The notes below the pieces were generated by a model. The model saw only the letters and a program-made list of their open reading frames with translations, was not told the origin of the DNA and ran no database searches. The position numbers were made by a program, and so were the translations under genes. Below are positions 1 to 64,000 of a stretch of 64,000 nt of DNA, in pieces. This stretch comes from Pseudogymnoascus verrucosus. Lineage: Eukaryota. Numbering within the stretch: the first letter of the stretch is position 1; the number at the start of each line of letters is the position of its first letter. Location: NCBI GenBank assembly GCA_001662655.1, contig KV460253.1. One strand, 5' to 3'.

Positions 1-215
1 AAAAAAAANNGCCCATACCCCCACACCCCCACCACGCGCAGAAGAGAGAGAACCTTCCCACACACCACCACAGGAGCTGTGTGTATTCCAAACGTACCCG
101 CCCTTTATTGTCGAGTCTCTGTTTGTGTTTTACCGGTATCAAGGCTGTGGGGGGAGGGGTTTATATACAAGGGATATTGCGGGAGGGGAGAGGTGAGGTG
201 AGGGAAGGGGAGGGG

Positions 216-352
216 GGGTGAGATGAGATGGGGTGAGATGAGGGGTGAGATGAGATGGGGTGAGATGAGATGGGATGAGATGAGATGGGATGAGATGAGA
301 TGGGATGAGATGAGATGGGATGAGATGAGATGGGATGAGATGAGGTGAGATG
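216..352. repeat. Pentanucleotide-based tandem repeat (GAGAT/GGGAT; 15-bp unit GGGATGAGATGAGAT)
   Basis: Repeat visible directly; explains the spurious [10 protein letters not shown] ORFs. Confidence 0.9.
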
Positions 353-871
353 GTTTGAGGTGTATGATACCCCTTTCCCCCTTTCCCATTCCATGAGCGA
401 ACCAGGAATGCCATACCAGATCAGACATCCAATTCCCACCTCACCCCTACCCCCTACCCCTTTCAACCCCCCTCAACCATCCACCACGTTAACCACTCCT
501 CACCACTCACCCCTCCCCACCCCCCATCCCTCAACCCCCCCCCTTCCCCATCCCTCAAACCCCCTCCCCCCCCTCCACCCCTTGCCCCCCACCACACACA
601 CACACCACATCCACCTTTCAAATCCACACACGACATGCTTCGCCCCCCGAAAGAACGATCCGTTCAGTAGAGGATGGGGGTTTTATCCTCTCCTCACCCC
701 TCGCCAAGCACATCTGCTTCTCTTCGCTCCTGGACTTGAGGTTATGGGGGTGATGGGTGATGGGGATGGGGATGCGGTTTGCAAGGGGATCGAAGAGAAC
801 GGGGAAAGAGGGTGTCGGGGGAAGAAGAAGGAGTGAAATTGGACAAAAGTCATTGTGAGTGTCTATTATTC

Positions 872-900
872 GTATGCGTATGTATGTATGTATGTATGTA
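872..900. repeat. (TATG)n microsatellite
   Basis: gtatgcgtatgtatgtatgtatgtatgta. Confidence 0.8.
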
Positions 901-1323
901 CAGTTTGTACCCCCCATCCAGGGCAGCTAATATACACAGCCACAGCCAGCGGGTTAACTTCCCCCACCTGGCCATCTTTCTCTCCATCTATTTTATCCTC
1001 CTTCCCCGCCCCACCTTCCATTGAAGATTGACGTTTGTTGAAGTTTAAAAAAACAGCAAAGCCCACAGCAAGCAACCATTCTCTCCCTTTTGGTTCCCGT
1101 AAAAACAGCAGGTGAATAATCCGTACAAACCCCCGCCCATCCCAGGCACCCAAAAAATCCCGCATCGCCCAATCGAAAACAAAAAACGAAACGGGTAAAA
1201 TACTCCGACAACCCCCGCACTTGCACGCCAAACACCCCATCCATCCCATATCCCACCATCCCCCATTCCCCAAGCCCCCTTCACCCAACCAAAGAAACCC
1301 GTAGACGAACACCCCCTCACCCC

Positions 1324-3655
1324 TCACGCAGCACCAGTCTCAAAAACCATAGGCGTCCCCCCCAAATGATGCCCCCCTCCCACCCCTCCATACCCCCCCC
1401 TCGCAGCCAGAACACCCATCCTCTCCCTCTCCACCTTCTCCGCATCCCTCCTCGCCCTATCCGCCTTCGTAACCCTCGGTTTCCTCGTCGCCCCTCCCCC
1501 CCTAGTTTCCTTCCCCTCCTTCCCCCCTCCATCTTTCCCCCCCTCCTTCCCCGCAGCACCAGCATGGCCACCACGTGTCCCACTCGCAACCCTCGCACCC
1601 CCCCGTCCGCGGGATCCTCCCCTCCCCCTCTTCCCCCCCTCCCCACGCTCAAGCGTCGGTTTCTCCCCATCCGGCACAAGAGGGCCCGAGTAGACAAAAA
1701 ACCCATCCACCGACGCCGCCGCCTGCTCCTCCCACAGGAGATCCGAATCATCCACGAAATCATCCTCCTTATCATAATCATCCTCCTTCATCTTGCGCTT
1801 CTTCACGACCTTCTTCCCCGCATCAGTGCCGGTCCGGCCATCGCTCACGCCGCCCATCTCGACGTTGGAGTTGTCGCCCTCGTTGTCCGACATGTCGAGG
1901 GACATCTCATCGCCGCTCTCCTTATGTCCTGACTTCTCCAGCGCGGCACCCGCGGCAGCGACGCGCGCGAGACGTTCACGCTGCGCCGCCAACCGGGGGT
2001 GGAGAGCATCCCATCCGTACCGCTCCTCGGCGAGACGAGTGAAGTTGATGTATTTATTCGATCCACCGTTCAGCGGGATGTGCAGCACGATCGTAGGAGC
2101 TCTCGACTCCGTCCCGTCTTTAGGGGCATTGAAGAAGCTGTTTCCTTGTCCTGGGAGAGGGGGAGGTGTGGCGTCGATGGGTTTGGAGGGTTTGGGGGCG
2201 GCGGTGATGGTGGAGACGGGTTTGGAAATGGATGTTATCTGCGCCGGGTTTGGTGTGAATGACGGCGGTGGCGCAGGGGCGCGGACGTATGGTTTCGCCT
2301 CTTCCTGGCGAGAGCGAGTAGCGGATTGAACACCAGACGATGGCGAAGGCCCAGTAGAAGGGTTGAGAGTAGGCGAAGGAACGACGCGATTGGAAGTCGG
2401 CGACGGCGGGACAGAGGTATGCATCTTCATCTGGTGCTGGAAGAACGACTGCGCAGCCATAGACGGCGACGTCGAAGCCTGGTGTGGTGGATCGACCAGA
2501 CTCGCAATAGAAGGCGACGCGCTGGCGCGATTCGACGGCGCGGGCTTGGGCGACATCTGCGCGTGGTATGGGTTATGGCTCGGCACGTTCTCGCGCACCG
2601 GATCGTAGTTTGAGCGGATCGGGTCGTAGTTCTGGCCGCTCGACCTCATCGGCTGCGACTGTTGTGGTTGTTGCGACGGCTGAGGTTGAGGTTGTGGTGG
2701 CGGCGCGGAGTTAAAGAACGAGACAGGCGTGGACTTCTGAATATCCTCAAACTTGCCGTTTTGGGGTCCTGCTGCGGCAGCGGTGGCGGCGGCGGCAGCG
2801 GCGTTGTACTGCTGCTGTTGCTGCGCCTGCGGCTGGAACGGCTCGTTTAGGATCCTGTACCCCGGCTCGTTGGCCGCCGGTCGCATGTTCATGTCGGTCA
2901 GCTTGGACTGTCGTGTCGCAGCGTGTGCTGGTCTTGCTGCGGTGGTGGTGGTGTTATTATTATCCTCATCGGCATCCTGTGTCGCCGTCGTATTATTCGA
3001 GGCAGTTACTCTCTTCTTGCGCGGGACGGGAGCGGCGTTGGGGTCTTTGGCCTCTCGTGGCTTGCGCGTGCGCTTGGGTTTGGTGTCGGTGCTAGTTGCC
3101 GAGGCCCCATCGGCGACGATGGGAACCTTTGGCTTGCGGCCTGGCTTTTTTCGGGCAGGTGGAGCGGAAGGTAGTGATGCTGTAAGGTCGGGAGATTAAT
3201 TAGTTATTTTCCTTTGTACTGTTGTACCGTAGTACCGTATGTGAAATTAAAATTGTTTTGTAATGCGACAAAAGAATGTGAATGTGAATGTGAATGGTGA
3301 TAATTGAAAAAGTGGGAATATCCCCATATGGAGCCGTTGTGGTGGAAATAATAATGTGGTTGGGGGGTACAAAGCCAAAAGTAGCGATGTGTTGTGTTGT
3401 GTTGTGATGATCAAAAAGTAAAATTAAATAAGAAAAATGTGGACAGGTTGTCGTTCGTTACTTACCGCGTTCGTCGACAACACCACCACCAGAACCGACG
3501 ATGTTGGAATCCTGAGCGTCGCGTTGATCCCTCAGCAGTTGGCGAGCGGCAGGTGACCCCGGATCGGATGGGGAGCACGGCGGCGGACTCGACAGTTCCG
3601 GGGATGAGCTGTAACGAGATATTCCGTTGTTGGAGGGACCATCAACACCAGACAT
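1324..3655 (-). CDS. HPC2: HIR histone chaperone complex subunit Hpc2 (HUN/HRD domain); 2 exons (3655-3466, 3179-1324)
   Basis: C-terminal DDYDKEDDFVDDSDLLWEEQAAASVDGFFVYSGPL and YINFTRLAEERYGW motifs; GTAAG donor at 3465 and CTAAT...TTACAG acceptor at 3180 join exon 1 in frame with the 522-aa ORF. Confidence 0.88.
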
Positions 3656-6384
3656 TTTGGGTCTGGGGGGAGATGAGATGGATGATGATGGGATGGGGAA
3701 AAGGCGAGAAGTCGAGTTATAAAACGCGATTTCCGGGTTTGGATGTATGGAGATGGAGATGATGATCTGTTATGCCGGCATATAAGAAGCAGATCAAACA
3801 GACCCAAGAAGGGGTTGGCGTTGGCGTTGGAGGTAAGAGAGAGAGAGCTTCGTTGGAGCGAGCTTGCCGGGTACAGAAATATCGAAAAGAAGGAAGTACC
3901 TCTCAAAAATAAAGAACTTCAAAAAATGAAAGACCTCAAATTTGAAATCACGGGCGCAGATCCGAAAGGGGAAAGAAATTAATGATCCGTAGTTTCGTAG
4001 TCGTTGTTGTTCGTTGGGGTGGCGAAATGGGGGTACGGCGTGGGAGAAAGGACCACCAGGCAAACGAAACGTTGCCGAAAGAGAGATGTGAATAGCTTCA
4101 ACTCCGCGACGACACCTTTTTGCGAAAAAAACGGCGAACGAAGCCGAGATATCGTCGGCGTGCTAAGGTAATCCGGTCGTCTGTATCGATGAGTCGATTG
4201 CTGCGAGCTGGGCGGATTGAAGGGCGGTGATTTGAGGGCGGTTTGGATGGATTATGATGGTGTTTTTGATGGAATGAGGCTGTTGTGATGAAGGCGTTGG
4301 GGGTGGAAAAGAGGATGAAGATGGAGAGTTGTGGTGAGGTGGTGGAAGATGGGTGTTGAGTTGATGTGGTTGTTGGGGCGGCGGGTATTGGGGGGGGGGG
4401 CGAGCGTTTATGGATTATGGATTTATGGATGGGGGATGGGATTTATTGGGTCTATGTATAGAGTAGAGGAGAGGTAAAGAAAGGAACTAGTCGGACGAGG
4501 AGTGGGAGTGGGAATGAATTGGGGGGAGGGAATGCGGAATGGGTAAAGGAATTGAAACAGACGGAGGGAGGGAGGGATGGGAGACGAGAGACGAGAGGGA
4601 AGGGAAGAAGATTAGCGGGTACGGGGGACGGGGGGAGTAGAGGAGGTGGAAGAGGAAGAGGAGGAAAGGCAAAGGGTGGGAGTGGGAGTGAGGGATGGGA
4701 GGGAAGAGAGGGAATCAAACCATCTGGGGGAGAGAAGGGGGGAATTAATTGGGAGAGAGGTAGAGACGGCGGACATAGTAAGAAAAAGGGTAGAGTGGTG
4801 GAAATGGGTAGAGGTGGTAGAGTAGGTAGAGTAGGTAGAGTAGGTAGGCAAGCAATAATAAGAAGAATGGACAAAATGACCAAGAAGGGTTTAGGTCGGA
4901 TGGGGAGATGGGAAAGGGCGGATGTGAGAGAGTGAGAGGCGGGATATGGCTGGACGACACGACACGACACGGGGACACGGGGACACGGGGACTGGGGACT
5001 GACAGTACCGCTGGCTGGTGGCTGGTACTTTTTGTGAGGGATACCTACCACGTACCCACACACGTATAATCCCATATCCCATACCTATGCCGTGAGTACC
5101 GGGGGCTGGGCGAGAGACGAGACAAGAGGGGATGGGGGATGGAGGGACAAAGGGAAGAGGGTGGTATCGGGGGTAGGAGTGGGTGATATGTAGTATATTG
5201 TTGTCTGATGAGTCTTATTAGCAGGGGAGAAGTGTGAATAGAGGTACAGCTGGTGATGGCTGTGATGGTGATGACGGGACAGTGCAGTTGCAGTCGTAGT
5301 CTGTATGCGTGCGGTGTGTGTGTCTATTTGTATCTTTTATACCTCTATTTCCCCTAGTAATATCGCCATCGACGGAAAGTAAGAGATGTGCACGCGGCCA
5401 TATAGAAGATACATCCCTTAAGTACCATAACATACCAGTAATTAAATCACAAGCGGTAAAAAAAGTATCCTCTGTCGTCTCCCTCGCACGTGATATATCA
5501 ACGATTCATGGGAGATGGGCACCAATATCCCGATGATGCATGGTTCCCGATGCACAGTAGAGGTAGGGGGTACGTACCTTAGCTCTTTTTGTCTTTTGTG
5601 GATGGATGGGAGTGGTGTGGTGGGTGTGGGAGGATGCAGGGGCCTGGGACACACACAGAACAGAAGGTACGAACGGGATTATGTAAGCGGCAGTGATCTG
5701 TCTTTGTGTACAGCGTAGGGCTTTACACAGAGGATGTCTTATCGATGGTAATTAACCACGATACACAGAGTATGCCAGTACACATACCATACACAGTATA
5801 ACACACAATACAATACAATACAATACACACTCCTCACTCTCTAACAAACAGTCTATATATATCCCACACCCATCCATTCCGCCCGTCTCCCTCCTCCCAT
5901 CTATCCCAACCCCTCGGATCCCCCACCAGTAGTCCTCCCACTACCCGCTCTAACCTACCTCGGTTAGTGGGAACGGGTGGCAGTCACCGATCCACCCCGG
6001 TTATTAGGCGATGGGTGTGGTGGGTGTGGTGTGCCACAACTTTAAAAATCCCGTGCTGTGTGTGGCTGACTAAGGGAAGATGTACGGGGAGGTGACGGGT
6101 GTGTGGCTTACCGTACAGAGAGGGAGGGAAGGCTGACTAAGTGCGGCGCAGTAGGTGTAGTACGGCGAGGGAGAGGGAGAGAGGTGTGGCAAGGCTCGCG
6201 AAATTTGTCGGTGTTTGTGGACAGCCTTCTTCACCAGGCTGAACCGATTGTTCCGTTGGTTGTAGAGGGTTTTACGACGGCGACGGCGACAGATACAGCA
6301 AACAACCTTCAATATCTTCGCGACTACTGTATTAAATATACACCTACACCTACACAGTCTCACCTCACCTCACATTACCTCACT

Positions 6385-6408
6385 TCACACACACACACAC
6401 ACACACAC
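6385..6408. repeat. (CA)n microsatellite just upstream of RBA50
   Basis: cacacacacacacacacacacac. Confidence 0.85.
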
Positions 6409-6421
6409 CACCACCACAACA

Positions 6422-8143
6422 ATGTCCGCACGCGCCGAGCGCTTCATCCTCGATCTCTCCGACGACGACGAAGGCGAAGATTCCCCCACCACACACCCCT
6501 CCAACAACCAACCTTCCACCAACACATCGAATCCCCTCAACCCCACCACCGCCTTCCAAACAATTGCCACCCCAGACTCATTTATTAAAGACATAATCGA
6601 ACGCACACCCTCCGCCCCCAAACCACCTTCTGCACCAGTGTTCAAACAGACTACTACTGGGTTCCCGGAGCATAGGAAGAGGGGGAGTCGGTTTAAAAGT
6701 TCTAGAGGTGGGGGGGCTGTGTCGACACCGGCAGCGGCAGCGGTAGAGGGGAAGGATGGGATTTCTCCAGCTTCGTCGCGGGGGGGAGGAGGGTTAGGTG
6801 GGAGGGGTGGGGAGGATGTGGTGGATAGAGACGAAGAGGAGAGGAGGGCGATTGACCTCGAAAACCAGAAGAAGATCGCTGCCATGTCACCCGAAGAAAT
6901 CGAGACCGAACGCGCAGAACTTCTATCCGCCCTCGACCCGAATCTGGTGCGCATGTTGATGAACCGAGGTGCGAAGAAGACAGCCCCGGAAAAGGTGTCT
7001 GATGCGGCTTTGGTTCATAAGATGAAGGGGGACCTGACGGGAGATAAGGGGGAGAAGAGGGAGATGGGATTAGAGGATTACCTTAAGAGAGCGAATATTG
7101 ATGATGGGAGGGGGGATACGTGGGTTGAGACGCCGGAGCCGAGGGTGGTTGATGTTACGGAAGATGATACATCCGCTGTGGTGGCGGCGGGGAAGGGAGT
7201 TGACTCAGCAGCGACTGCGGCGGCTTCGATACCGGCGGGCAAACAGGCTACGGATGGAAAGAAAGAGGAAGGGACTCGGATTCCCAAACCAAAGGGTCGA
7301 AGAATCGAACCCACGAAAGCAGTTCACTGGCTTGAAAACGATGAGGTTGAACCAAAGGAGATACCTGAGTTACAACCTGTGTCGGAGTTTAAACCACGGG
7401 GACATACACACGCCTCTACCTCCAGCACCACCTCTGATCAACCTACCGACACCACCACAGATACCACCTCCGCCGACCGACCCACCACCGACTCGACAGA
7501 AAACATCGACTCTCTCCACTTCCCCCGTCCCCCAACATTACCGGATTTAGACCCCTCGTCCCCGAATTTTTTGCAGGATCTACATACAGCCTACTTCCCC
7601 TCTCTTCCGTCCTCGTCAGCTTCTTTAGCGTGGTTGGCTCCTTTACCCACCCCTGGGTCTGCGGCGGATTTGGAGTCAACATACCATCCCTCTCAGACTT
7701 CGATACCAGCTTCGAGTCTGCGGTTTGATTTCAAAGGCCAACTTCTCCCTCCTCGGATATCCCGCGCGATGCCGGTAGATCGCGGGTTGCATCACCATGC
7801 TGATGCTCCGGAGGCGGGGGGTTACACGATATCTGAGTTATCCGGGCTGTTGAGGAGTAGTGTGCCCCAGCAACGCGGGCTAGCGGCGATGGTACTAGGA
7901 CGGATATTGTATAGACTTGGGAAAGGGGAGTGGGGAGCGGGGAGCGAAGTGACGATGGGGCTTTGGAGGTGTGTGGAGGAGGGGGGGGTGGTGGGGGGGT
8001 TGGTTGGTATGGCTGGTGGGGAGAATGGGGATGAGGGGGAAGGGGGACAGGGGGGTGAGAGGCATAGGAGTGTGAAAGCCTACGCCACCGAAGCAGTCTG
8101 GCTCTGGCGAATGGGCGGCGGAAAAGTGATGGGCGCCATCTAA
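6422..8143 (+). CDS. RBA50: RNA polymerase II-associated protein Rba50/RPAP1
   Basis: RPAP1 N-terminal motif IDLENQKKIAAMSPEEIETERAELL and C-terminal motif LRFDFKG...GLHHHADAPEAGGYTISEL..LLRSSVPQQR; single 573-aa ORF. Confidence 0.9.
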   Translation: MSARAERFILDLSDDDEGEDSPTTHPSNNQPSTNTSNPLNPTTAFQTIATPDSFIKDIIERTPSAPKPPSAPVFKQTTTGFPEHRKRGSRFKSSRGGGAVSTPAAAAVEGKDGISPASSRGGGGLGGRGGEDVVDRDEEERRAIDLENQKKIAAMSPEEIETERAELLSALDPNLVRMLMNRGAKKTAPEKVSDAALVHKMKGDLTGDKGEKREMGLEDYLKRANIDDGRGDTWVETPEPRVVDVTEDDTSAVVAAGKGVDSAATAAASIPAGKQATDGKKEEGTRIPKPKGRRIEPTKAVHWLENDEVEPKEIPELQPVSEFKPRGHTHASTSSTTSDQPTDTTTDTTSADRPTTDSTENIDSLHFPRPPTLPDLDPSSPNFLQDLHTAYFPSLPSSSASLAWLAPLPTPGSAADLESTYHPSQTSIPASSLRFDFKGQLLPPRISRAMPVDRGLHHHADAPEAGGYTISELSGLLRSSVPQQRGLAAMVLGRILYRLGKGEWGAGSEVTMGLWRCVEEGGVVGGLVGMAGGENGDEGEGGQGGERHRSVKAYATEAVWLWRMGGGKVMGAI

Positions 8144-9534
8144 GACGTCTCTATACAGCCCTATGGGATATCCCAACCCATTAATGAACAAATAAATAAA
8201 AATCACATGAATATCCTAGTTCAGTAGTTTCCTTCACCAATCCCTGGACTTATTCATCTGAGCTCTACCCCACCCCATCACCGAGATTCATAGTATATAA
8301 CACCCCCCCCTTGCCTTCCCGGAACTAGCGAACACAGAAATGTATTCAAGGACAATACGACCACTCTGGTTACACCATCCTAACGAGTACGTCCAGATAC
8401 CCCTCCACCCACGCACGACGGTTCTTGAAGCCCGGTAGAGCGGGAAGACTGGGGATGAGATGAACCGCCACTTAAACCACTACCACAACCAGCTCACTCG
8501 ACTCAGCCACTATATAAACCCCCCCTTTCTCACCCTTCCACTGTCAATCGGCACAGCAGCATAGCAATTCGTTGGAAGGAGTGCAATGGAAGATGTGGCT
8601 GGACCCCCTGGTGTTGTGAAATACAACAAACAACCCTTCGCCTCGCGCACCTCATCCTCCCTTCCTAGATGCTTGAGAAACTTCTGTACCCCGGTGGTGA
8701 CGGGGTGTGCGGTGACGACAGGTGAGCAACGGAAGCGGCGAGAGTAGTGGTGACGAGAGATCATGCGGTGATGAGGAACCCCGCCTCCCTAAGCTCATCT
8801 AGCTGCGTATTTGGGAAGGAGGAGCTGCCTATTTCTGCCCCGGGTATGTGGCGCAGCAGCTCGACTTTGAATTCGGTCATTGTCTGCTGGTATGTTATAT
8901 TGTGTTGATGTGGTTATTTCTGGCGGCCGGAGGGCGGTATTTATGCGGCACGCTGGTGTGGTAAATGTGAAGCTGGAGGGGGTTTTGCGGGGTTTTCTGG
9001 GGAAAGTGGGGAGGGGGGGGTGGGGAATGATACCCACCCCGCAGTCACATTTCCCTCCCTGTGAGTTTTAAAATCCTCTGTTTAGCCCCTATATTAGAGA
9101 AGTAAGTCTAATGCGTCATCTGCCAAGCAGCACCGGAAATTTTGAACGGAGGCAGGGCAGGTTGGTACAGGTGGCGACAATATTGAGTTCGTCTGGTCGT
9201 GTGTCCTAAAAGTCTCTAGAGGAATTGTGCTCAGAGAGCATTAATAGTGAGAGCCTATAACAGTTGAAAATAAAGACTCTTAATCACCACAAACTATAAG
9301 ATTTATATTACAAGCATTTGTAAGAGCTAGCTACTAATAAATTTAACAAAAGAAAAGAACTCTAATAGCTGTAATAGCTGTATTTGCTAGAATAGCATCT
9401 GTCATACTACTTAAAATGCACAGACTAGGTCTGTTAGACCTCCGCCGACATTTAGGCGCCATGAGTAGTCAAGAATAATCCCAATCGTTTCAATCAGCTC
9501 AGCATGCGCGGTTTGTCGAAGTCCAACGACCAAC

Positions 9535-12500
9535 TTACCAAGCACATCGCCCTAAAAGACTGTTTGGCCACGCCCTGATGTAGTATTTCCTTCCTTCTTC
9601 CAACAACAAAATGGCCAATCCAAACGCACCGGGAAGGAAGAAATACTCCACTGGCACTTCCGCAGTACCCAGCACGCGCTGAAACTCGGGGACATATAAC
9701 CAGAAAAAAACCATCACAAGTGCAAAGCCCATCGCTGGGAACAGGAGCCAATTCTTGGTTTCCTTGTTGAATAGAGGCGGATGCTGAAAGATGCTGAGCC
9801 TGCGTGTGCGTACTCCGAGGAGGTTAAACCACTGCATTACAACGAGATTGACGAAGTAGATCGAAGATGCGACGGCGAGTTTCGAGGCGACGAAATCAGC
9901 ATCGAGGTTGTCAGGGAGTGCGCCATACTGGAACCAGAAAACAGAGAAGGGGATCCCTTGGCGCTCGAGATACCAGAAAGCCATGGCAAAGGAGGCGATC
10001 GATTCGAGGACTCCGATGAATGCATAGGTTTGCACCATGAGCTGCCAGTTGACGAGACGGTCCAACTTGGGCTTGCGCGGGCGGCGGAGGAGGACGTCGG
10101 CCTCTGGTGCCTCGTACGCAAGAACAATCGCTGCAGCGCAGTCTGTGAAGCAGCAGATGATAATCATCAAGAACGAAGACAAGATTTGCGGGAGACCGAA
10201 GATGACATTGCCGAATACGGGCCAGAACTCGGAAAAGGATCCCGCGGGGAGTAGGTAGGCGATGGTCTTCTTGAGGTTATCAAAAACGACGCGGCCGTAC
10301 TGTACTGCATGAACGATAGCCGAAAAGGATTCTAGCAATACCATGTCCGCAGCCTCGATTGCTATGTCTGATCCGCTGCCGAGTGCGATTCCGATGTCGG
10401 CTGCTTTGAGGGAAGGGGCGTCGTTGACTCCGTCACCAGTCATCCCAACGATTTCGTCACGGCTTTGGAATTCCCGCACAATGCGGAGTTTCTGCTCGGG
10501 AGTTGTGCGGGCGAACACGATCTCGTCATATCGACAGAGTTGGTCCCATTGGCATTCGTTGAGAGTGATCAGCTCTGGACCGCTGACGACGATTGAAGTT
10601 ACAGGTTGGGGAGTCAGGTCAGATGATTTGTTGATAGATGAGGGTGCGGATACTTCATCGCGAGTGAGTGCGGTGACAGTCTTTACTGCACCTGGCGGGT
10701 TGGTAATGACGCCGCATTCGGCAGCAATAGCCTGTGCAGTCAACGCAAAGTCTCCAGTGACCTGAATAAAGCGTTAGAACCTTGCTCACTAGAGTCTTTG
10801 TATAGAACGCTTACCATAAATATGCGAATACCAGCTCGTCTGAGAATGCTCACTACCGAGGGTATCTCGTCGCGAGGAGGATCGACTATGCCAACAATCC
10901 CAACAAAGGTCAAGCCAGTCCTAGAATGCTCCATTATCTCGTCTTCGAACTCAGCATCAGCAGGAGTTGATTGAATTTGCTCATGACCTAGAGTTTTGCG
11001 AGCGAGTAAGATTACGCGTTTGCCCTGAGAAGACCAGCGGTCCTTCATGCAAGATATGCTAAAGCGGGTGGCTTCATTGAGGGGTTTGCTAACACCATCA
11101 CGGTCCACGAACATAGAGCATCTACTGATGAGGACATCTGGAGCTCCTTTAATCGTCAGGAGGCTTATAAGGTCAGCATTTGCTGTATTCAAGACACCGA
11201 TAAACTTACGTGGCATTCTGTCGGAATTCATTCGCCTCGGTGAGTGATAGAGCTAGATCCAGACCGACCTTATCAGCTAGAGTAAATGTCCTAATCATAT
11301 ACTTGTTCTTGCTATTGAAAGCGAGCTCGAAAGTTTTAACCCATGATTCTCGGACCTCTGTAACCGGCCCAAGGGACTCTGAGAAGCGAAGTATAGCCTG
11401 ATCGGTGGCATCCCCATGTATTTTCCGGTCGTGGAGCGGCAAGTGGTACGTAGCTGCATCGAAGTTTCCGGAATTGCACAACCCAGCAACGGTCCGCAAT
11501 TGAGAGACGGAGTTTTGGCCGTCGTCTGCATTTTTCTGACGGATCATTTCATCACGGCTACCTTCGACACTCATGTCAAAGGCACCAATGGCAGCTTTGG
11601 TGACGTACATTTTGTTCTACAGAGTCTGTTAGTTTCATTATGATATCGCGTTAAATACAGGACTCACCTTTGTCAAAGTACCAGTCTTATCTGAACATAT
11701 TACAGAAACTGAGCCAAGGGTTTCCACAGTCTTGAGGGACTTGCATAAAATCTTGTTTTTTCGCATGATGTTGGCAGTGATTGTCAGACTGGCAGTGACT
11801 GCGATTGGTAACCCTTCGGGGATGAAGGCAATGGCGACACTGACGCAGCTTACGATGAGCGCAGGCACTGAGATCCAACCAGGGTGGTTTTTACGAAGAT
11901 ATGCAGCCCTGATACAGTTAGTCGAGGATTACCATCGTGGATTTGCGAAAACTAACCAGACAATAATGAAAAGAACTATCATTGTCACCATGATGGAGAT
12001 AATGACAAAGACAAAGTTGAGGACTTCCTTCTCTAAAGGTGTCATACCGGTCGAAGGTTCGTTGGTTAGCTTTGCAATCCGACCAAAGACTGTCTCGTCG
12101 CCTGTGCTAACAACTACACCGAGACCACTTCCTGCTATGCAATGAGTGCCTTGTAGTCCAATGCATCGGGTTTCGAGGAAATTTGGATCGGTGCTGTCAA
12201 CCGTTCCGGGAAGAGGTGCAGATTCACCTGTATGTACGTGTCAGCTGCTGTATCTTTTTGTACCGCTATTAGACGTACCAGTCAGAATAGACCTATCAAA
12301 TCTCGCATCCGAAGAAATTTCGATGAGTCGCACATCAGCGGGAAGTTTGTTGCCGGCCTTGATATACAGAATGTCTCCAGGAACTATATCGCTAGCGAGT
12401 ACTGTAGCTTGGACGCCGTCCCGCAATATGATGCAGTTATCAGGAAGCATAGTAGTGATTGATGCCATGACCCGCGACGAAGACCAATCTTGCCACGCGT

Positions 12501-13172
12501 TAAATACAGCCTGGATAACGAAGACAGCGAGAAGGACAATAGCGAGTGCTAGGTTAGCAATAGCCGGTGCCGGTTCTCCGAGCGGCTTCCAAGATACGAA
12601 GACGAGAATACCACCAACGAGGAGGATGCTTCCAAATCCCTTGAAAAAGTATCCAAAAATTTGCTTTGTGTAATGGGTTGGTGGGTGAGAGGGAACATTT
12701 TTGCCGTACTTGGATATGTTCTTCTTTGCCTGTTCTGCGGAAAGACCTCGAGTCTTTGAGGTCGAAAGACGCTCGAAGATTTCTTCGGGAGAGACTATAT
12801 GCCAGTCGAGGTTCTCAAGCTCTACAATGTTGTTAGTTTCTGGGTAGTCACTCGTATCTCGCTGTAATACCTTTTGTGGCAGAGTTTTTATGCTTCTTGG
12901 CCTTTAAGAGCTCTTGATCAATACTCTCGTCGATTTGAAAAGACCTGTACAGCGTAAGCAATCGGCCAGTAATAGTATATTACCGCAACCTACACAGCTC
13001 GGTATTGAATAGGGAGTGCGTGTGAAGGATCAATTGATCCCCGGCGGCTGTGGCTGCTGTGAATCGAGAATTGCGAGTTTGAGCGATAGAGCGCGCGAGG
13101 CCTCGAGGCCGATTCCACATCATCTGCGGTCCATTGAATGCGAGGCCCTTCTTTTTCTGGAGGATTCGCCAT
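9535..13172 (-). CDS. ACU1: ACU-type K+/Na+ uptake P-type ATPase (fungal Na,K/H,K-ATPase-like), multi-exon
   Basis: SILTG|ES split by an intron, [57 protein letters not shown]; canonical introns reconcile the ORF pieces; start MANPPEKEG at 13172. ACU subfamily call is from recalled motifs. Confidence 0.82.
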
Positions 13173-14249
13173 GTTGACTTGCGCTTTGAACTCGAAGTTT
13201 CGGCGCACGATATGGGATGAATGGAAAAGGGGGATGGGTGGCTCGTTAGAAACAAATATGATGGGAGTACAGGGCGTCTTGTACTCGCTGATGAAAGGCA
13301 GGTACCGGCCGGTTTTCTAAAGAATCTACTCACTTTGAATGAAAATGAAAATGAAAATGGAATTATACCTTTTTGCCTCCTATCATCCATCGATATGCGA
13401 GATTTAGAATTGACCTACCATATACTAGTGCTTTTCAGTGATAGTCACCTTTTGAGCTGAAGTCTTTGGCGCCTCATCTTCCGACTTCTTTTTGATAATG
13501 GGGCACAGTTCCTGACATGAGGGATTTTTAGCATGTGCGGCATTTCAGGTCTTCTATTGTTTTCTGGTTTTTGGCATTGTTATCTCAGCGGTGGCATGAT
13601 GGGTGCGGAGATAGCTGACGTAGAGGGCACAACCAGCGATAAAAGCCTCATAGAAGAATGAAGCGACTAAGAATTTGCACAGCCCCTGGGAATCTTAGCT
13701 AGCGAAGTTTAGAGGGGTAGCTGGACATCAAGTCTTACTCATGACATCCTTTCGATAAGAAAATAGGTAACGGTGTGATAATTTTTTAACAAATCGCTGA
13801 ATGTCCTCTTTGTCTGTTGTTCTCCGAAAGTGGCAAATCGAATGTCCGGTGACTCTTTCTGTGTTACGTGTAGGCGAAGTCGGAGATATTCCATATAGTT
13901 CCGTCACAAAATCGCCTAGAACACTGCGAGGCTCTCGAATCGCTCATGAATGGCTAGTGGGCTTTAATTGTGCTTACGACCAAGCAATAACCCCAATAGT
14001 GCTCGCAAGAATCACATCAGCACAACGTACGATAATTACTCCTGCCATCTGAAGGTCTGCGGAGGCGCCGTGCCTAGAGTATTAATTATGCGAGCTTTAG
14101 AATAGCAAAAGAGGACAATGAAGTTTATTAATTCCCATAAGCTGTAAGTTTTATATTATAGGAGGTAGCTACTAACAATTTTAACATGATCGATCCTCGT
14201 ATCACTGTGCTCAATAGAGATCAATCCATTCTCAGGGGCCAGTGCAATG

Positions 14250-17200
14250 TCAAAGGGTATGCTCGGTCCGAGGCCAACCTCCGATACTGCCAGCGACAAG
14301 CCCTGCCATAACTGCTACAGGTTTTAAGCTAGATTTTCTGTGCGATTTGTTTCGCCGATTATACGCATGAAAACGTCCGCCATGAATCCACGACAGAATT
14401 TCCAACTCTTCGCGAATTTCCAGGAGCACAGAATTCCAATCCTTCAGTTGGCTTTCATCAGATACTACTAGTGCAGAAGTGGTTACCTGCGGTTGCCATC
14501 TATATGGAATGATCTTCTGAAAAACGTCATCTGGAATGAAGCGAGTAATAACTGCCACTGGTATCGAGAGGAAACCGAGGACAATTGAGTATCCCCACTG
14601 AGCCCCGTTGAGACGAACCACTTGTAATGCTCTACCACCAATAAGGATGATGATGACTTGCCCAACAATCATGCTGAGGTTTATGCCTATAAATAGCCAA
14701 TTCCGTGTGATACCCTCGAATATGTTGAGTTTATTATCAATCCGACGATTGCTGTTATGCATCAGTTTAAGTTAGACAGTGGAGAGGCAGTTAGCTTACT
14801 TATACTGGTTGAAAATCTGCATCCATACAAAAGTGTTAAAAACCATAGTCCTTAGCTGCGCTCTTTCACCCTCCGAGTGGTATGAAAAGATGGCATCACC
14901 ACCAAAATGTATTATCAGTAATACAACGAGCTTGTAGATAGACTGGGCAAGAATCATCTTCCACATTGTCACTGTGATCAACGGCGACGATTTTGGATCC
15001 GGTTTCCGATCTAGAATGCTCTCCGCTGGAGGGTCAGTGGCTAATGCAAGAGCACCCATGGTGTCCATGATCAAGTTTACCCATAGCAGCTGAACAGCTG
15101 TTAAGACAGAAGTTTCAGTGTCGCTGGCAACAGCAGAAACAAATGTTAGCACTACTGCGGCAATATTGACGGTGATTTGGAACTAATGAGATTTAGTCAG
15201 AGAGTAACAATTGCAACGGACACAGAATACAGCTCACTTGTAGAAATTTCCGAACGGCATCATTAACAGCTCGGCCCCACATGACTGCCTTGACGATAGA
15301 GGAGAAGTTATCATCCATAAGGACGATATCAGAGGCTTCTTTAGCAACTTCCGTGCCGGTGAGGCCCATGGAAAATCCGACATCAGCCGTCGTTAGGGCT
15401 GGTGCGTCATTTGTGCCATCCCCAGTAACTGCGACAACCTCACCTAGCTCTTGAAGGGCCTTGACTAAGATCTTCTTGTCTTCGGGACTGGATCGTGCGA
15501 GTACTTGCAGACGAGGAATGATGCGGTTCATCTCAACGACGCCCAACTTCCTAAAATCTTGACCGTCCATCACCAAATCATCGTCTGTGAGAATACCACA
15601 TTCCCTGGCAATCGCTTTAGCGGTCAGTAGATTATCACCTGTGACCATCCGGACTGTGATGCCAGCTGCCTGACATCTTGCAACAGAAGCTTTGACACCC
15701 TCCCGCAAGGGATCTCGAATTCCTACAATGGCAAGTAGCGTCATGTCCTTGAACAAATCGTCAAAGCCCGTTTTGAGGAATTCGTTCATGGTTCCAGCCG
15801 CGTGGCATGGCAAACTCTGGAGATCGCGGTACAATAGGGCAATAGTTCGCAGGGACCTGTTGGCAAAATTCTTGATATTGCGATTCAAATGAATCATATG
15901 TTCTGACGTAATAGCTGTGCTAGAAGCGTCCGAAGCCACATTTTGAAGGATTTGGGCACACCTTCCGAGCATCACCTCTGGAGCTCCTTTGGCATAAATC
16001 CGGAAGCCATGCTCTGTCTGAACTATAGTAGCCATATACTTTCGAGCAGAATCAAATGAGACCAGGTAAACAGTACGGCTGTTTGACCGCTCTAGACTGA
16101 CGGGGCCCATGCCTAGAGAAGTATGCGCGAAGTCAAGGAGGGCTGATTCGGTTTTGGAGCCAGTAAAGGCCAGACGTCCTTTATCTTGGACCTCGAACGC
16201 CGTAGAATTGATCGCGATGGAATCTTTTAAAAGGCACTTGACAGGTTTGGAAATTGCGTGAACAGAAGCAGTCAAGCTTGGCTCAAGCTGTCTCTCCGCT
16301 AATGGTGTATTGTCCTCGCCACCGGCAGAGCTGTTCTGACCCATGCAAATTGCAACTACAGTCATAGTATTCTGAGTCAGTGTACCAGTCTTGTCAGAAC
16401 AGATGGTTGTCGCATTGCCCATCGTCTCGCACGCCTTCAGATATCGGACCAGGTTGTTATCTTTCAACATCTTCCTGGTAGCAAAAGCTAGAGCTAGAGT
16501 GACCGCAAGCGGTAAGCCTTCCGGCACGGCGACAACGATGATTGTTATGGTGACGATGAGGATTTGCATGAACTCTTGAGCTTTCTCAGAGGCATTTTGA
16601 GTACTCCCGGGCAATTGAACAAAAAACTTAATCAGCAAGGTAACAAATAATAGCAATGCCGAACCAATTCCCAGTTTTGCGATCTGGTTAGCCAGGCGAT
16701 ATAGTTTATACTGAAGAGGAGTCACTTGAGGGCCTTCGTGAAGGGATATCAGAGTCTTTCCGTAGCTCGAATGGATTCCAACGGCGGTCACTAGGAACGT
16801 ACCGACCCCTTCGCTGACCTTGCTCCCCGATATAATAAAAGGATCCATCTTGTTGAGATCCTCCCCAGCTAGTATAGACTGAAATACATCTGCAGCAGCG
16901 TGTTTTGTGATCAGGCTAGATTCGCCCGTGGCCGAAGACTCGTCGCATCTCACATTGTACCCATCGATAAATATACCATCCACTGGTATCACGTCGCCTG
17001 GTTCAAGGTGCATCACATCTCCAACAAGTACATCAAAAACCGAAATCTCCTGTATCTTTCCAGATCGAATGAGCTTCACGGTGCGGTCTTGCTTCTTCTT
17101 GTTTAGTTTACCAAATTGACGTTCTTTCTGCCAATCGTTCAGAGCACCAACTACCACCACAATCAAAATAGCCACCGTGATCGCCACCCCCTCAATCCAC

Positions 17201-17919
17201 TCAACAGCTGCCTCGCCCTCTTTGTGTGGCTGACCAAACGTTTGGTACAGTCCGACAGCTAGCGATATGACAGCTGCGATAGTCAATAAAATTAGAACCC
17301 TGTCATTGTATGCCATCCATGCAAGCTGCAGGATGTTTTTGGGTTTCTTTTCTGGTACCCTATTATCCCCAAAGGTTCTCCTCCTATCTGAAAACGACTG
17401 GTCTGGTCCTTGAGCCTTAATTAGCGGCCTGGGAGATTCGTATTCCGTGCGATGTGTCATAGGAGGATGTTTCGATGGTGGTCTGGTAATTTTTGCTTCC
17501 TCTAACGAGATTGTCCCATATAGAAAGGCTTCGTCAGGACTCAAGCCGCCTAGTCTGTCCGTCCTCAGTCCTCTCTCTAAACCATCTATCCCTCCAACAG
17601 CGTAGAAAGCTGATAAGCTCTTCGGGTCTATCAACTTCGACATTTGACCTGGTACGAAAGCAAATTTGTTGTCCGCTACTTGGAAATCCTCAACTCTGTC
17701 CGAGAGGGGTTCAAGGGCCGTTGTGTCATATATGATTCGGCTGTGAACGGGTGCGCGCTCTAAGGGAGATGGGTGTTGCCCACTTGTGGTCGCCCTGTCC
17801 TCAACTTCGCTCATCATTGTTTTTACTGAAGTAGGCTCGTCCGCAAAATGGGCCAAAGTGGAAGGTAAGATGTTGTCACAGACGCTCCCATCTCCATGAT
17901 CTGAAGATTCGTGAGCCAT
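14250..17919 (-). CDS. PMC1: PMCA/PMC1-type Ca2+-transporting P-type ATPase (type IIB), 3 exons
   Basis: [68 protein letters not shown]-terminal AVMAGLVAGSIGGW. Confidence 0.92.
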
Positions 17920-19562
17920 ATTGACTTGCAGGTGGGGGTTTATGAGCCACAGGCTAGGTTGAGGGTAGCGCTGCTATTCATTGACAGCAGTTCGATGCCG
18001 ACGTTCTGGCTGTAAATGACAAGATATTAACTTTGGGTGTAAAATCTTAATAATTAGTGTATTGTCGTAAATGCATCATAGTTGAGGTAATAACATACTG
18101 AATTCAAAGTTGACTAAAGTATAAGTTATATATTTGAGAAGTAGTGTTCTCCAAGCTCTAAGCGTCTGCTTTGAAAGAAATCACTACTGCCGAACGAGGT
18201 GTCCGTTAGAGGCGGACTTCATAATTATCTGGAGCCTAGCCATCTCTGGTCACCAACGCCAAAGAGGGTGGTGAGTTTGATGGCGCTCATACAAGCCAAC
18301 CAACCTGAAGCCAGAGAGGGAAACCACCTCTGGAATTTAGTGGGCGCCCTTTCTAGTACTGGCCCCATCACGTCCGGTCCAGAGTGCAGCCGTAGATAAG
18401 CAATATGGCAGTGCAAATAGGACTACATCGATCGTCCTTACATTGGTTGTCCACTCTTCAGGCAAACGCCATGACAACCACACTCCAGCCTGTACTCTAT
18501 CTTTACCAATTATTGCAGGTTGGCTCATCTCAAATTCCCTTGAGCTTCTTCTGACATTTTGTCCGCAATGCTGCGGTCAGCCAAGAGGACAAAGATATGG
18601 TAGAGTGTGGCTTAGACGATGGACTAGAGCAAGTGGCAAAGGCTAAGAGTGACGGGACGGGACCGCAAGCTTGAGGAAATCATGTCGTCATCTGACATTA
18701 AACGGGAAACATCACACATCCAACAAAGTCCAGAGCCATTATGCCAAATTAGGTATATCTATGCACAAGATACTAGTACTACTACTGTCTTCAGGGTCCT
18801 CGTTACGATGCGAATCATTACGGTTTCTGGCGCGTCTCCAACGCGTGCACAGGCCCATCCAAGGGGTTACGAAGGTTACGACCCAACCCTCGAGAGTGAG
18901 CCAGAAAATCAGGTCTACGACGTAAGTTAAGTGACCCTTATGACAATAGACTCAAAGGAATTCCTTGATTATGTTGTTTTTGTCAGATATTTCGCAATCC
19001 TCTGGGTTGAGTCGCGCGTCTGGCAAATTCAGAAAGCGAATATCTCGAGCCCCATGGGGCTTGATACAAGAAGTGCGACGTTCCGAAGGTGCCTAACGCA
19101 CGACAATTGATGATAGACATCACTCAAGCGCCTCTCAACTGGAAGAATTAGACATCTAGTGTGCCTCCTTACGGCGATGCACTCTAAGCTGTTCTAACAG
19201 AGTTACGGGCACACTAATATAACATCAGCCCACCACGCCCCTCTGTATCAAAGTTAATAAATAAATATATTGTATAAAAAGTCCACGATTTAACACCATC
19301 TAAGTAGAATGTAATGATTGTAACCCGACTGGTGGAAGTTCCAATTGCTAAATTACTCCCTTAGGTAGCCATACAACCTGGCCGATAATCCACTGGAAGA
19401 TCCAAGGTTCTTGAACTATTCCGAGTCACCCAATACGATGCTGAAGAGCAAGTGTAAAATGGTAATGTATGTGTGTGAGGGGAGTGTGTGAGGTTGAGTT
19501 GGGTGAAGTGGAGTTCGTGGTCGTTCGTATATATCGTGAGTTAAAGTGTCTAGTGTGAAGAC

Positions 19563-20009
19563 TTATGATGTGGATTGCCTGCGGTGGTTGCGGAATTGAT
19601 CGAATGAGCTGGCGTAGCCGCGGAGTTCGCGACGGGCTTTGTCAGAGAGTTGGACTTGCTCGGAGGAGGTCGACGAGGAGCTCTGCATCGAGAAGAGAGA
19701 AGATTGGGACGACGACGGGGTCAAGACTGGCCTGGTGTAGATGGGCTGAGTTTGAGGTCTTGGGTGAGACGACGAGGTCGACGGCCTCTTGGTGACGTCG
19801 TAGGCTGAAGGGACGTAGAAGTTGTTGCTTGGTTTTGAAGGCCACGAGATCGAAGCCTGATGGGAGGCAGGCGAGCTGGCCTCTGAGCCTGTGTTGGCTC
19901 CCCCGTACTCAGCCAGACGACAGTCCTCTCCGCAGTAGGCATTGCCACTAGTCTGCCTATCACAGGCAAGGCAGAAGGTGGGCGACCAATCCATATCTTC
20001 TTGAGACAT
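19563..20009 (-). CDS. ECL1: Ecl1-family (extender of chronological lifespan) zinc-binding protein
   Basis: FCLACDRQ...AYCGEDCRLAE Cys4 motif, LTPSSSQSSL box, C-terminal ELRGYASSFDQ; TATA-like element near 20124. Confidence 0.82.
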   Translation of the reverse strand: MSQEDMDWSPTFCLACDRQTSGNAYCGEDCRLAEYGGANTGSEASSPASHQASISWPSKPSNNFYVPSAYDVTKRPSTSSSHPRPQTQPIYTRPVLTPSSSQSSLFSMQSSSSTSSEQVQLSDKARRELRGYASSFDQFRNHRRQSTS

Positions 20010-22211
20010 TGTACGAGGTTATGATTGGAAAGTAGCCGAGGAGGTCAGGCTGGAGGTGAGAGAAGGGAAGGTCAGGCTGAGCTTGGGATATCGAAAGCAA
20101 TACGGAGTGGAATGGCACTAGGGTATATAACAAACGATTGTTTTGCCTCAGCCTTCAGAGATCGGATTCGAGTAGTCTAAAATCCGCATTGAAGATTGCT
20201 TGGTTGCTTGGGCGAAAATCCCTCAAAAGCTATTATTGTGGCCTGGATGGAAGAATTTCTGTTAGCGGCAGTGCCGTCGCCGAAACTCTCGCCCCTGCTC
20301 ATTCCGACTTCCCCTCCAGCTTGCTTTATCAATTGGGGTCTACAGACGCTGGTTTGTGTCAGTTTTTTGATATTTACTCATAATGACGAAGATCTGGGCT
20401 TGCGCGATATTTTGGTCCCCGTGTGGATGCCGTGTGGATGCCGCGTGGATGAGCGATTTCCCCAACATGAGACTTGCAACTTCCCTGTTCAATGCTTTCC
20501 TACTTGCAAGACGTTGGTGTCCTGAAGAGCCACTTATCGATAAAGCTCGCAGATTCTTATTCACCCATACGACTTCTACCACGGCCATTTTGCTGCTTTC
20601 AACAGCTCCACACACACCGTGCTTGACAAATGCAATGCACTGAAGAGTATTTCGGCGTCAACAGTGCCTGATACAGTGCAATGGAAAGCCGAAGCCTCAG
20701 CGAGATGCGGTCGTATGAGGTAGAGGAGATATCGCTAGGAGATGAAGAGGCAATGGATGCGGACGGGTGCGTAGGTGAAAATTGCCAGCTACTGGGCCAG
20801 CATTTCACACCTAATCCACACACTGGATTGCCGGTTTACATGACGATACATCGGTGAGTGCGACCACCCTGAGAAATGGAGTAGATTGGTGACTACCATG
20901 AGGACTATAAATCCCAGCTCACAGCTTTGTTTAGTTAATGTGTTAACCCCGTCCAGGCTTTTAACACGAGCCTGACCGATACAACGTGACGATGTGCAAA
21001 GCGCCTGCTCCTTATCCCTCATATTGAAAACATTGAAACACATTTAACTCCCTTCATGAAGACACCGAGAAATCGAAGGCAAATATCCCCTAAACGATAT
21101 TTTAGAGAGCGCAGAGGTTGCCACATTCGAAGCTCAACGTGCCAAAGCTTCTGGCGCATCGGCAGGCTGCAAGCATGGTTGGTTGCGTTTTGGTTATCAG
21201 AATGGCGCTCCCCCAAGACTGCTACCGTGCCGTTTATATGATTCTTTCCCAATACCCCAACAACAACAAGCTGAGCTGATAGGCTGCTTACGTAACCCTC
21301 TGTCCCCACGTCTGCTCCAGACATCGTTGCTGAAATTACTCTATACAATTACTTTGAGTTGAGGCATACACTATCTACGAAGGTAAATGTATTCTTCATT
21401 TTTGTTTTTTATTTTTTTACTTTCGTGTCAGGCCCATGCCGTTCAGACGGGCCCGCCACTTCCTAACCGCCGACCGTTGCTAGACTGTCCTCTTTACCTA
21501 AGCTATTCTTGCCAAGAAGCCCTTTGGCCAAGTTCTTACTATCAGTTTCCTGATTTCGTCCATAACGAGAATCCCTAGAGCTAAGGGAAGAGGAATGAAC
21601 CAGAACTCGATTTGAACCCTTGCTGTCCCGAATATCCTCTAGATCCCTAGCACCTCTGTTACGAAAATTGTAATGGCTAAGCTCATACCCATGCCTACGA
21701 GCAACTAACGATTTCTTCTCTTCTGCTAGATAGGATCTGCCTAAAGGATTGAGAGCCTCTTGTTGCGGATGCTAAGGATATTACCCCATTGCAGGAAGGC
21801 GAGAGTGACGAAGTATACGCTCTGACTGGATGGTGCTCTGCGACCTCGAGTTTGATGTTGTCGTGATGAGATGGCGCCAAAATGATATTGCGACCCACCA
21901 AAAAGGATGACATAATCCTTGCATCATCCATTGCAAAGCATTATTTCAAACGATATACATAGTACTGTATCCGCTACCGTACTGTATGCATCCTCTAAAA
22001 GACTATATGAGCCAATCCTAAGAAGCGGCGGCCAAGGAGGAGAGAGCGACGTTTTGTCCATCTGGTGGTGACATAGATTGACCTCACGGTGGGGCTCAGA
22101 TTGTAGGTAAAGGACAAAGATTGCCAAAGTAGGTCGTGTGACGAGTCTTTGCATACACAGGCAGGAATGCTTCATGTACAGTACTTATGCCAGTCGCGAG
22201 ATGGGGGACAC

Positions 22212-24393
22212 TCAACTGCCACTTGCCATTGACTGTGGTTGCGACACAGGTTCTAGACGCACCGTCAACAAGTCGACCTCCACCGTCTTGCCCAAGATCG
22301 CTTCAGGGGGGTCCGTCTCAAAAACCGCCTGTATGTCTCCATGAGGAGAAAATCCAGAGAAAGTCCAGGGGAAAAGCTTGCTGCGTTTTGACGGGCCACG
22401 AGGTTGGCCGTTGGGTGCCCGCCAAAGTTGATGCCGCTCGTAGAAGCCAATGAGCAAAAGGATAGGAGAGTTATGGATGCGAATCATTGCAACATTTACA
22501 CTGTGGAACCATCGCGGAGAGAGGAGGAGCTTCAATGGAAGGAGGATCAGCAGTGCTACAACGTTAAAAGGCGGGCGATAGGCGAATATAGAATCGCTTT
22601 TCACGCCCTCAAAGGTGAGCACTGCGCGCCGGAAATGGATTTCGGCGGTCGCGTTTGCAACAATCTTGGAGAATGTATTAGTGAGCATCGAAACAAGAAT
22701 GGTCAGAAATAGCGTATTGCCTAGAAACGCGAACGCGATCATGAGCGACGGCCCGAGGACAAGGTGGAAGTCCACGGAGCGCTCGATTCCGGTCCCATCA
22801 AGCCCAAACCAGATCCAAAGCATCCATTTAGAGATGGTGGCCGGGTCGGGTCCGTCGCGGCTGCCATCATGGTTGCTGACGTCGAGGAGCCACTTCATGG
22901 AGAGGAAGAAGCCGGCAAAACACCAGATTGCTAGCAGTGTTAGGACGGAGAAATCTCTCATCATGGCTCGGAGCGAGATAAAAAGCATGTTGTCTGGCAT
23001 TAAGTTGAACGCAAGACGGGGTAGGAGGACTGGAGCCGCTATAGCTAGTATGTTGAGTGCGGTTTCTCCTAGATAGGTCTGGCCGCTCGACAATGCATAC
23101 ATCCGTGTCGTGAAATAAGTACCATAGATGACGAAGAACGTAATATCCAAGAATGACCAGAGGTTCTGCGTATGAACCTTCCATCCGTGCTCTATGATTG
23201 CAGCAAACTCCTCTAGGATCCAACCAGTAGCATAAGCACAAAAAATGACTTCATAGAAGGTAATTTTAAGCCCTTCGCGGCTGACCATAGTGAGGGCGTA
23301 AAGGGCTAAAAGAATTGCAAACTGGCAGATTTCAATCATGCCGCGAAGCCGTGGGACGATCAGCCGGTACTGATTGAGAAGAGGTGCTTTTCGAGGATTG
23401 TAGAGAGAAATTGGGTTGTGCTTGTAATGATCCGGTAAGATATCGACAAATGATAGCGGCGTATAAATAACCTGTCCTCGATAGATTGCATCTACCACCT
23501 TCTGGCAGGCGGAAGAGCTGAGGAAGGTTTTACTTTCAGAGATTATGGCCACCTCTAAGGCCGGTAGCTTCCTTTCATAGCCCCCTCTCCTCTGAACTGG
23601 CCATTGCAAGGCGCTGGGATTCTCCCGCAGGACCTCAATAGGGGCGTTTTGAAAAGGCTCAAACCCAGCTACGAGGATATTAGCTAGTAACAACAGACCC
23701 TCACGACCTGGGTGGTCATCGTCGAAACGTCGGAGAACTCGGGTTGCGACTTGAGTTCATATAGTCAGCATGTAGGAGGGAATGAAGCAAAGCTCTAGAA
23801 ATCTGCGTACCGAGCTCACAGAGAGTAGCGCGAGTGATGTTGACTGTCTGTAGGTGGCCTTGATATGACTGTTCGCGAAGAAATTGCATCCGGTTGACGA
23901 GGAGACAGTACACTTAAGCTCAAAGTTAATTCCACTCTTGGTCAATGAGGATAGAAGCAGCGTAGTGCAGAGGTGGGTGTCTCAATCCACAGGACTAGAA
24001 GCATCTGAGATCCAGAAACAGGATGTGTACCTACCAACAGACACGTCGCTGGGGTTGTAGAGTCGATCCACGAGGGCCCTCACGATGAGTATATTCATCC
24101 GTGGCTCCTTGAGCTGCTCCAGGGAATACGGATCATCTGGCCAATTTTTTTAGATTTCCGCCTCTTTCCTGTCAAAGATGCCGCAAGAACACTGACCTAT
24201 ACTAGAAATGATAAGCTTGCGTATCCTACAAGCAGTCAGCCAAAAACAATCCGTGAAGTGGTTATGATTGCCCTTCGAGGACACACCGGTGGATCGTTAT
24301 ATACACTGGCAGGTCAGCATGCGGATCTGGAGTGAAATGCTCGCCCGGAGCGCATTCCAGAAGCGCGTCACTATCGTCGAACGCAGACTCCAT
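22212..24393 (-). CDS. YVC1-like TRP-family non-selective cation channel, multi-exon (3' end may extend further)
   Basis: Spliced N-terminus MESAFDD...DPHADLPVYITIHR|IRKLIISSI|DDPYSLEQLKEPRMN; multiple TM segments with pore WIWFGLDGTGI and FLGNTLFLTILVSML, TFEGVKSD. Confidence 0.8.
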
Positions 24394-25774
24394 TCCCACG
24401 AAGGCAAGTTTGTAAACGCCGAGTTATACTCGAACACACGGCGGAGAGAGACAGGCGAGGGCCTCATGGCGCGGAGGATGGTGTAAAATGAACTTCTTGT
24501 GCTACCAAGAATTGAGCTTCTTGAACTGTTATGGAATAAGTTTGAATAAGTTTAAAGCTAGCTATTTTTGGCTGACAACTCTACAGCGAGCTGCAGTGAG
24601 AGATAGAGGGTATTCTACTGCGAGATTATTGTTGCACAAATCTCTCACTGCAGCTCGCGTGGAGATATGCTAGCGTAGATGGCGGCCCACTCTGTGGAGA
24701 GCCTAACCCAGAACGTGTGCTCGTGTGGTCCATGCTGAAACTCTGGAATCTATATGGGGGATTTTAGGTGAACAGACATCATGACTAAGCATTCCAAGAC
24801 ATCTTGACCTGCCACCCCACATAATCATGACTGTACCTGTTCCTAGTTTGTATAGTCTATTCTGACCTCAGTTCGAATATTGACGAAGTAAGTATTCCGA
24901 AGCGTACTTTCCAACGACGGTAAATCTTTATTTCGGTTGTTTGAGGAGCTGTCGCACTCTTACTCGCGATGAGTATTCTGGAGGAATCCTACCACTCTAT
25001 GGAAATTTGCGTTTTCTAGGTAATCCGCTATAGGAAAGCCGATTAGCGCGTTCTGAGGCATTTTGGCCTGCACCAAACAGAATTTAAGTAGTCTCACCCA
25101 CACCACCCCCACATTCGTTAAACATTAGACGATGCTTTTAATCCCCTGTCGCGAGCATAATACCAAAGTATGACATCCTTGTAGCGCCTCAGTAGCTTTG
25201 TAGCAATATGCACGCTGCAAATGCAGTTACGGGTGGGTGCACAGCCTCCGACATGTGGCAAGCTAACTCAAACCATGCTTTCTCCATGCAGCATGGCTTG
25301 AATGATACCGCGTAGCCTGACAGTGAGGCAATTTGGCCTCCTCGAATCTGGTCTTGACGATAAGGTGGCTAAGGAGCCGGTCCTTTGTCATAGGATTCTA
25401 TTATGTCAATTGGGATGTCTCAGATATGGAGATTAGATATCGCCCTTGTTTTTGTCCTCCTTTCCCAGTTCTACAATCTCAGAACTCGTGAGAGCACTCA
25501 CAAGTTCTGAGATTGCTCAAATAGAAGCAAAGATAATATGACCGTATATCCCTTGCTTTAGAATGACATGCAGGTACTCAAATGCTGTGCAAACCAAATC
25601 GCGATAAACCTCTGCATTCTTAATACTTAATTCCAACTGTCCACGTCCCCATTGATACCAAGATTTGCGAGAGACATAAAGCTGGCCGTTTGCAAATCAC
25701 AATTGCATAATATTGCGCATTTGTCCTCAGAACTCATCACCTTTTGTAACCGCTCTCAGAAGTAGCAGCCTGGC

Positions 25775-28357
25775 ATGGTTGACATCAGCACTACTCCGGG
25801 CAGTCAATCTGGGGAGGACGTCAACCTCGCACAGAAATCTGGAGATGTGGCCGAACATAAAGATGCATCTCTACCAGAAAAGGCCGATGGCTATTCCCTT
25901 GACGAGGAAGCTGCGCGAATCGCTGATGAAGATTTGAATCGAAAGAAGAAGCAGGTATGAGACTACTTGAAGGCGTCGCAAGCTTCTTGTATACTAATCA
26001 CGGTGCTCAGACATATAAAGGACGAATGCTCATATGGCTTGCACTCCAATCAACTGGAGTTATATACGGCGATATTGGAACTAGGTATGTATTTATTCCC
26101 CCGAAGACTCATGTGCTTCTTGAGCCCTGATTTTGTCTGCAGTCCTCTGTATGTTTACTCGTCTACCTTCTCGACTCAACCAGCCTACGATGACCTTGTT
26201 GGAGCCCTGTCTATCATCATCTGGACATTGACTCTTATGGTTACAATAAAGTATATGTTTATAGTTTTGTCAGCCGATGATGACGGAGAGGGAGGGACCT
26301 TTGCGCTATACAGTCTCTTAGCACGCTACGCCCACATCGCCCAGCGAGACCCAAACACTCAAGGTTCTCTGAAACTGGAACGTTATAATACAGGGGATAT
26401 GAAGGTTGCAAATAAGGGCATTCGGACTATGATTGAGAACTCCCAGGTCGCCAGGGTTTTCCTTAAGATTCTTGGGGTCTTGGGAGTTGCTATGGTCATG
26501 TCGTAAGTTCACACTTCTAAGGAATTTCCGGCAGGGTGAGAAGCTGATGGTCTTCAAGCGATGGTGTCCTCACTCCCGCTCAGTCTATCCTGGGAGCCAT
26601 TCAAGGCCTCAGGGTCGCACAACCAAACATTTCATCTGCTACTATCGTTGGGGTATCATGTGCTATCATCGTCGTACTTTTTTCTGTGCAACCGTTTGGA
26701 ACCTCTAAAATTGCATCCTCATTTGCACCAATCGTCATGATATGGTTGCTCTTTAATGCTTGCTGCGGTATATACAACCTAGCGAAGTTCGACCACTCAG
26801 TTCTCAAAGCCTTCAGCCCATTCTTTGCCGGTTCATTCTTGGTTCGTAATGGGACAGATGGATGGCGGACGCTGAGCGGCTTATTACTTGCCTTTACTGG
26901 AGTTGAAGCCCTCTTCGCCGATCTAGGCGCCTTTACCAAACGGGCGATCCAGCTTTCCTGGCTGTGCCTTGCATTTCCATGTCTGCTGTTGGCCTGTATG
27001 TCTTTAATTTCTATTCTTCGATCCCTGTCCTTGGATCAATTATGACTACTAACTACGATTTTTCCGCAGATATCGGTCAAGCGGCATACATCGCGCAGGA
27101 TGCTACGGAAACGGCATTCACCAACCCATTCTTCTATACAGTCATTCCAGGAACCTTCTACTTCAGTCTCGTGATAGCAGTTATGGCTACAATCGTCGCC
27201 TCGCAGGCGATGATTACAGGCGCCTTCCAGCTCCTCTCCCAGATTATGAAGATGTCATACTTCCCTCATATCAAGACTGTGCATACATCCAAGCTATTCC
27301 ATGGTCAAATTTATATGCCATTGGCGAACTGGTTACTAATGATTGGCTGTGTCATTGTCACTGCTGCGTACAGTAATGTAAGTCTGAAGAGCGAGCCACG
27401 CCGGCCACCTCACGTATTAAGACTGTGCTGATCCATGTAAAGACCACAAGAATTGGAAACGCCTATGGTGTATGCGTTATCTTTGTGACGTTTATCACAA
27501 CCTGTCTGGTCTCCCTCGTTGCAATACTTGTGTGGCGCTTCAACATCCTCATTGTCATTGCCTTCTTCCTCGTCTTCGGCGCCCTAGATGGCGCGTATCT
27601 CTCGGCAGCACTCATGAAAGTCCCTAACGGGGCCTGGTTTACCATCATGCTTGCATCTATTCTTTCATTCGTATTCGTCCTATGGCGTTTTGGGAAAGAG
27701 CAGCAATGGAGTGCAGAAAGGGAAGATCGTTTCCAGCCTTCGCATCTGCTATCTTCGACTGACAACGGCGATGTCAAACTCACCGCAGCTTACGGTGGTA
27801 GTATTGTCTCGAAAACCCCAGGTATAGGCATCTTCTTCGATAAAACTGGCGATATGGTCCCCATCGTATTCGCACAATTTGTGAGAAAATTCAGTGCCCG
27901 GCCAGAGATAATTATCTTCTTTCATATGCGCCCTCTATCCATGCCCTCAATCCCGGAATCCGAAAGGTTCGTCATCCAGCGTACTTTGATTCCGGGCTGC
28001 TATCGCATCACTGTACGACATGGCTATATGGATTCAATCGTCTCTCCTGATCTTGGGCAGCTTCTTGTCGGGCAACTAACTTCATTCATAACCCGCGGCA
28101 ACTCGTCGAATACATCACTTACAGAGTATCCTCCGGCTGTTCAGAGGGAACTCGATGCTCTAAGTAGCGCTTCACAGTCACAACTGGTGTATGTGATGGG
28201 CAAGGAAGAGATGAAGATTAAACATGGGACAAATATTTTCAGAAGGGTGCTTTTGGCGATGTTCTTGTGGTTGAGGGAGAATAGTAGGACAAAGATGGCG
28301 GATGTAAATATCCCGACTGATAGCTTAGTTGAAATGGGCTTTGTGAAGGAAATTTAG
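25775..28357 (+). CDS. HAK1: HAK/KUP/KT high-affinity K+ transporter, multi-exon
   Basis: GVIYGDIGTS|PLYVY split by an intron, DDGEGGTFALYSL, DGVLTPAQS, LLAFTGVEALFADLG, GQIYMP, C-terminal VEMGFVKEI. Confidence 0.93.
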
Positions 28358-28701
28358 ATGCCGTGGGGTTTTCGTGTAGGTATATACCAGCGGAGATCGT
28401 ACGTTAGGTTTGAATTCAATCTGTCCTGAGGTCATGTAATATTGTCTAGGCGCGTGATTCCAGCTGATCAAATCTCCCGATCCAGCATTTTGTTCATTTT
28501 TGTTTTGGTGACCATAGTGTGTGATTACGTAGGGTCACAGGGAGAGTAGAAACCACCAGGAGCAGATATTCGAATCGAACCAATGTATAACCGCTCTCCC
28601 TTTTCGTTTCGTTTTATATGGTAGGTCGATGCAGATCTCGATCCCTTGGACTCCCCTTCTGATCATGATTGGATTATAACAATTCAGGCTCGGCTTACGC
28701 C

Positions 28702-29527
28702 TTAACGAAGAAGTCGAGCTGGTCTAGGAAGCGCTAGGACAAAGCTTAGAGATGAAAAGGCCTCTTGTAACGGTTTTCTACTGTAAACGTTTGAGTTAGC
28801 CAGACTGTCACTGTTCCTGGCACTCTTGAGTACTCTTGAATACTTTGCCAACGGGAGATGGCTTACCATAATGGGCATGTTCCACTCTTATTTAAGAGCC
28901 ACGGATCGATACAGCGTTGGTGATAGATGTGATTGCAAGGCAGTATGCGAACGTTCTCGTTCTCAGCGAAACTCTCTATGCAAATAGAGCAGGTGGCAGG
29001 ATCAATGGACGACCCAGATTGACCTCCGGTCTGCAACGCGCTGCCTTTTGATTTGCACTCGTTCGTGCTACCCATTACTGCTGCTTCAGTCTGTATAGTC
29101 CGCTTCTTCTCTCCTTTTATCGCTGGTTGGAGCTGTCTTCGCGGCGAATAGGTATTCCAGGCAGACTCATTCGCATGGCCATGTCTTTGCTGTTTCGGTA
29201 GCAGCCCCGTGTTATATCTCATGACTGGTAATGAGTCTAGGAGGGACGTTCGAATTTCTTTTTGAATGCTCTCTTCTTCGCGCCTTCGATGGTTTGATAC
29301 AGAAGCAGGGGCGGTGACAATAGGTCGTACTCGATTCATGTACCTAACAACGACTATAATAATTACGACCATTGCTCCGACAATGGCTATCGAGATACCC
29401 ACTTTGCTCTTGTTTTCAGTGGTGCTACCTTGCGTATCGGTTCCTTGCGTATTGGTTGCTAGAATTAAGTCAAAACCACATGTTTGACTAGACTATGAGA
29501 TTGGCAAGACTTACTCGCCACTGGCAT
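28702..29527 (-). CDS. Single-pass membrane RING-H2 E3 ubiquitin ligase (ATL/RNF-like), 3 exons
   Basis: Hydrophobic ISIAIVGAMVVIIIVVV segment; CSICIESF...VRILPCNHIYHQRCIDPWL...TCPL|C completed across a GTAAG...CTAAC...CAG intron; 13-nt first exon at 29527. Confidence 0.75.
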
Positions 29528-31051
29528 ATTGTGCAGCGTCAGGTCCACCCTTACTTAGAGCTCACAATGGGCTCGGACTGCAATGCTTCGCATTCTGTCA
29601 TAGGGGCGTGTAGCGCTCATAGATGTGTAAAATAGCATTGATCTACCTTCTACGGCAACATAGACACTACCAACGTATTATATTCGAGCATATCAAGGCT
29701 TGCTGGGCGTATTCACGTTCCTCGCATATTTTGAAGTCACATCAGTCAAAAACATGTGAGGATTCATCACTCGGTGACGAGATCAGATTGGAGTAGGCCA
29801 AAATGCCTCAAGTCGCTCATTACTCTCAGGAGCGAGCGACCTAGAATTGGAAATTATGCCATGTGCAAGTAGCCATGAACACGAGCACTCGGGTCGCGCA
29901 TCCATAACTCCCGTTCATTTCATTTACTTCCCCACAAAGCTTTGGCATTCTCCTCACACAGTTGGGTGGTAGCAGCGTTCACTATGGAGCAGTTTGATGC
30001 ACTTCTTTACGGTAAGCCGTGATACATGTCGCGCCAACCCCCTAATTCAGGGATGTGCAGGTCAGGCTAAAGAAGCATCCCGTTCATACATCGTTTATGT
30101 GAACCCACAGCTCAGGCCCAACCAACAAACGTCTTCCATGGTTAGAACTGAGGTATTTAATCCTCCTCCAGTCTGGATGCTGGAACTCTATTTTGTCAAT
30201 TGGTATAAGGTAACAATTATATAAGACCAAGATGTGGATGTCACCAGCTCCTTTGCTGTGGGGGTTACTGCGACTGACTAGCAATGGGTAACGGTATATG
30301 TGTACATGGCAGATGATGCTGTGTCAATCCTTCCTCCTTGCAATGGCCATGATAGCCTTTTAAAAGGAAGTTCTTTGCCATCAGAACGAAAATATTGAGT
30401 ATACTTGGAGAGAAGCTGGCATTATTCCAGAATGGCATTATTCCATTTAGTCATTTAGTCGTCAGAAAGTGCCCCGTACGGCTGATGGACCGTCAACCCC
30501 ATCATCCTTAAACCGAGGTGACTGATAACTACCCGTTTACAGCAGCACCTCGCTCATCCCGCATAGAGAGAAATTAGCGTGGGCGAAAATACCTCGCCAT
30601 TAAAAGTTCCCAAGCTTATAGTTCAGGCACACCAAACGAACCAATCAGAGCCGGTTTTTCAAGTTTTATCAGGGGCAAGTTTCTAGGTACGGAAGCGAGA
30701 CCAATCTTTTTCAGCCACTTTCCAAGTCGTGGGGGAATGTCTAGATCCCTCAACCATAGCGTTCTCGAAGCTTGGTAAAGCACATGGGAGCGTACACCAC
30801 GATGACGAAATGGCGAAGACGTAACAGAAATCGAAAATCCTCCGGCCATTAGTATTTGTGGATGGTAATTTCGAGAGGAAGAAAAGAGAGCAAAACACTA
30901 AGAATACCTTATTAAGGTGTTCTCCCTATGGTGGTGCATAATAAAAAGCCTCGGCACAATTACATCCCTTTTTGATAGACAAAGACAGCACGCCAACTCT
31001 CATCTATCATTTATTTCCTAGAATCAGGGCGATTCTACCTCTTCACCCATA

Positions 31052-31990
31052 ATGGCTGGCCCGGATTACTATGCCCCAAAGGACGCCGATGCGGATCAAG
31101 ATCTAGAGAGCGATGAGAAGCAGGCATGCATTAGATTCCACGATCGTTCTGATGATGTAGCAACGCAAACTAGCGCCGGCCATCGAAAGCGTAGGATGTC
31201 TCGAGACAGCATCCGCCGACGAAGCATGTCAGCCGCCAATACTGGCATCCCTTTGGAATTCCAAACACTATCCATTGGCCTCTCGGAATCGAAACAAATT
31301 TCGCATGACGATGACAAAAAGGAAAAGCTCAAATCCGAGGAACTTGATTACTTTGCGGGTCTTAATTTCCACTCCCTCGCACCGGACCAAGTCTTATAGA
31401 CCTTGAATACCTCGGAAAAGCATGGCTTGGACGCTACAACAGCAGCAGCGAGTCTTGAACGCGACGGCACGAACACGTTACCAAAAGTCCGCGATCAGTA
31501 CTGGCGCAAAATATTTTGGTATATCTTCGGCGGGTTCTGTTTAGTGCTGTGGTTTGGTGTTATTGTCTTCTTCCTCTGCTGGCAGCCCTTGAGCTCCCCT
31601 CCATCGATTCCAAATTTGGCAATGGCAATTGTAGTCATTATTGTCATTCTTCTTCAAGCATCCTTCTCGGCCTTCCAAAACTGGTCTACTAGGCGCGTTA
31701 TGAACTCGATTTTAGACCTGCTCTCTGCTAAAGCTATAGTGGTCTGCAACGGTCAGCCTAAAAAGATGCTAGTAATAGAACTTGTAGTTAGCGACATTAT
31801 GTAGATATTAATTAGAAATAAGGTGCCTGCGGATTTACAACTTCTTAGCACGTTAGGAGATGTTTGCTTTAATCAGTCTATCTTAATAGGAACTATTATT
31901 GCTTTTATTCTAGAGGGTCTGCCTATAGGAGTGGCTTTAACTCTTATAATAGTTGTAAATTAAATAAAGGCTACTAATATCCTTCTTAAG
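31052..31990 (+). pseudogene. Truncated, internally deleted, RIP-damaged second ACU-type P-type ATPase
   Basis: YIFGGFCLVLWFG...NLAMAIVVIIVILLQASFSAFQNWST, NKVPAD, AFILEGLP (=AFIPEGLP); in-frame stops at 31397, 31802 and near 31961; stops before the DKTGT motif. Confidence 0.88.
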
Positions 31991-32317
31991 GGGAGTGTTA
32001 ATGCCTTTAAGGGAAAGTTTAAAGAAACGTTACTAGGTCTTTAGGGTAGTGGCTAGGGCTAGCTAGTATAGGATGTTAAGACTAATCTCCTTAAAATTAT
32101 AACTAGTAAAGATTAAGACATTATGCCTAAGGGTAAGAAGCTGCTACTTAGAGTAGATATATAGGAGCATATATACTATCTCTAGTACTTTAATAACAAG
32201 AAAGAATATGTTACTAGCATCTAGAACGTAATTAATTAGACTGTAGTAGAGAAGCAGCTTAGGAGCAACACTAACACTATCTTTAGTGTTGTTAGCACTC
32301 TTATAGTAAATTTATAG
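31991..32317 (+). pseudogene. RIP-damaged Fe/Mn superoxide dismutase C-terminal domain
   Basis: Translates LLGL*GSG*G*LV...SKD*D...LLRVDI*EHIYYL*YFNNKKEYVTSI*NVIN*; reverting TAG/TAA to TGG/CAG/CAA gives the QGSGWGW and DxWEHxYYLQY signatures of Fe/Mn SOD. Confidence 0.88.
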
Positions 32318-33560
32318 TTAAGCTACATACTACTACTAGCATCACTATTTAGCAGACGACTAGCTAGACTTTTTTAAGTAATTAAGGGCTAAAGATTTCA
32401 CATGGTCTAGGTTATAGAATATTAATTAGTCTAAACTAGCTCGAATCCCGCCCCCTATTGTTTATATTTCTAGCACGTGCTTTTTAGTCCTCTCTTAGGC
32501 CTGCCTTAACCTAATCTAAAAATTTCACCTTAACATAGACTAGTAATGATTATGCGTAAGTGTTTAATCCTAGAGCTGTTAACCTTAGCCTCCTATATAG
32601 TAATTTATAGCATGTAGTCGTAACGCTAACCCTACGTAACCTATTATCACGCTACATTAGCCTACTAAAACTTGCTTAAACGTTCTCTAAATTCCTTCTA
32701 CTAACTAAAAACACAGGAAGGCAAGAATTGTCATTATTCACTTTCAACATTAGGCAACGTCCCTAAAAATTATTCAGTCTTCGTCCTATATTGCCTTTAA
32801 TAAGACCAGCCTAGCAAATGGTGCAGATAAAGAAACTAATGGCTTAACCTCGCCATTCTGTTATGTAAGCCCCATAGTCTATATCATGGCTTCCCCTGCA
32901 TTTCAGATTAGAACCATCATTAAAGCGGCACTTGTAGTCGTAAATCTTGTTTTGTTTTCCTACAGATACCCTAACGCATCACAAACAGCCCTATAGGAGG
33001 AAGGAGGGAGCTAAGGATTCAATTTAGACCTAAAGATTTAGATATATTTCTACGTAAACTATTTAAAACCTCCTAAGATCCCCTTTATATAGTCCTAAGA
33101 GTAAGTGAAGAAGTAGTTCAGCCCTTTAGAAGCAGTTAGTAGTAGGGTTAGAGTCGTCACGTTTGTCTAATAAAATCATAGGTTCACTGACTCCAACCTT
33201 AGTGTTTCAATTCTCACCCTGTTACTTTTCATGACACAGACGAGCGTTAGATACGTAGGTGGCACAAACAAATGTACTGAATTCTTCTTGCAGTGCTATC
33301 TCTTCTTTTTTTAGATCTTGTGTCTTGCTTGGCAACAATCGCTAGACTATTCCGACGGGCAACACCCAAGTCGCCTTCCATGGTATTTAACGCACACCTA
33401 CGGTGTAGCACAGTTAGCGAACCAGACAGTCTGCCGTATAGCACAAGCTTCCTTTAGATTTAGCATTATCACTACATAAGGTCTTAGACAGCACTATACT
33501 CTTTGTAGGCTTACTAAGACTATTAAGCAGATTATTTTATAGATCCTTGATCTATATAAC
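32318..33560. other. AT-rich, TpA-rich RIP-degraded repeat/relic region, origin not identifiable
   Basis: Visible excess of TA/TAG and loss of CA/TG in patches; no long ORFs. Confidence 0.55.
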
Positions 33561-34041
33561 GGCGGCGTGCGAAGGCAATATTTTTCTTAGCAAACGCGAA
33601 CGAACGAAGACCAAGACCAACCCTTTAGAGCGGAATGTCTATAATACACCAAATGAGATGGATTTAATAAACGAGCAGTTCAGAGACGATTGTCCTCTAA
33701 TGCATCATTTAAACATTTGATCAGAAGGTTCTTGTTAGGGTTCATGATGATATAATCGGAACATTAGGGACACAATGCGAGAAATTGAAGATATATATTA
33801 TCTGGGTTGAATAACCCGAAGTCCTGCACAAATATCCAAACCTATCTTACTATGAACGGCCCATGATTAGCATTTCAAGGACAAGTCATGGAGATTCCAG
33901 GCGCTAGCATCACAAGAAACAAATCCTTAACGCCTGCATACGATTAAAAGAGTGGACACGCAAAGTTTAAGTTCAGATCCCTGCTGCGGCTTTGCTCTGG
34001 AATTATTATGACAAACATCTGCTGAATATAGACGGATCATC

Positions 34042-36262
34042 TCATGCCCACGAGAAGTGCTCTGAATGCAAATAGACCCCACCGGACTTGGACCCTTTGA
34101 GGATATTTAAGTTCTCCTCTGCGACGGCATTCCGTACATCGTTCTGCATCGTGGCAGGCCCACAGACGAAGACGCTCAGCGATTGGCCTGCTTCCGCCGC
34201 CCGCGTTCCCTCTTCGTGGACGATCAGCGGCAGCTCTGGTCGACCGTAGAGCTCGTTGCCCGGCACAGTGACCTGTTGTCCCTCAGCCTTGACATTGATA
34301 TTTTTTGATGATGAGGCAGATTCGCTCAAAATCGTTGCATTGTCTACTGTCTTTGGCATGTGGACATCCCGTTCCGCTTCGCCAGTTAGGTACATTTGGA
34401 CATCGATATCGAACGAAGAATGCGGTGTTGAGTGTTTGGAAAGCAGCTCGCCCACAGCTCGGAGGAACCATGTACGGGTGCTAGCATCACGCGTTGCGAG
34501 AATAACGCGCAGTGAGAGAGGCCCAGACAAGCTGCGTTCGCGATGGCCACCGTCAGGCTGTGTCTCACTGTCCTCAGTCTCTGTGTCTTTCCCCTGCTCT
34601 TCATCAGCAGCTGTAGAGTTCCATCTATGGAACAGCTCAATGAACGGCAGAATCCAGCCGGCGCCTGAGCCGCCTGCAACGACGAGGAGACGATCCCCTT
34701 GGATATATCTTTGCATATTGATTCCTCCATAGGGACCGTCGACATGCACAGGTACAGAGGCACCAGGCTGTTTTAAAGCATGACTGTAAAGCTTCTCGGT
34801 AAGGCCACGCTGGTGGCGAATGTAAAACACGAGCTCGGACTTTTCATTTGGCCGCGCCGAGGGTAGGGAACAGATGGTAAACGGATGAGACGAAAAGGCT
34901 TGGAAGCCGAAGCTTGTGAAGCGTAGGAAACAGTGTTGTCCGGGTTTCCACCTCATATTGACGGACGGGATCGTAATGCGCGTAAAGCCATTATCTTCCA
35001 CGTGAACATATGCTTTTTGGGTGAAGCCGTACTCGAAGCAGGTCCTGAGCCAGGGATAGACGAGACAGGGAACGTATACGGCCGCTGTCGCTATGAAGTA
35101 GTGCCTGTAAAAACATCAACGTCTGCAACAAAGGCTGACCAGACGGCTGGTTGGTCTTACCAAGACGTGAGAGTATAGTCGCAATGCCAGAAAAAAACTA
35201 TCATAAAAATAACAACGGCGAAGAGATGCGTCGCCTTGAAGAGTTCGTAGCCGAGGTTTCTAAGCGCTACATCAGCCATGTCTTCAGAAGGATTGCATTT
35301 TCTGCATTTCGTCCATAACTTACCGAATCACACTGTGGGATGCAAAGGTAAGCCAAGCCTGGAAAACAAGCGCAACGATGCCAGTCCAGTAAAATAAAGT
35401 CCCCATCTCCACTTGCATGACCATATCATGGAACCGGATGTGATAGACGATAAATGGGAAGGTGTGCATGAGCGCAAGGAGGAAGAAGGCATAGGAGGTC
35501 CATCGGTGGAACACTTGGAGCTTCTCATGGGAAACTCCCGTGAGGAGCGTGATCCAGTTCGTCTTAGTCGCGGTCGCGCTGTAGAGTGTTAGTGCTTTGA
35601 AGAATGCCAGTGTGCTTGAGTGACGTACAAGACAAACGGCATGCATGCCAGAGCCATCCATCCTGATCTGGTTCCCAATGGTGGTGAACCACCAAAATCC
35701 AAACTTGACCAGTAGTAGGGCTGGGGAATTAAGTCCATACCTGCCGTGCCATCGTATTAGTCTTGATTTATTCGTATGTAATTCGTATGTGTAGCTCACA
35801 GAAGAAGTAAACAGCCCCAACAGCTCCTAATAGCAAAAGTCCAATCGGTGCCGAGTTCCATCGCAGGGCCTTTACGTAGAAGCCACGATATGACAAGTAT
35901 CGAACCGCGGCGATCAACTTCTGCCATATGGGGGGGCCTCGGAACTTGCGATATCCCAACACTTGGGAGGATATAACGTGGCCAATGATAGAAATACCCA
36001 GGGCGGTCATGAAGAACGCTATTGTTGGCAGCGCGTAGACATAGTCAGCAATGTACCTAATTGAAATCCCGTTAATTGACTGTAAATGTAGTTGATATGG
36101 TCTTCTGAACTGAACGGTAGAAGTTTCGAAAGTCTCTTACCAAAAGTGCCATCGCTGCTGATAGAATTCGCATTGCTCCGGCGTGAACCCGGATCCGTCA
36201 CAAGTGAAGTCACGACTCCCAGTCAGTTGAAGGGGAGCAGTGAGCCAGGCGGCACTATCCAT
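34042..36262 (-). CDS. Ferric/cupric reductase (FRE family), multi-exon
   Basis: Start MDSAAWLTAPLQL at 36262; heme His motifs QVFHRW...LMHTFPF and FKATH...FFWHC; HPFTI FAD motif, VDGPYG, AGGSGAG, FVCGP, C-terminal HSEHFSW. Confidence 0.9.
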
Positions 36263-36745
36263 GGCGATTAATTATCCAGGAATGTGATGGCCTCTTCATC
36301 CACGTCGTGCTCTTCGTCTTGTGTTCCAAGAAGATCCAAGAAGATCCAAGGCGAAAGTTCGGCCAAGCTTCGCATGCGATGATAGGATGGGGATGGGGAT
36401 GGGGATAGACCAGTATACGGCTCGAGACTTATTCTTTCTCAAGCCGTGGACTGGTCTCAGCTCAGAGCTAAAATCGGTGGATCTGCGCCTGGGGTGCATG
36501 TTGGGTGCTGTCTTGGGGCGTCTGGGGTGTGCGTCTGGGTTCACAGCGCATGTTGCGGGAGCTCCTTCCCATCCGCGCCTTCCCATTATTTCCCCCCAGG
36601 CTCGAGCCCTGTGATGAAAAGCAGGCGCAAAGAGGCGCAATCTCATTTGTCGAATTCAGTAACCCACAGGGTAGCAATGGGGATCGCGGATCGCTAAGAT
36701 AATCCGAAAAAATACGCGTTGTGGTGATTGGCCCATGTCCACCCT

Positions 36746-36783
36746 AATCTGCTCAAAAGTTGAGGCGAACTTTTGAGCAGATT
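36746..36783. promoter_or_regulatory. Perfect 16-bp inverted repeat with two copper-response-element-like TCTGCTCA sites in the FRE-CTR bidirectional promoter
   Basis: AATCTGCTCAAAAGTT-gaggcg-AACTTTTGAGCAGATT; core resembles Mac1-type TTTGCTCA/TGTGCTCA sites. Confidence 0.7.
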
Positions 36784-37070
36784 TGAGCTAGTTTGCGTTT
36801 GCATGGGATGAAAATAGGAGGACTGGCATCGTAAAGGGCATCGTAAAAGGGAGCAGGGGATCAGGGGAGTGTCCCTTCAACATTTTGCTTCTGCTGATAG
36901 CCTAGTGTTCTAGGCATTCGCTCGCATTTCAGTCGTTCATTCCTCGGACAATGGACCACTTGTGCACATCGCGGTCAAGATATTTCGAGCTCTGTTCTTG
37001 ACAATCTCTCGGTCTCTCCACGGCTCGCAGCATAATAAATACACACAAATACACACGCCAAATCGCCAAG

Positions 37071-37648
37071 ATGGACATGAGCTCGATGGACATGATCATG
37101 GCCAGCTCAACAGGGAGCTCCTCCCTGTCCATGTCGACATCGCCCTCCGACACGACGACGATGGCTGACATGGATCCAATGACCATGGTGTTCTTCACGT
37201 CGACAGGCACTTCTCTCTGGTCGTCGACATTCACGCCGAGCACGACAGGACAGTATGCAGGGATCTGCATATTCCTCATAGCGTTTGCGACCATCTTCCG
37301 GCTTCTGCTAGCATTCCGGGCCAACTTCTTCGAAATCATGGCCGCCGCCGAGCAGCGCCGCAATGGGGGCCTGTTGCACCCATATGCGACCGATGCCAAA
37401 TCGAAGGCTCGTCCGTGGAGAGCGAGTGAAGCGGTGATGATGGCATCCATGGACGTCATGATTGCGGGTGTGGGCTATCTACTGTCAGTGCGAAATGTCG
37501 TGTCGAGTCTTGGTACGGCGGCTAACCTCGTCATAGCATGCTCGCGGTGATGACTCTGAATGTTGGCTATTTCCTGTCAATACTTGCTGGCGTTTTCCTG
37601 GGGAGCATGGTCTGTGGTCGCTTTATAGGCAACTCTGCGGCGCACTGA
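37071..37648 (+). CDS. CTR-family high-affinity copper transporter, 2 exons
   Basis: Met-rich N-terminus, MVFFTSTGTSLWS...GQYAGICIFL, GYLL|MLAVMT (MxxxM) and GxxxG in the last TM after a GTCAGT...CTAAC...TAG intron. Confidence 0.92.
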
Positions 37649-37907
37649 ATTGCGTATCATATATGTGTGCGTGTGTATTTTACATCTGAGCAGAAGTGCT
37701 TGATCAAGTCTCGCATCCTCGAGTTCTCTAGCGGGACAAAGGACGCTACGGGTGGACTTCCGTACTAGGACGCTCAGTGGTGAGCGTGGAGACTAGTATT
37801 TTGAGATTAGAAATATCATGGTATTTCTACATGTTGTTTTAACGTTTGCATACCGTCGCGAATTCTGACATGGGCTAATGGTCGCCAAATTCACTGCTAT
37901 TAGTGCA

Positions 37908-39302
37908 TCACCCATCGTGCCTCGCATACTTCACAAACTCCTCATCGACCCTTAACTGCTCCATATCCTCTTCTCGTAGACACATTGCCACCGCGATCTC
38001 GCCGTCACACGCCCGCGGCATAAAATACACAAAACTCTGGAGCGGCGCGAACCGTGGCCGCCTCACCGCCTCCGGGAAGCCGAGCCCCAGATTAAAGTTC
38101 AAGCTATAGCAATCAGTCTTGGCCCATGAGCTCAGCATAACATCGACTGATAAATCTATCGAGGAAGCAGGAGAGACCATCGACTTGTCGGCCTGGGAGT
38201 GCAAGTATGTAGCCAAGGCGCGCGTGTGGAAGGGCAGAATCGTGGTCTTAAGATCCAGAGCGACGCGCAACGCGGATGCTATCTCCCCCAGGGGCAGCGC
38301 GACGAGCTTCCGCAGCTGATACGTCGTGTACGTCATGTTCTGCACTATGCCTGTGTACGTGGCTGGTACGTCGACATAGCGCCGCACGTCGACGGCGCGC
38401 GCAAAGGTCGCTTCTGTGGTTGGTGGTAAGCGGGCGAGGCGTGCGCGCATGATGCTTTGCCAAACAAATGCGCTGAGAGCGTCATCAGTAGAAACGTAGC
38501 TGGAACCGGGCGAGCGCGTTTCGAGAGCGATTGACTTCAGAGCTGCGAGGGATGCAGGAGACAAGACAAAACTAGCCCAGACGCATCTCGGAGGCGGTGC
38601 TACAGGAGTTTGGGTGCTCCCGCCAGTGCCTGGTATTGGTTTGACGAGATGAGATGCAAGCTCAGGACCTTGTTAGTAACTGTCAAGTAAGGGGATGACG
38701 TTTCGTCACTCAAGATTGCCAGAAGACAGCTCGTCGCTTGTGAATTGTTCATTATGGCAAGCCTTGGAGAGGAGATGGATCACCTGCCCCTGCCCTGTTA
38801 TGTCCATTGTTTGGTGCTGACCGAGGAACGTGAGCACTAAACCGCCGACGATGAAATTTGCCTGTAAAAGGAACACTGGCGAATTTGACTCGGTTTCTTC
38901 TGCTACATCCGTTCCGGGAAAGGTGTTTCGAGGTGCGATAACGGACTCATCCAACTTTTTCATTGGGAAATTGGCTTGTCTGAGGGCCTGCATTGTCGGA
39001 GCCAAGGGGTCATTTCTGAGGTCCTTGACCACCAAACGCGGTATGTTCCCTAATGCCTTGATCTTGAAGACACCAGTATTTCCATCGCCTGAGCCTTCGC
39101 CAATGACCTGACCTGCTACCCATGGAAAGCTAGCTGTGAGGCGCTCGAGGCCAGATCTCAACGTACTAATGACCCTGGATTGCGCGAAGGCATCGGGTAG
39201 TGGAAAGCAGAGGCATATCTGAGTGTGTATATTGAGTCTTGGTTGCTGTCCAAAAATGTCCAGACAGACGTCAACGTCGGTTACAATCGCCGAGCTTTGC
39301 AT
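37908..39302 (-). pseudogene. TRI101-like (trichothecene 3-O-) acetyltransferase, BAHD fold, two premature stops
   Basis: LDIFGQQPRLNIHTQICLCF, HQTMD (HxxxD), STDDALSAFVW, SSWAK...NFNLGLG..EAVRRP; in-frame TGA 38708-38706 and TAA 38675-38673. Confidence 0.85.
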
Positions 39303-40835
39303 AATCGGTTACTTTCAAGACCATTTATATAGAAGGAAATTAGACGGGCAAAAAGAATATTGAGTCTGCGGTAAGAGCTTATATGGGATTTATTCAGCAG
39401 ACAACTGTTCTAGCATGTGCTCCTAGTGGTACAGCAGACGAAGGTGCGAAGTAGGGTGTGGAGAGTGTCAAAGAGGGTCCAAAGCAGATCGGTTAAGCTT
39501 TTGCTTTTTGCTTGGTAATTCCTTGTTACTTAGCGTTGCCGCCAGAGGCCCGTCGAGGAGGGCCTCTACCAACATTGATACACAATTATTCCACGCCGCG
39601 CGGTGGTTTGTCGTTACACATATTGCATGATAACGAGAGTGCGAAGAATTGAGCGAATTTTACGGGCAGGCTAGCCACCGCCTTCGCCAAAAAAAGCTCG
39701 TTCTAGTCAACGATGGTAGCAAACGAAAAAGATTATGGTGCCAAGGAAACTACAGCACATGCATTCAGGCCCATGACCGGCATTTTCTCATACAAGACCG
39801 CCGGGATGCATATGCGATAGTTTGAGAAGGTGTGTAGTAGAAGTTGGCGGACGTACGAGTTCGAGTCCATGAACGATTGGCTTTTGATTAAGCCATCGTC
39901 TTCGTAAGGACATCCAGCCCCGGTTATTAATGTTATAGCTTCGAGGGAAAGTTTGTTTAGCTGGCAAGTAGCCCATATAGCTGAGCATCTGTCTTGGAAT
40001 ACAGGTTCCCAACTCCCAGCTGGATTTTGAAGGATTAGCACGTTCAAAAATTTGTCATGGAAAATGTAGCTAACCTGAAACTCTTTATGGTCTTATCCTC
40101 TAATTGCTCGAGTAACCTCATAGCAGTAGTTGCTAGGTTTTGGAATTTTGTTCGTCCTCTAGCTTCCTTTCTTCCAATTCGTCGCCGAAATCATATTCAA
40201 GCTGATCATCAATATCCCTGAAATGAACACATCTCTCATCGAGATTTTTATGAAAAACAGCAAAACCCAGGTGGAGACCATTTGGCGATGTCACATCTGG
40301 GTTGTTAGAAGCACTGATGAGATCATGACGAAGAGGTTGACAAGCTGCTTGCTGTTGGTTTTGCGCTAGCAAGTAAGCATCGTTTCATGCAAGCAGTTTT
40401 GGGGAGAGATCATAAATTCAAAAATGCCCAATGTCAACTATTGACAGATATAAGGAGCATGGTACTCTTGTAATCGCAAAGTACTATCCACGAAATTTAT
40501 TGATTTTCGAGTTCTCCTGCACAAAGTCACTCCTGGGGAACGGCATACTACTCGTAAATTGCCTTGACTTTAGACATTATGCGATATCGTTCATAACTGT
40601 TGTACTCTTCCCTCCAAGTCCACTCACTCCATAGTGTATATGGATTATACCCACAGTCGCCTTTTTGAGGATCTTCTGGATTATAAGGCAATTGGTGCTG
40701 GTGGCGGTCATCAATCTGCTAAGCCGTACTGACTTGACCGATGCTTATATAAGTCCCAGTGTAAGAAATTATAGAAACTCTTTCGTCCAAGCCCCCCTTC
40801 GAATCACTATCAAGCCTTTAGAGCGAGGCTCAAAT

Positions 40836-41249
40836 ATGGACGACATGGATTTGGTAGAGAATACATCGAATGCAAAACCTTTCCAGTGTGACTGGCAGAC
40901 CTGCGGCAAAGTAACTTCTTCAGTCACTATTTTTGAGTGGGATAGTCAGCTGATCTTGTACCATGGAGCTTTAAGCGTAACCTTGGCTTTCAAGTACACT
41001 ACCGGATTCACACCAATGAGAGGCCTTACCCTCTTATGACACCTGGCTGGGGGAAGCGCTTCGTCCAGATAGGTGCCTTAACTGTTCACATCCGAACCCA
41101 TAAGGGGGAGAAGCCTCATCAGTGTAATCACATTGGATGTAGAAAACGGTTCGCTGCTGTAAATACTACGGCTCGTCGTTTCTATCCCTTCTAATTTAAA
41201 GAAGACTTCAAGTCTTGCCAGACATCGCCGGATACACATCGGGAAGCGA
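40836..41249 (+). pseudogene. Degenerate, truncated multi-C2H2 zinc-finger transcription factor
   Basis: KPFQCDWQTCGK|SFKR...HYRIHTNERPYPLMTPGWGKRF (both Cys lost)...HIRTHKGEKPHQCNHIGCRKRF|SSLARHRRIH; first acceptor reads CATGG; homology ends after finger 3. Confidence 0.75.
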
Positions 41250-41516
41250 CACGAGCGAATCGGAGAGTGGATCCCATCCATCACGTCAGGCACCGGCCGG
41301 TCAACCTCCTGTCATCGACATTGAACAAATGAACGAGCTCGACGCAGCTGAGGTCATTATCGATGCTACGATAGTGTGCCAATCCAGCAAGATTACGCTC
41401 CTGACTACTACGTTCAGGATTTCACAATTTATACTCAATCGTTTATCAAGGAGAATCTTGCCGAATCTCAGACAATTACATAATTAGGAAGAGAGCGATT
41501 CTAAACGACCCCAGGC

Positions 41517-43292
41517 TTAAAAGACAAGACCCTTTGTCTGCTTGATACCAATGACATTGATGTCTCGCCACATGATAATTGCAATGAAACCAAGAGCCCA
41601 AACGGCAGTACCCGCAGTGAACAGGTACATCTGTGCATCTCCGTACGCATGCTGAATGGCTGAGCGAGTAGGTGTACCAACCTGGAACGACAGCTGTGTG
41701 ACGATGTCCGTATAGATCGTGACCAGGTTTGGAAGTTCTTCGACAGGAAGGTACAGGGCGAGCCGGTTAGGCATGACATTTTGCCAGATGGCGGCGGAAA
41801 TAGTCAAGCCAATGGCAGAGCCAATGCTTCCAAACATTGAAACCATAGCGATGCTAATGGCAAAGTATTGTTGCTCGGCAGTGGCGGCCAAGACAGCAAT
41901 CTCGTCGGTGATCATGACAACACCGCTGGCGAAAGAGATGAAGATCTGGCACATGATGATATAGCCAATCGCCTGGTCAGGCTGGTGGAAGTGGATCATC
42001 AAGCCGAGTCCCAGAATTGTCAGAGGAAGAGCGAAGTAGAGAGCGACGGGTTTGTAGCGTCCGGTGTAGGAGATGACTCCGCCAGCGATCACAGCAAAGG
42101 TGAAGCCCCCCACGGTGTTTATCTGGGAGACGTAACTAGCATGTGTGACGCTCAGGTCATGAACTACCATGAGAATGGAGGTGAAGTACATGGCCCAGGA
42201 GGCGTAGCTGAGAAAGAGTGTGAAGGAAAGGAGACAGGCGCCGGCGACTGTACGATCTTGAAGAAACCTCCATGGAAATATGGAGACTTCGGCGAAGGAT
42301 TTTTCCCAAACCGCAAAAGCAGCCAGAAGTACAATGCCGAAGACAAGAAAACATATGACAAGGGCAGAACCCCATCCTTTGGCTTGCATGGTGTAAAGGT
42401 TGAATGGCAGGAGAACAAAAGCGACGCCGACGGATAGCAGAAAAAGTCCGACGGCATCGAACTCTCGCAGGTAGTAGGCTACGGATTCCCATGGTGTGCG
42501 TCCACTCACACGCTTCGGAACAAGACCCTGCTTCTTTGCCTTCGAGAAATGAAACATGAAGAGACCGAAGAGCGGGAGGGTGGCGCAGGGGACGATGATG
42601 CTCTCCATTCCAAAGGCCCAGCGCCATCCAGGTCCGTTCAGAAAAGCCGTAGAGACTGGTCCTCCTAGCCAGGCAGTGATCAGATATGGTGAGCTGCACA
42701 AAGACTGGATGAGACCTCGATTGCGCAGCGAGGTCGTATCGGCGAGGAAGACGCTCAGACTGTATCCGATTCCATTGATTCCCACCGTGTAGAAGACTTG
42801 CGATGCAGCGTAAGCCTCGACGTTGTTGCAGGCAGCCGACATGATCAGACCAGCACTCGCAAATAAGACGCAGAGAAGAAATCCTTGCGGGCGGCCAAAG
42901 ATGTCCAGAGTTTTGGCAATGCTGAGATTCGTGACACCGCCAATGACAGCGCTCATGACACCTGTGGTTGGCGTGAGGGAGTGCTCGGCGAAGGCAGAAG
43001 TGACAAAAGGAAGAAGAGCTGCACTGATCCCAGCAACCAGGCCTTGCACAAAGTAGACGAGCCAGATGAGAACAAAGGCAATGATCAGTGAAGTGCGTGA
43101 CCAAGATAGGGTCACAGCCCCGATATCCTGGATACCACGTTGATAGTTGGCGTCCACAGAGCCATCGCTAGAAGGGGTGTCATTGGGATGGCGCATGGAT
43201 TCGTCCGAGTCGTGAAGGGTGTCCCGAACGGTCGGGTGAACACCATCGTCCTTTTTCGTATCATGGTGATCGGCTTCGAGGTCGGTTGCCAT
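41517..43292 (-). CDS. Siderophore-iron transporter (MFS, SIT/ARN/MirB family)
   Basis: 591-aa intronless ORF; PFVTSAFAEHSL, DIFGRPQG, ADTTSLRNRG, AIQHAYGDAQ. Confidence 0.9.
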   Translation of the reverse strand: MATDLEADHHDTKKDDGVHPTVRDTLHDSDESMRHPNDTPSSDGSVDANYQRGIQDIGAVTLSWSRTSLIIAFVLIWLVYFVQGLVAGISAALLPFVTSAFAEHSLTPTTGVMSAVIGGVTNLSIAKTLDIFGRPQGFLLCVLFASAGLIMSAACNNVEAYAASQVFYTVGINGIGYSLSVFLADTTSLRNRGLIQSLCSSPYLITAWLGGPVSTAFLNGPGWRWAFGMESIIVPCATLPLFGLFMFHFSKAKKQGLVPKRVSGRTPWESVAYYLREFDAVGLFLLSVGVAFVLLPFNLYTMQAKGWGSALVICFLVFGIVLLAAFAVWEKSFAEVSIFPWRFLQDRTVAGACLLSFTLFLSYASWAMYFTSILMVVHDLSVTHASYVSQINTVGGFTFAVIAGGVISYTGRYKPVALYFALPLTILGLGLMIHFHQPDQAIGYIIMCQIFISFASGVVMITDEIAVLAATAEQQYFAISIAMVSMFGSIGSAIGLTISAAIWQNVMPNRLALYLPVEELPNLVTIYTDIVTQLSFQVGTPTRSAIQHAYGDAQMYLFTAGTAVWALGFIAIIMWRDINVIGIKQTKGLVF

Positions 43293-44166
43293 GTTTGTTA
43301 TTGATGCGGATGTTGATTATATCGGCCGGATTTCCCACTCGAGTAATGAGAAAGGCTATGAAACCTTGAAGAGAGAGGGCGAGCGAGTTGAGGGAGAGGG
43401 GAGAGGGGAGGGTAAGCGACGAGATCGAAAGAGAGAGGACGACGAGGGAGAGGGAGAGAAATAGCGAGGTAGAGAGGGAAATGCAGAGGGAGATAGAGGC
43501 AGCCGGGCAGCCGGGCAGTCATGATATCGTGACCGCAGGGAGATTTGCAGTCTCGCCATGCGTTGGTTTTCGTGACAAACATGGGTGCGAATCAGCTCTA
43601 ACGTGCTCGTTCTGGAGCAGGCTTGCTGCGCCGGTGGGGGGCGCCTCTGAGAACGAAATGGGCCGGCCGTGATTCCAAGACAACTTCGGATCCACGTAGT
43701 GTATGGAGGACTCTACCCGAGATGGAGACGGGAATAGAGATGGAGATTCACTTGAGTATCGCGAGCCTAGCTTGAGTGGGTTTCTCGCTACATAGGGACG
43801 GACGTTATCTTATAACCAAAGGCAGTCCGTGCATCGGATCTGTTGTAATCCAGCCCCAATGGCTGGCACAGCTGAGATAACCAGTGGCGCACCGGCCAGT
43901 CAGCAGCTGAGTACCCCGCCTTTTAGGTGCTCACGCACGCGATACAACATGCATTTATAACATACCATAGTGTTATGTATTTCTTACGCCCCCAACCCTT
44001 AAAATAGGCAATCCTTCCAAAAATGTATACGCGACACCATAGGAGCAGTCGATATCCTAGTTCATAGCTAGCTTATAACGTCAGATTTAAGGGCAGTTTC
44101 AAGAACCAAGAATATGAATCCCAAGTTCTCTAAAGCGTCCTCACCTCCACATCAAGAGTCACAAAC

Positions 44167-44313
44167 ATGGCGAAGACAAGCATCATCTTTGTTGCCGGCG
44201 GCTGGCACACCGAATTCCACCTCCAGCCAATTACCCCCTACCTCGAAGCCCACGGCTACCGTGTGGTGCCTGTCAAGGTCCCCACGGGCGCAAGGAGTCA
44301 GTGGGAGGTGTGA
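44167..44313 (+). pseudogene. 5' fragment of an alpha/beta-hydrolase gene
   Basis: MAKTSIIFVAGGWHTEFHLQPITPYLEAHGYRVVPVKVP resembles the IVFVPGAWH start of fungal alpha/beta hydrolases; no downstream GxSxG found. Confidence 0.55.
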
Positions 44314-44819
44314 GGGCTGTAGGGACAACCACGCCGAGTTTAACTTATCGTCTGGCGGGCGTTGCTCTGGCTCCACTTGTAGCATCTTTTCAGAGTAAGA
44401 CAGAACTTTGTGGCACCACTTATCCGGTTGAAGCAATGGCTTTAGTGTCTATAAACCGGTGTACCTGGTCAACGGATTCTGCATATGAACGACCGCCCCG
44501 AGACGTTAAACTCTCCTCGAGCATTTCACGCTTCGAGGGATACAGCTCGGTAATACTGCTTCTTTGACTTGACAGTAGCGTCGAGGTATAGGACCTAGAA
44601 GCAGGCCACTGCCTTCACCACGTGCTCCGGAGGCGGACGGTACGCATCGTCGACTCCCAACGCCTCGCTCCAGCCGGTGAGACTGCCCGCGTCGTCCATC
44701 TTGGGGATCTTGGTGAGCTGGTCATCACCTGATTGATGGCCCCGATGATGATCCGTCACCCAATAGTCTTGATGATCTCGCCATAGCCGCTGGACATTTG
44801 GGCATCACAGTACTGCTGG

Positions 44820-45283
44820 CTAGCTTCTGCTACTTATCCCTTGAAAAGTGGAGCAATTCTGCTCCAGTAGCTGATATCACGAAAAGCATGGCTCATAAGT
44901 ACTAGCGGGATAATTGAGCTGTGAGTATTACCTTTCCTCGCGGGGAGGTCCAGAAGGCGCAAGGGGGGCGCCCTTGGGATATCCTCTCTCTGTTGCTATT
45001 CTTCGTTGAAGCTTCTGTACCTGGCATTAGCAAGATGATCTTTAATTGGCATAGACAAGCCGCTTTCCCTTCGGTGTCCTCTCTTCACATTGAGAGATTC
45101 ACTGGCCAACAACATATGTATTAGCCGCTGTTGTAAAATTGATTTCGAGATTCCTTACAGTTCAGCCTCTGTAATATCCAGCAAATCATGCCACGTAAAG
45201 AAACCAGCTGCAATAAAGTCATCAAAATATTGTGAGATTGACAACGAGCGCAGGACATCTGTGAGACTTTCCATAGATGACAT
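44820..45283 (-). pseudogene. Small SAM (sterile alpha motif)-only gene; second intron donor is GA rather than GT
   Basis: Spliced MSSMESLTDVLRSLSISQYFDDFIAAGFFTWHDLLDITEAEL|ESLNVKRGHRR|KLQRRIATERG matches the SAM consensus; intron 2 (45067-45015) starts GAAAGC and has a CTAAT branch point and CAG acceptor. Confidence 0.7.
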
Positions 45284-45659
45284 AGTTTGAATGTTCGATC
45301 TCTAAATCTTCACTAAACTTGGATGTATTTGCTGTTGGATGCGATAAGGAATTTTCATCAAACGCATCTCTGACTGTTGGGATGGGATATGCATCATCAA
45401 GGGTTATTGCGTTCGAACTATACGCAGGCCATCATATTATGGTCAGGCCTTTTCAGGGGCAATTGGAGACAACACCTTCAATCGAGTCGAGACACGCCGA
45501 ATCGCGAGCTTGCTATTGCTCGGATCCACAGCCTGCTCACAATCTCTGTCACCCTATCATATGCGCCTGATGCCTGACCACTCCAGTTCCCGCCTCTCAT
45601 CCTCTGGCGTGATCCTCAGCCTCATATCTCGCTCCTGGCCCAAGCTATCTCTATTATTC

Positions 45660-47010
45660 TATCTGCAAGAGCACTACTATTAGACATAAGTATCCTTTAG
45701 CTATATAAATGCAACCCTAAGACTTTCTAGATAGAATAGATAAGTTCTCTACTAGTTCTAGCTATGTAGCTAGGCTTATTATAATTAAAGTAAAGGCGTT
45801 CCTTAAGCTGTTGCTCCTTATTTAGGTTATAGGGTTAGTTGCCTTATTTAAAGGTAGCGTTAAGTTCTATTAGCTAAGGCTAATAGTTCTTTTACTTAGG
45901 CTTCTTCTAGATCTAGGTAGGTTTTTACCTACCTTTCTTAAGTCTATACTTATAATAACAGTTATTAATTAACATAGTAGTAAGGATTAGTTTCTCTAAA
46001 TCTTCTAGGTAGGTGCCTTAAGTAATCTTATCCTTAATAGAGTCCTTTAAACTATTATAGTACCTTACTTATAAGGCGTTATTATTCTAGTTAGTTTATC
46101 CTATATACTACTAGAATTCTATAGTATAGGATGTAACTAATCCTATATGTTAGATCTTTAGTAGGTGTTGTTCTACTATTCTCTTAGCGTCTAAGTTACT
46201 AAACACTTTAGTAATTTAGGCCTTAAATCCCTTCTAGGTCTTAAAGATTTCTCTAGTAGTAACTAACATATTAGTATAGAGTTGTCCCTTAGGTCCTTTC
46301 TTTTCTAAGTACTTATTAATAAAGAAGTTAATCTAGCTAAAGGCTACTCCTTTTAAGAGGGTAATAGCCTATAAGACTTAATTGGCTTCTCTTAATAACA
46401 TAAAGGAGTTAAACCTAATGTATAAGTTATACTTAAGGAGAAAAGCCTTAAGCTTATGTTATTTACTACTATAGGGTTTAGGCATCTAAACTTTAATAAC
46501 TTATTTACTTATAGTTAAGGTTACTACTATAGCTATTATAGCTAAGGGGGTAGTTAGCTCTAGGAACTTACTCTTTCTAATAGAAGATATGTTACTTTAT
46601 GTATAAGCTAGTACCTTATAAACGTAGTGCTTAAAGTATAACACTAGGTCTTAAACTATAAGACTTATAGAGGTTTTATTACATAGTTTACTTAATAGAG
46701 GAGGTAGAGGATTAGACATAAAGGCTTCTATAAAACATATTACTAGTATATAACAAATACTATATTAAGTTAAGTATAAAGCTCCTATTTAAGAACTATC
46801 TACCTACTTATATAGTAGCGTTATACTAAAGTAAATAGTTAGAATAGTAGACTCTCTAACTATTCTTATTATTCCTACTATTCTAAATTACATATATGTC
46901 CTATAAGAGGTACTATACTTATTATAGGTACTAATTCCTATAGGTAGAAGGGGCTATAATTTTTAGCATGAATAACACTTATATATAGATACTATGAACC
47001 TATAACTAAA
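45660..47010 (-). mobile_element. RIP-inactivated Ty3/Gypsy LTR-retrotransposon fragment (gag)
   Basis: Very AT/TpA-rich; minus frame reads PKPYSSK*HKLKAFLLKYNLYIRFN...*KGFKA*ITKVFSNLDAKR...VTSYTIEF**Y...RYYNSLKDSIKDKI and RLYFNYNKPSYIAR, which revert to a Gag capsid and a CX2CX4H zinc knuckle. Confidence 0.82.
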
Positions 47011-47128
47011 GTAATCTAGAGCATCGCGAAAGACATACATGATGATGCAGAATTTGTCTTAGACATGAATTCTCCGCGCCTCAGGAGGTGACTACTTAGT
47101 AAAATAGGCGCTGAAAAGCCACCTTCCA

Positions 47129-47875
47129 TCATGCAGCAACCTCGATGCCGGCTAGGAGTTTGCGCTCGACGTGCCACTATCATTATTATAATCAAAATAT
47201 TTTCTCAGACACGGCAAAGCAGCCACTTACCATTTTCCACGGTGCGTTCCATGCGAAAAGTATTGGAATCGCCTCCTTATACGCATCATTCTGCACAGAT
47301 TGCTCGAAACAATCCATACTTTCCCAACCCCTCGCAATAATAAAACACTTCGCCTTCTCATCTTCAATGTTTTCATGCTCTTGCTCTTCCAGAACCCAAC
47401 CAGACGACAAGCCGAGATCTCCCTTCACACCCTTCTTGTAGATCTTGTCAAATCGCGCAAAGTCCTCTTCGATTCTCCTCTGGAACTCTGGCGTGACGCG
47501 AGATGCTGGGAAGTAGCTCTGTACGAATTCCACGACAGGAGCTGCAACAGGCCCGTCTGAGCCGAATGCCGGGCGGCTGAGGACGACGTGGAAAATGTCG
47601 TCTGGCTTGCCACAGGAATTGCACACACTATCTGTGAAGGAACTATATTCCAAAGTAGCTTCAAGGTTTGCGTAGTTTTGAATACCATCCCATTCTGATG
47701 TAATCTGAACGCTGCGCTTGTCCTGAACCTGTGTGCCAAGAGCGAAGTACTGGGGGATTTTTACTCCTTTGAGCGCAATGGCAGCATTCTGAATCGTATC
47801 GTTGATTGTTGTTCGTAGCGCGTGGGAATCGAGTGATGGTTTCGCATTATACTGTATGATCTCAATGAGAGCCAT
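47129..47875 (-). CDS. Dimeric alpha-beta barrel (ABM-like) protein, 2 exons
   Basis: PVVEFVQSYFP...SSGWVLEE...ARGWESMD motifs; GTAAG intron before the final WHVERK exon. Confidence 0.7.
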
Positions 47876-48102
47876 CTTGTATAATGATATTTCAGCTGTA
47901 GTGACTCCTTATAAAAGTTCGTGGTCGAAGAAGTGATAAGTCTTAGTCAGCTTGGGAAAGGAGAATAGCGGTAAATTTTTGGTTACATTGGAATGTTTAT
48001 ATAGTAGACAGTAGCCCCGAGATATTCATTAATTTATAACCTGCCTTCCTATAAAATACCAAAACTAACGTTGTTGCCCTCGCCCGAGAGATAAATCCAA
48101 CC

Positions 48103-48142
48103 CCGAGCTCGGCGGACGAACTAGCTCTTCCGCTGAGCTCGG
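48103..48142. promoter_or_regulatory. Imperfect 14-bp inverted repeat rich in CGG/CCG triplets (candidate Zn2Cys6 sites)
   Basis: CCGAGCTCGGCGGA-N12-TCCGCTGAGCTCGG (13/14 match) in the divergent promoter. Confidence 0.5.
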
Positions 48143-48333
48143 CCAATCAGGGTCCTCAGACGAACCAGCATTAACTCCTCCGCTTTATAAGCAACTGGTC
48201 GGTCGAATTCCATATGAACAAACGACTCAAGATGGAATCTCCGAACGCTTGATCTCCGATACATAATGAAAGCGTCGGAGAAACAATGTCATCCTGACGT
48301 TTACTCGGTAGCTTCGTTGATGCACCCGAGAAC

Positions 48334-50688
48334 ATGGATGCTGATGACCATGGGAGCCTCGAGTCTGAAGCTAAGCGACGGAGACTCCGGAAAGGAACCC
48401 ACAGTTGCTGGGCATGCAAACGGAGGAAAGTCCGGTGCACTTTTGCATCGTCGACAGAGGCAACGTGCATAATTTGTCGCCGGCGAGGTACCAAGTGCAT
48501 CAGTCAGGGGCTTCCTGAAGACCTCAGTCAAATAGAGGATACTTCTAGTCGTATTGTGCGCGTTGAAGCACTATTAAACCAGCTTGTCAAGGAAGTCGAC
48601 CATAGCAGCGCCGCAAAAGAGCAATATGGGGCTCAATCAAGGTCTAAAGATCGCGGAGGACCTCAATCTGCAGGTTCCACGCCTGCAGTTTCTACGCCTG
48701 GTAGTAGGTCTGAACAAACGACGTTCATCCCTTTGCATCACGGACCTACGCAGGAAAGGTTCCAAAGGGGAAGCGAAAATGGAGATACAAGTGCATATCA
48801 TTTAACGCCAGAATTTCACACACCATATACGCTCTCGCCTGCCAAAGTTGTCCCACCTAATGCAGGCAAATATGAGAAGTTCTCGCGAGCCCTTCTTGCA
48901 GGATTTCCCTCCCAAGAAGACCTTGATATCCTTGTCAAGGCGGGAAGCGGAATTACAGTGTTTTGCCACCAAGTCAACGTTAAACTACGCAGCCAACTGG
49001 TTCGCGAAGGACTTCAGGACGAGACTAAGATAATAGAGGTCCAGAACCTTCAAACCCATCCGGTCCTGTTAGCAAAACAAATGCTCATGTTTTCTTCAAT
49101 GTTGCTGCATCTTCCGCCCAATGAGAATATACCCGGTTTATCTGAACACCATCGCGTCATCATGGAAAGGCTTGCAGATACAGCGATCAGTGAGGTGACT
49201 ACCTGCGAAGAACTTTTAGGGACTATGGAGAGCCTGGAATGCATCGTACTTGAGGCATTCTACCACCTAAATTGCGGGAACATGCGGAGATCCTTGCTTG
49301 CATTTAGAAGGGCCGTGGTAGCTGGGCAATTTATGGGCATGAATCGCCCAAACAACCTTCCAGTGGAGTTTCTTGATCCCAGTACAAATATTGATCCACA
49401 AGTTATATGGTTCCGAATTGTCTATATGGACCGCTTTCTCTCTCTGATGCTCGGTCTCCCTCAAGGCCACAGTGATACCAGCATCAGTTCCGAAACAGCA
49501 CTGGAGAGAGGCGAGCCAAGTGAGCGCTTGGAACGCCTCCACACCATGATCTTTTCAAGAATGCTTGAACACAACAATCTCGGCTTATCCCAGTCCGCAA
49601 TCGAAATGACTCACGAAATCAACGCGGACTTACTAAAGGCTGCCGAAGGCATGCCGGCCAGGTTCTGGGGACCACCAAATTTTGCTGGTTTGGAGAAGGA
49701 CTCACAAGAAGCGTTGTGGGAGAGTATGCGGGTCAAAGACCAGATTTTCCACTACACTATGCTAAACCAGCTTCATCTACCATTTTTATTGAGCTCTGGC
49801 GCCGAGCGCAAGAACGAATATGCCAAGATCACCTGCGTCAACTCCAGCCGTGAGATCTTAACGCAATTTGTTGCATTCCGTGCCTTCAATCGTATCTCGG
49901 CCTCCTGTCGTCTGGCTGATTTCCTTGCCCTGATAGCTGGCATGACTCTAATTATCGCGCATCTCTACAGCCATCGCGAGAAAGAGACAGATAATCTCTT
50001 GGCCCATCAGCGGTTAGGGGATCGTGCCACAATGGAGCAGGCGCTAGAGAGCATGGAAGAGAGTTCCAATATAAACGAAGACAAATTGGCGGCTAGCTGC
50101 GCGCGTTTACTACAACATTTGCTGCATATCGAGGCAGACGCAGCCCAGGGGCATAATTATAGTGTGAAAAAAGCCCAGTTGTCCGATGGCGGCCATGGGG
50201 ATGGACCTAACGTGCTGCTTATCACCGTACCGTACTTTGGCACCATCAGGTTTACCCGCGATGGCATAAGAGTGGTGGAAGTAGCCAAGGTATCGGCTCG
50301 TCATATGCAAGAACATAGAGAGCATGTCACTATCGGGGGCATCGGGTCAGTCCAGGTTGCCAACCAGATACCAACAAATGATTATGGGCGGCTATCCGGT
50401 AATTCTCGGGAGTACCTTGTTGATTATGTGGACTCTGGCAGTCTTTCGTCTCCGTCGCAGGAGCGGGTGGCACAGCCGCCTGCTGGAGAGCTATACACTG
50501 ACCTTGACGCTGCACAGGCTAATAGTGTCATTATCGGAGATGATTTCATGCAAGAGCAAGAGCTATACCCTGGTGTTGCCGCAGGACAGGCTGACTGGGT
50601 CTTCCAAGGTTTCGATACCACGTTTTTTGACAACTTAATGGGAGGGGAAAGTCTTCAGTTTGGTGACGGAGGCTTATCGTCCAACTAG
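48334..50688 (+). CDS. Zn(II)2Cys6 fungal transcription factor
   Basis: RKGTHSCWACKRRKVRC...CIICRRRGTKC; 784-aa ORF with middle homology region and acidic WVFQGFDTTFFDNL tail. Confidence 0.93.
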   Translation: MDADDHGSLESEAKRRRLRKGTHSCWACKRRKVRCTFASSTEATCIICRRRGTKCISQGLPEDLSQIEDTSSRIVRVEALLNQLVKEVDHSSAAKEQYGAQSRSKDRGGPQSAGSTPAVSTPGSRSEQTTFIPLHHGPTQERFQRGSENGDTSAYHLTPEFHTPYTLSPAKVVPPNAGKYEKFSRALLAGFPSQEDLDILVKAGSGITVFCHQVNVKLRSQLVREGLQDETKIIEVQNLQTHPVLLAKQMLMFSSMLLHLPPNENIPGLSEHHRVIMERLADTAISEVTTCEELLGTMESLECIVLEAFYHLNCGNMRRSLLAFRRAVVAGQFMGMNRPNNLPVEFLDPSTNIDPQVIWFRIVYMDRFLSLMLGLPQGHSDTSISSETALERGEPSERLERLHTMIFSRMLEHNNLGLSQSAIEMTHEINADLLKAAEGMPARFWGPPNFAGLEKDSQEALWESMRVKDQIFHYTMLNQLHLPFLLSSGAERKNEYAKITCVNSSREILTQFVAFRAFNRISASCRLADFLALIAGMTLIIAHLYSHREKETDNLLAHQRLGDRATMEQALESMEESSNINEDKLAASCARLLQHLLHIEADAAQGHNYSVKKAQLSDGGHGDGPNVLLITVPYFGTIRFTRDGIRVVEVAKVSARHMQEHREHVTIGGIGSVQVANQIPTNDYGRLSGNSREYLVDYVDSGSLSSPSQERVAQPPAGELYTDLDAAQANSVIIGDDFMQEQELYPGVAAGQADWVFQGFDTTFFDNLMGGESLQFGDGGLSSN

Positions 50689-51885
50689 GGCCAAGATTAG
50701 AGTAGTGATCTAGGTAGATCATAAGAGATATTGTCAGAGACAGAGGTGAGGGATAAGGCTTTATAAATAGTGCTACGATGCGGTGACATAAACTCCGACT
50801 TCTCGTATATCCTGCCCTCAAATCCCAAGGCCCAAGATCCCAAAATTAAAAAAAAATTAAGAAAAGCACCTGTGTATATAGACATACAAATGTGGGCACA
50901 GACTAAACAGTTGGGTGATGACGATCGGCCAACGGCGGTGATGACGAGAAGTGGAGTCCTACACCGGACCACCCAAGATCGAGTTCGAGTAGCCCAGTCT
51001 CACATAGTTGGCCTCCATTAGTATCCTTTCTTTGAGATTTTTCAGAGCTCAGGGGAGGGGGTAGATATTTGTCCACGAAGCGATGATAGGCGAGCAGGTA
51101 GGAAATGATTGGAGAGTGGAAGGGGAATACAATATACGGGAGTCTGCGTTATGACAGAGGGATCGGGATTCTCTATTCCTTGATATTTATAGAGGAGGTG
51201 AAAGTTTGGTAAGAAGAGGAAGCGAATATCACTTTGTTTACTCACTCGTTTGCTCACGTATGCAGCTACAATATAGACAGACACAGGCTCAGCAACTCAA
51301 ATACCCGCAATCTCGAGGGGTTTCACTTAAATATGGACTTGGCGCGATCAGTGCAGGCTCAGCTGGTCTCAACTTGATTAGGATATGATTAGACACAGGC
51401 TGAGCTGTCTGTAGGCCACAGGCGGGGTGGGAGCTTAACCTGTCTTATGGGTTCGAGATATATTTCAGAAGTTCGGGAAATATCGCCCTAAAGACCTCGC
51501 CGATGGATTCAATAATACTGCCAAATTCTTTGGGGTTCATTAAATATTCATAAAACTATCGATTGACAATGAGCTTTCTCTTCCATCTAGGGCCGCAGGG
51601 CAATCCCTGCGCTATCATGCAATAGGGTGAGACACCAGCGACCCGATCCGAAAGTGGATTCCGGAAGATCTTATAAACAGCAGCTGAAACAATAATGATG
51701 AGAGATTATTGAGACAAAGGCGGTTCATTTGTCTCGGGGTTCTTGATTCACTTGTAGACAATAATGTGTGGCTATACTACAGTAAAATTGAAGGGTATAA
51801 ATAATATCGTAATATCCTAATATATCCTTATTCATCTGCAGCAAACTTCTACCCACCTTCGAAAACGTTATTTACCAACACAAAA

Positions 51886-52104
51886 ATGCAATTTTCCAAG
51901 CTTCTCCCGCTTGCCGCCCTTTTTTCATTGGCAATCGCTCGTGATTCTGCTGATGTTAGGGCTGCTGACGCATCTACCAGCATCGCGAAAGAACGTGGTG
52001 GAGATTTTGACCTGGAAGGTTGGGAAGATTTAATCACTGTTCGGCATTTCGGTCTCTCGAACTCTCTTGCGGCCTTCAAGAATGACATTGTTGCTACATC
52101 GTGA
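51886..52104 (+). CDS. Possible small secreted protein (or relic)
   Basis: MQFSKLLPLAALFSLAIA resembles a signal peptide; TATAAATA about 90 bp upstream; A-rich start context. Confidence 0.35.
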   Translation: MQFSKLLPLAALFSLAIARDSADVRAADASTSIAKERGGDFDLEGWEDLITVRHFGLSNSLAAFKNDIVATS

Positions 52105-55100
52105 TGGCTAATCTACTCATCACTCAAAATGCAGATCTTTTGATGAGTAATTTGGGGTGAGCACGGGTGAGAGAGCGGTGATGATGGGGGCAGAGTGGCG
52201 AGAGTCAGAGGAGGGGCGGAGGCTACAAGGGGGCTTGGGAGGTGGGAACTTGGAGTATGGACTGGTGAGTGCGTGCCCATATTCCAATTGATCAGCTGGA
52301 AGCTCAATCCCGTTGCTGTGTTGCCATTGCTACAGTTGCTCGGAGTGGTACAGATGAGGATATGGCTAGCTATATATGTGCATTGTGGTTGGATGGATGA
52401 GCAGGGGATTACTGTGCGAGAGGCTGGGTTGAGATGGAGGAGGTCTAGAGCCCCCCCCCCCGGAAGCCCGTGATAGAATGAGGATATAATTAAGCACCCG
52501 CTCAGGCAACGCCCATATCCCCAGATCCTATGGAAGGAGGAAGCACAACGCACTTCAACCCATAGTCAGCCCAAACGAAGGTAATGACCGTCGCTATCCC
52601 ATCGTCACTGAACCAAATCAGATCAGATTAGGGAATTAGGTACATGTTGCGACTTTCTCGTATAAATATTACCCTGCTCGGATGATGCGCAAAGGAAAAC
52701 TAAGGAATCCAGTGATAGGTTCCGGACCTTTCAACATCGGTGTGGGTACCAGAATATGGTAGTATGAGCGGTACGGTGGGCGGCTCGAGCGAGGGGGAGT
52801 GTATGGATAATGACAGAGACGGCCCTGCTGATGGAGTGGGAGTGACGGTGGCGACAAGAGCAATGGTGGTAACAAGCATGCAGTGGTGGGGAGATAACGG
52901 AGGAGTGCAAGCCGGATGTATGGTAGGGAGAGTGGCTGGGAGGGTGTGTGGGCTGGATTAACCGGACTCTAATCCGACCCCTGTTGCTCCGTTGTTGTTG
53001 TTGTTTATTTGGCATTGGAGTGTTGTAGGTGAGGGGTGCTGTGTTATATATGTGCATTGAGGTGGTTGGGGAGGCCAGCCGGGGAGAGTCGGTGTGGGGG
53101 ACAAAGTAAGGAAGGGAGCACAGAAACTCAAGGGCTCAGCTCATGAGATAGAAACTGTGTGGTTGCAACAGAAAGGGAAAGATGGTTGATGCAATAGATA
53201 CAAGGAGCGACTTTGTAATACCAGAAGAATAGTAAGTACGTTCTCATTCCAACCAAAACCATAAACCCACCCCATGGGCGGTAAACTCGCTACCCTGCCC
53301 TCCACCCAACCAAACACTATATAAACGGCAAGTGCACTGGGCAATAACAGATAAACCAAGAAACTATTATTCTACTCGGCGACCTAGTGGTCTTCCTGGT
53401 ACGAGGCTGTATGCCTGGACTGGGTTTTGCTGCACTTTCAGAATGCATCGCTGCTCGAGCTACTAGGGGGGGGTGGGGGTTGTGGAAGCGATGGCAAGAG
53501 AAGAATCAATGGTGCCTGCGAGCAGTTTTTTCTTGCTTCTATTGCTTTTGCTTTTACTGCTGATGTTACGAGTTAAGGGGCACAGGTGAGAAGTGGGGAT
53601 AAACTTGTGTCAGGTTTGATGGTATAGGGGATTTTGGGGATAGGGGTATAATAGGGGTAGCTAGCAATTAATGCAAAATCTAGTAACTAACCTTAATGAA
53701 ATCAAAAGCAAATGCTCTAGAATTTTTACTTTGCTAAAATTTACCTAGTTTTCACTCTTAATGATATCCATAAAGATGAAAAGTCGGCATTTCTGGAGCT
53801 CTGTAAAGGAATACGGCGGCGCGGATTATATCGCCAATGTCAAGGCATTTGCCAGACCACTCTCCGCAAAAACCATACAGAATTGCAGGGATGTCGCAAA
53901 AGTAATCGTTCCGAAGCACATCAGCTATCCGGCTTTCAGAGCGAAAATGAGATCGAAGAACGAGAACCAGCGCGTTGCCTACTTCGGAAACCTTGCTACA
54001 CCGAGTATGAAGCATTTCATTTTCCGACATCATTTCAAGGCGCTGAATTTCGCCTACATATTCCACAAGGCCTCAAGGCCAGTACGGTTGAAGGAGACGA
54101 CCAGACAGAATCTCCGCCTTCGCATCGACTTTATAACCGCTACAATGTTATACACGACGTACGCCCATCGCCTTCAGGTAGAAGCCTGCAAACCCAGATG
54201 TTAAGAAAGAAGAAATTCCCGGAGCCAACGACACCGTCCTTCTCGCATATAAGTTATGCACCAACCGTGGGCCCCTTACTCACCTCCCAAAAGACCTCAG
54301 GCTGTTGCCTGTAACCAGAGAGATCTTATCGAAGAAGAATCTTACGACACCAAAGAATGATGAGGCGGAAGCCTTCCCCGAACTTGACGACAAATTTAAC
54401 TGGAAGATGGCCTTTGATGCATAATATGGTATGGTCTTCAACTTTACTATCGAAATGTCTTCAAAAACCAATTTAATTATAAAGTTGAAGACGTTGCAAT
54501 GCCCGCCTGTGGCACCCGATGTGCATGGGTGCAGCGCTAATGGAGTCGGGTCAAGCAGGATTCGAACTTATGAGATCGCCTTCAACGCCACTCAGCTATC
54601 TCACTGGTCTTTCAAGGTAAGTTCTTCATGTTTACTATATGATCATTCGCAAATAGTTCTCAAGCTGATATCTGTTTGTCAAGTTGATGGATCGTTTGTG
54701 TTTCTGTGTGCGCTTCCTGATGGAACGGCGCCTTCAGCTCCCCATGCGTAGAGCTCTGATGCACGCTGCTCCCATGCACACAGCTCTGATTCTGATGTAT
54801 CTCCCCGCTATCCATTCGAGGTAAATTCATTAAATTTACCATCAGAATCATTTGTAAATCGTTCTTAAACTGATTTGTTTGTAAAGTTAAATATATGCGG
54901 CAACATGCACGCGCCAGGATTATTTGCAAACGGGTTTTTTTTGTGTCTCAGGATGGATGGTATAGAATGAGACAGGATGGAGGTAGGCATGGACAGGTAC
55001 ATAGTTGACAATCGAGATCAGAATTAAAGTGTTTCTCCCATCGCTATATTCGCCACCTTCACTTCCACCCCAACCGAACAGGATATAAAAGGCAGCTATA

Positions 55101-56172
55101 CTCGGTAGAAATAACTGAACCAATAAACTATCATCGTAATTAGAGACCAGGTGGTCATCATGGTGCGAGGCCTTATGTCTGGAGTGGGCGTCGCTGCGCT
55201 GTACTGAACGCGTCACTCGAGCTACTGGCGGACATTTTGTGTGAAAGCGGTGGCAGGAAAGGCTTCATTGGTGGGTGCAGGCGGTGACATGTCAAACATG
55301 CTTGTTGGACTTGTGCCAATACGTAAATCCGGGTTCTTGATGACGGCAGTATCTGTTGGGAAATTCACATCGTCAGTGGTGCCCACGAAGGTAAAAAGCT
55401 GGCATGTCTGGAGCTCTATGGGAATATACCGGTACGGATTTTTCGTCGCGGGGGGAGTGAGGTCCATGTATGAAGTGACCGAAGTATTAGATGGGGCTGT
55501 ACATTAAATCGAGGTGGCAAAATTCTTATGGGATGGCTGAGCTGGGAAGCGATATAGCATTTGGCGGATGTTTTACGGTTTGTAGATATTACCAACTTAC
55601 AAAAAAATGACTGATTCAACCATGCTCTGCTGGATTTGCTGGTGGAGGATGAGATTTGAGAGTATTAGACCCAGTTCTGTTGCATTGGCGGTTAACTGTG
55701 ATAGAGGGAGAGTACCGCCGGTGACGAGACTTCCTGGTGGTGAGAGGGGGCCGTGGTGACGAGAAGGGGACGCCAGCAATAACTGAGCAGTACGAAGATG
55801 ACCTGTGAGATGTTGACTTGCAAATCCATATTCATTAAATCATCCTTGCAACACCCATGTAGAAGTAGTCGAGTTAGGATTCTTTTATCATAAAACAAGT
55901 CGCAGTCATGTAGGAGGACCCCCGACCAATTCGATTTTCGGCTCTCGAAAGTCGGCATGAAAACAAGGAGATATTGTGGATATATGAGGATCTCTATGTG
56001 CTTGAGGCTCGGATATTGTTGGGTTTCGATGAAGGATTCAGGTTTGGGGTAGACGAAACAATTATGGCGGCGTGGAGCAGATGGTGAAAAAGAAAGGAGT
56101 CAATCTAGACTGTTCACTGTTCCTCTCTCAACTATATGTACTGGCATGTAATTACTCTTTTTAACTTGTACA

Positions 56173-57695
56173 TTAAACCGAGTGCGTCGTCTCTGGTTTA
56201 CGACCAAAGACCACATAACTAAATAATAGTCAGTATGGAATGAATCCTGTATAGAATGCCACACTTACAAATGATAATAACTGTGAATTGATTTGTCTTT
56301 GGTGGCCTTCCTTACCTCCATAAGAAACATCAAGACTTCTTCTCGGGTCCATTTTAGTGCTCTAGTAAAGAGCATCAAGCTCAGACTTTCCAAGCCCTCA
56401 TCCATGTTTACCATTTCGAACAGTCCTACATTCTTGAGCCTCTTATCTTTAGGCCAGGGCCCAACAGGAAGCTTTAAGATGTGCTCCTCAACATCAACAA
56501 ACCCAGCATCAATCATCAAGCGTTTTAGATTCCTGGGAGAGGTTGCAGAAGTCCCAAAAATTTCTGCAGCCTCAAAGAACGTTGTGCCCCATTTGGCAAT
56601 TGCGCAATCTTCTTTTAAAGAACCATCGTCGCTGAGAAATAGGGGGTGTTTCTCATGCCACTCGACCCACCCGCCTGGCTTCACGTGGCTGTTCCGGATC
56701 ATATTAGCTCATGTAAATCTGAACTAGTATGGCGCATAAGCACCTACCGGAATGCCTGTCCAACAAGACGCTCCCAGTTCCGGATAGCGCAGACGAAGTT
56801 GCGATTGTGAATGAAATCAAAAGAGTTGGGTTCGTACAACCAATCCTGTTCCGCATCATCAATTTCGAAGGAACAATTTGGTCCTACCCTATGCATGGTT
56901 AGTAATACGGCATATAGAGGTTCTCCGCGGCTGAAGTCTCACCAATCTGGTTGTATAGCGCTGACGTCTGTGCCGATTACCTTGACAACATTAGTCTATT
57001 TCTAATGATATAACGTGCATTGATCTATACCTCCGCGGAGGGGTACAGGTCCGCCACCTCAAGAGCCCATATTCCTTCATAAAGGGGTTAGCATAACACA
57101 TTCTGCAGTTACGGTATATATGCTGTGTTACCTGTCCCAGTACCCAGGTCGAGTATTCTCTGCGGGGATGGCCCAATCGGACTCCAAAACAGCTTGCCGT
57201 TGAGCAACATAGTTTGCATGGTATGCTGCATGTCTAATCTCTCAAGCTCACGTTCGTCATTGGGAAAAGCGTATTCTTGCCATAGTCAGAGGATCGGTGA
57301 TTCTCGAGAAATGGATATTTATTGATACATACGGGATTCCCCATACGAATGATATCTTCGGCCATTTTCGAATATGCCTCTAGTAACGCTTGACGCAATA
57401 GAGGTCATAAAGCTTGAGCGTCTAAATTAAAGCGCAACGAGCGAGTTAGCACTAGTCATACAGAGTATATCGTACCACGGCAGAGAGTATCATTTACGTT
57501 GATTCCGCATACGCCGAATCGTTCTCCTCAGACTTAATAGGAGCAAAAAGGTCAGCATGGTCCCGAAAAAGGGCATTGGATGAAGAGGGGCCATCCTTCC
57601 GTCCTACGTACATCGACTTCAAGCTCTGTGTGGTCCTGTCCAGGATGTGGGGCGGCCAGCTGCGGGGCCGAGGGTTCCTGGTCCGTCGACTCCAT
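56173..57695 (-). CDS. LaeA-like/TAM-type SAM-dependent methyltransferase, many short exons
   Basis: ENGRRYH, AFPNDERELERLDMQH, ILDLGTGTG, IQPDW, FDFIHNR, VKPGGWVE, KLPVGPWPKD, YVVFGRKP. Confidence 0.9.
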
Positions 57696-58062
57696 GGCTG
57701 AGGGACTCTGGTAGCACCACAACTTGATGCGGGAAGAGAATGAGTAAATAGAGCAGCAAGAAATATCTCGACACACTCGTCTAGAATATTAGGGATATTT
57801 CTAGTTATATATGTGCACAAAATGAGGTATTAGTGTGTAGTTTGCGATGATGATGACATGCACACGTATCTGTCAAGTGGGTCTCGGGGAGCCGGCTCAA
57901 CGTCCCGTGCCGCAAGACGTTGAAGTATCCCCAGGCAGGGGGGTTTCGGTATTTACCGCAGTATGATACTATGTATGACCTCTTTACCGCTCTACCCCTC
58001 CTTTGTTGTCGGTTTGTAAGTCAGTAAACCGATTTTAAAGAGTTGAGGAAATCCCCAGAACA

Positions 58063-59676
58063 ATGTCTGAAGATATACCCTTTCGAGTGCTCGTGATTGG
58101 AGCTGGTGAGTCCGCTTAAGTGACATGTCAGTTTGTGGTGACAAGAGATTTGACACCAGGAGCAGGTATTACTGGCCTGCTTATTGCCCAGGGTCTAAAG
58201 AAGGTATCATACAACCAGATACTCGGGTCCCAACTGCATATGTAGTTGCTAATACTCATCACTAGGAAGGCATTGCATGTACCGTCTTCGAGTCCGAGCC
58301 TTCTGCGTCGCATTATAGAGCAGCGGAATGGGGGATGTCGATTCAGTGGGGGATCCCATTACTACAACAATGTCTTCCCGAAGCCCTTTTCGATCGTCTT
58401 CAGTCTGTCGCAACTGATCCGTACTTCACCCCGCCTGACCCAGGACTTCTGCCAACTCTAAATGGGAAAACTGGCGAGTTACTTAAGGACGTACCGCTGT
58501 TGCGGATGTTCCGTGTATCTAGAAGGAGGTTCAGAAGCCTCTGCGCAGAAGGTATATCAGTTGAAGTACGCGCCGTGTCTCGTCAAACAAGTGCCTGTGA
58601 AGCATGTACTGACCCTAGCCGCAATATAGTACGATAAGACTTTGAAAGACGTTGTTTATGACGATGATAAAAACACTGTTACAGCCATTTTTGCGGATTC
58701 TTCGCGAGCAGTTGGTTCGTTGCTTGTAGGCGCAGATGGCGCCCATTCAGCCGTCCGAACCTGTATTTTTGGACCGGAAAAGGGGCGTGCATCCAGTGTG
58801 CCATATTCAGCAGTGAACATATGCGTCAAGTATAACGATGCTGAGAAAGCACGCTTCGTGCGCCAGCTCCATCCAATAATGGCCATGGGAATCCATCCTG
58901 ATGGGCATTGGCTGTGGATATCTAGTGCGTTCTGTCCTAGACTCTTCCAGCATTGCAAAGTTTGACAATCTTGGCAGTCCAGAGCGTCCCTGATCCCAAC
59001 GACCCAGCCACTTGGAGCTTTCAACTACAGACAACATCGCACAAGGGCAAAGATGATGTTATGTCGCTCGAAAACCTAAAGAAAAAGGCAGCGACTTTTG
59101 CAGAACCATTCCGCTCTGCAAATCTCTGGATTCCAGAAGGAACACCAATACATGAGAATAAAATCTCCTACTGGATGCCTATCCCTTGGGATGATCGTAA
59201 CGGCAGGATCACCCTGGCTGGAGATGCCGCACATCCGATGACATTTCGTACGTTTCTCCTACTATCTATCATGTGCTTGTGCTTGTTCTTATTCCTGTTT
59301 ACTTTCTATTATAAATTTCCTTCGACTGGAGTGCTTGTTACATCTTTGAGTTCTGGTATATCTAGTAAAAATAAAGAGATGTAGAGGGGGCACTGACTTG
59401 AGTTATACAGAACGCGGTCAAGGTATGAATCACGGTATCGCCGATGCCGCCAGCCTTGTCACAAAGTTGAAGTCCGCTCTGGACGGCCATTCCAGCGTCA
59501 AAGATGCCGTCAAGGCATACAATACTGAAATGATTGAACGTGCCGGTGACGAGGTGGCTACCTCGAAAGAAAACACTGAAATGCTTCATGACTGGTCTAG
59601 GATGATGGATTCGCCAATTATGCAGAAAGGGGGTCATCCCAGATCACAGCAGCCACCTGCTGTCGTAAAGCGCTAA
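58063..59676 (+). CDS. FAD-dependent monooxygenase (aromatic hydroxylase-like), multi-exon
   Basis: RVLVIGAG...GITGLLIAQGLKK, REWGM, LVGADGAHSAVR, ITLAGDAAHPMTF|RGQGMNHGIADA. Confidence 0.88.
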
Positions 59677-60120
59677 GCCAAATGCATGCTTCATGGGTTG
59701 GGCTTGGGTGAGTCGCAAGACGACTGGCTTCGGCAATCTTGGTCTTTCCCATCACCCTGCTTTGAGTCTGGACCAGGGTTGGGGAGGATCCCGGGAGGGA
59801 CAGAGTTCCTGGGACTGTTGCGCGGTTAGATATATAGAATATGAGGGGTAAATTATTATATCCACTGATATACATGGGAGCTTCGTGTTTAAGTCAATAT
59901 GGCATTCGTCATATACTCGAATAAAGTGTCTTGATTGGATATCCATAAACTGCTCTATTCACCAGGACTGCAAGTGAAGTTTCATATGCAGACATTTGCT
60001 GTCTGGGATAAACTCACTTCGGATGATTGCAATATCACTGTCGCCTTTGGCTCCGGCGGCATGCTAGGGGCTCGAAATTTCAACTTTTCGCTGGCGACAA
60101 GCATTGAGACTCGTTCGGTG

Positions 60121-60175
60121 GTGAGAATGGTCGGCAGTGAGAATGGTCGGCAGTGAGAATGGTTGGCAGTGAGAA
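60121..60175. repeat. Three-copy 16-bp tandem repeat GTGAGAATGGTCGGCA
   Basis: Seen directly; third copy has one substitution. Confidence 0.8.
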
Positions 60176-60578
60176 AAACCAGGCAGTGGGAGCATTGCAA
60201 CGGCGGCAGGGCAAGGTGTGTCTGGGCTGTGTGTCGGTGCTACTTCCATCTTTTACCTTTTACACTATTACCTTTATCATCATCTTCAACCCCAGAGCCT
60301 GTGAAGCAGTCCCACACTACGCATTAGATACACCCGAGAGATTTCGTTGTGAGAGATGCTGGATAACATTTATACATAGGCATTCCTCCCAATCGTCTCT
60401 CTATCTGTCGCTAGTGGCTATTGTATCATACACTGTTTCTCCGTAAACGCCAAGCTATACCATATATTCCCCAATAACTTTCTTCTCATCTCAACCTCTC
60501 TGTCTTTTCGAGCCTTATCCTGGGCCTACATCGTACATTTTACACAGCTGGTATCGTACATCCCCCGCCACATCGCAC

Positions 60579-61085
60579 CTAAGAAAATCTCAACAACCCC
60601 GACAGACGATTTTTGATCCGTCCGAACATCCCGCGGCTCGGCGCAGCATCAATCTCCTCGATGATATCGTTATAGTGGTCCGGGTTGCTCGCTGGACGCA
60701 TGAGTAGGTTCTTGCGGGGTTGGTACTGCGATTGTTAGCTATTTCTCTACCACACACCAGGCCTTGCGCTGCTTCTTCGTTCTACTGCGGGCGCGATAAC
60801 TTACTCTCAATGCATAGCGGTTGTCGAGGAGACTGTATAACGCGTTCGCGTTCTCGAGCTCGGCTCTCTCGTTGATAGTTGGCGCCGGGGCGCCGATTGC
60901 GGAGGAGGCGGGGACGAAGGTCTTCTTTGCACGCGCGAGGAGGATATCTTGGAGCTGGCAGTCTGGGCGGAGACGGTCTTTGGGCCAGAGGGAGACGGCG
61001 CGAACGAGGTGTTTGTAGGCGACCTGAGAGAGTTAGCTGGATTGAATGAAGAAGGCCGGAAGATAGAGCGTACCGATTTAGACAT
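60579..61085 (-). CDS. CBP6: Cytochrome b translation/assembly factor Cbp6 (UQCC2-like), 3 exons
   Basis: MSKS|VAYKHLVRAVSLWPKDRLRPDCQ...NALYSLLDNRY...RPASNPDHYNDIIEEI...RLSGLLRFS. Confidence 0.8.
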
Positions 61086-61547
61086 TGTTGCGGCTGAATG
61101 AGAGACAGCTGGTTGTGATCGCTGCACCGTCAAGGAGGGATTCGGAGACGAGGCTGATGGGATTGAATCTCGAGGCGTCAGAAATATCGATGTGGTCCAG
61201 CCAATCAGCGTCGTCGGAACGGAATATTGTTCGGTGGCGAGACTCCGACTCCGTCAGCCCGAGCATGCCTGGACTGACACCCGCCGACCCATTATGACAC
61301 CAGTGCCACTCCACTAGCCGCAGCAAGCCTTACGACGCTCATCCGCCTTCTGGAACCAACACCAACCGGCGGACGACGACCCCAGTTATCTAAACCACCT
61401 CCTACCTTTTTCTTTGATCCTGATGGCATAGCCGTTTGCCTGTTTCCGAATTCTCCATTTGTCTTCACTGTCCTTTGATACAACTTTCATTTTTCGTTCT
61501 TTTATATATACTTAGGTTGATAGCGAGGAGAGAGAGTGCTGGGGCAA

Positions 61548-62724
61548 ATGAGTTCCTCACGATATGAGCGGGTACGTCAGGACCCTCTTCATGGTCTCGA
61601 CCATGCGGATACCCTTCACCTCACAGTTCATTCACGATGTCGCCGCTGCAGTCATGACACTCTACTAACGAGACCTCAACCACAGGTAGCCGCAGCAGAC
61701 GACGATTACCTCCCTACACCGACAACCCCCAACTCGCCACCCCCCTCCTTCCGCTCCCACGACTCATCTCCCAACCGCACCCGATCCTCCAGCCACCCCG
61801 CCCTCGCAGACCAGAACCTCGCCGATGCCTTTGATGCCGATGGCTCAGATAGCGACGATGATAATGACGGTGACGACCGGCAGCGGCTGATGCGGGGGAC
61901 CCCGACGGATTCGTCATCAGCACATGAAACACCAGGAGAAAGCGAATCCGATGCGCCACCCAGGACAGACGGTGCGATACAACTCGCTGATACGAGGGCG
62001 GCACATACACCGGTTTTTGCGCCCACGATTCAGGGGAGGGTTTATGGCGGTGGAAGCGGCAGTGATGGTGTCTTTGCGAATCTGAGCGCCAAGCCCGAGA
62101 GAGGCGAGAAGGTGGAGGAACACCCTCCTGTACGTCCACATCCTTTACCAGTCCGAAAACCGATATACTAACAGAGACTAGACATACGAACAGGCCGCCG
62201 CAGATGCAGCGCCCCCATACTGGGAAACGACGATTGTCGCCCCCGGATCATACGACCCGAACGAAGTGTACATCGACGGCCTCGCAGTTGGCTCCTTCTT
62301 CTCCTTCGCCTGGAACGGCATGATCAGCATGTCCTTCCAGCTCGTCGGTTTCCTCCTCACCTACCTCCTCCACACCACCCACGCCGCCAAGAACGGCTCC
62401 CGCGCCGGCCTCGGCGTCACCCTCATCCAGTACGGGTTCTACATGAAGGGTGCCGATGACGGGGACTCAGCGGTACCAGGAGACTCCTCTGGCAACGCGC
62501 CGCAGAATCCGGATAACCATGATTTCGAGGCTGGAGAGGGCGGGCTGAATGGCTATGACTGGGCGGCGTATATTCTGATGGTGGTGGGTTGGTTCATTCT
62601 CATAAGGGCTATTAGCGACTTTTTACGGGCGAGGAGGCATGAGCAGCTGGTCCTGCAGAGCCCGGATAGGGGGCTTGGGACGGCGGTGGTGGCGGAGGGC
62701 GAGGCCCCTGCTACGGCTGTTTAA
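61548..62724 (+). CDS. BSD2: Metal-homeostasis Rsp5 adaptor Bsd2 (NDFIP-like), 3 exons
   Basis: DGVFANLSAKPE, HPP|TYEQAAADAAPPYWETT (PY motifs), SMSFQLVGFLLTYLLHTTHAAKNGSRAGLG. Confidence 0.9.
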
Positions 62725-64000
62725 AGGCGTTCTTTTGTTTTACTGGTGTGAGGCTATGGGGTTGGTGGGATAGGGGGGTAATTGTTCATAGATACCATGC
62801 CTTAACTGTGATTATTTATTTTGTGTTCAATAGCTTGTGACTTGCTGTGGAATTGTTGCTTTGGGGGGTGAGGGTGCATGGGAGTGGTGATAATTTGAAG
62901 AGTATAGCACAGTTAAGCATTGTTCACGTTACTAACAAAACATCTATAAAAGGACGTCCGGTGATGAAGACCTGTCCTTCCAAGCCAAGGCGAGGGCCTA
63001 ATACTCACCATGGAAGGCTTCAGAGAATGAGTTTGTTGCTGATAATGTTACGTGAATAGTTCCTACTTCGTCGACTGGGGGGCTTCTCGCATCTTTCTCG
63101 CCGTGAAGATAAATCTATGCTGTCACCGTGCCACTCTCACCACTGATAGGTTCTTCATGTCGCCCACCTGTCACCCACCTGTCACCCCCAGTCGCAGCCG
63201 TAGGCGACTTACCCAGCTGAGTCCTACAATGCCGGATGGGGGAGGACATGAGGCGTCTAGCCTGGATGGTTGAATTGTCCCAGCGAGCAGAGACTTCATG
63301 CACCGTGGCATTTTCGAACTGGCGAGAAGGGCAGCATCTTGAGTACTCAACTTGGCAGAATAGAAAAGCGCACTTGGTTTAGATGACAGGAACTTGACGC
63401 AGAGTGGGCAGGCGGATTGCTCTATGGTGAGCTTGTCGAGGGGGAAAGGGTCATTATATACTAAATTACTATCAATGCCAATAATGTTGTCTCGCGGCCT
63501 CATAGATTTTGAGACTGCGCATTAAGTTATCCAAGCATAACTAAAAATGAAGTTTATATCAAGTGATATTGTGATATTTTCATTTAAACTGTGTCTGGTT
63601 CCCTTCCAGCGGGTTTTGGTTTCTGTGTCCAACAGCTGCCATGAAATTAAATTATCGGATTTGGCAAGGGCTACGCCACAGTTTCAAAAAATAGAACTCT
63701 TTGTTCCAAATATTCCGCTGTGAGAGTACAAGTTTCTTTGTTCTTGCGTGAGAGTATTCCGGTGTTGGGGTTTCCAAGGGATGATCCAAAATAAAATCGA
63801 ACAATGGCCCCTGCCGCATATTCGCCTATCGCCGTCGACGAGAACGGTCAATGCTTTCCAGTTCACAACAACACACCTTGTCCTCAGAACCCCTCACAAT
63901 ACTCTTTTTGTGCGCTGGGCCATTGGTCCCCGAGGCTCTTGGATCTTTGTTGGGCGTTCTTTATTCTTGCATATTTGGCTATTATAATTGTGTCCCCCCG

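Follow-up and report, generated by a model that had tools for sequence, protein, structure and literature searches.

We found that four cation-transport genes, all intact and each from a different family, are neighbours on a Pseudogymnoascus chromosome, together with a broken fifth. We consider it probable, with moderate confidence, that they form a lineage-specific neighbourhood of Pseudogymnoascus (Leotiomycetes, Thelebolales), assembled stepwise, which is neither an ancient nor a mobile module. The window analysed is a 64 kb stretch from P. verrucosus; its order between 9.5 and 32 kb is ACU-type P-ATPase, PMCA-type Ca2+-ATPase, Ecl1, YVC1/TRPY1-like channel, HAK, RING-H2 and the broken P-ATPase. 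A Pfam search with 20 stop-to-stop ORF pieces from this interval gave matches for 17, and these domains, with the gene models, bore out the run of seven consecutive genes, mostly cation transporters, that a preliminary description had reported. The features are as follows.

9535-13172, minus strand: ACU-type (Na,K/H,K-ATPase-like, type IIC-related) P-type ATPase, intact, 8 exons, 1096 aa; exons 12994-13172, 12871-12944, 12279-12821, 11957-12227, 11668-11908, 11210-11616, 10815-11163 and 9535-10761, from junction peptides compared with VE04_07949
14250-17919, minus strand: PMCA-type (IIB) Ca2+-ATPase, 1188 aa; exons 15238-17919, 14800-15182 and 14250-14751 (including the stop)
19563-20009, minus strand: Ecl1-family protein, single exon, 148 aa; Pfam PF12855 (19566-20018), E 1.7e-14
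21501-21827, minus strand: C-terminal relic (last ~110 residues, TM9-10) of an IIC-like P-type ATPase, from tblastn/blastx, with 3 in-frame stops
22212-24400 (upper bound approximate), minus strand: YVC1/TRPY1-like TRP channel; main exon 22212-23756, with YVC1_C (E 1.9e-32) and LHD_TRPY1 (Pfam, 22215-23756)
25775-28357, plus strand: HAK/KUP K+ transporter, intact, 6 exons, 757 aa; Pfam K_trans and K_trans_C (25961-28354); exons 25775-25954, 26011-26084, 26143-26502, 26559-26995, 27070-27377 and 27443-28357 (including the stop), from an exact spliced match
28863-29492 (main exon; 5' end approximate), minus strand: RING-H2 protein; zf-RING_2, E 3.7e-13, residues 167-208 (Pfam, 28866-29492)
31052-31993, plus strand: N-terminal relic (N-terminus to TM4) of an IIC-like P-ATPase; Cation_ATPase_N at 31400-31801 (Pfam)
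31501-33500, no strand: AT-rich block with RIP-like dinucleotide bias (composition), the right boundary of the neighbourhood
31991-32255, plus strand: relic of an Fe/Mn superoxide dismutase C-terminal domain, RIP-like mutated; PF02777, E 6.6e-16 (stops read as X)

The spliced ACU model, whose P-type ATPase domains lie at 9538-12903 on the minus strand (Pfam), is free of internal stops and contains DKTGT (residue 429), TGES, PEGL and GDGxND. It is 98.8% identical to VE04_07949 (Pseudogymnoascus sp. 24MN13), 93.5% to P. destructans VC83_06615, 88.9% to Venustampulla BP5553_09215 and 47% to a smut-fungus homologue; the nearest solved structures are the Na,K- and H,K-ATPase alpha. The tree joins the Venustampulla (Helotiales) copy, 89% identical, to the Pseudogymnoascus clade as its sister (SH-aLRT 100), and a second Venustampulla copy groups with other Helotiales. 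Judging from these sequences, the ACU lineage shared by Pseudogymnoascus and Venustampulla has probably moved between orders.

The second P-type ATPase in the Pfam search (14253-17973) has a three-exon spliced model that equals P. verrucosus VE01_08641 letter for letter, and its top PDB matches are PMCA2, ACA8 and PMCA1. Identities step from 100, 98, 95 and 93% (some Pseudogymnoascus) to 80, 78, 74, 72 and 66%, and then to at most 62%. The 11 matches with at least 66% identity come from some Pseudogymnoascus, Scytalidium, Cadophora, Tricladium and other records; P. destructans, 03VT05, 05NY08 and WSF 3629 all have HAK but contribute none of these 11. The gene falls in a 9-row clade with a stem of 0.62 (SH-aLRT 100). 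Tricladium has both the accessory and the core type, and its core copy lies outside this clade. By these measures it is an accessory, Leotiomycete-only paralogue, absent from several Pseudogymnoascus species. The preliminary description had called it PMC1; core PMC1/NCA-2 identity is ruled out for 14250-17919 by the separate long-stem clade and the identity drop. The same description had proposed comparing gene trees with core copies, and the PMCA tree and identity ranks show that not every member of the set is a core vertical copy.

The exact Ecl1 sequence is already on record, and its 90% cluster includes VC83_00730, VE04_07947 and P. australis KAL5346755. The channel matches yeast YVC1 (6WHG) across residues 165-546 with E 3.5e-16, and the Atlas cluster nearest to it is 100% YVC1_C; candidate pieces upstream of the main exon had no Pfam match. 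The spliced HAK model is identical to VE01_08644 and V499_03077, 89% identical to P. destructans VC83_00733, and at most 73% identical to proteins outside the genus. The YVC1-like and HAK genes are transcribed divergently from a common 1.4 kb spacer, and their linkage is kept in the genus; a divergent layout with a shared spacer often accompanies co-regulation, and we counted it against a plain stepwise-accretion reading. The translated RING-H2 protein has one hydrophobic stretch, VGISIAIVGAMVVIIIVVV.

The two relics belong to a third P-type ATPase. The N-terminal relic has an in-frame TAG at 31397-31399 and more stops from 31802, and ~100 internal residues are absent. It is 41-47% identical to the proteins P0425 (Penicillium ucsense PECH_001531) and P0415 over ~290 aa, with an extra piece corresponding to P0425 residues 405-441, vs 31-33% to ACU proteins; its best PDB match is Na,K-ATPase. 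The C-terminal relic is 68% identical to residues 1002-1109 of P0425 and 39-41% to ACU proteins, so that one protein is the best match of both. The stretch at 31.05-31.99 kb is thus a genuine pseudogene, but the label of second ACU that the preliminary description gave it is, by these identities, imprecise. By sequence comparison both relics are of one rare IIC-like subfamily distinct from ACU, and intact members of this lineage are rare in Ascomycota and cluster with a chytrid protein. The relics flank YVC1-HAK-RING in opposite orientation, and this orientation and the common best match suggest that a single gene may have been split by a ~10 kb inversion with loss of its middle part (~560 residues are absent); no breakpoint repeats were found. 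RIP-like mutation would later have struck the right-hand end of the split gene. In the AT-rich block at 31501-33500, GC is 0.34-0.40, TpA/ApT is 1.27-2.08 (0.79 in the whole window) and (CpA+TpG)/(ApC+GpT) is 0.51-1.16 (1.21 in the whole window). The N-terminal relic runs out into this degraded block, in which the superoxide dismutase fragment also lies. Together with another RIP-like block at 45.5-47 kb, the one at 31.5-33.5 kb is a sign of past repeated DNA.

One portion of the cluster is conserved and the other varies. According to locus tags, Ecl1-(YVC1)-HAK is genus-wide, P. destructans included, the place of YVC1 being read from tag spacing; in the present window the RING-H2 gene adjoins this block. 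ACU and PMCA stand beside the block only in the P. verrucosus group: the tags VE04_07949 (ACU), 07948 (PMCA) and 07947 (Ecl1) of Pseudogymnoascus sp. 24MN13 are consecutive, the PMCA and HAK tags differ by three in both P. verrucosus (VE01_08641/08644) and VKM F-103 (V499_03074/03077), and in P. australis PMCA (KAL5346756) adjoins Ecl1 (KAL5346755). The intervals 17782-21828 and 21827-24585 are bridged by contigs of run X2, and thus the order PMCA / Ecl1 / relic / YVC1 is the same in a close relative; from this run also come two versions of 13035-13684 that have diverged, one showing 5 differences and the other 71. In P. destructans, Ecl1 (VC83_00730) and HAK (VC83_00733) share a 2.2 Mb contig, ACU (VC83_06615) is on a separate 888 kb contig, and no orthologue of the cluster PMCA was found in the PMCA match list or the locus-tag comparison. 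In 03VT05, a 91 kb contig carries Ecl1 and HAK, whose accessions differ by two, and ACU is on a 46 kb contig. The Ecl1-HAK interval holds one gene model more in P. destructans and VKM F-4514 than in P. verrucosus. The co-inherited module of the preliminary description therefore holds for part of one genus (24MN13, P. verrucosus and VKM F-103) but not as one unit, given the unlinked ACU and missing PMCA orthologue of P. destructans.

Outside the genus, synteny was judged from locus tags and from the flanks of PMCA relatives. ACU-HAK tag adjacency was seen in 0 of 10 species with tags in both match lists, and ACU-PMCA adjacency in 0 of 4. None of 80 metagenomic or fungal loci with a PMCA relative (30 of at least 20 kb, 16 of 10-20 kb and 34 shorter) was flanked by Ecl1, YVC1, HAK, a RING protein or a true ACU; the locus with the closest PMCA orthologue (L001, 71%) has sugar transporters, an alpha-galactosidase and a monooxygenase as neighbours. 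Among these tags and loci, co-location in other genomes, which the preliminary description had suggested looking for, was seen within the genus only.

Seven neighbouring genes that include five members of four cation-transport families are a concentration far above independent placement, roughly estimated at ~1e-4 per genome from approximate family sizes, with the category picked post hoc, after the data had been seen. Independent placement being very unlikely, room is left for selection on linkage. Further metal-handling genes, a FRE-CTR pair and Bsd2, lie at most 35 kb away.

The preliminary description had proposed a co-inherited module for low K+, salt or mineral stress, with candidate regulators. 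Spelled out, such stress would jointly induce ACU, HAK, the Ca2+ pump and the Ca2+ release channel, Ecl1 and the RING-H2 protein would regulate them, and selection would keep the linkage. We regard this scheme as unlikely, and a co-regulated module as possible but unsupported. The strong functional enrichment among neighbours, the divergent YVC1/HAK pair, the contiguity of ACU-PMCA-Ecl1 in three or more P. verrucosus/australis-group species, the nearby metal-handling genes and the precedent of fungal ion-homeostasis clusters (PMC12256816) speak for it, and a specialised copy would be expected to be an additional paralogue, which this PMCA is. However, the set is not one inherited unit, its co-location was not found outside the genus, and one member is dead, which argues that no purifying selection acts on the full set. 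For the yeast CDRE consensus, the window has 16 occurrences vs 15 expected, and no 7- or 8-mer was common to the five promoter regions beyond shuffles, although this test is weak. The coupling of K+ scavenging to Ca2+ signalling had been drawn from family names, and the promoter words added nothing to it. It should be noted that one CDRE word of the yeast type, GTGGCTCA, precedes the PMCA start by 24 nt, and we counted it against the stepwise-accretion reading.

Horizontal acquisition of the region, or of ACU-PMCA alone, is in our view very improbable, as is an origin as mobile cargo (Starship-type or another large insertion with ion-homeostasis genes). The variable presence or placement of ACU and PMCA among congeners, the Venustampulla ACU copy, the RIP-like blocks and the two versions of 13035-13684 in run X2 would fit such an origin, and Starships are known to carry ion-homeostasis clusters (PMC12256816). 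However, DUF3435 ('Captain'), transposase or reverse transcriptase matches were found in 0 of 67 ORF pieces (at least 110 aa, outside the cluster) and 0 of 12 read-through frames of the AT-rich blocks, and no terminal inverted or direct repeats surround ACU-PMCA or the whole set. Housekeeping genes, RPAP1 and one for an HPC2/ubinuclein-domain protein, directly adjoin the set on the left, the GC content of the cluster genes matches that of the rest of the window, and for ACU, PMCA and HAK the trees or identity ranks otherwise track Leotiomycete relationships.

Under stepwise accretion, a genus-wide Ecl1/YVC1/HAK block would have been joined in the P. verrucosus group by ACU and the accessory PMCA directly beside it; the third, rare IIC-like P-type ATPase has decayed to two relics. 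If the intact genes act as their families do, ACU would use ATP to import K+ or Na+, HAK would import K+ with H+, PMCA would remove Ca2+ from the cytosol and the YVC1-like channel would release vacuolar Ca2+; Ecl1 and the RING-H2 protein may be ordinary neighbours.

Among single genes, 9535-13172, with its P-type core motifs, resembles the fungal ACU (alkali cation uptake) P-type ATPases, as far as these are described in PMC6651076, and belongs to a large ascomycete family labelled 'H/K ATPase alpha' or 'Na,H/K antiporter P-type ATPase' in databases; it is a predicted transporter and a probable relative of the ACU proteins characterised in Ustilago and Millerozyma. The Ca2+ pump shares type IIB architecture and its best solved relatives (PMCA2, ACA8, PMCA1) with the PMC1/NCA-2/NCA-3 pumps, but, unlike their core copy, sits in a fast-evolving clade restricted to few Leotiomycetes. 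The channel shares the YVC1_C and linker-helical domains of yeast vacuolar YVC1/TRPY1 (6WHG), although the similarity is low at E 3.5e-16, with the main exon as its defined part. The relics, in an IIC-like lineage distinct from ACU, recall the PAT-type P-ATPases (Blastocladiella PAT1) mentioned in PMC6651076; PAT membership is only a lead.

For the neighbourhood as a whole, which the preliminary description did not recognise as a known cluster, ion-homeostasis gene clusters have in fact been described in fungi. The closest described kind, going by the account in PMC12256816, is the Starship salt-tolerance cargo cluster of Aspergillus and Penicillium, with ENA2, SAT4/HAL4 and a TRK2-like gene, and with NHA1, TRK1 and pacC. 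The genes named there share no family with the ACU, HAK, PMCA, YVC1, Ecl1 and RING-H2 found here; the Pseudogymnoascus window is without a Captain or element ends and housekeeping genes adjoin the set, and Pseudogymnoascus is a psychrotolerant soil and cave genus, not a food mould. On the same account, the two are alike in that alkali-cation homeostasis genes of different families stand side by side in a filamentous ascomycete, and in that composition and order differ between relatives.

The stretch is fungal DNA with short introns. Between 9.5 and 32 kb, 17 of the 20 stop-to-stop ORF pieces have Pfam matches. The features are listed below in order, with one further match at the right edge that came from frames read through stops.

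Pfam-supported features of the neighborhood and its right edge
9535-13172 (9.5-13.2 kb), minus strand: P-type ATPase of the ACU type
14250-17919 (14.25-17.9 kb): second P-type ATPase, PMCA-type
19.56-20.0 kb: Ecl1 (PF12855)
22.2-23.8 kb and upstream: YVC1_C/LHD_TRPY1 protein
25.8-28.4 kb, plus strand: K_trans/K_trans_C transporter (HAK)
28.9-29.5 kb: RING-H2 protein
31.4-31.8 kb: lone Cation_ATPase_N piece
31991-32255, plus strand: relic of the C-terminal part of an Fe/Mn superoxide dismutase with RIP-like mutations (PF02777, E 6.6e-16, stops read as X)

Taken one by one, the intact genes are ordinary members of known families; what is new is their juxtaposition. The top database matches of the cluster proteins are Pseudogymnoascus proteins; the spliced PMCA and HAK exons reproduce VE01_08641 and VE01_08644 of P. 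verrucosus letter for letter, which assigns the window to this species or to an almost identical strain (Leotiomycetes, Thelebolales). The HAK gene has a complete frame with both K_trans and K_trans_C, and its 757-aa spliced product is identical to a protein annotated for potassium uptake. Ecl1 scores 55.7 bits against PF12855 (cut-off 28.3). The channel has the YVC1_C domain (PF23317, E 1.9e-32) and, at the cut-off of its model, the linker helical domain PF23190; it aligns to residues 165-546 of yeast YVC1 (6WHG, E 3.5e-16), and the nearest cluster in the Atlas (score 0.99) is 100% YVC1_C. Two near-perfect 19-nt hairpins, at 24586-24658 (100% complementary) and 25474-25515 (95%), lie in or near the spacer between the channel and HAK, and contigs of one public sequencing run (X2) fold back at the former.

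The ACU gene was modeled with eight exons and seven introns of 46-53 nt; its 1096-aa spliced product is uninterrupted by stops and carries the motifs TGES (residue 265), PEGL (386), DKTGT (429) and GDGxND (797). It shares 98.8% identity with VE04_07949 (strain 24MN13), 47% with a smut homologue, 39% with the Penicillium ucsense type discussed below, and 25% with PMCA. The closest solved structures are Na,K- and H,K-ATPase alpha subunits (E 1e-56 to 1e-66), with SERCA far behind. In the tree, the protein falls in a clade with ascomycete homologues and Thecaphora, separate from the group of the chytrid and P. ucsense proteins; this is a large ascomycete family, whose members are named "H/K ATPase alpha" or "Na,H/K antiporter P-type ATPase" in the databases. 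These features are compatible with membership in the ACU family as presented in the accessible part of a review (PMC6651076). The Pseudogymnoascus (Thelebolales) ACU clade has as its sister a protein of Venustampulla, a member of Helotiales (BP5553_09215, 89% identity), and a second Venustampulla copy groups with Helotiales. The gene has probably been transferred between the two orders. It should be noted that in run X2 the region upstream of the ACU gene (13035-13684) occurs in two versions, with 5 and 71 differences, as does the region upstream of the PMCA gene (18019-18720); either two strains were mixed in that run, or the region is duplicated in that organism.

The Ca2+ pump is of type IIB by its Pfam domains, and its top PDB matches are PMCA2, ACA8 and PMCA1 (E 1e-145 to 1e-151), other Ca2+-ATPases reaching 1e-84 or weaker. 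The preliminary description had named this gene PMC1, but orthology of 14250-17919 to the core fungal PMC1/NCA-2 had to be rejected. Among the matches listed, identity is 100-93% within some Pseudogymnoascus species, then 80% for a JGI record, 78% for Scytalidium, 74% for VKM F-4281 and another record, 72% for Cadophora DSE1049, 71% for a further record and 66% for Tricladium; the other listed matches, mostly core forms of about 1400 aa, do not exceed 62%. A tree of 32 rows (quick search, with SH-aLRT as the only support measure) places the gene in a nine-row clade of Leotiomycetes only, with a long stem (0.62, SH-aLRT 100). The core copies of Tricladium, Mollisia and Cudoniella lie elsewhere in the tree. 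Since the core copy of Tricladium lies outside this clade, Tricladium carries both types, and the gene studied here is an accessory paralogue. Among annotated proteins in fully listed 90% clusters, no orthologue was found in P. destructans, 03VT05, 05NY08 or WSF 3629, all of which have HAK. P. australis has a second PMCA copy, on a different contig.

Within the genus, the arrangement is conserved in part. For example, strain 24MN13 has ACU, PMCA and Ecl1 under consecutive tags (VE04_07949, 07948 and 07947), P. australis has consecutive accessions for PMCA and Ecl1, and the distance from PMCA to HAK is three tags in both P. verrucosus and VKM F-103. In VKM F-4514, PMCA and HAK are four tags apart, and ACU is on a separate contig of 9.6 kb. 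In P. destructans, Ecl1 (VC83_00730) and HAK (VC83_00733) are together, and ACU (VC83_06615) is on another scaffold; 03VT05 is similar, with HAK two accessions from Ecl1 and ACU on a different contig, which is weaker evidence given its fragmented assembly. The ACU genes of these Pseudogymnoascus form a single clade that tracks strain relationships; together with their differing positions, this means that the same ACU gene resides at different places in different species. The set proposed earlier is split in P. destructans. None of the tags VC83_00730-00733, VC83_06615 and VE01_08641 was mentioned in the main texts of the papers searched.

Beyond the genus, no co-location of these families was found, either by locus tags or in loci with PMCA relatives. 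ACU and HAK tags were adjacent in none of the ten species with tags visible in both match lists (Scytalidium, Cudoniella, Chlorociboria, Hymenoscyphus, Monilinia, Venustampulla, Cercophora, Fusarium zealandicum, Vezdaea and Diaporthe; tag differences of at least 481), and ACU and PMCA tags in none of four. Similarly, Ecl1, YVC1, HAK, the RING protein or a true ACU gene was found in none of 80 loci with PMCA relatives, taken with flanks of up to 10 kb (30 loci of at least 20 kb, 16 of 10-20 kb and 34 shorter); most of these contain the core paralogue. The sole clear accessory-type orthologue among the 80 (71% identity) is surrounded by sugar transporters, alpha-galactosidase, a RING-H2 gene, monooxygenase and adenosine deaminase. 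This RING-H2 gene (8307-8708 of that locus, minus strand) is the divergent neighbor of the PMCA orthologue and was considered as a counterpart of the one in the window; because only the RING domain is common to them (36% over 45 aa), it is no evidence of conserved linkage.

On balance, we favor the view that the region is an accretion, confined to this genus, with Ecl1-YVC1-HAK as the conserved block at its center. The enrichment of cation genes is striking, and its conservation is shallow. The preliminary description had taken the genes for a seven-gene module that couples K+ scavenging to Ca2+ signaling. Such a co-regulated module appears unlikely: a functional cluster is expected to be co-located beyond close relatives, but the three comparisons gave 0 of 10, 0 of 4 and 0 of 80, and the set is divided even in P. 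destructans. The promoter tests, which are weak, gave nothing beyond chance. The word GNGGCKCA, the yeast CDRE consensus, occurs 16 times in the window versus 15.0 expected. The Crz1-type word CACWGCC is found 30 times in the whole window versus 15.3 expected, scattered and with a tandem run at 60.1-60.2 kb; in the approximately 8 kb of cluster spacers there are four versus about two expected, which is not significant, and the test is weak. Words common to at least four of five promoters numbered zero eight-mers (0.1 in shuffles) and three seven-mers (6.5 in shuffles), also a weak test.

That the region, or its ACU-PMCA part, is mobile cargo is very improbable. The sister position of the Venustampulla ACU copy is one hint of gene movement; against it, no Captain (DUF3435), transposase or reverse transcriptase was found in the 67 ORF pieces that lie outside the cluster, of which 11 have any Pfam match, or in 12 read-through frames of the AT-rich blocks, and no inverted or direct repeats bound the ACU-PMCA pair. 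Neither a Captain tyrosine recombinase nor element boundaries, which characterize Starship cargo, were found within the 64 kb window; a larger element is possible. Just left of the cluster are RPAP1 and a gene with an HPC2/ubinuclein domain. A second AT-rich block, at 45501-47000, has a strong RIP-like signature (GC 0.27-0.39, TpA/ApT up to 2.2, (CpA+TpG)/(ApC+GpT) down to 0.23), and no frame of it has a Pfam match with stops read through. Contigs of four public sequencing runs on the window are mostly short pieces; several of their joints fall at conserved P-ATPase motifs (e.g., 11697 to 16445, with only 26 letters on one side) and were rejected as probable cross-matches from other organisms.

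The piece at 31052-31993, described previously as a second ACU pseudogene, is indeed a pseudogene, but not of the ACU family: it is only 31-33% identical to ACU proteins and is closer to a type outside the ACU clade. Residues from 31400-31801 gave 651 matches at E ≤ 0.001 among 1.84 billion representatives, with top identities of 61-48%. The top full-length match is PECH_001531 of Penicillium ucsense (P0425, 1110 aa), an IIC-like P-type ATPase, followed among named full-length matches by chytrid, Glomeromycota, smut, Mucoromycota and other proteins; P0425 is approximately 39% identical to the ACU type of the window, and the tree places it beside the chytrid protein and not within the ACU clade. 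We also found a second relic, absent from the preliminary description, between Ecl1 and YVC1 (21501-21827, minus strand), which comprises the final 110 residues of a P-ATPase with three in-frame stops. P0425 is the best full-length match common to both: the C-terminal relic is 68% identical to its residues 1002-1109 and the N-terminal one 41-45% identical to residues 5-294, with an extra piece at residues 405-441. The two relics run in opposite directions, facing away from one another around YVC1-HAK-RING. Two such outward-facing relics would result if a segment of about 10 kb had been inverted and one of its breakpoints lay within the gene, and we infer from this layout that a single ATPase gene may have been split in this manner. 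About 560 residues of the dead ATPase are gone, residues 442-1001 of P0425 having no match in the window (tblastn, E up to 5), and no inverted or direct repeats were found at the breakpoints of the supposed inversion. From about 31.5 kb, the composition of the DNA is RIP-like, with TpA/ApT reaching 2.08. The superoxide dismutase relic, found by read-through Pfam analysis of 31.9-33.7 kb, adjoins the dead ATPase piece; its position directly behind this piece makes the right edge of the neighborhood a patchwork of dead gene fragments.

Other genes of the window include a further ion-related one, of the Bsd2/NEDD4-adaptor family (62182-62721, plus strand; PF10176, E 1.4e-44), a family linked to metal-transporter turnover. 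Just right of the cluster, a ferric/cupric reductase (34045-36136, minus strand; Ferric_reduct, FAD_binding_8, NAD_binding_6) forms a divergent pair with a Ctr copper transporter (37002-37547, plus strand); other fungi are known to have pairs of this sort. The P. destructans CTR genes VC83_00191 and VC83_04814, named in the accessible part of PMC11509074, were rejected as neighbors of the HAK locus, their tags being far from VC83_0073x. A trichothecene 3-O-acetyltransferase-like gene (37911-39308, minus strand), an MFS transporter (41520-43316, minus strand), a Zn2Cys6 factor (48298-50685, plus strand) and an FAD-monooxygenase piece (58630-58962, plus strand) may constitute a small secondary-metabolism neighborhood.

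Cation transporters are usually scattered in fungal genomes, and linkage of genes that serve a single physiological theme is rare in fungi, apart from secondary metabolism and a few pathways for nutrients. In the main texts of the openly available literature searched, no description of a cluster of ACU, HAK, PMCA and YVC1 was found. If the region is only an accretion, its value lies mainly in corrected annotation: the accessory PMCA clade in Leotiomycetes, the probable transfer of ACU between orders and a rare IIC-like ATPase lineage, here represented by relics only. P. destructans, a pathogen of bats, has no ACU-PMCA part at this place; this may be of interest for comparisons with its saprotrophic relatives. 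If the genes are co-regulated, the variable ACU/PMCA part, which sister species have, lack or carry elsewhere, would be natural material for studies of cluster formation. A bolder version, which we consider quite unlikely, is that a new chromosomal "ion island" has arisen in the P. verrucosus group, in which an ACU K+/Na+ pump and a specialized extra Ca2+ pump would have relocated beside a divergent YVC1-HAK pair of older origin. K+ scavenging and Ca2+ signaling would then be induced jointly in habitats such as cold, mineral-poor soils or caves. In that case the region would parallel the salt-tolerance cargo clusters without being a Starship, and would still be in the course of assembly, with the dead third ATPase as a by-product. 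As far as the accessible text of PMC12256816 describes it, such Starship cargo combines the ion-homeostasis genes ENA2, SAT4 and a TRK2-like gene with NHA1, TRK1 and pacC. This salt-tolerance cluster is the only near counterpart in the parts of the literature searched, and the region, if co-regulated, would be an independent second kind of cluster for ion homeostasis.
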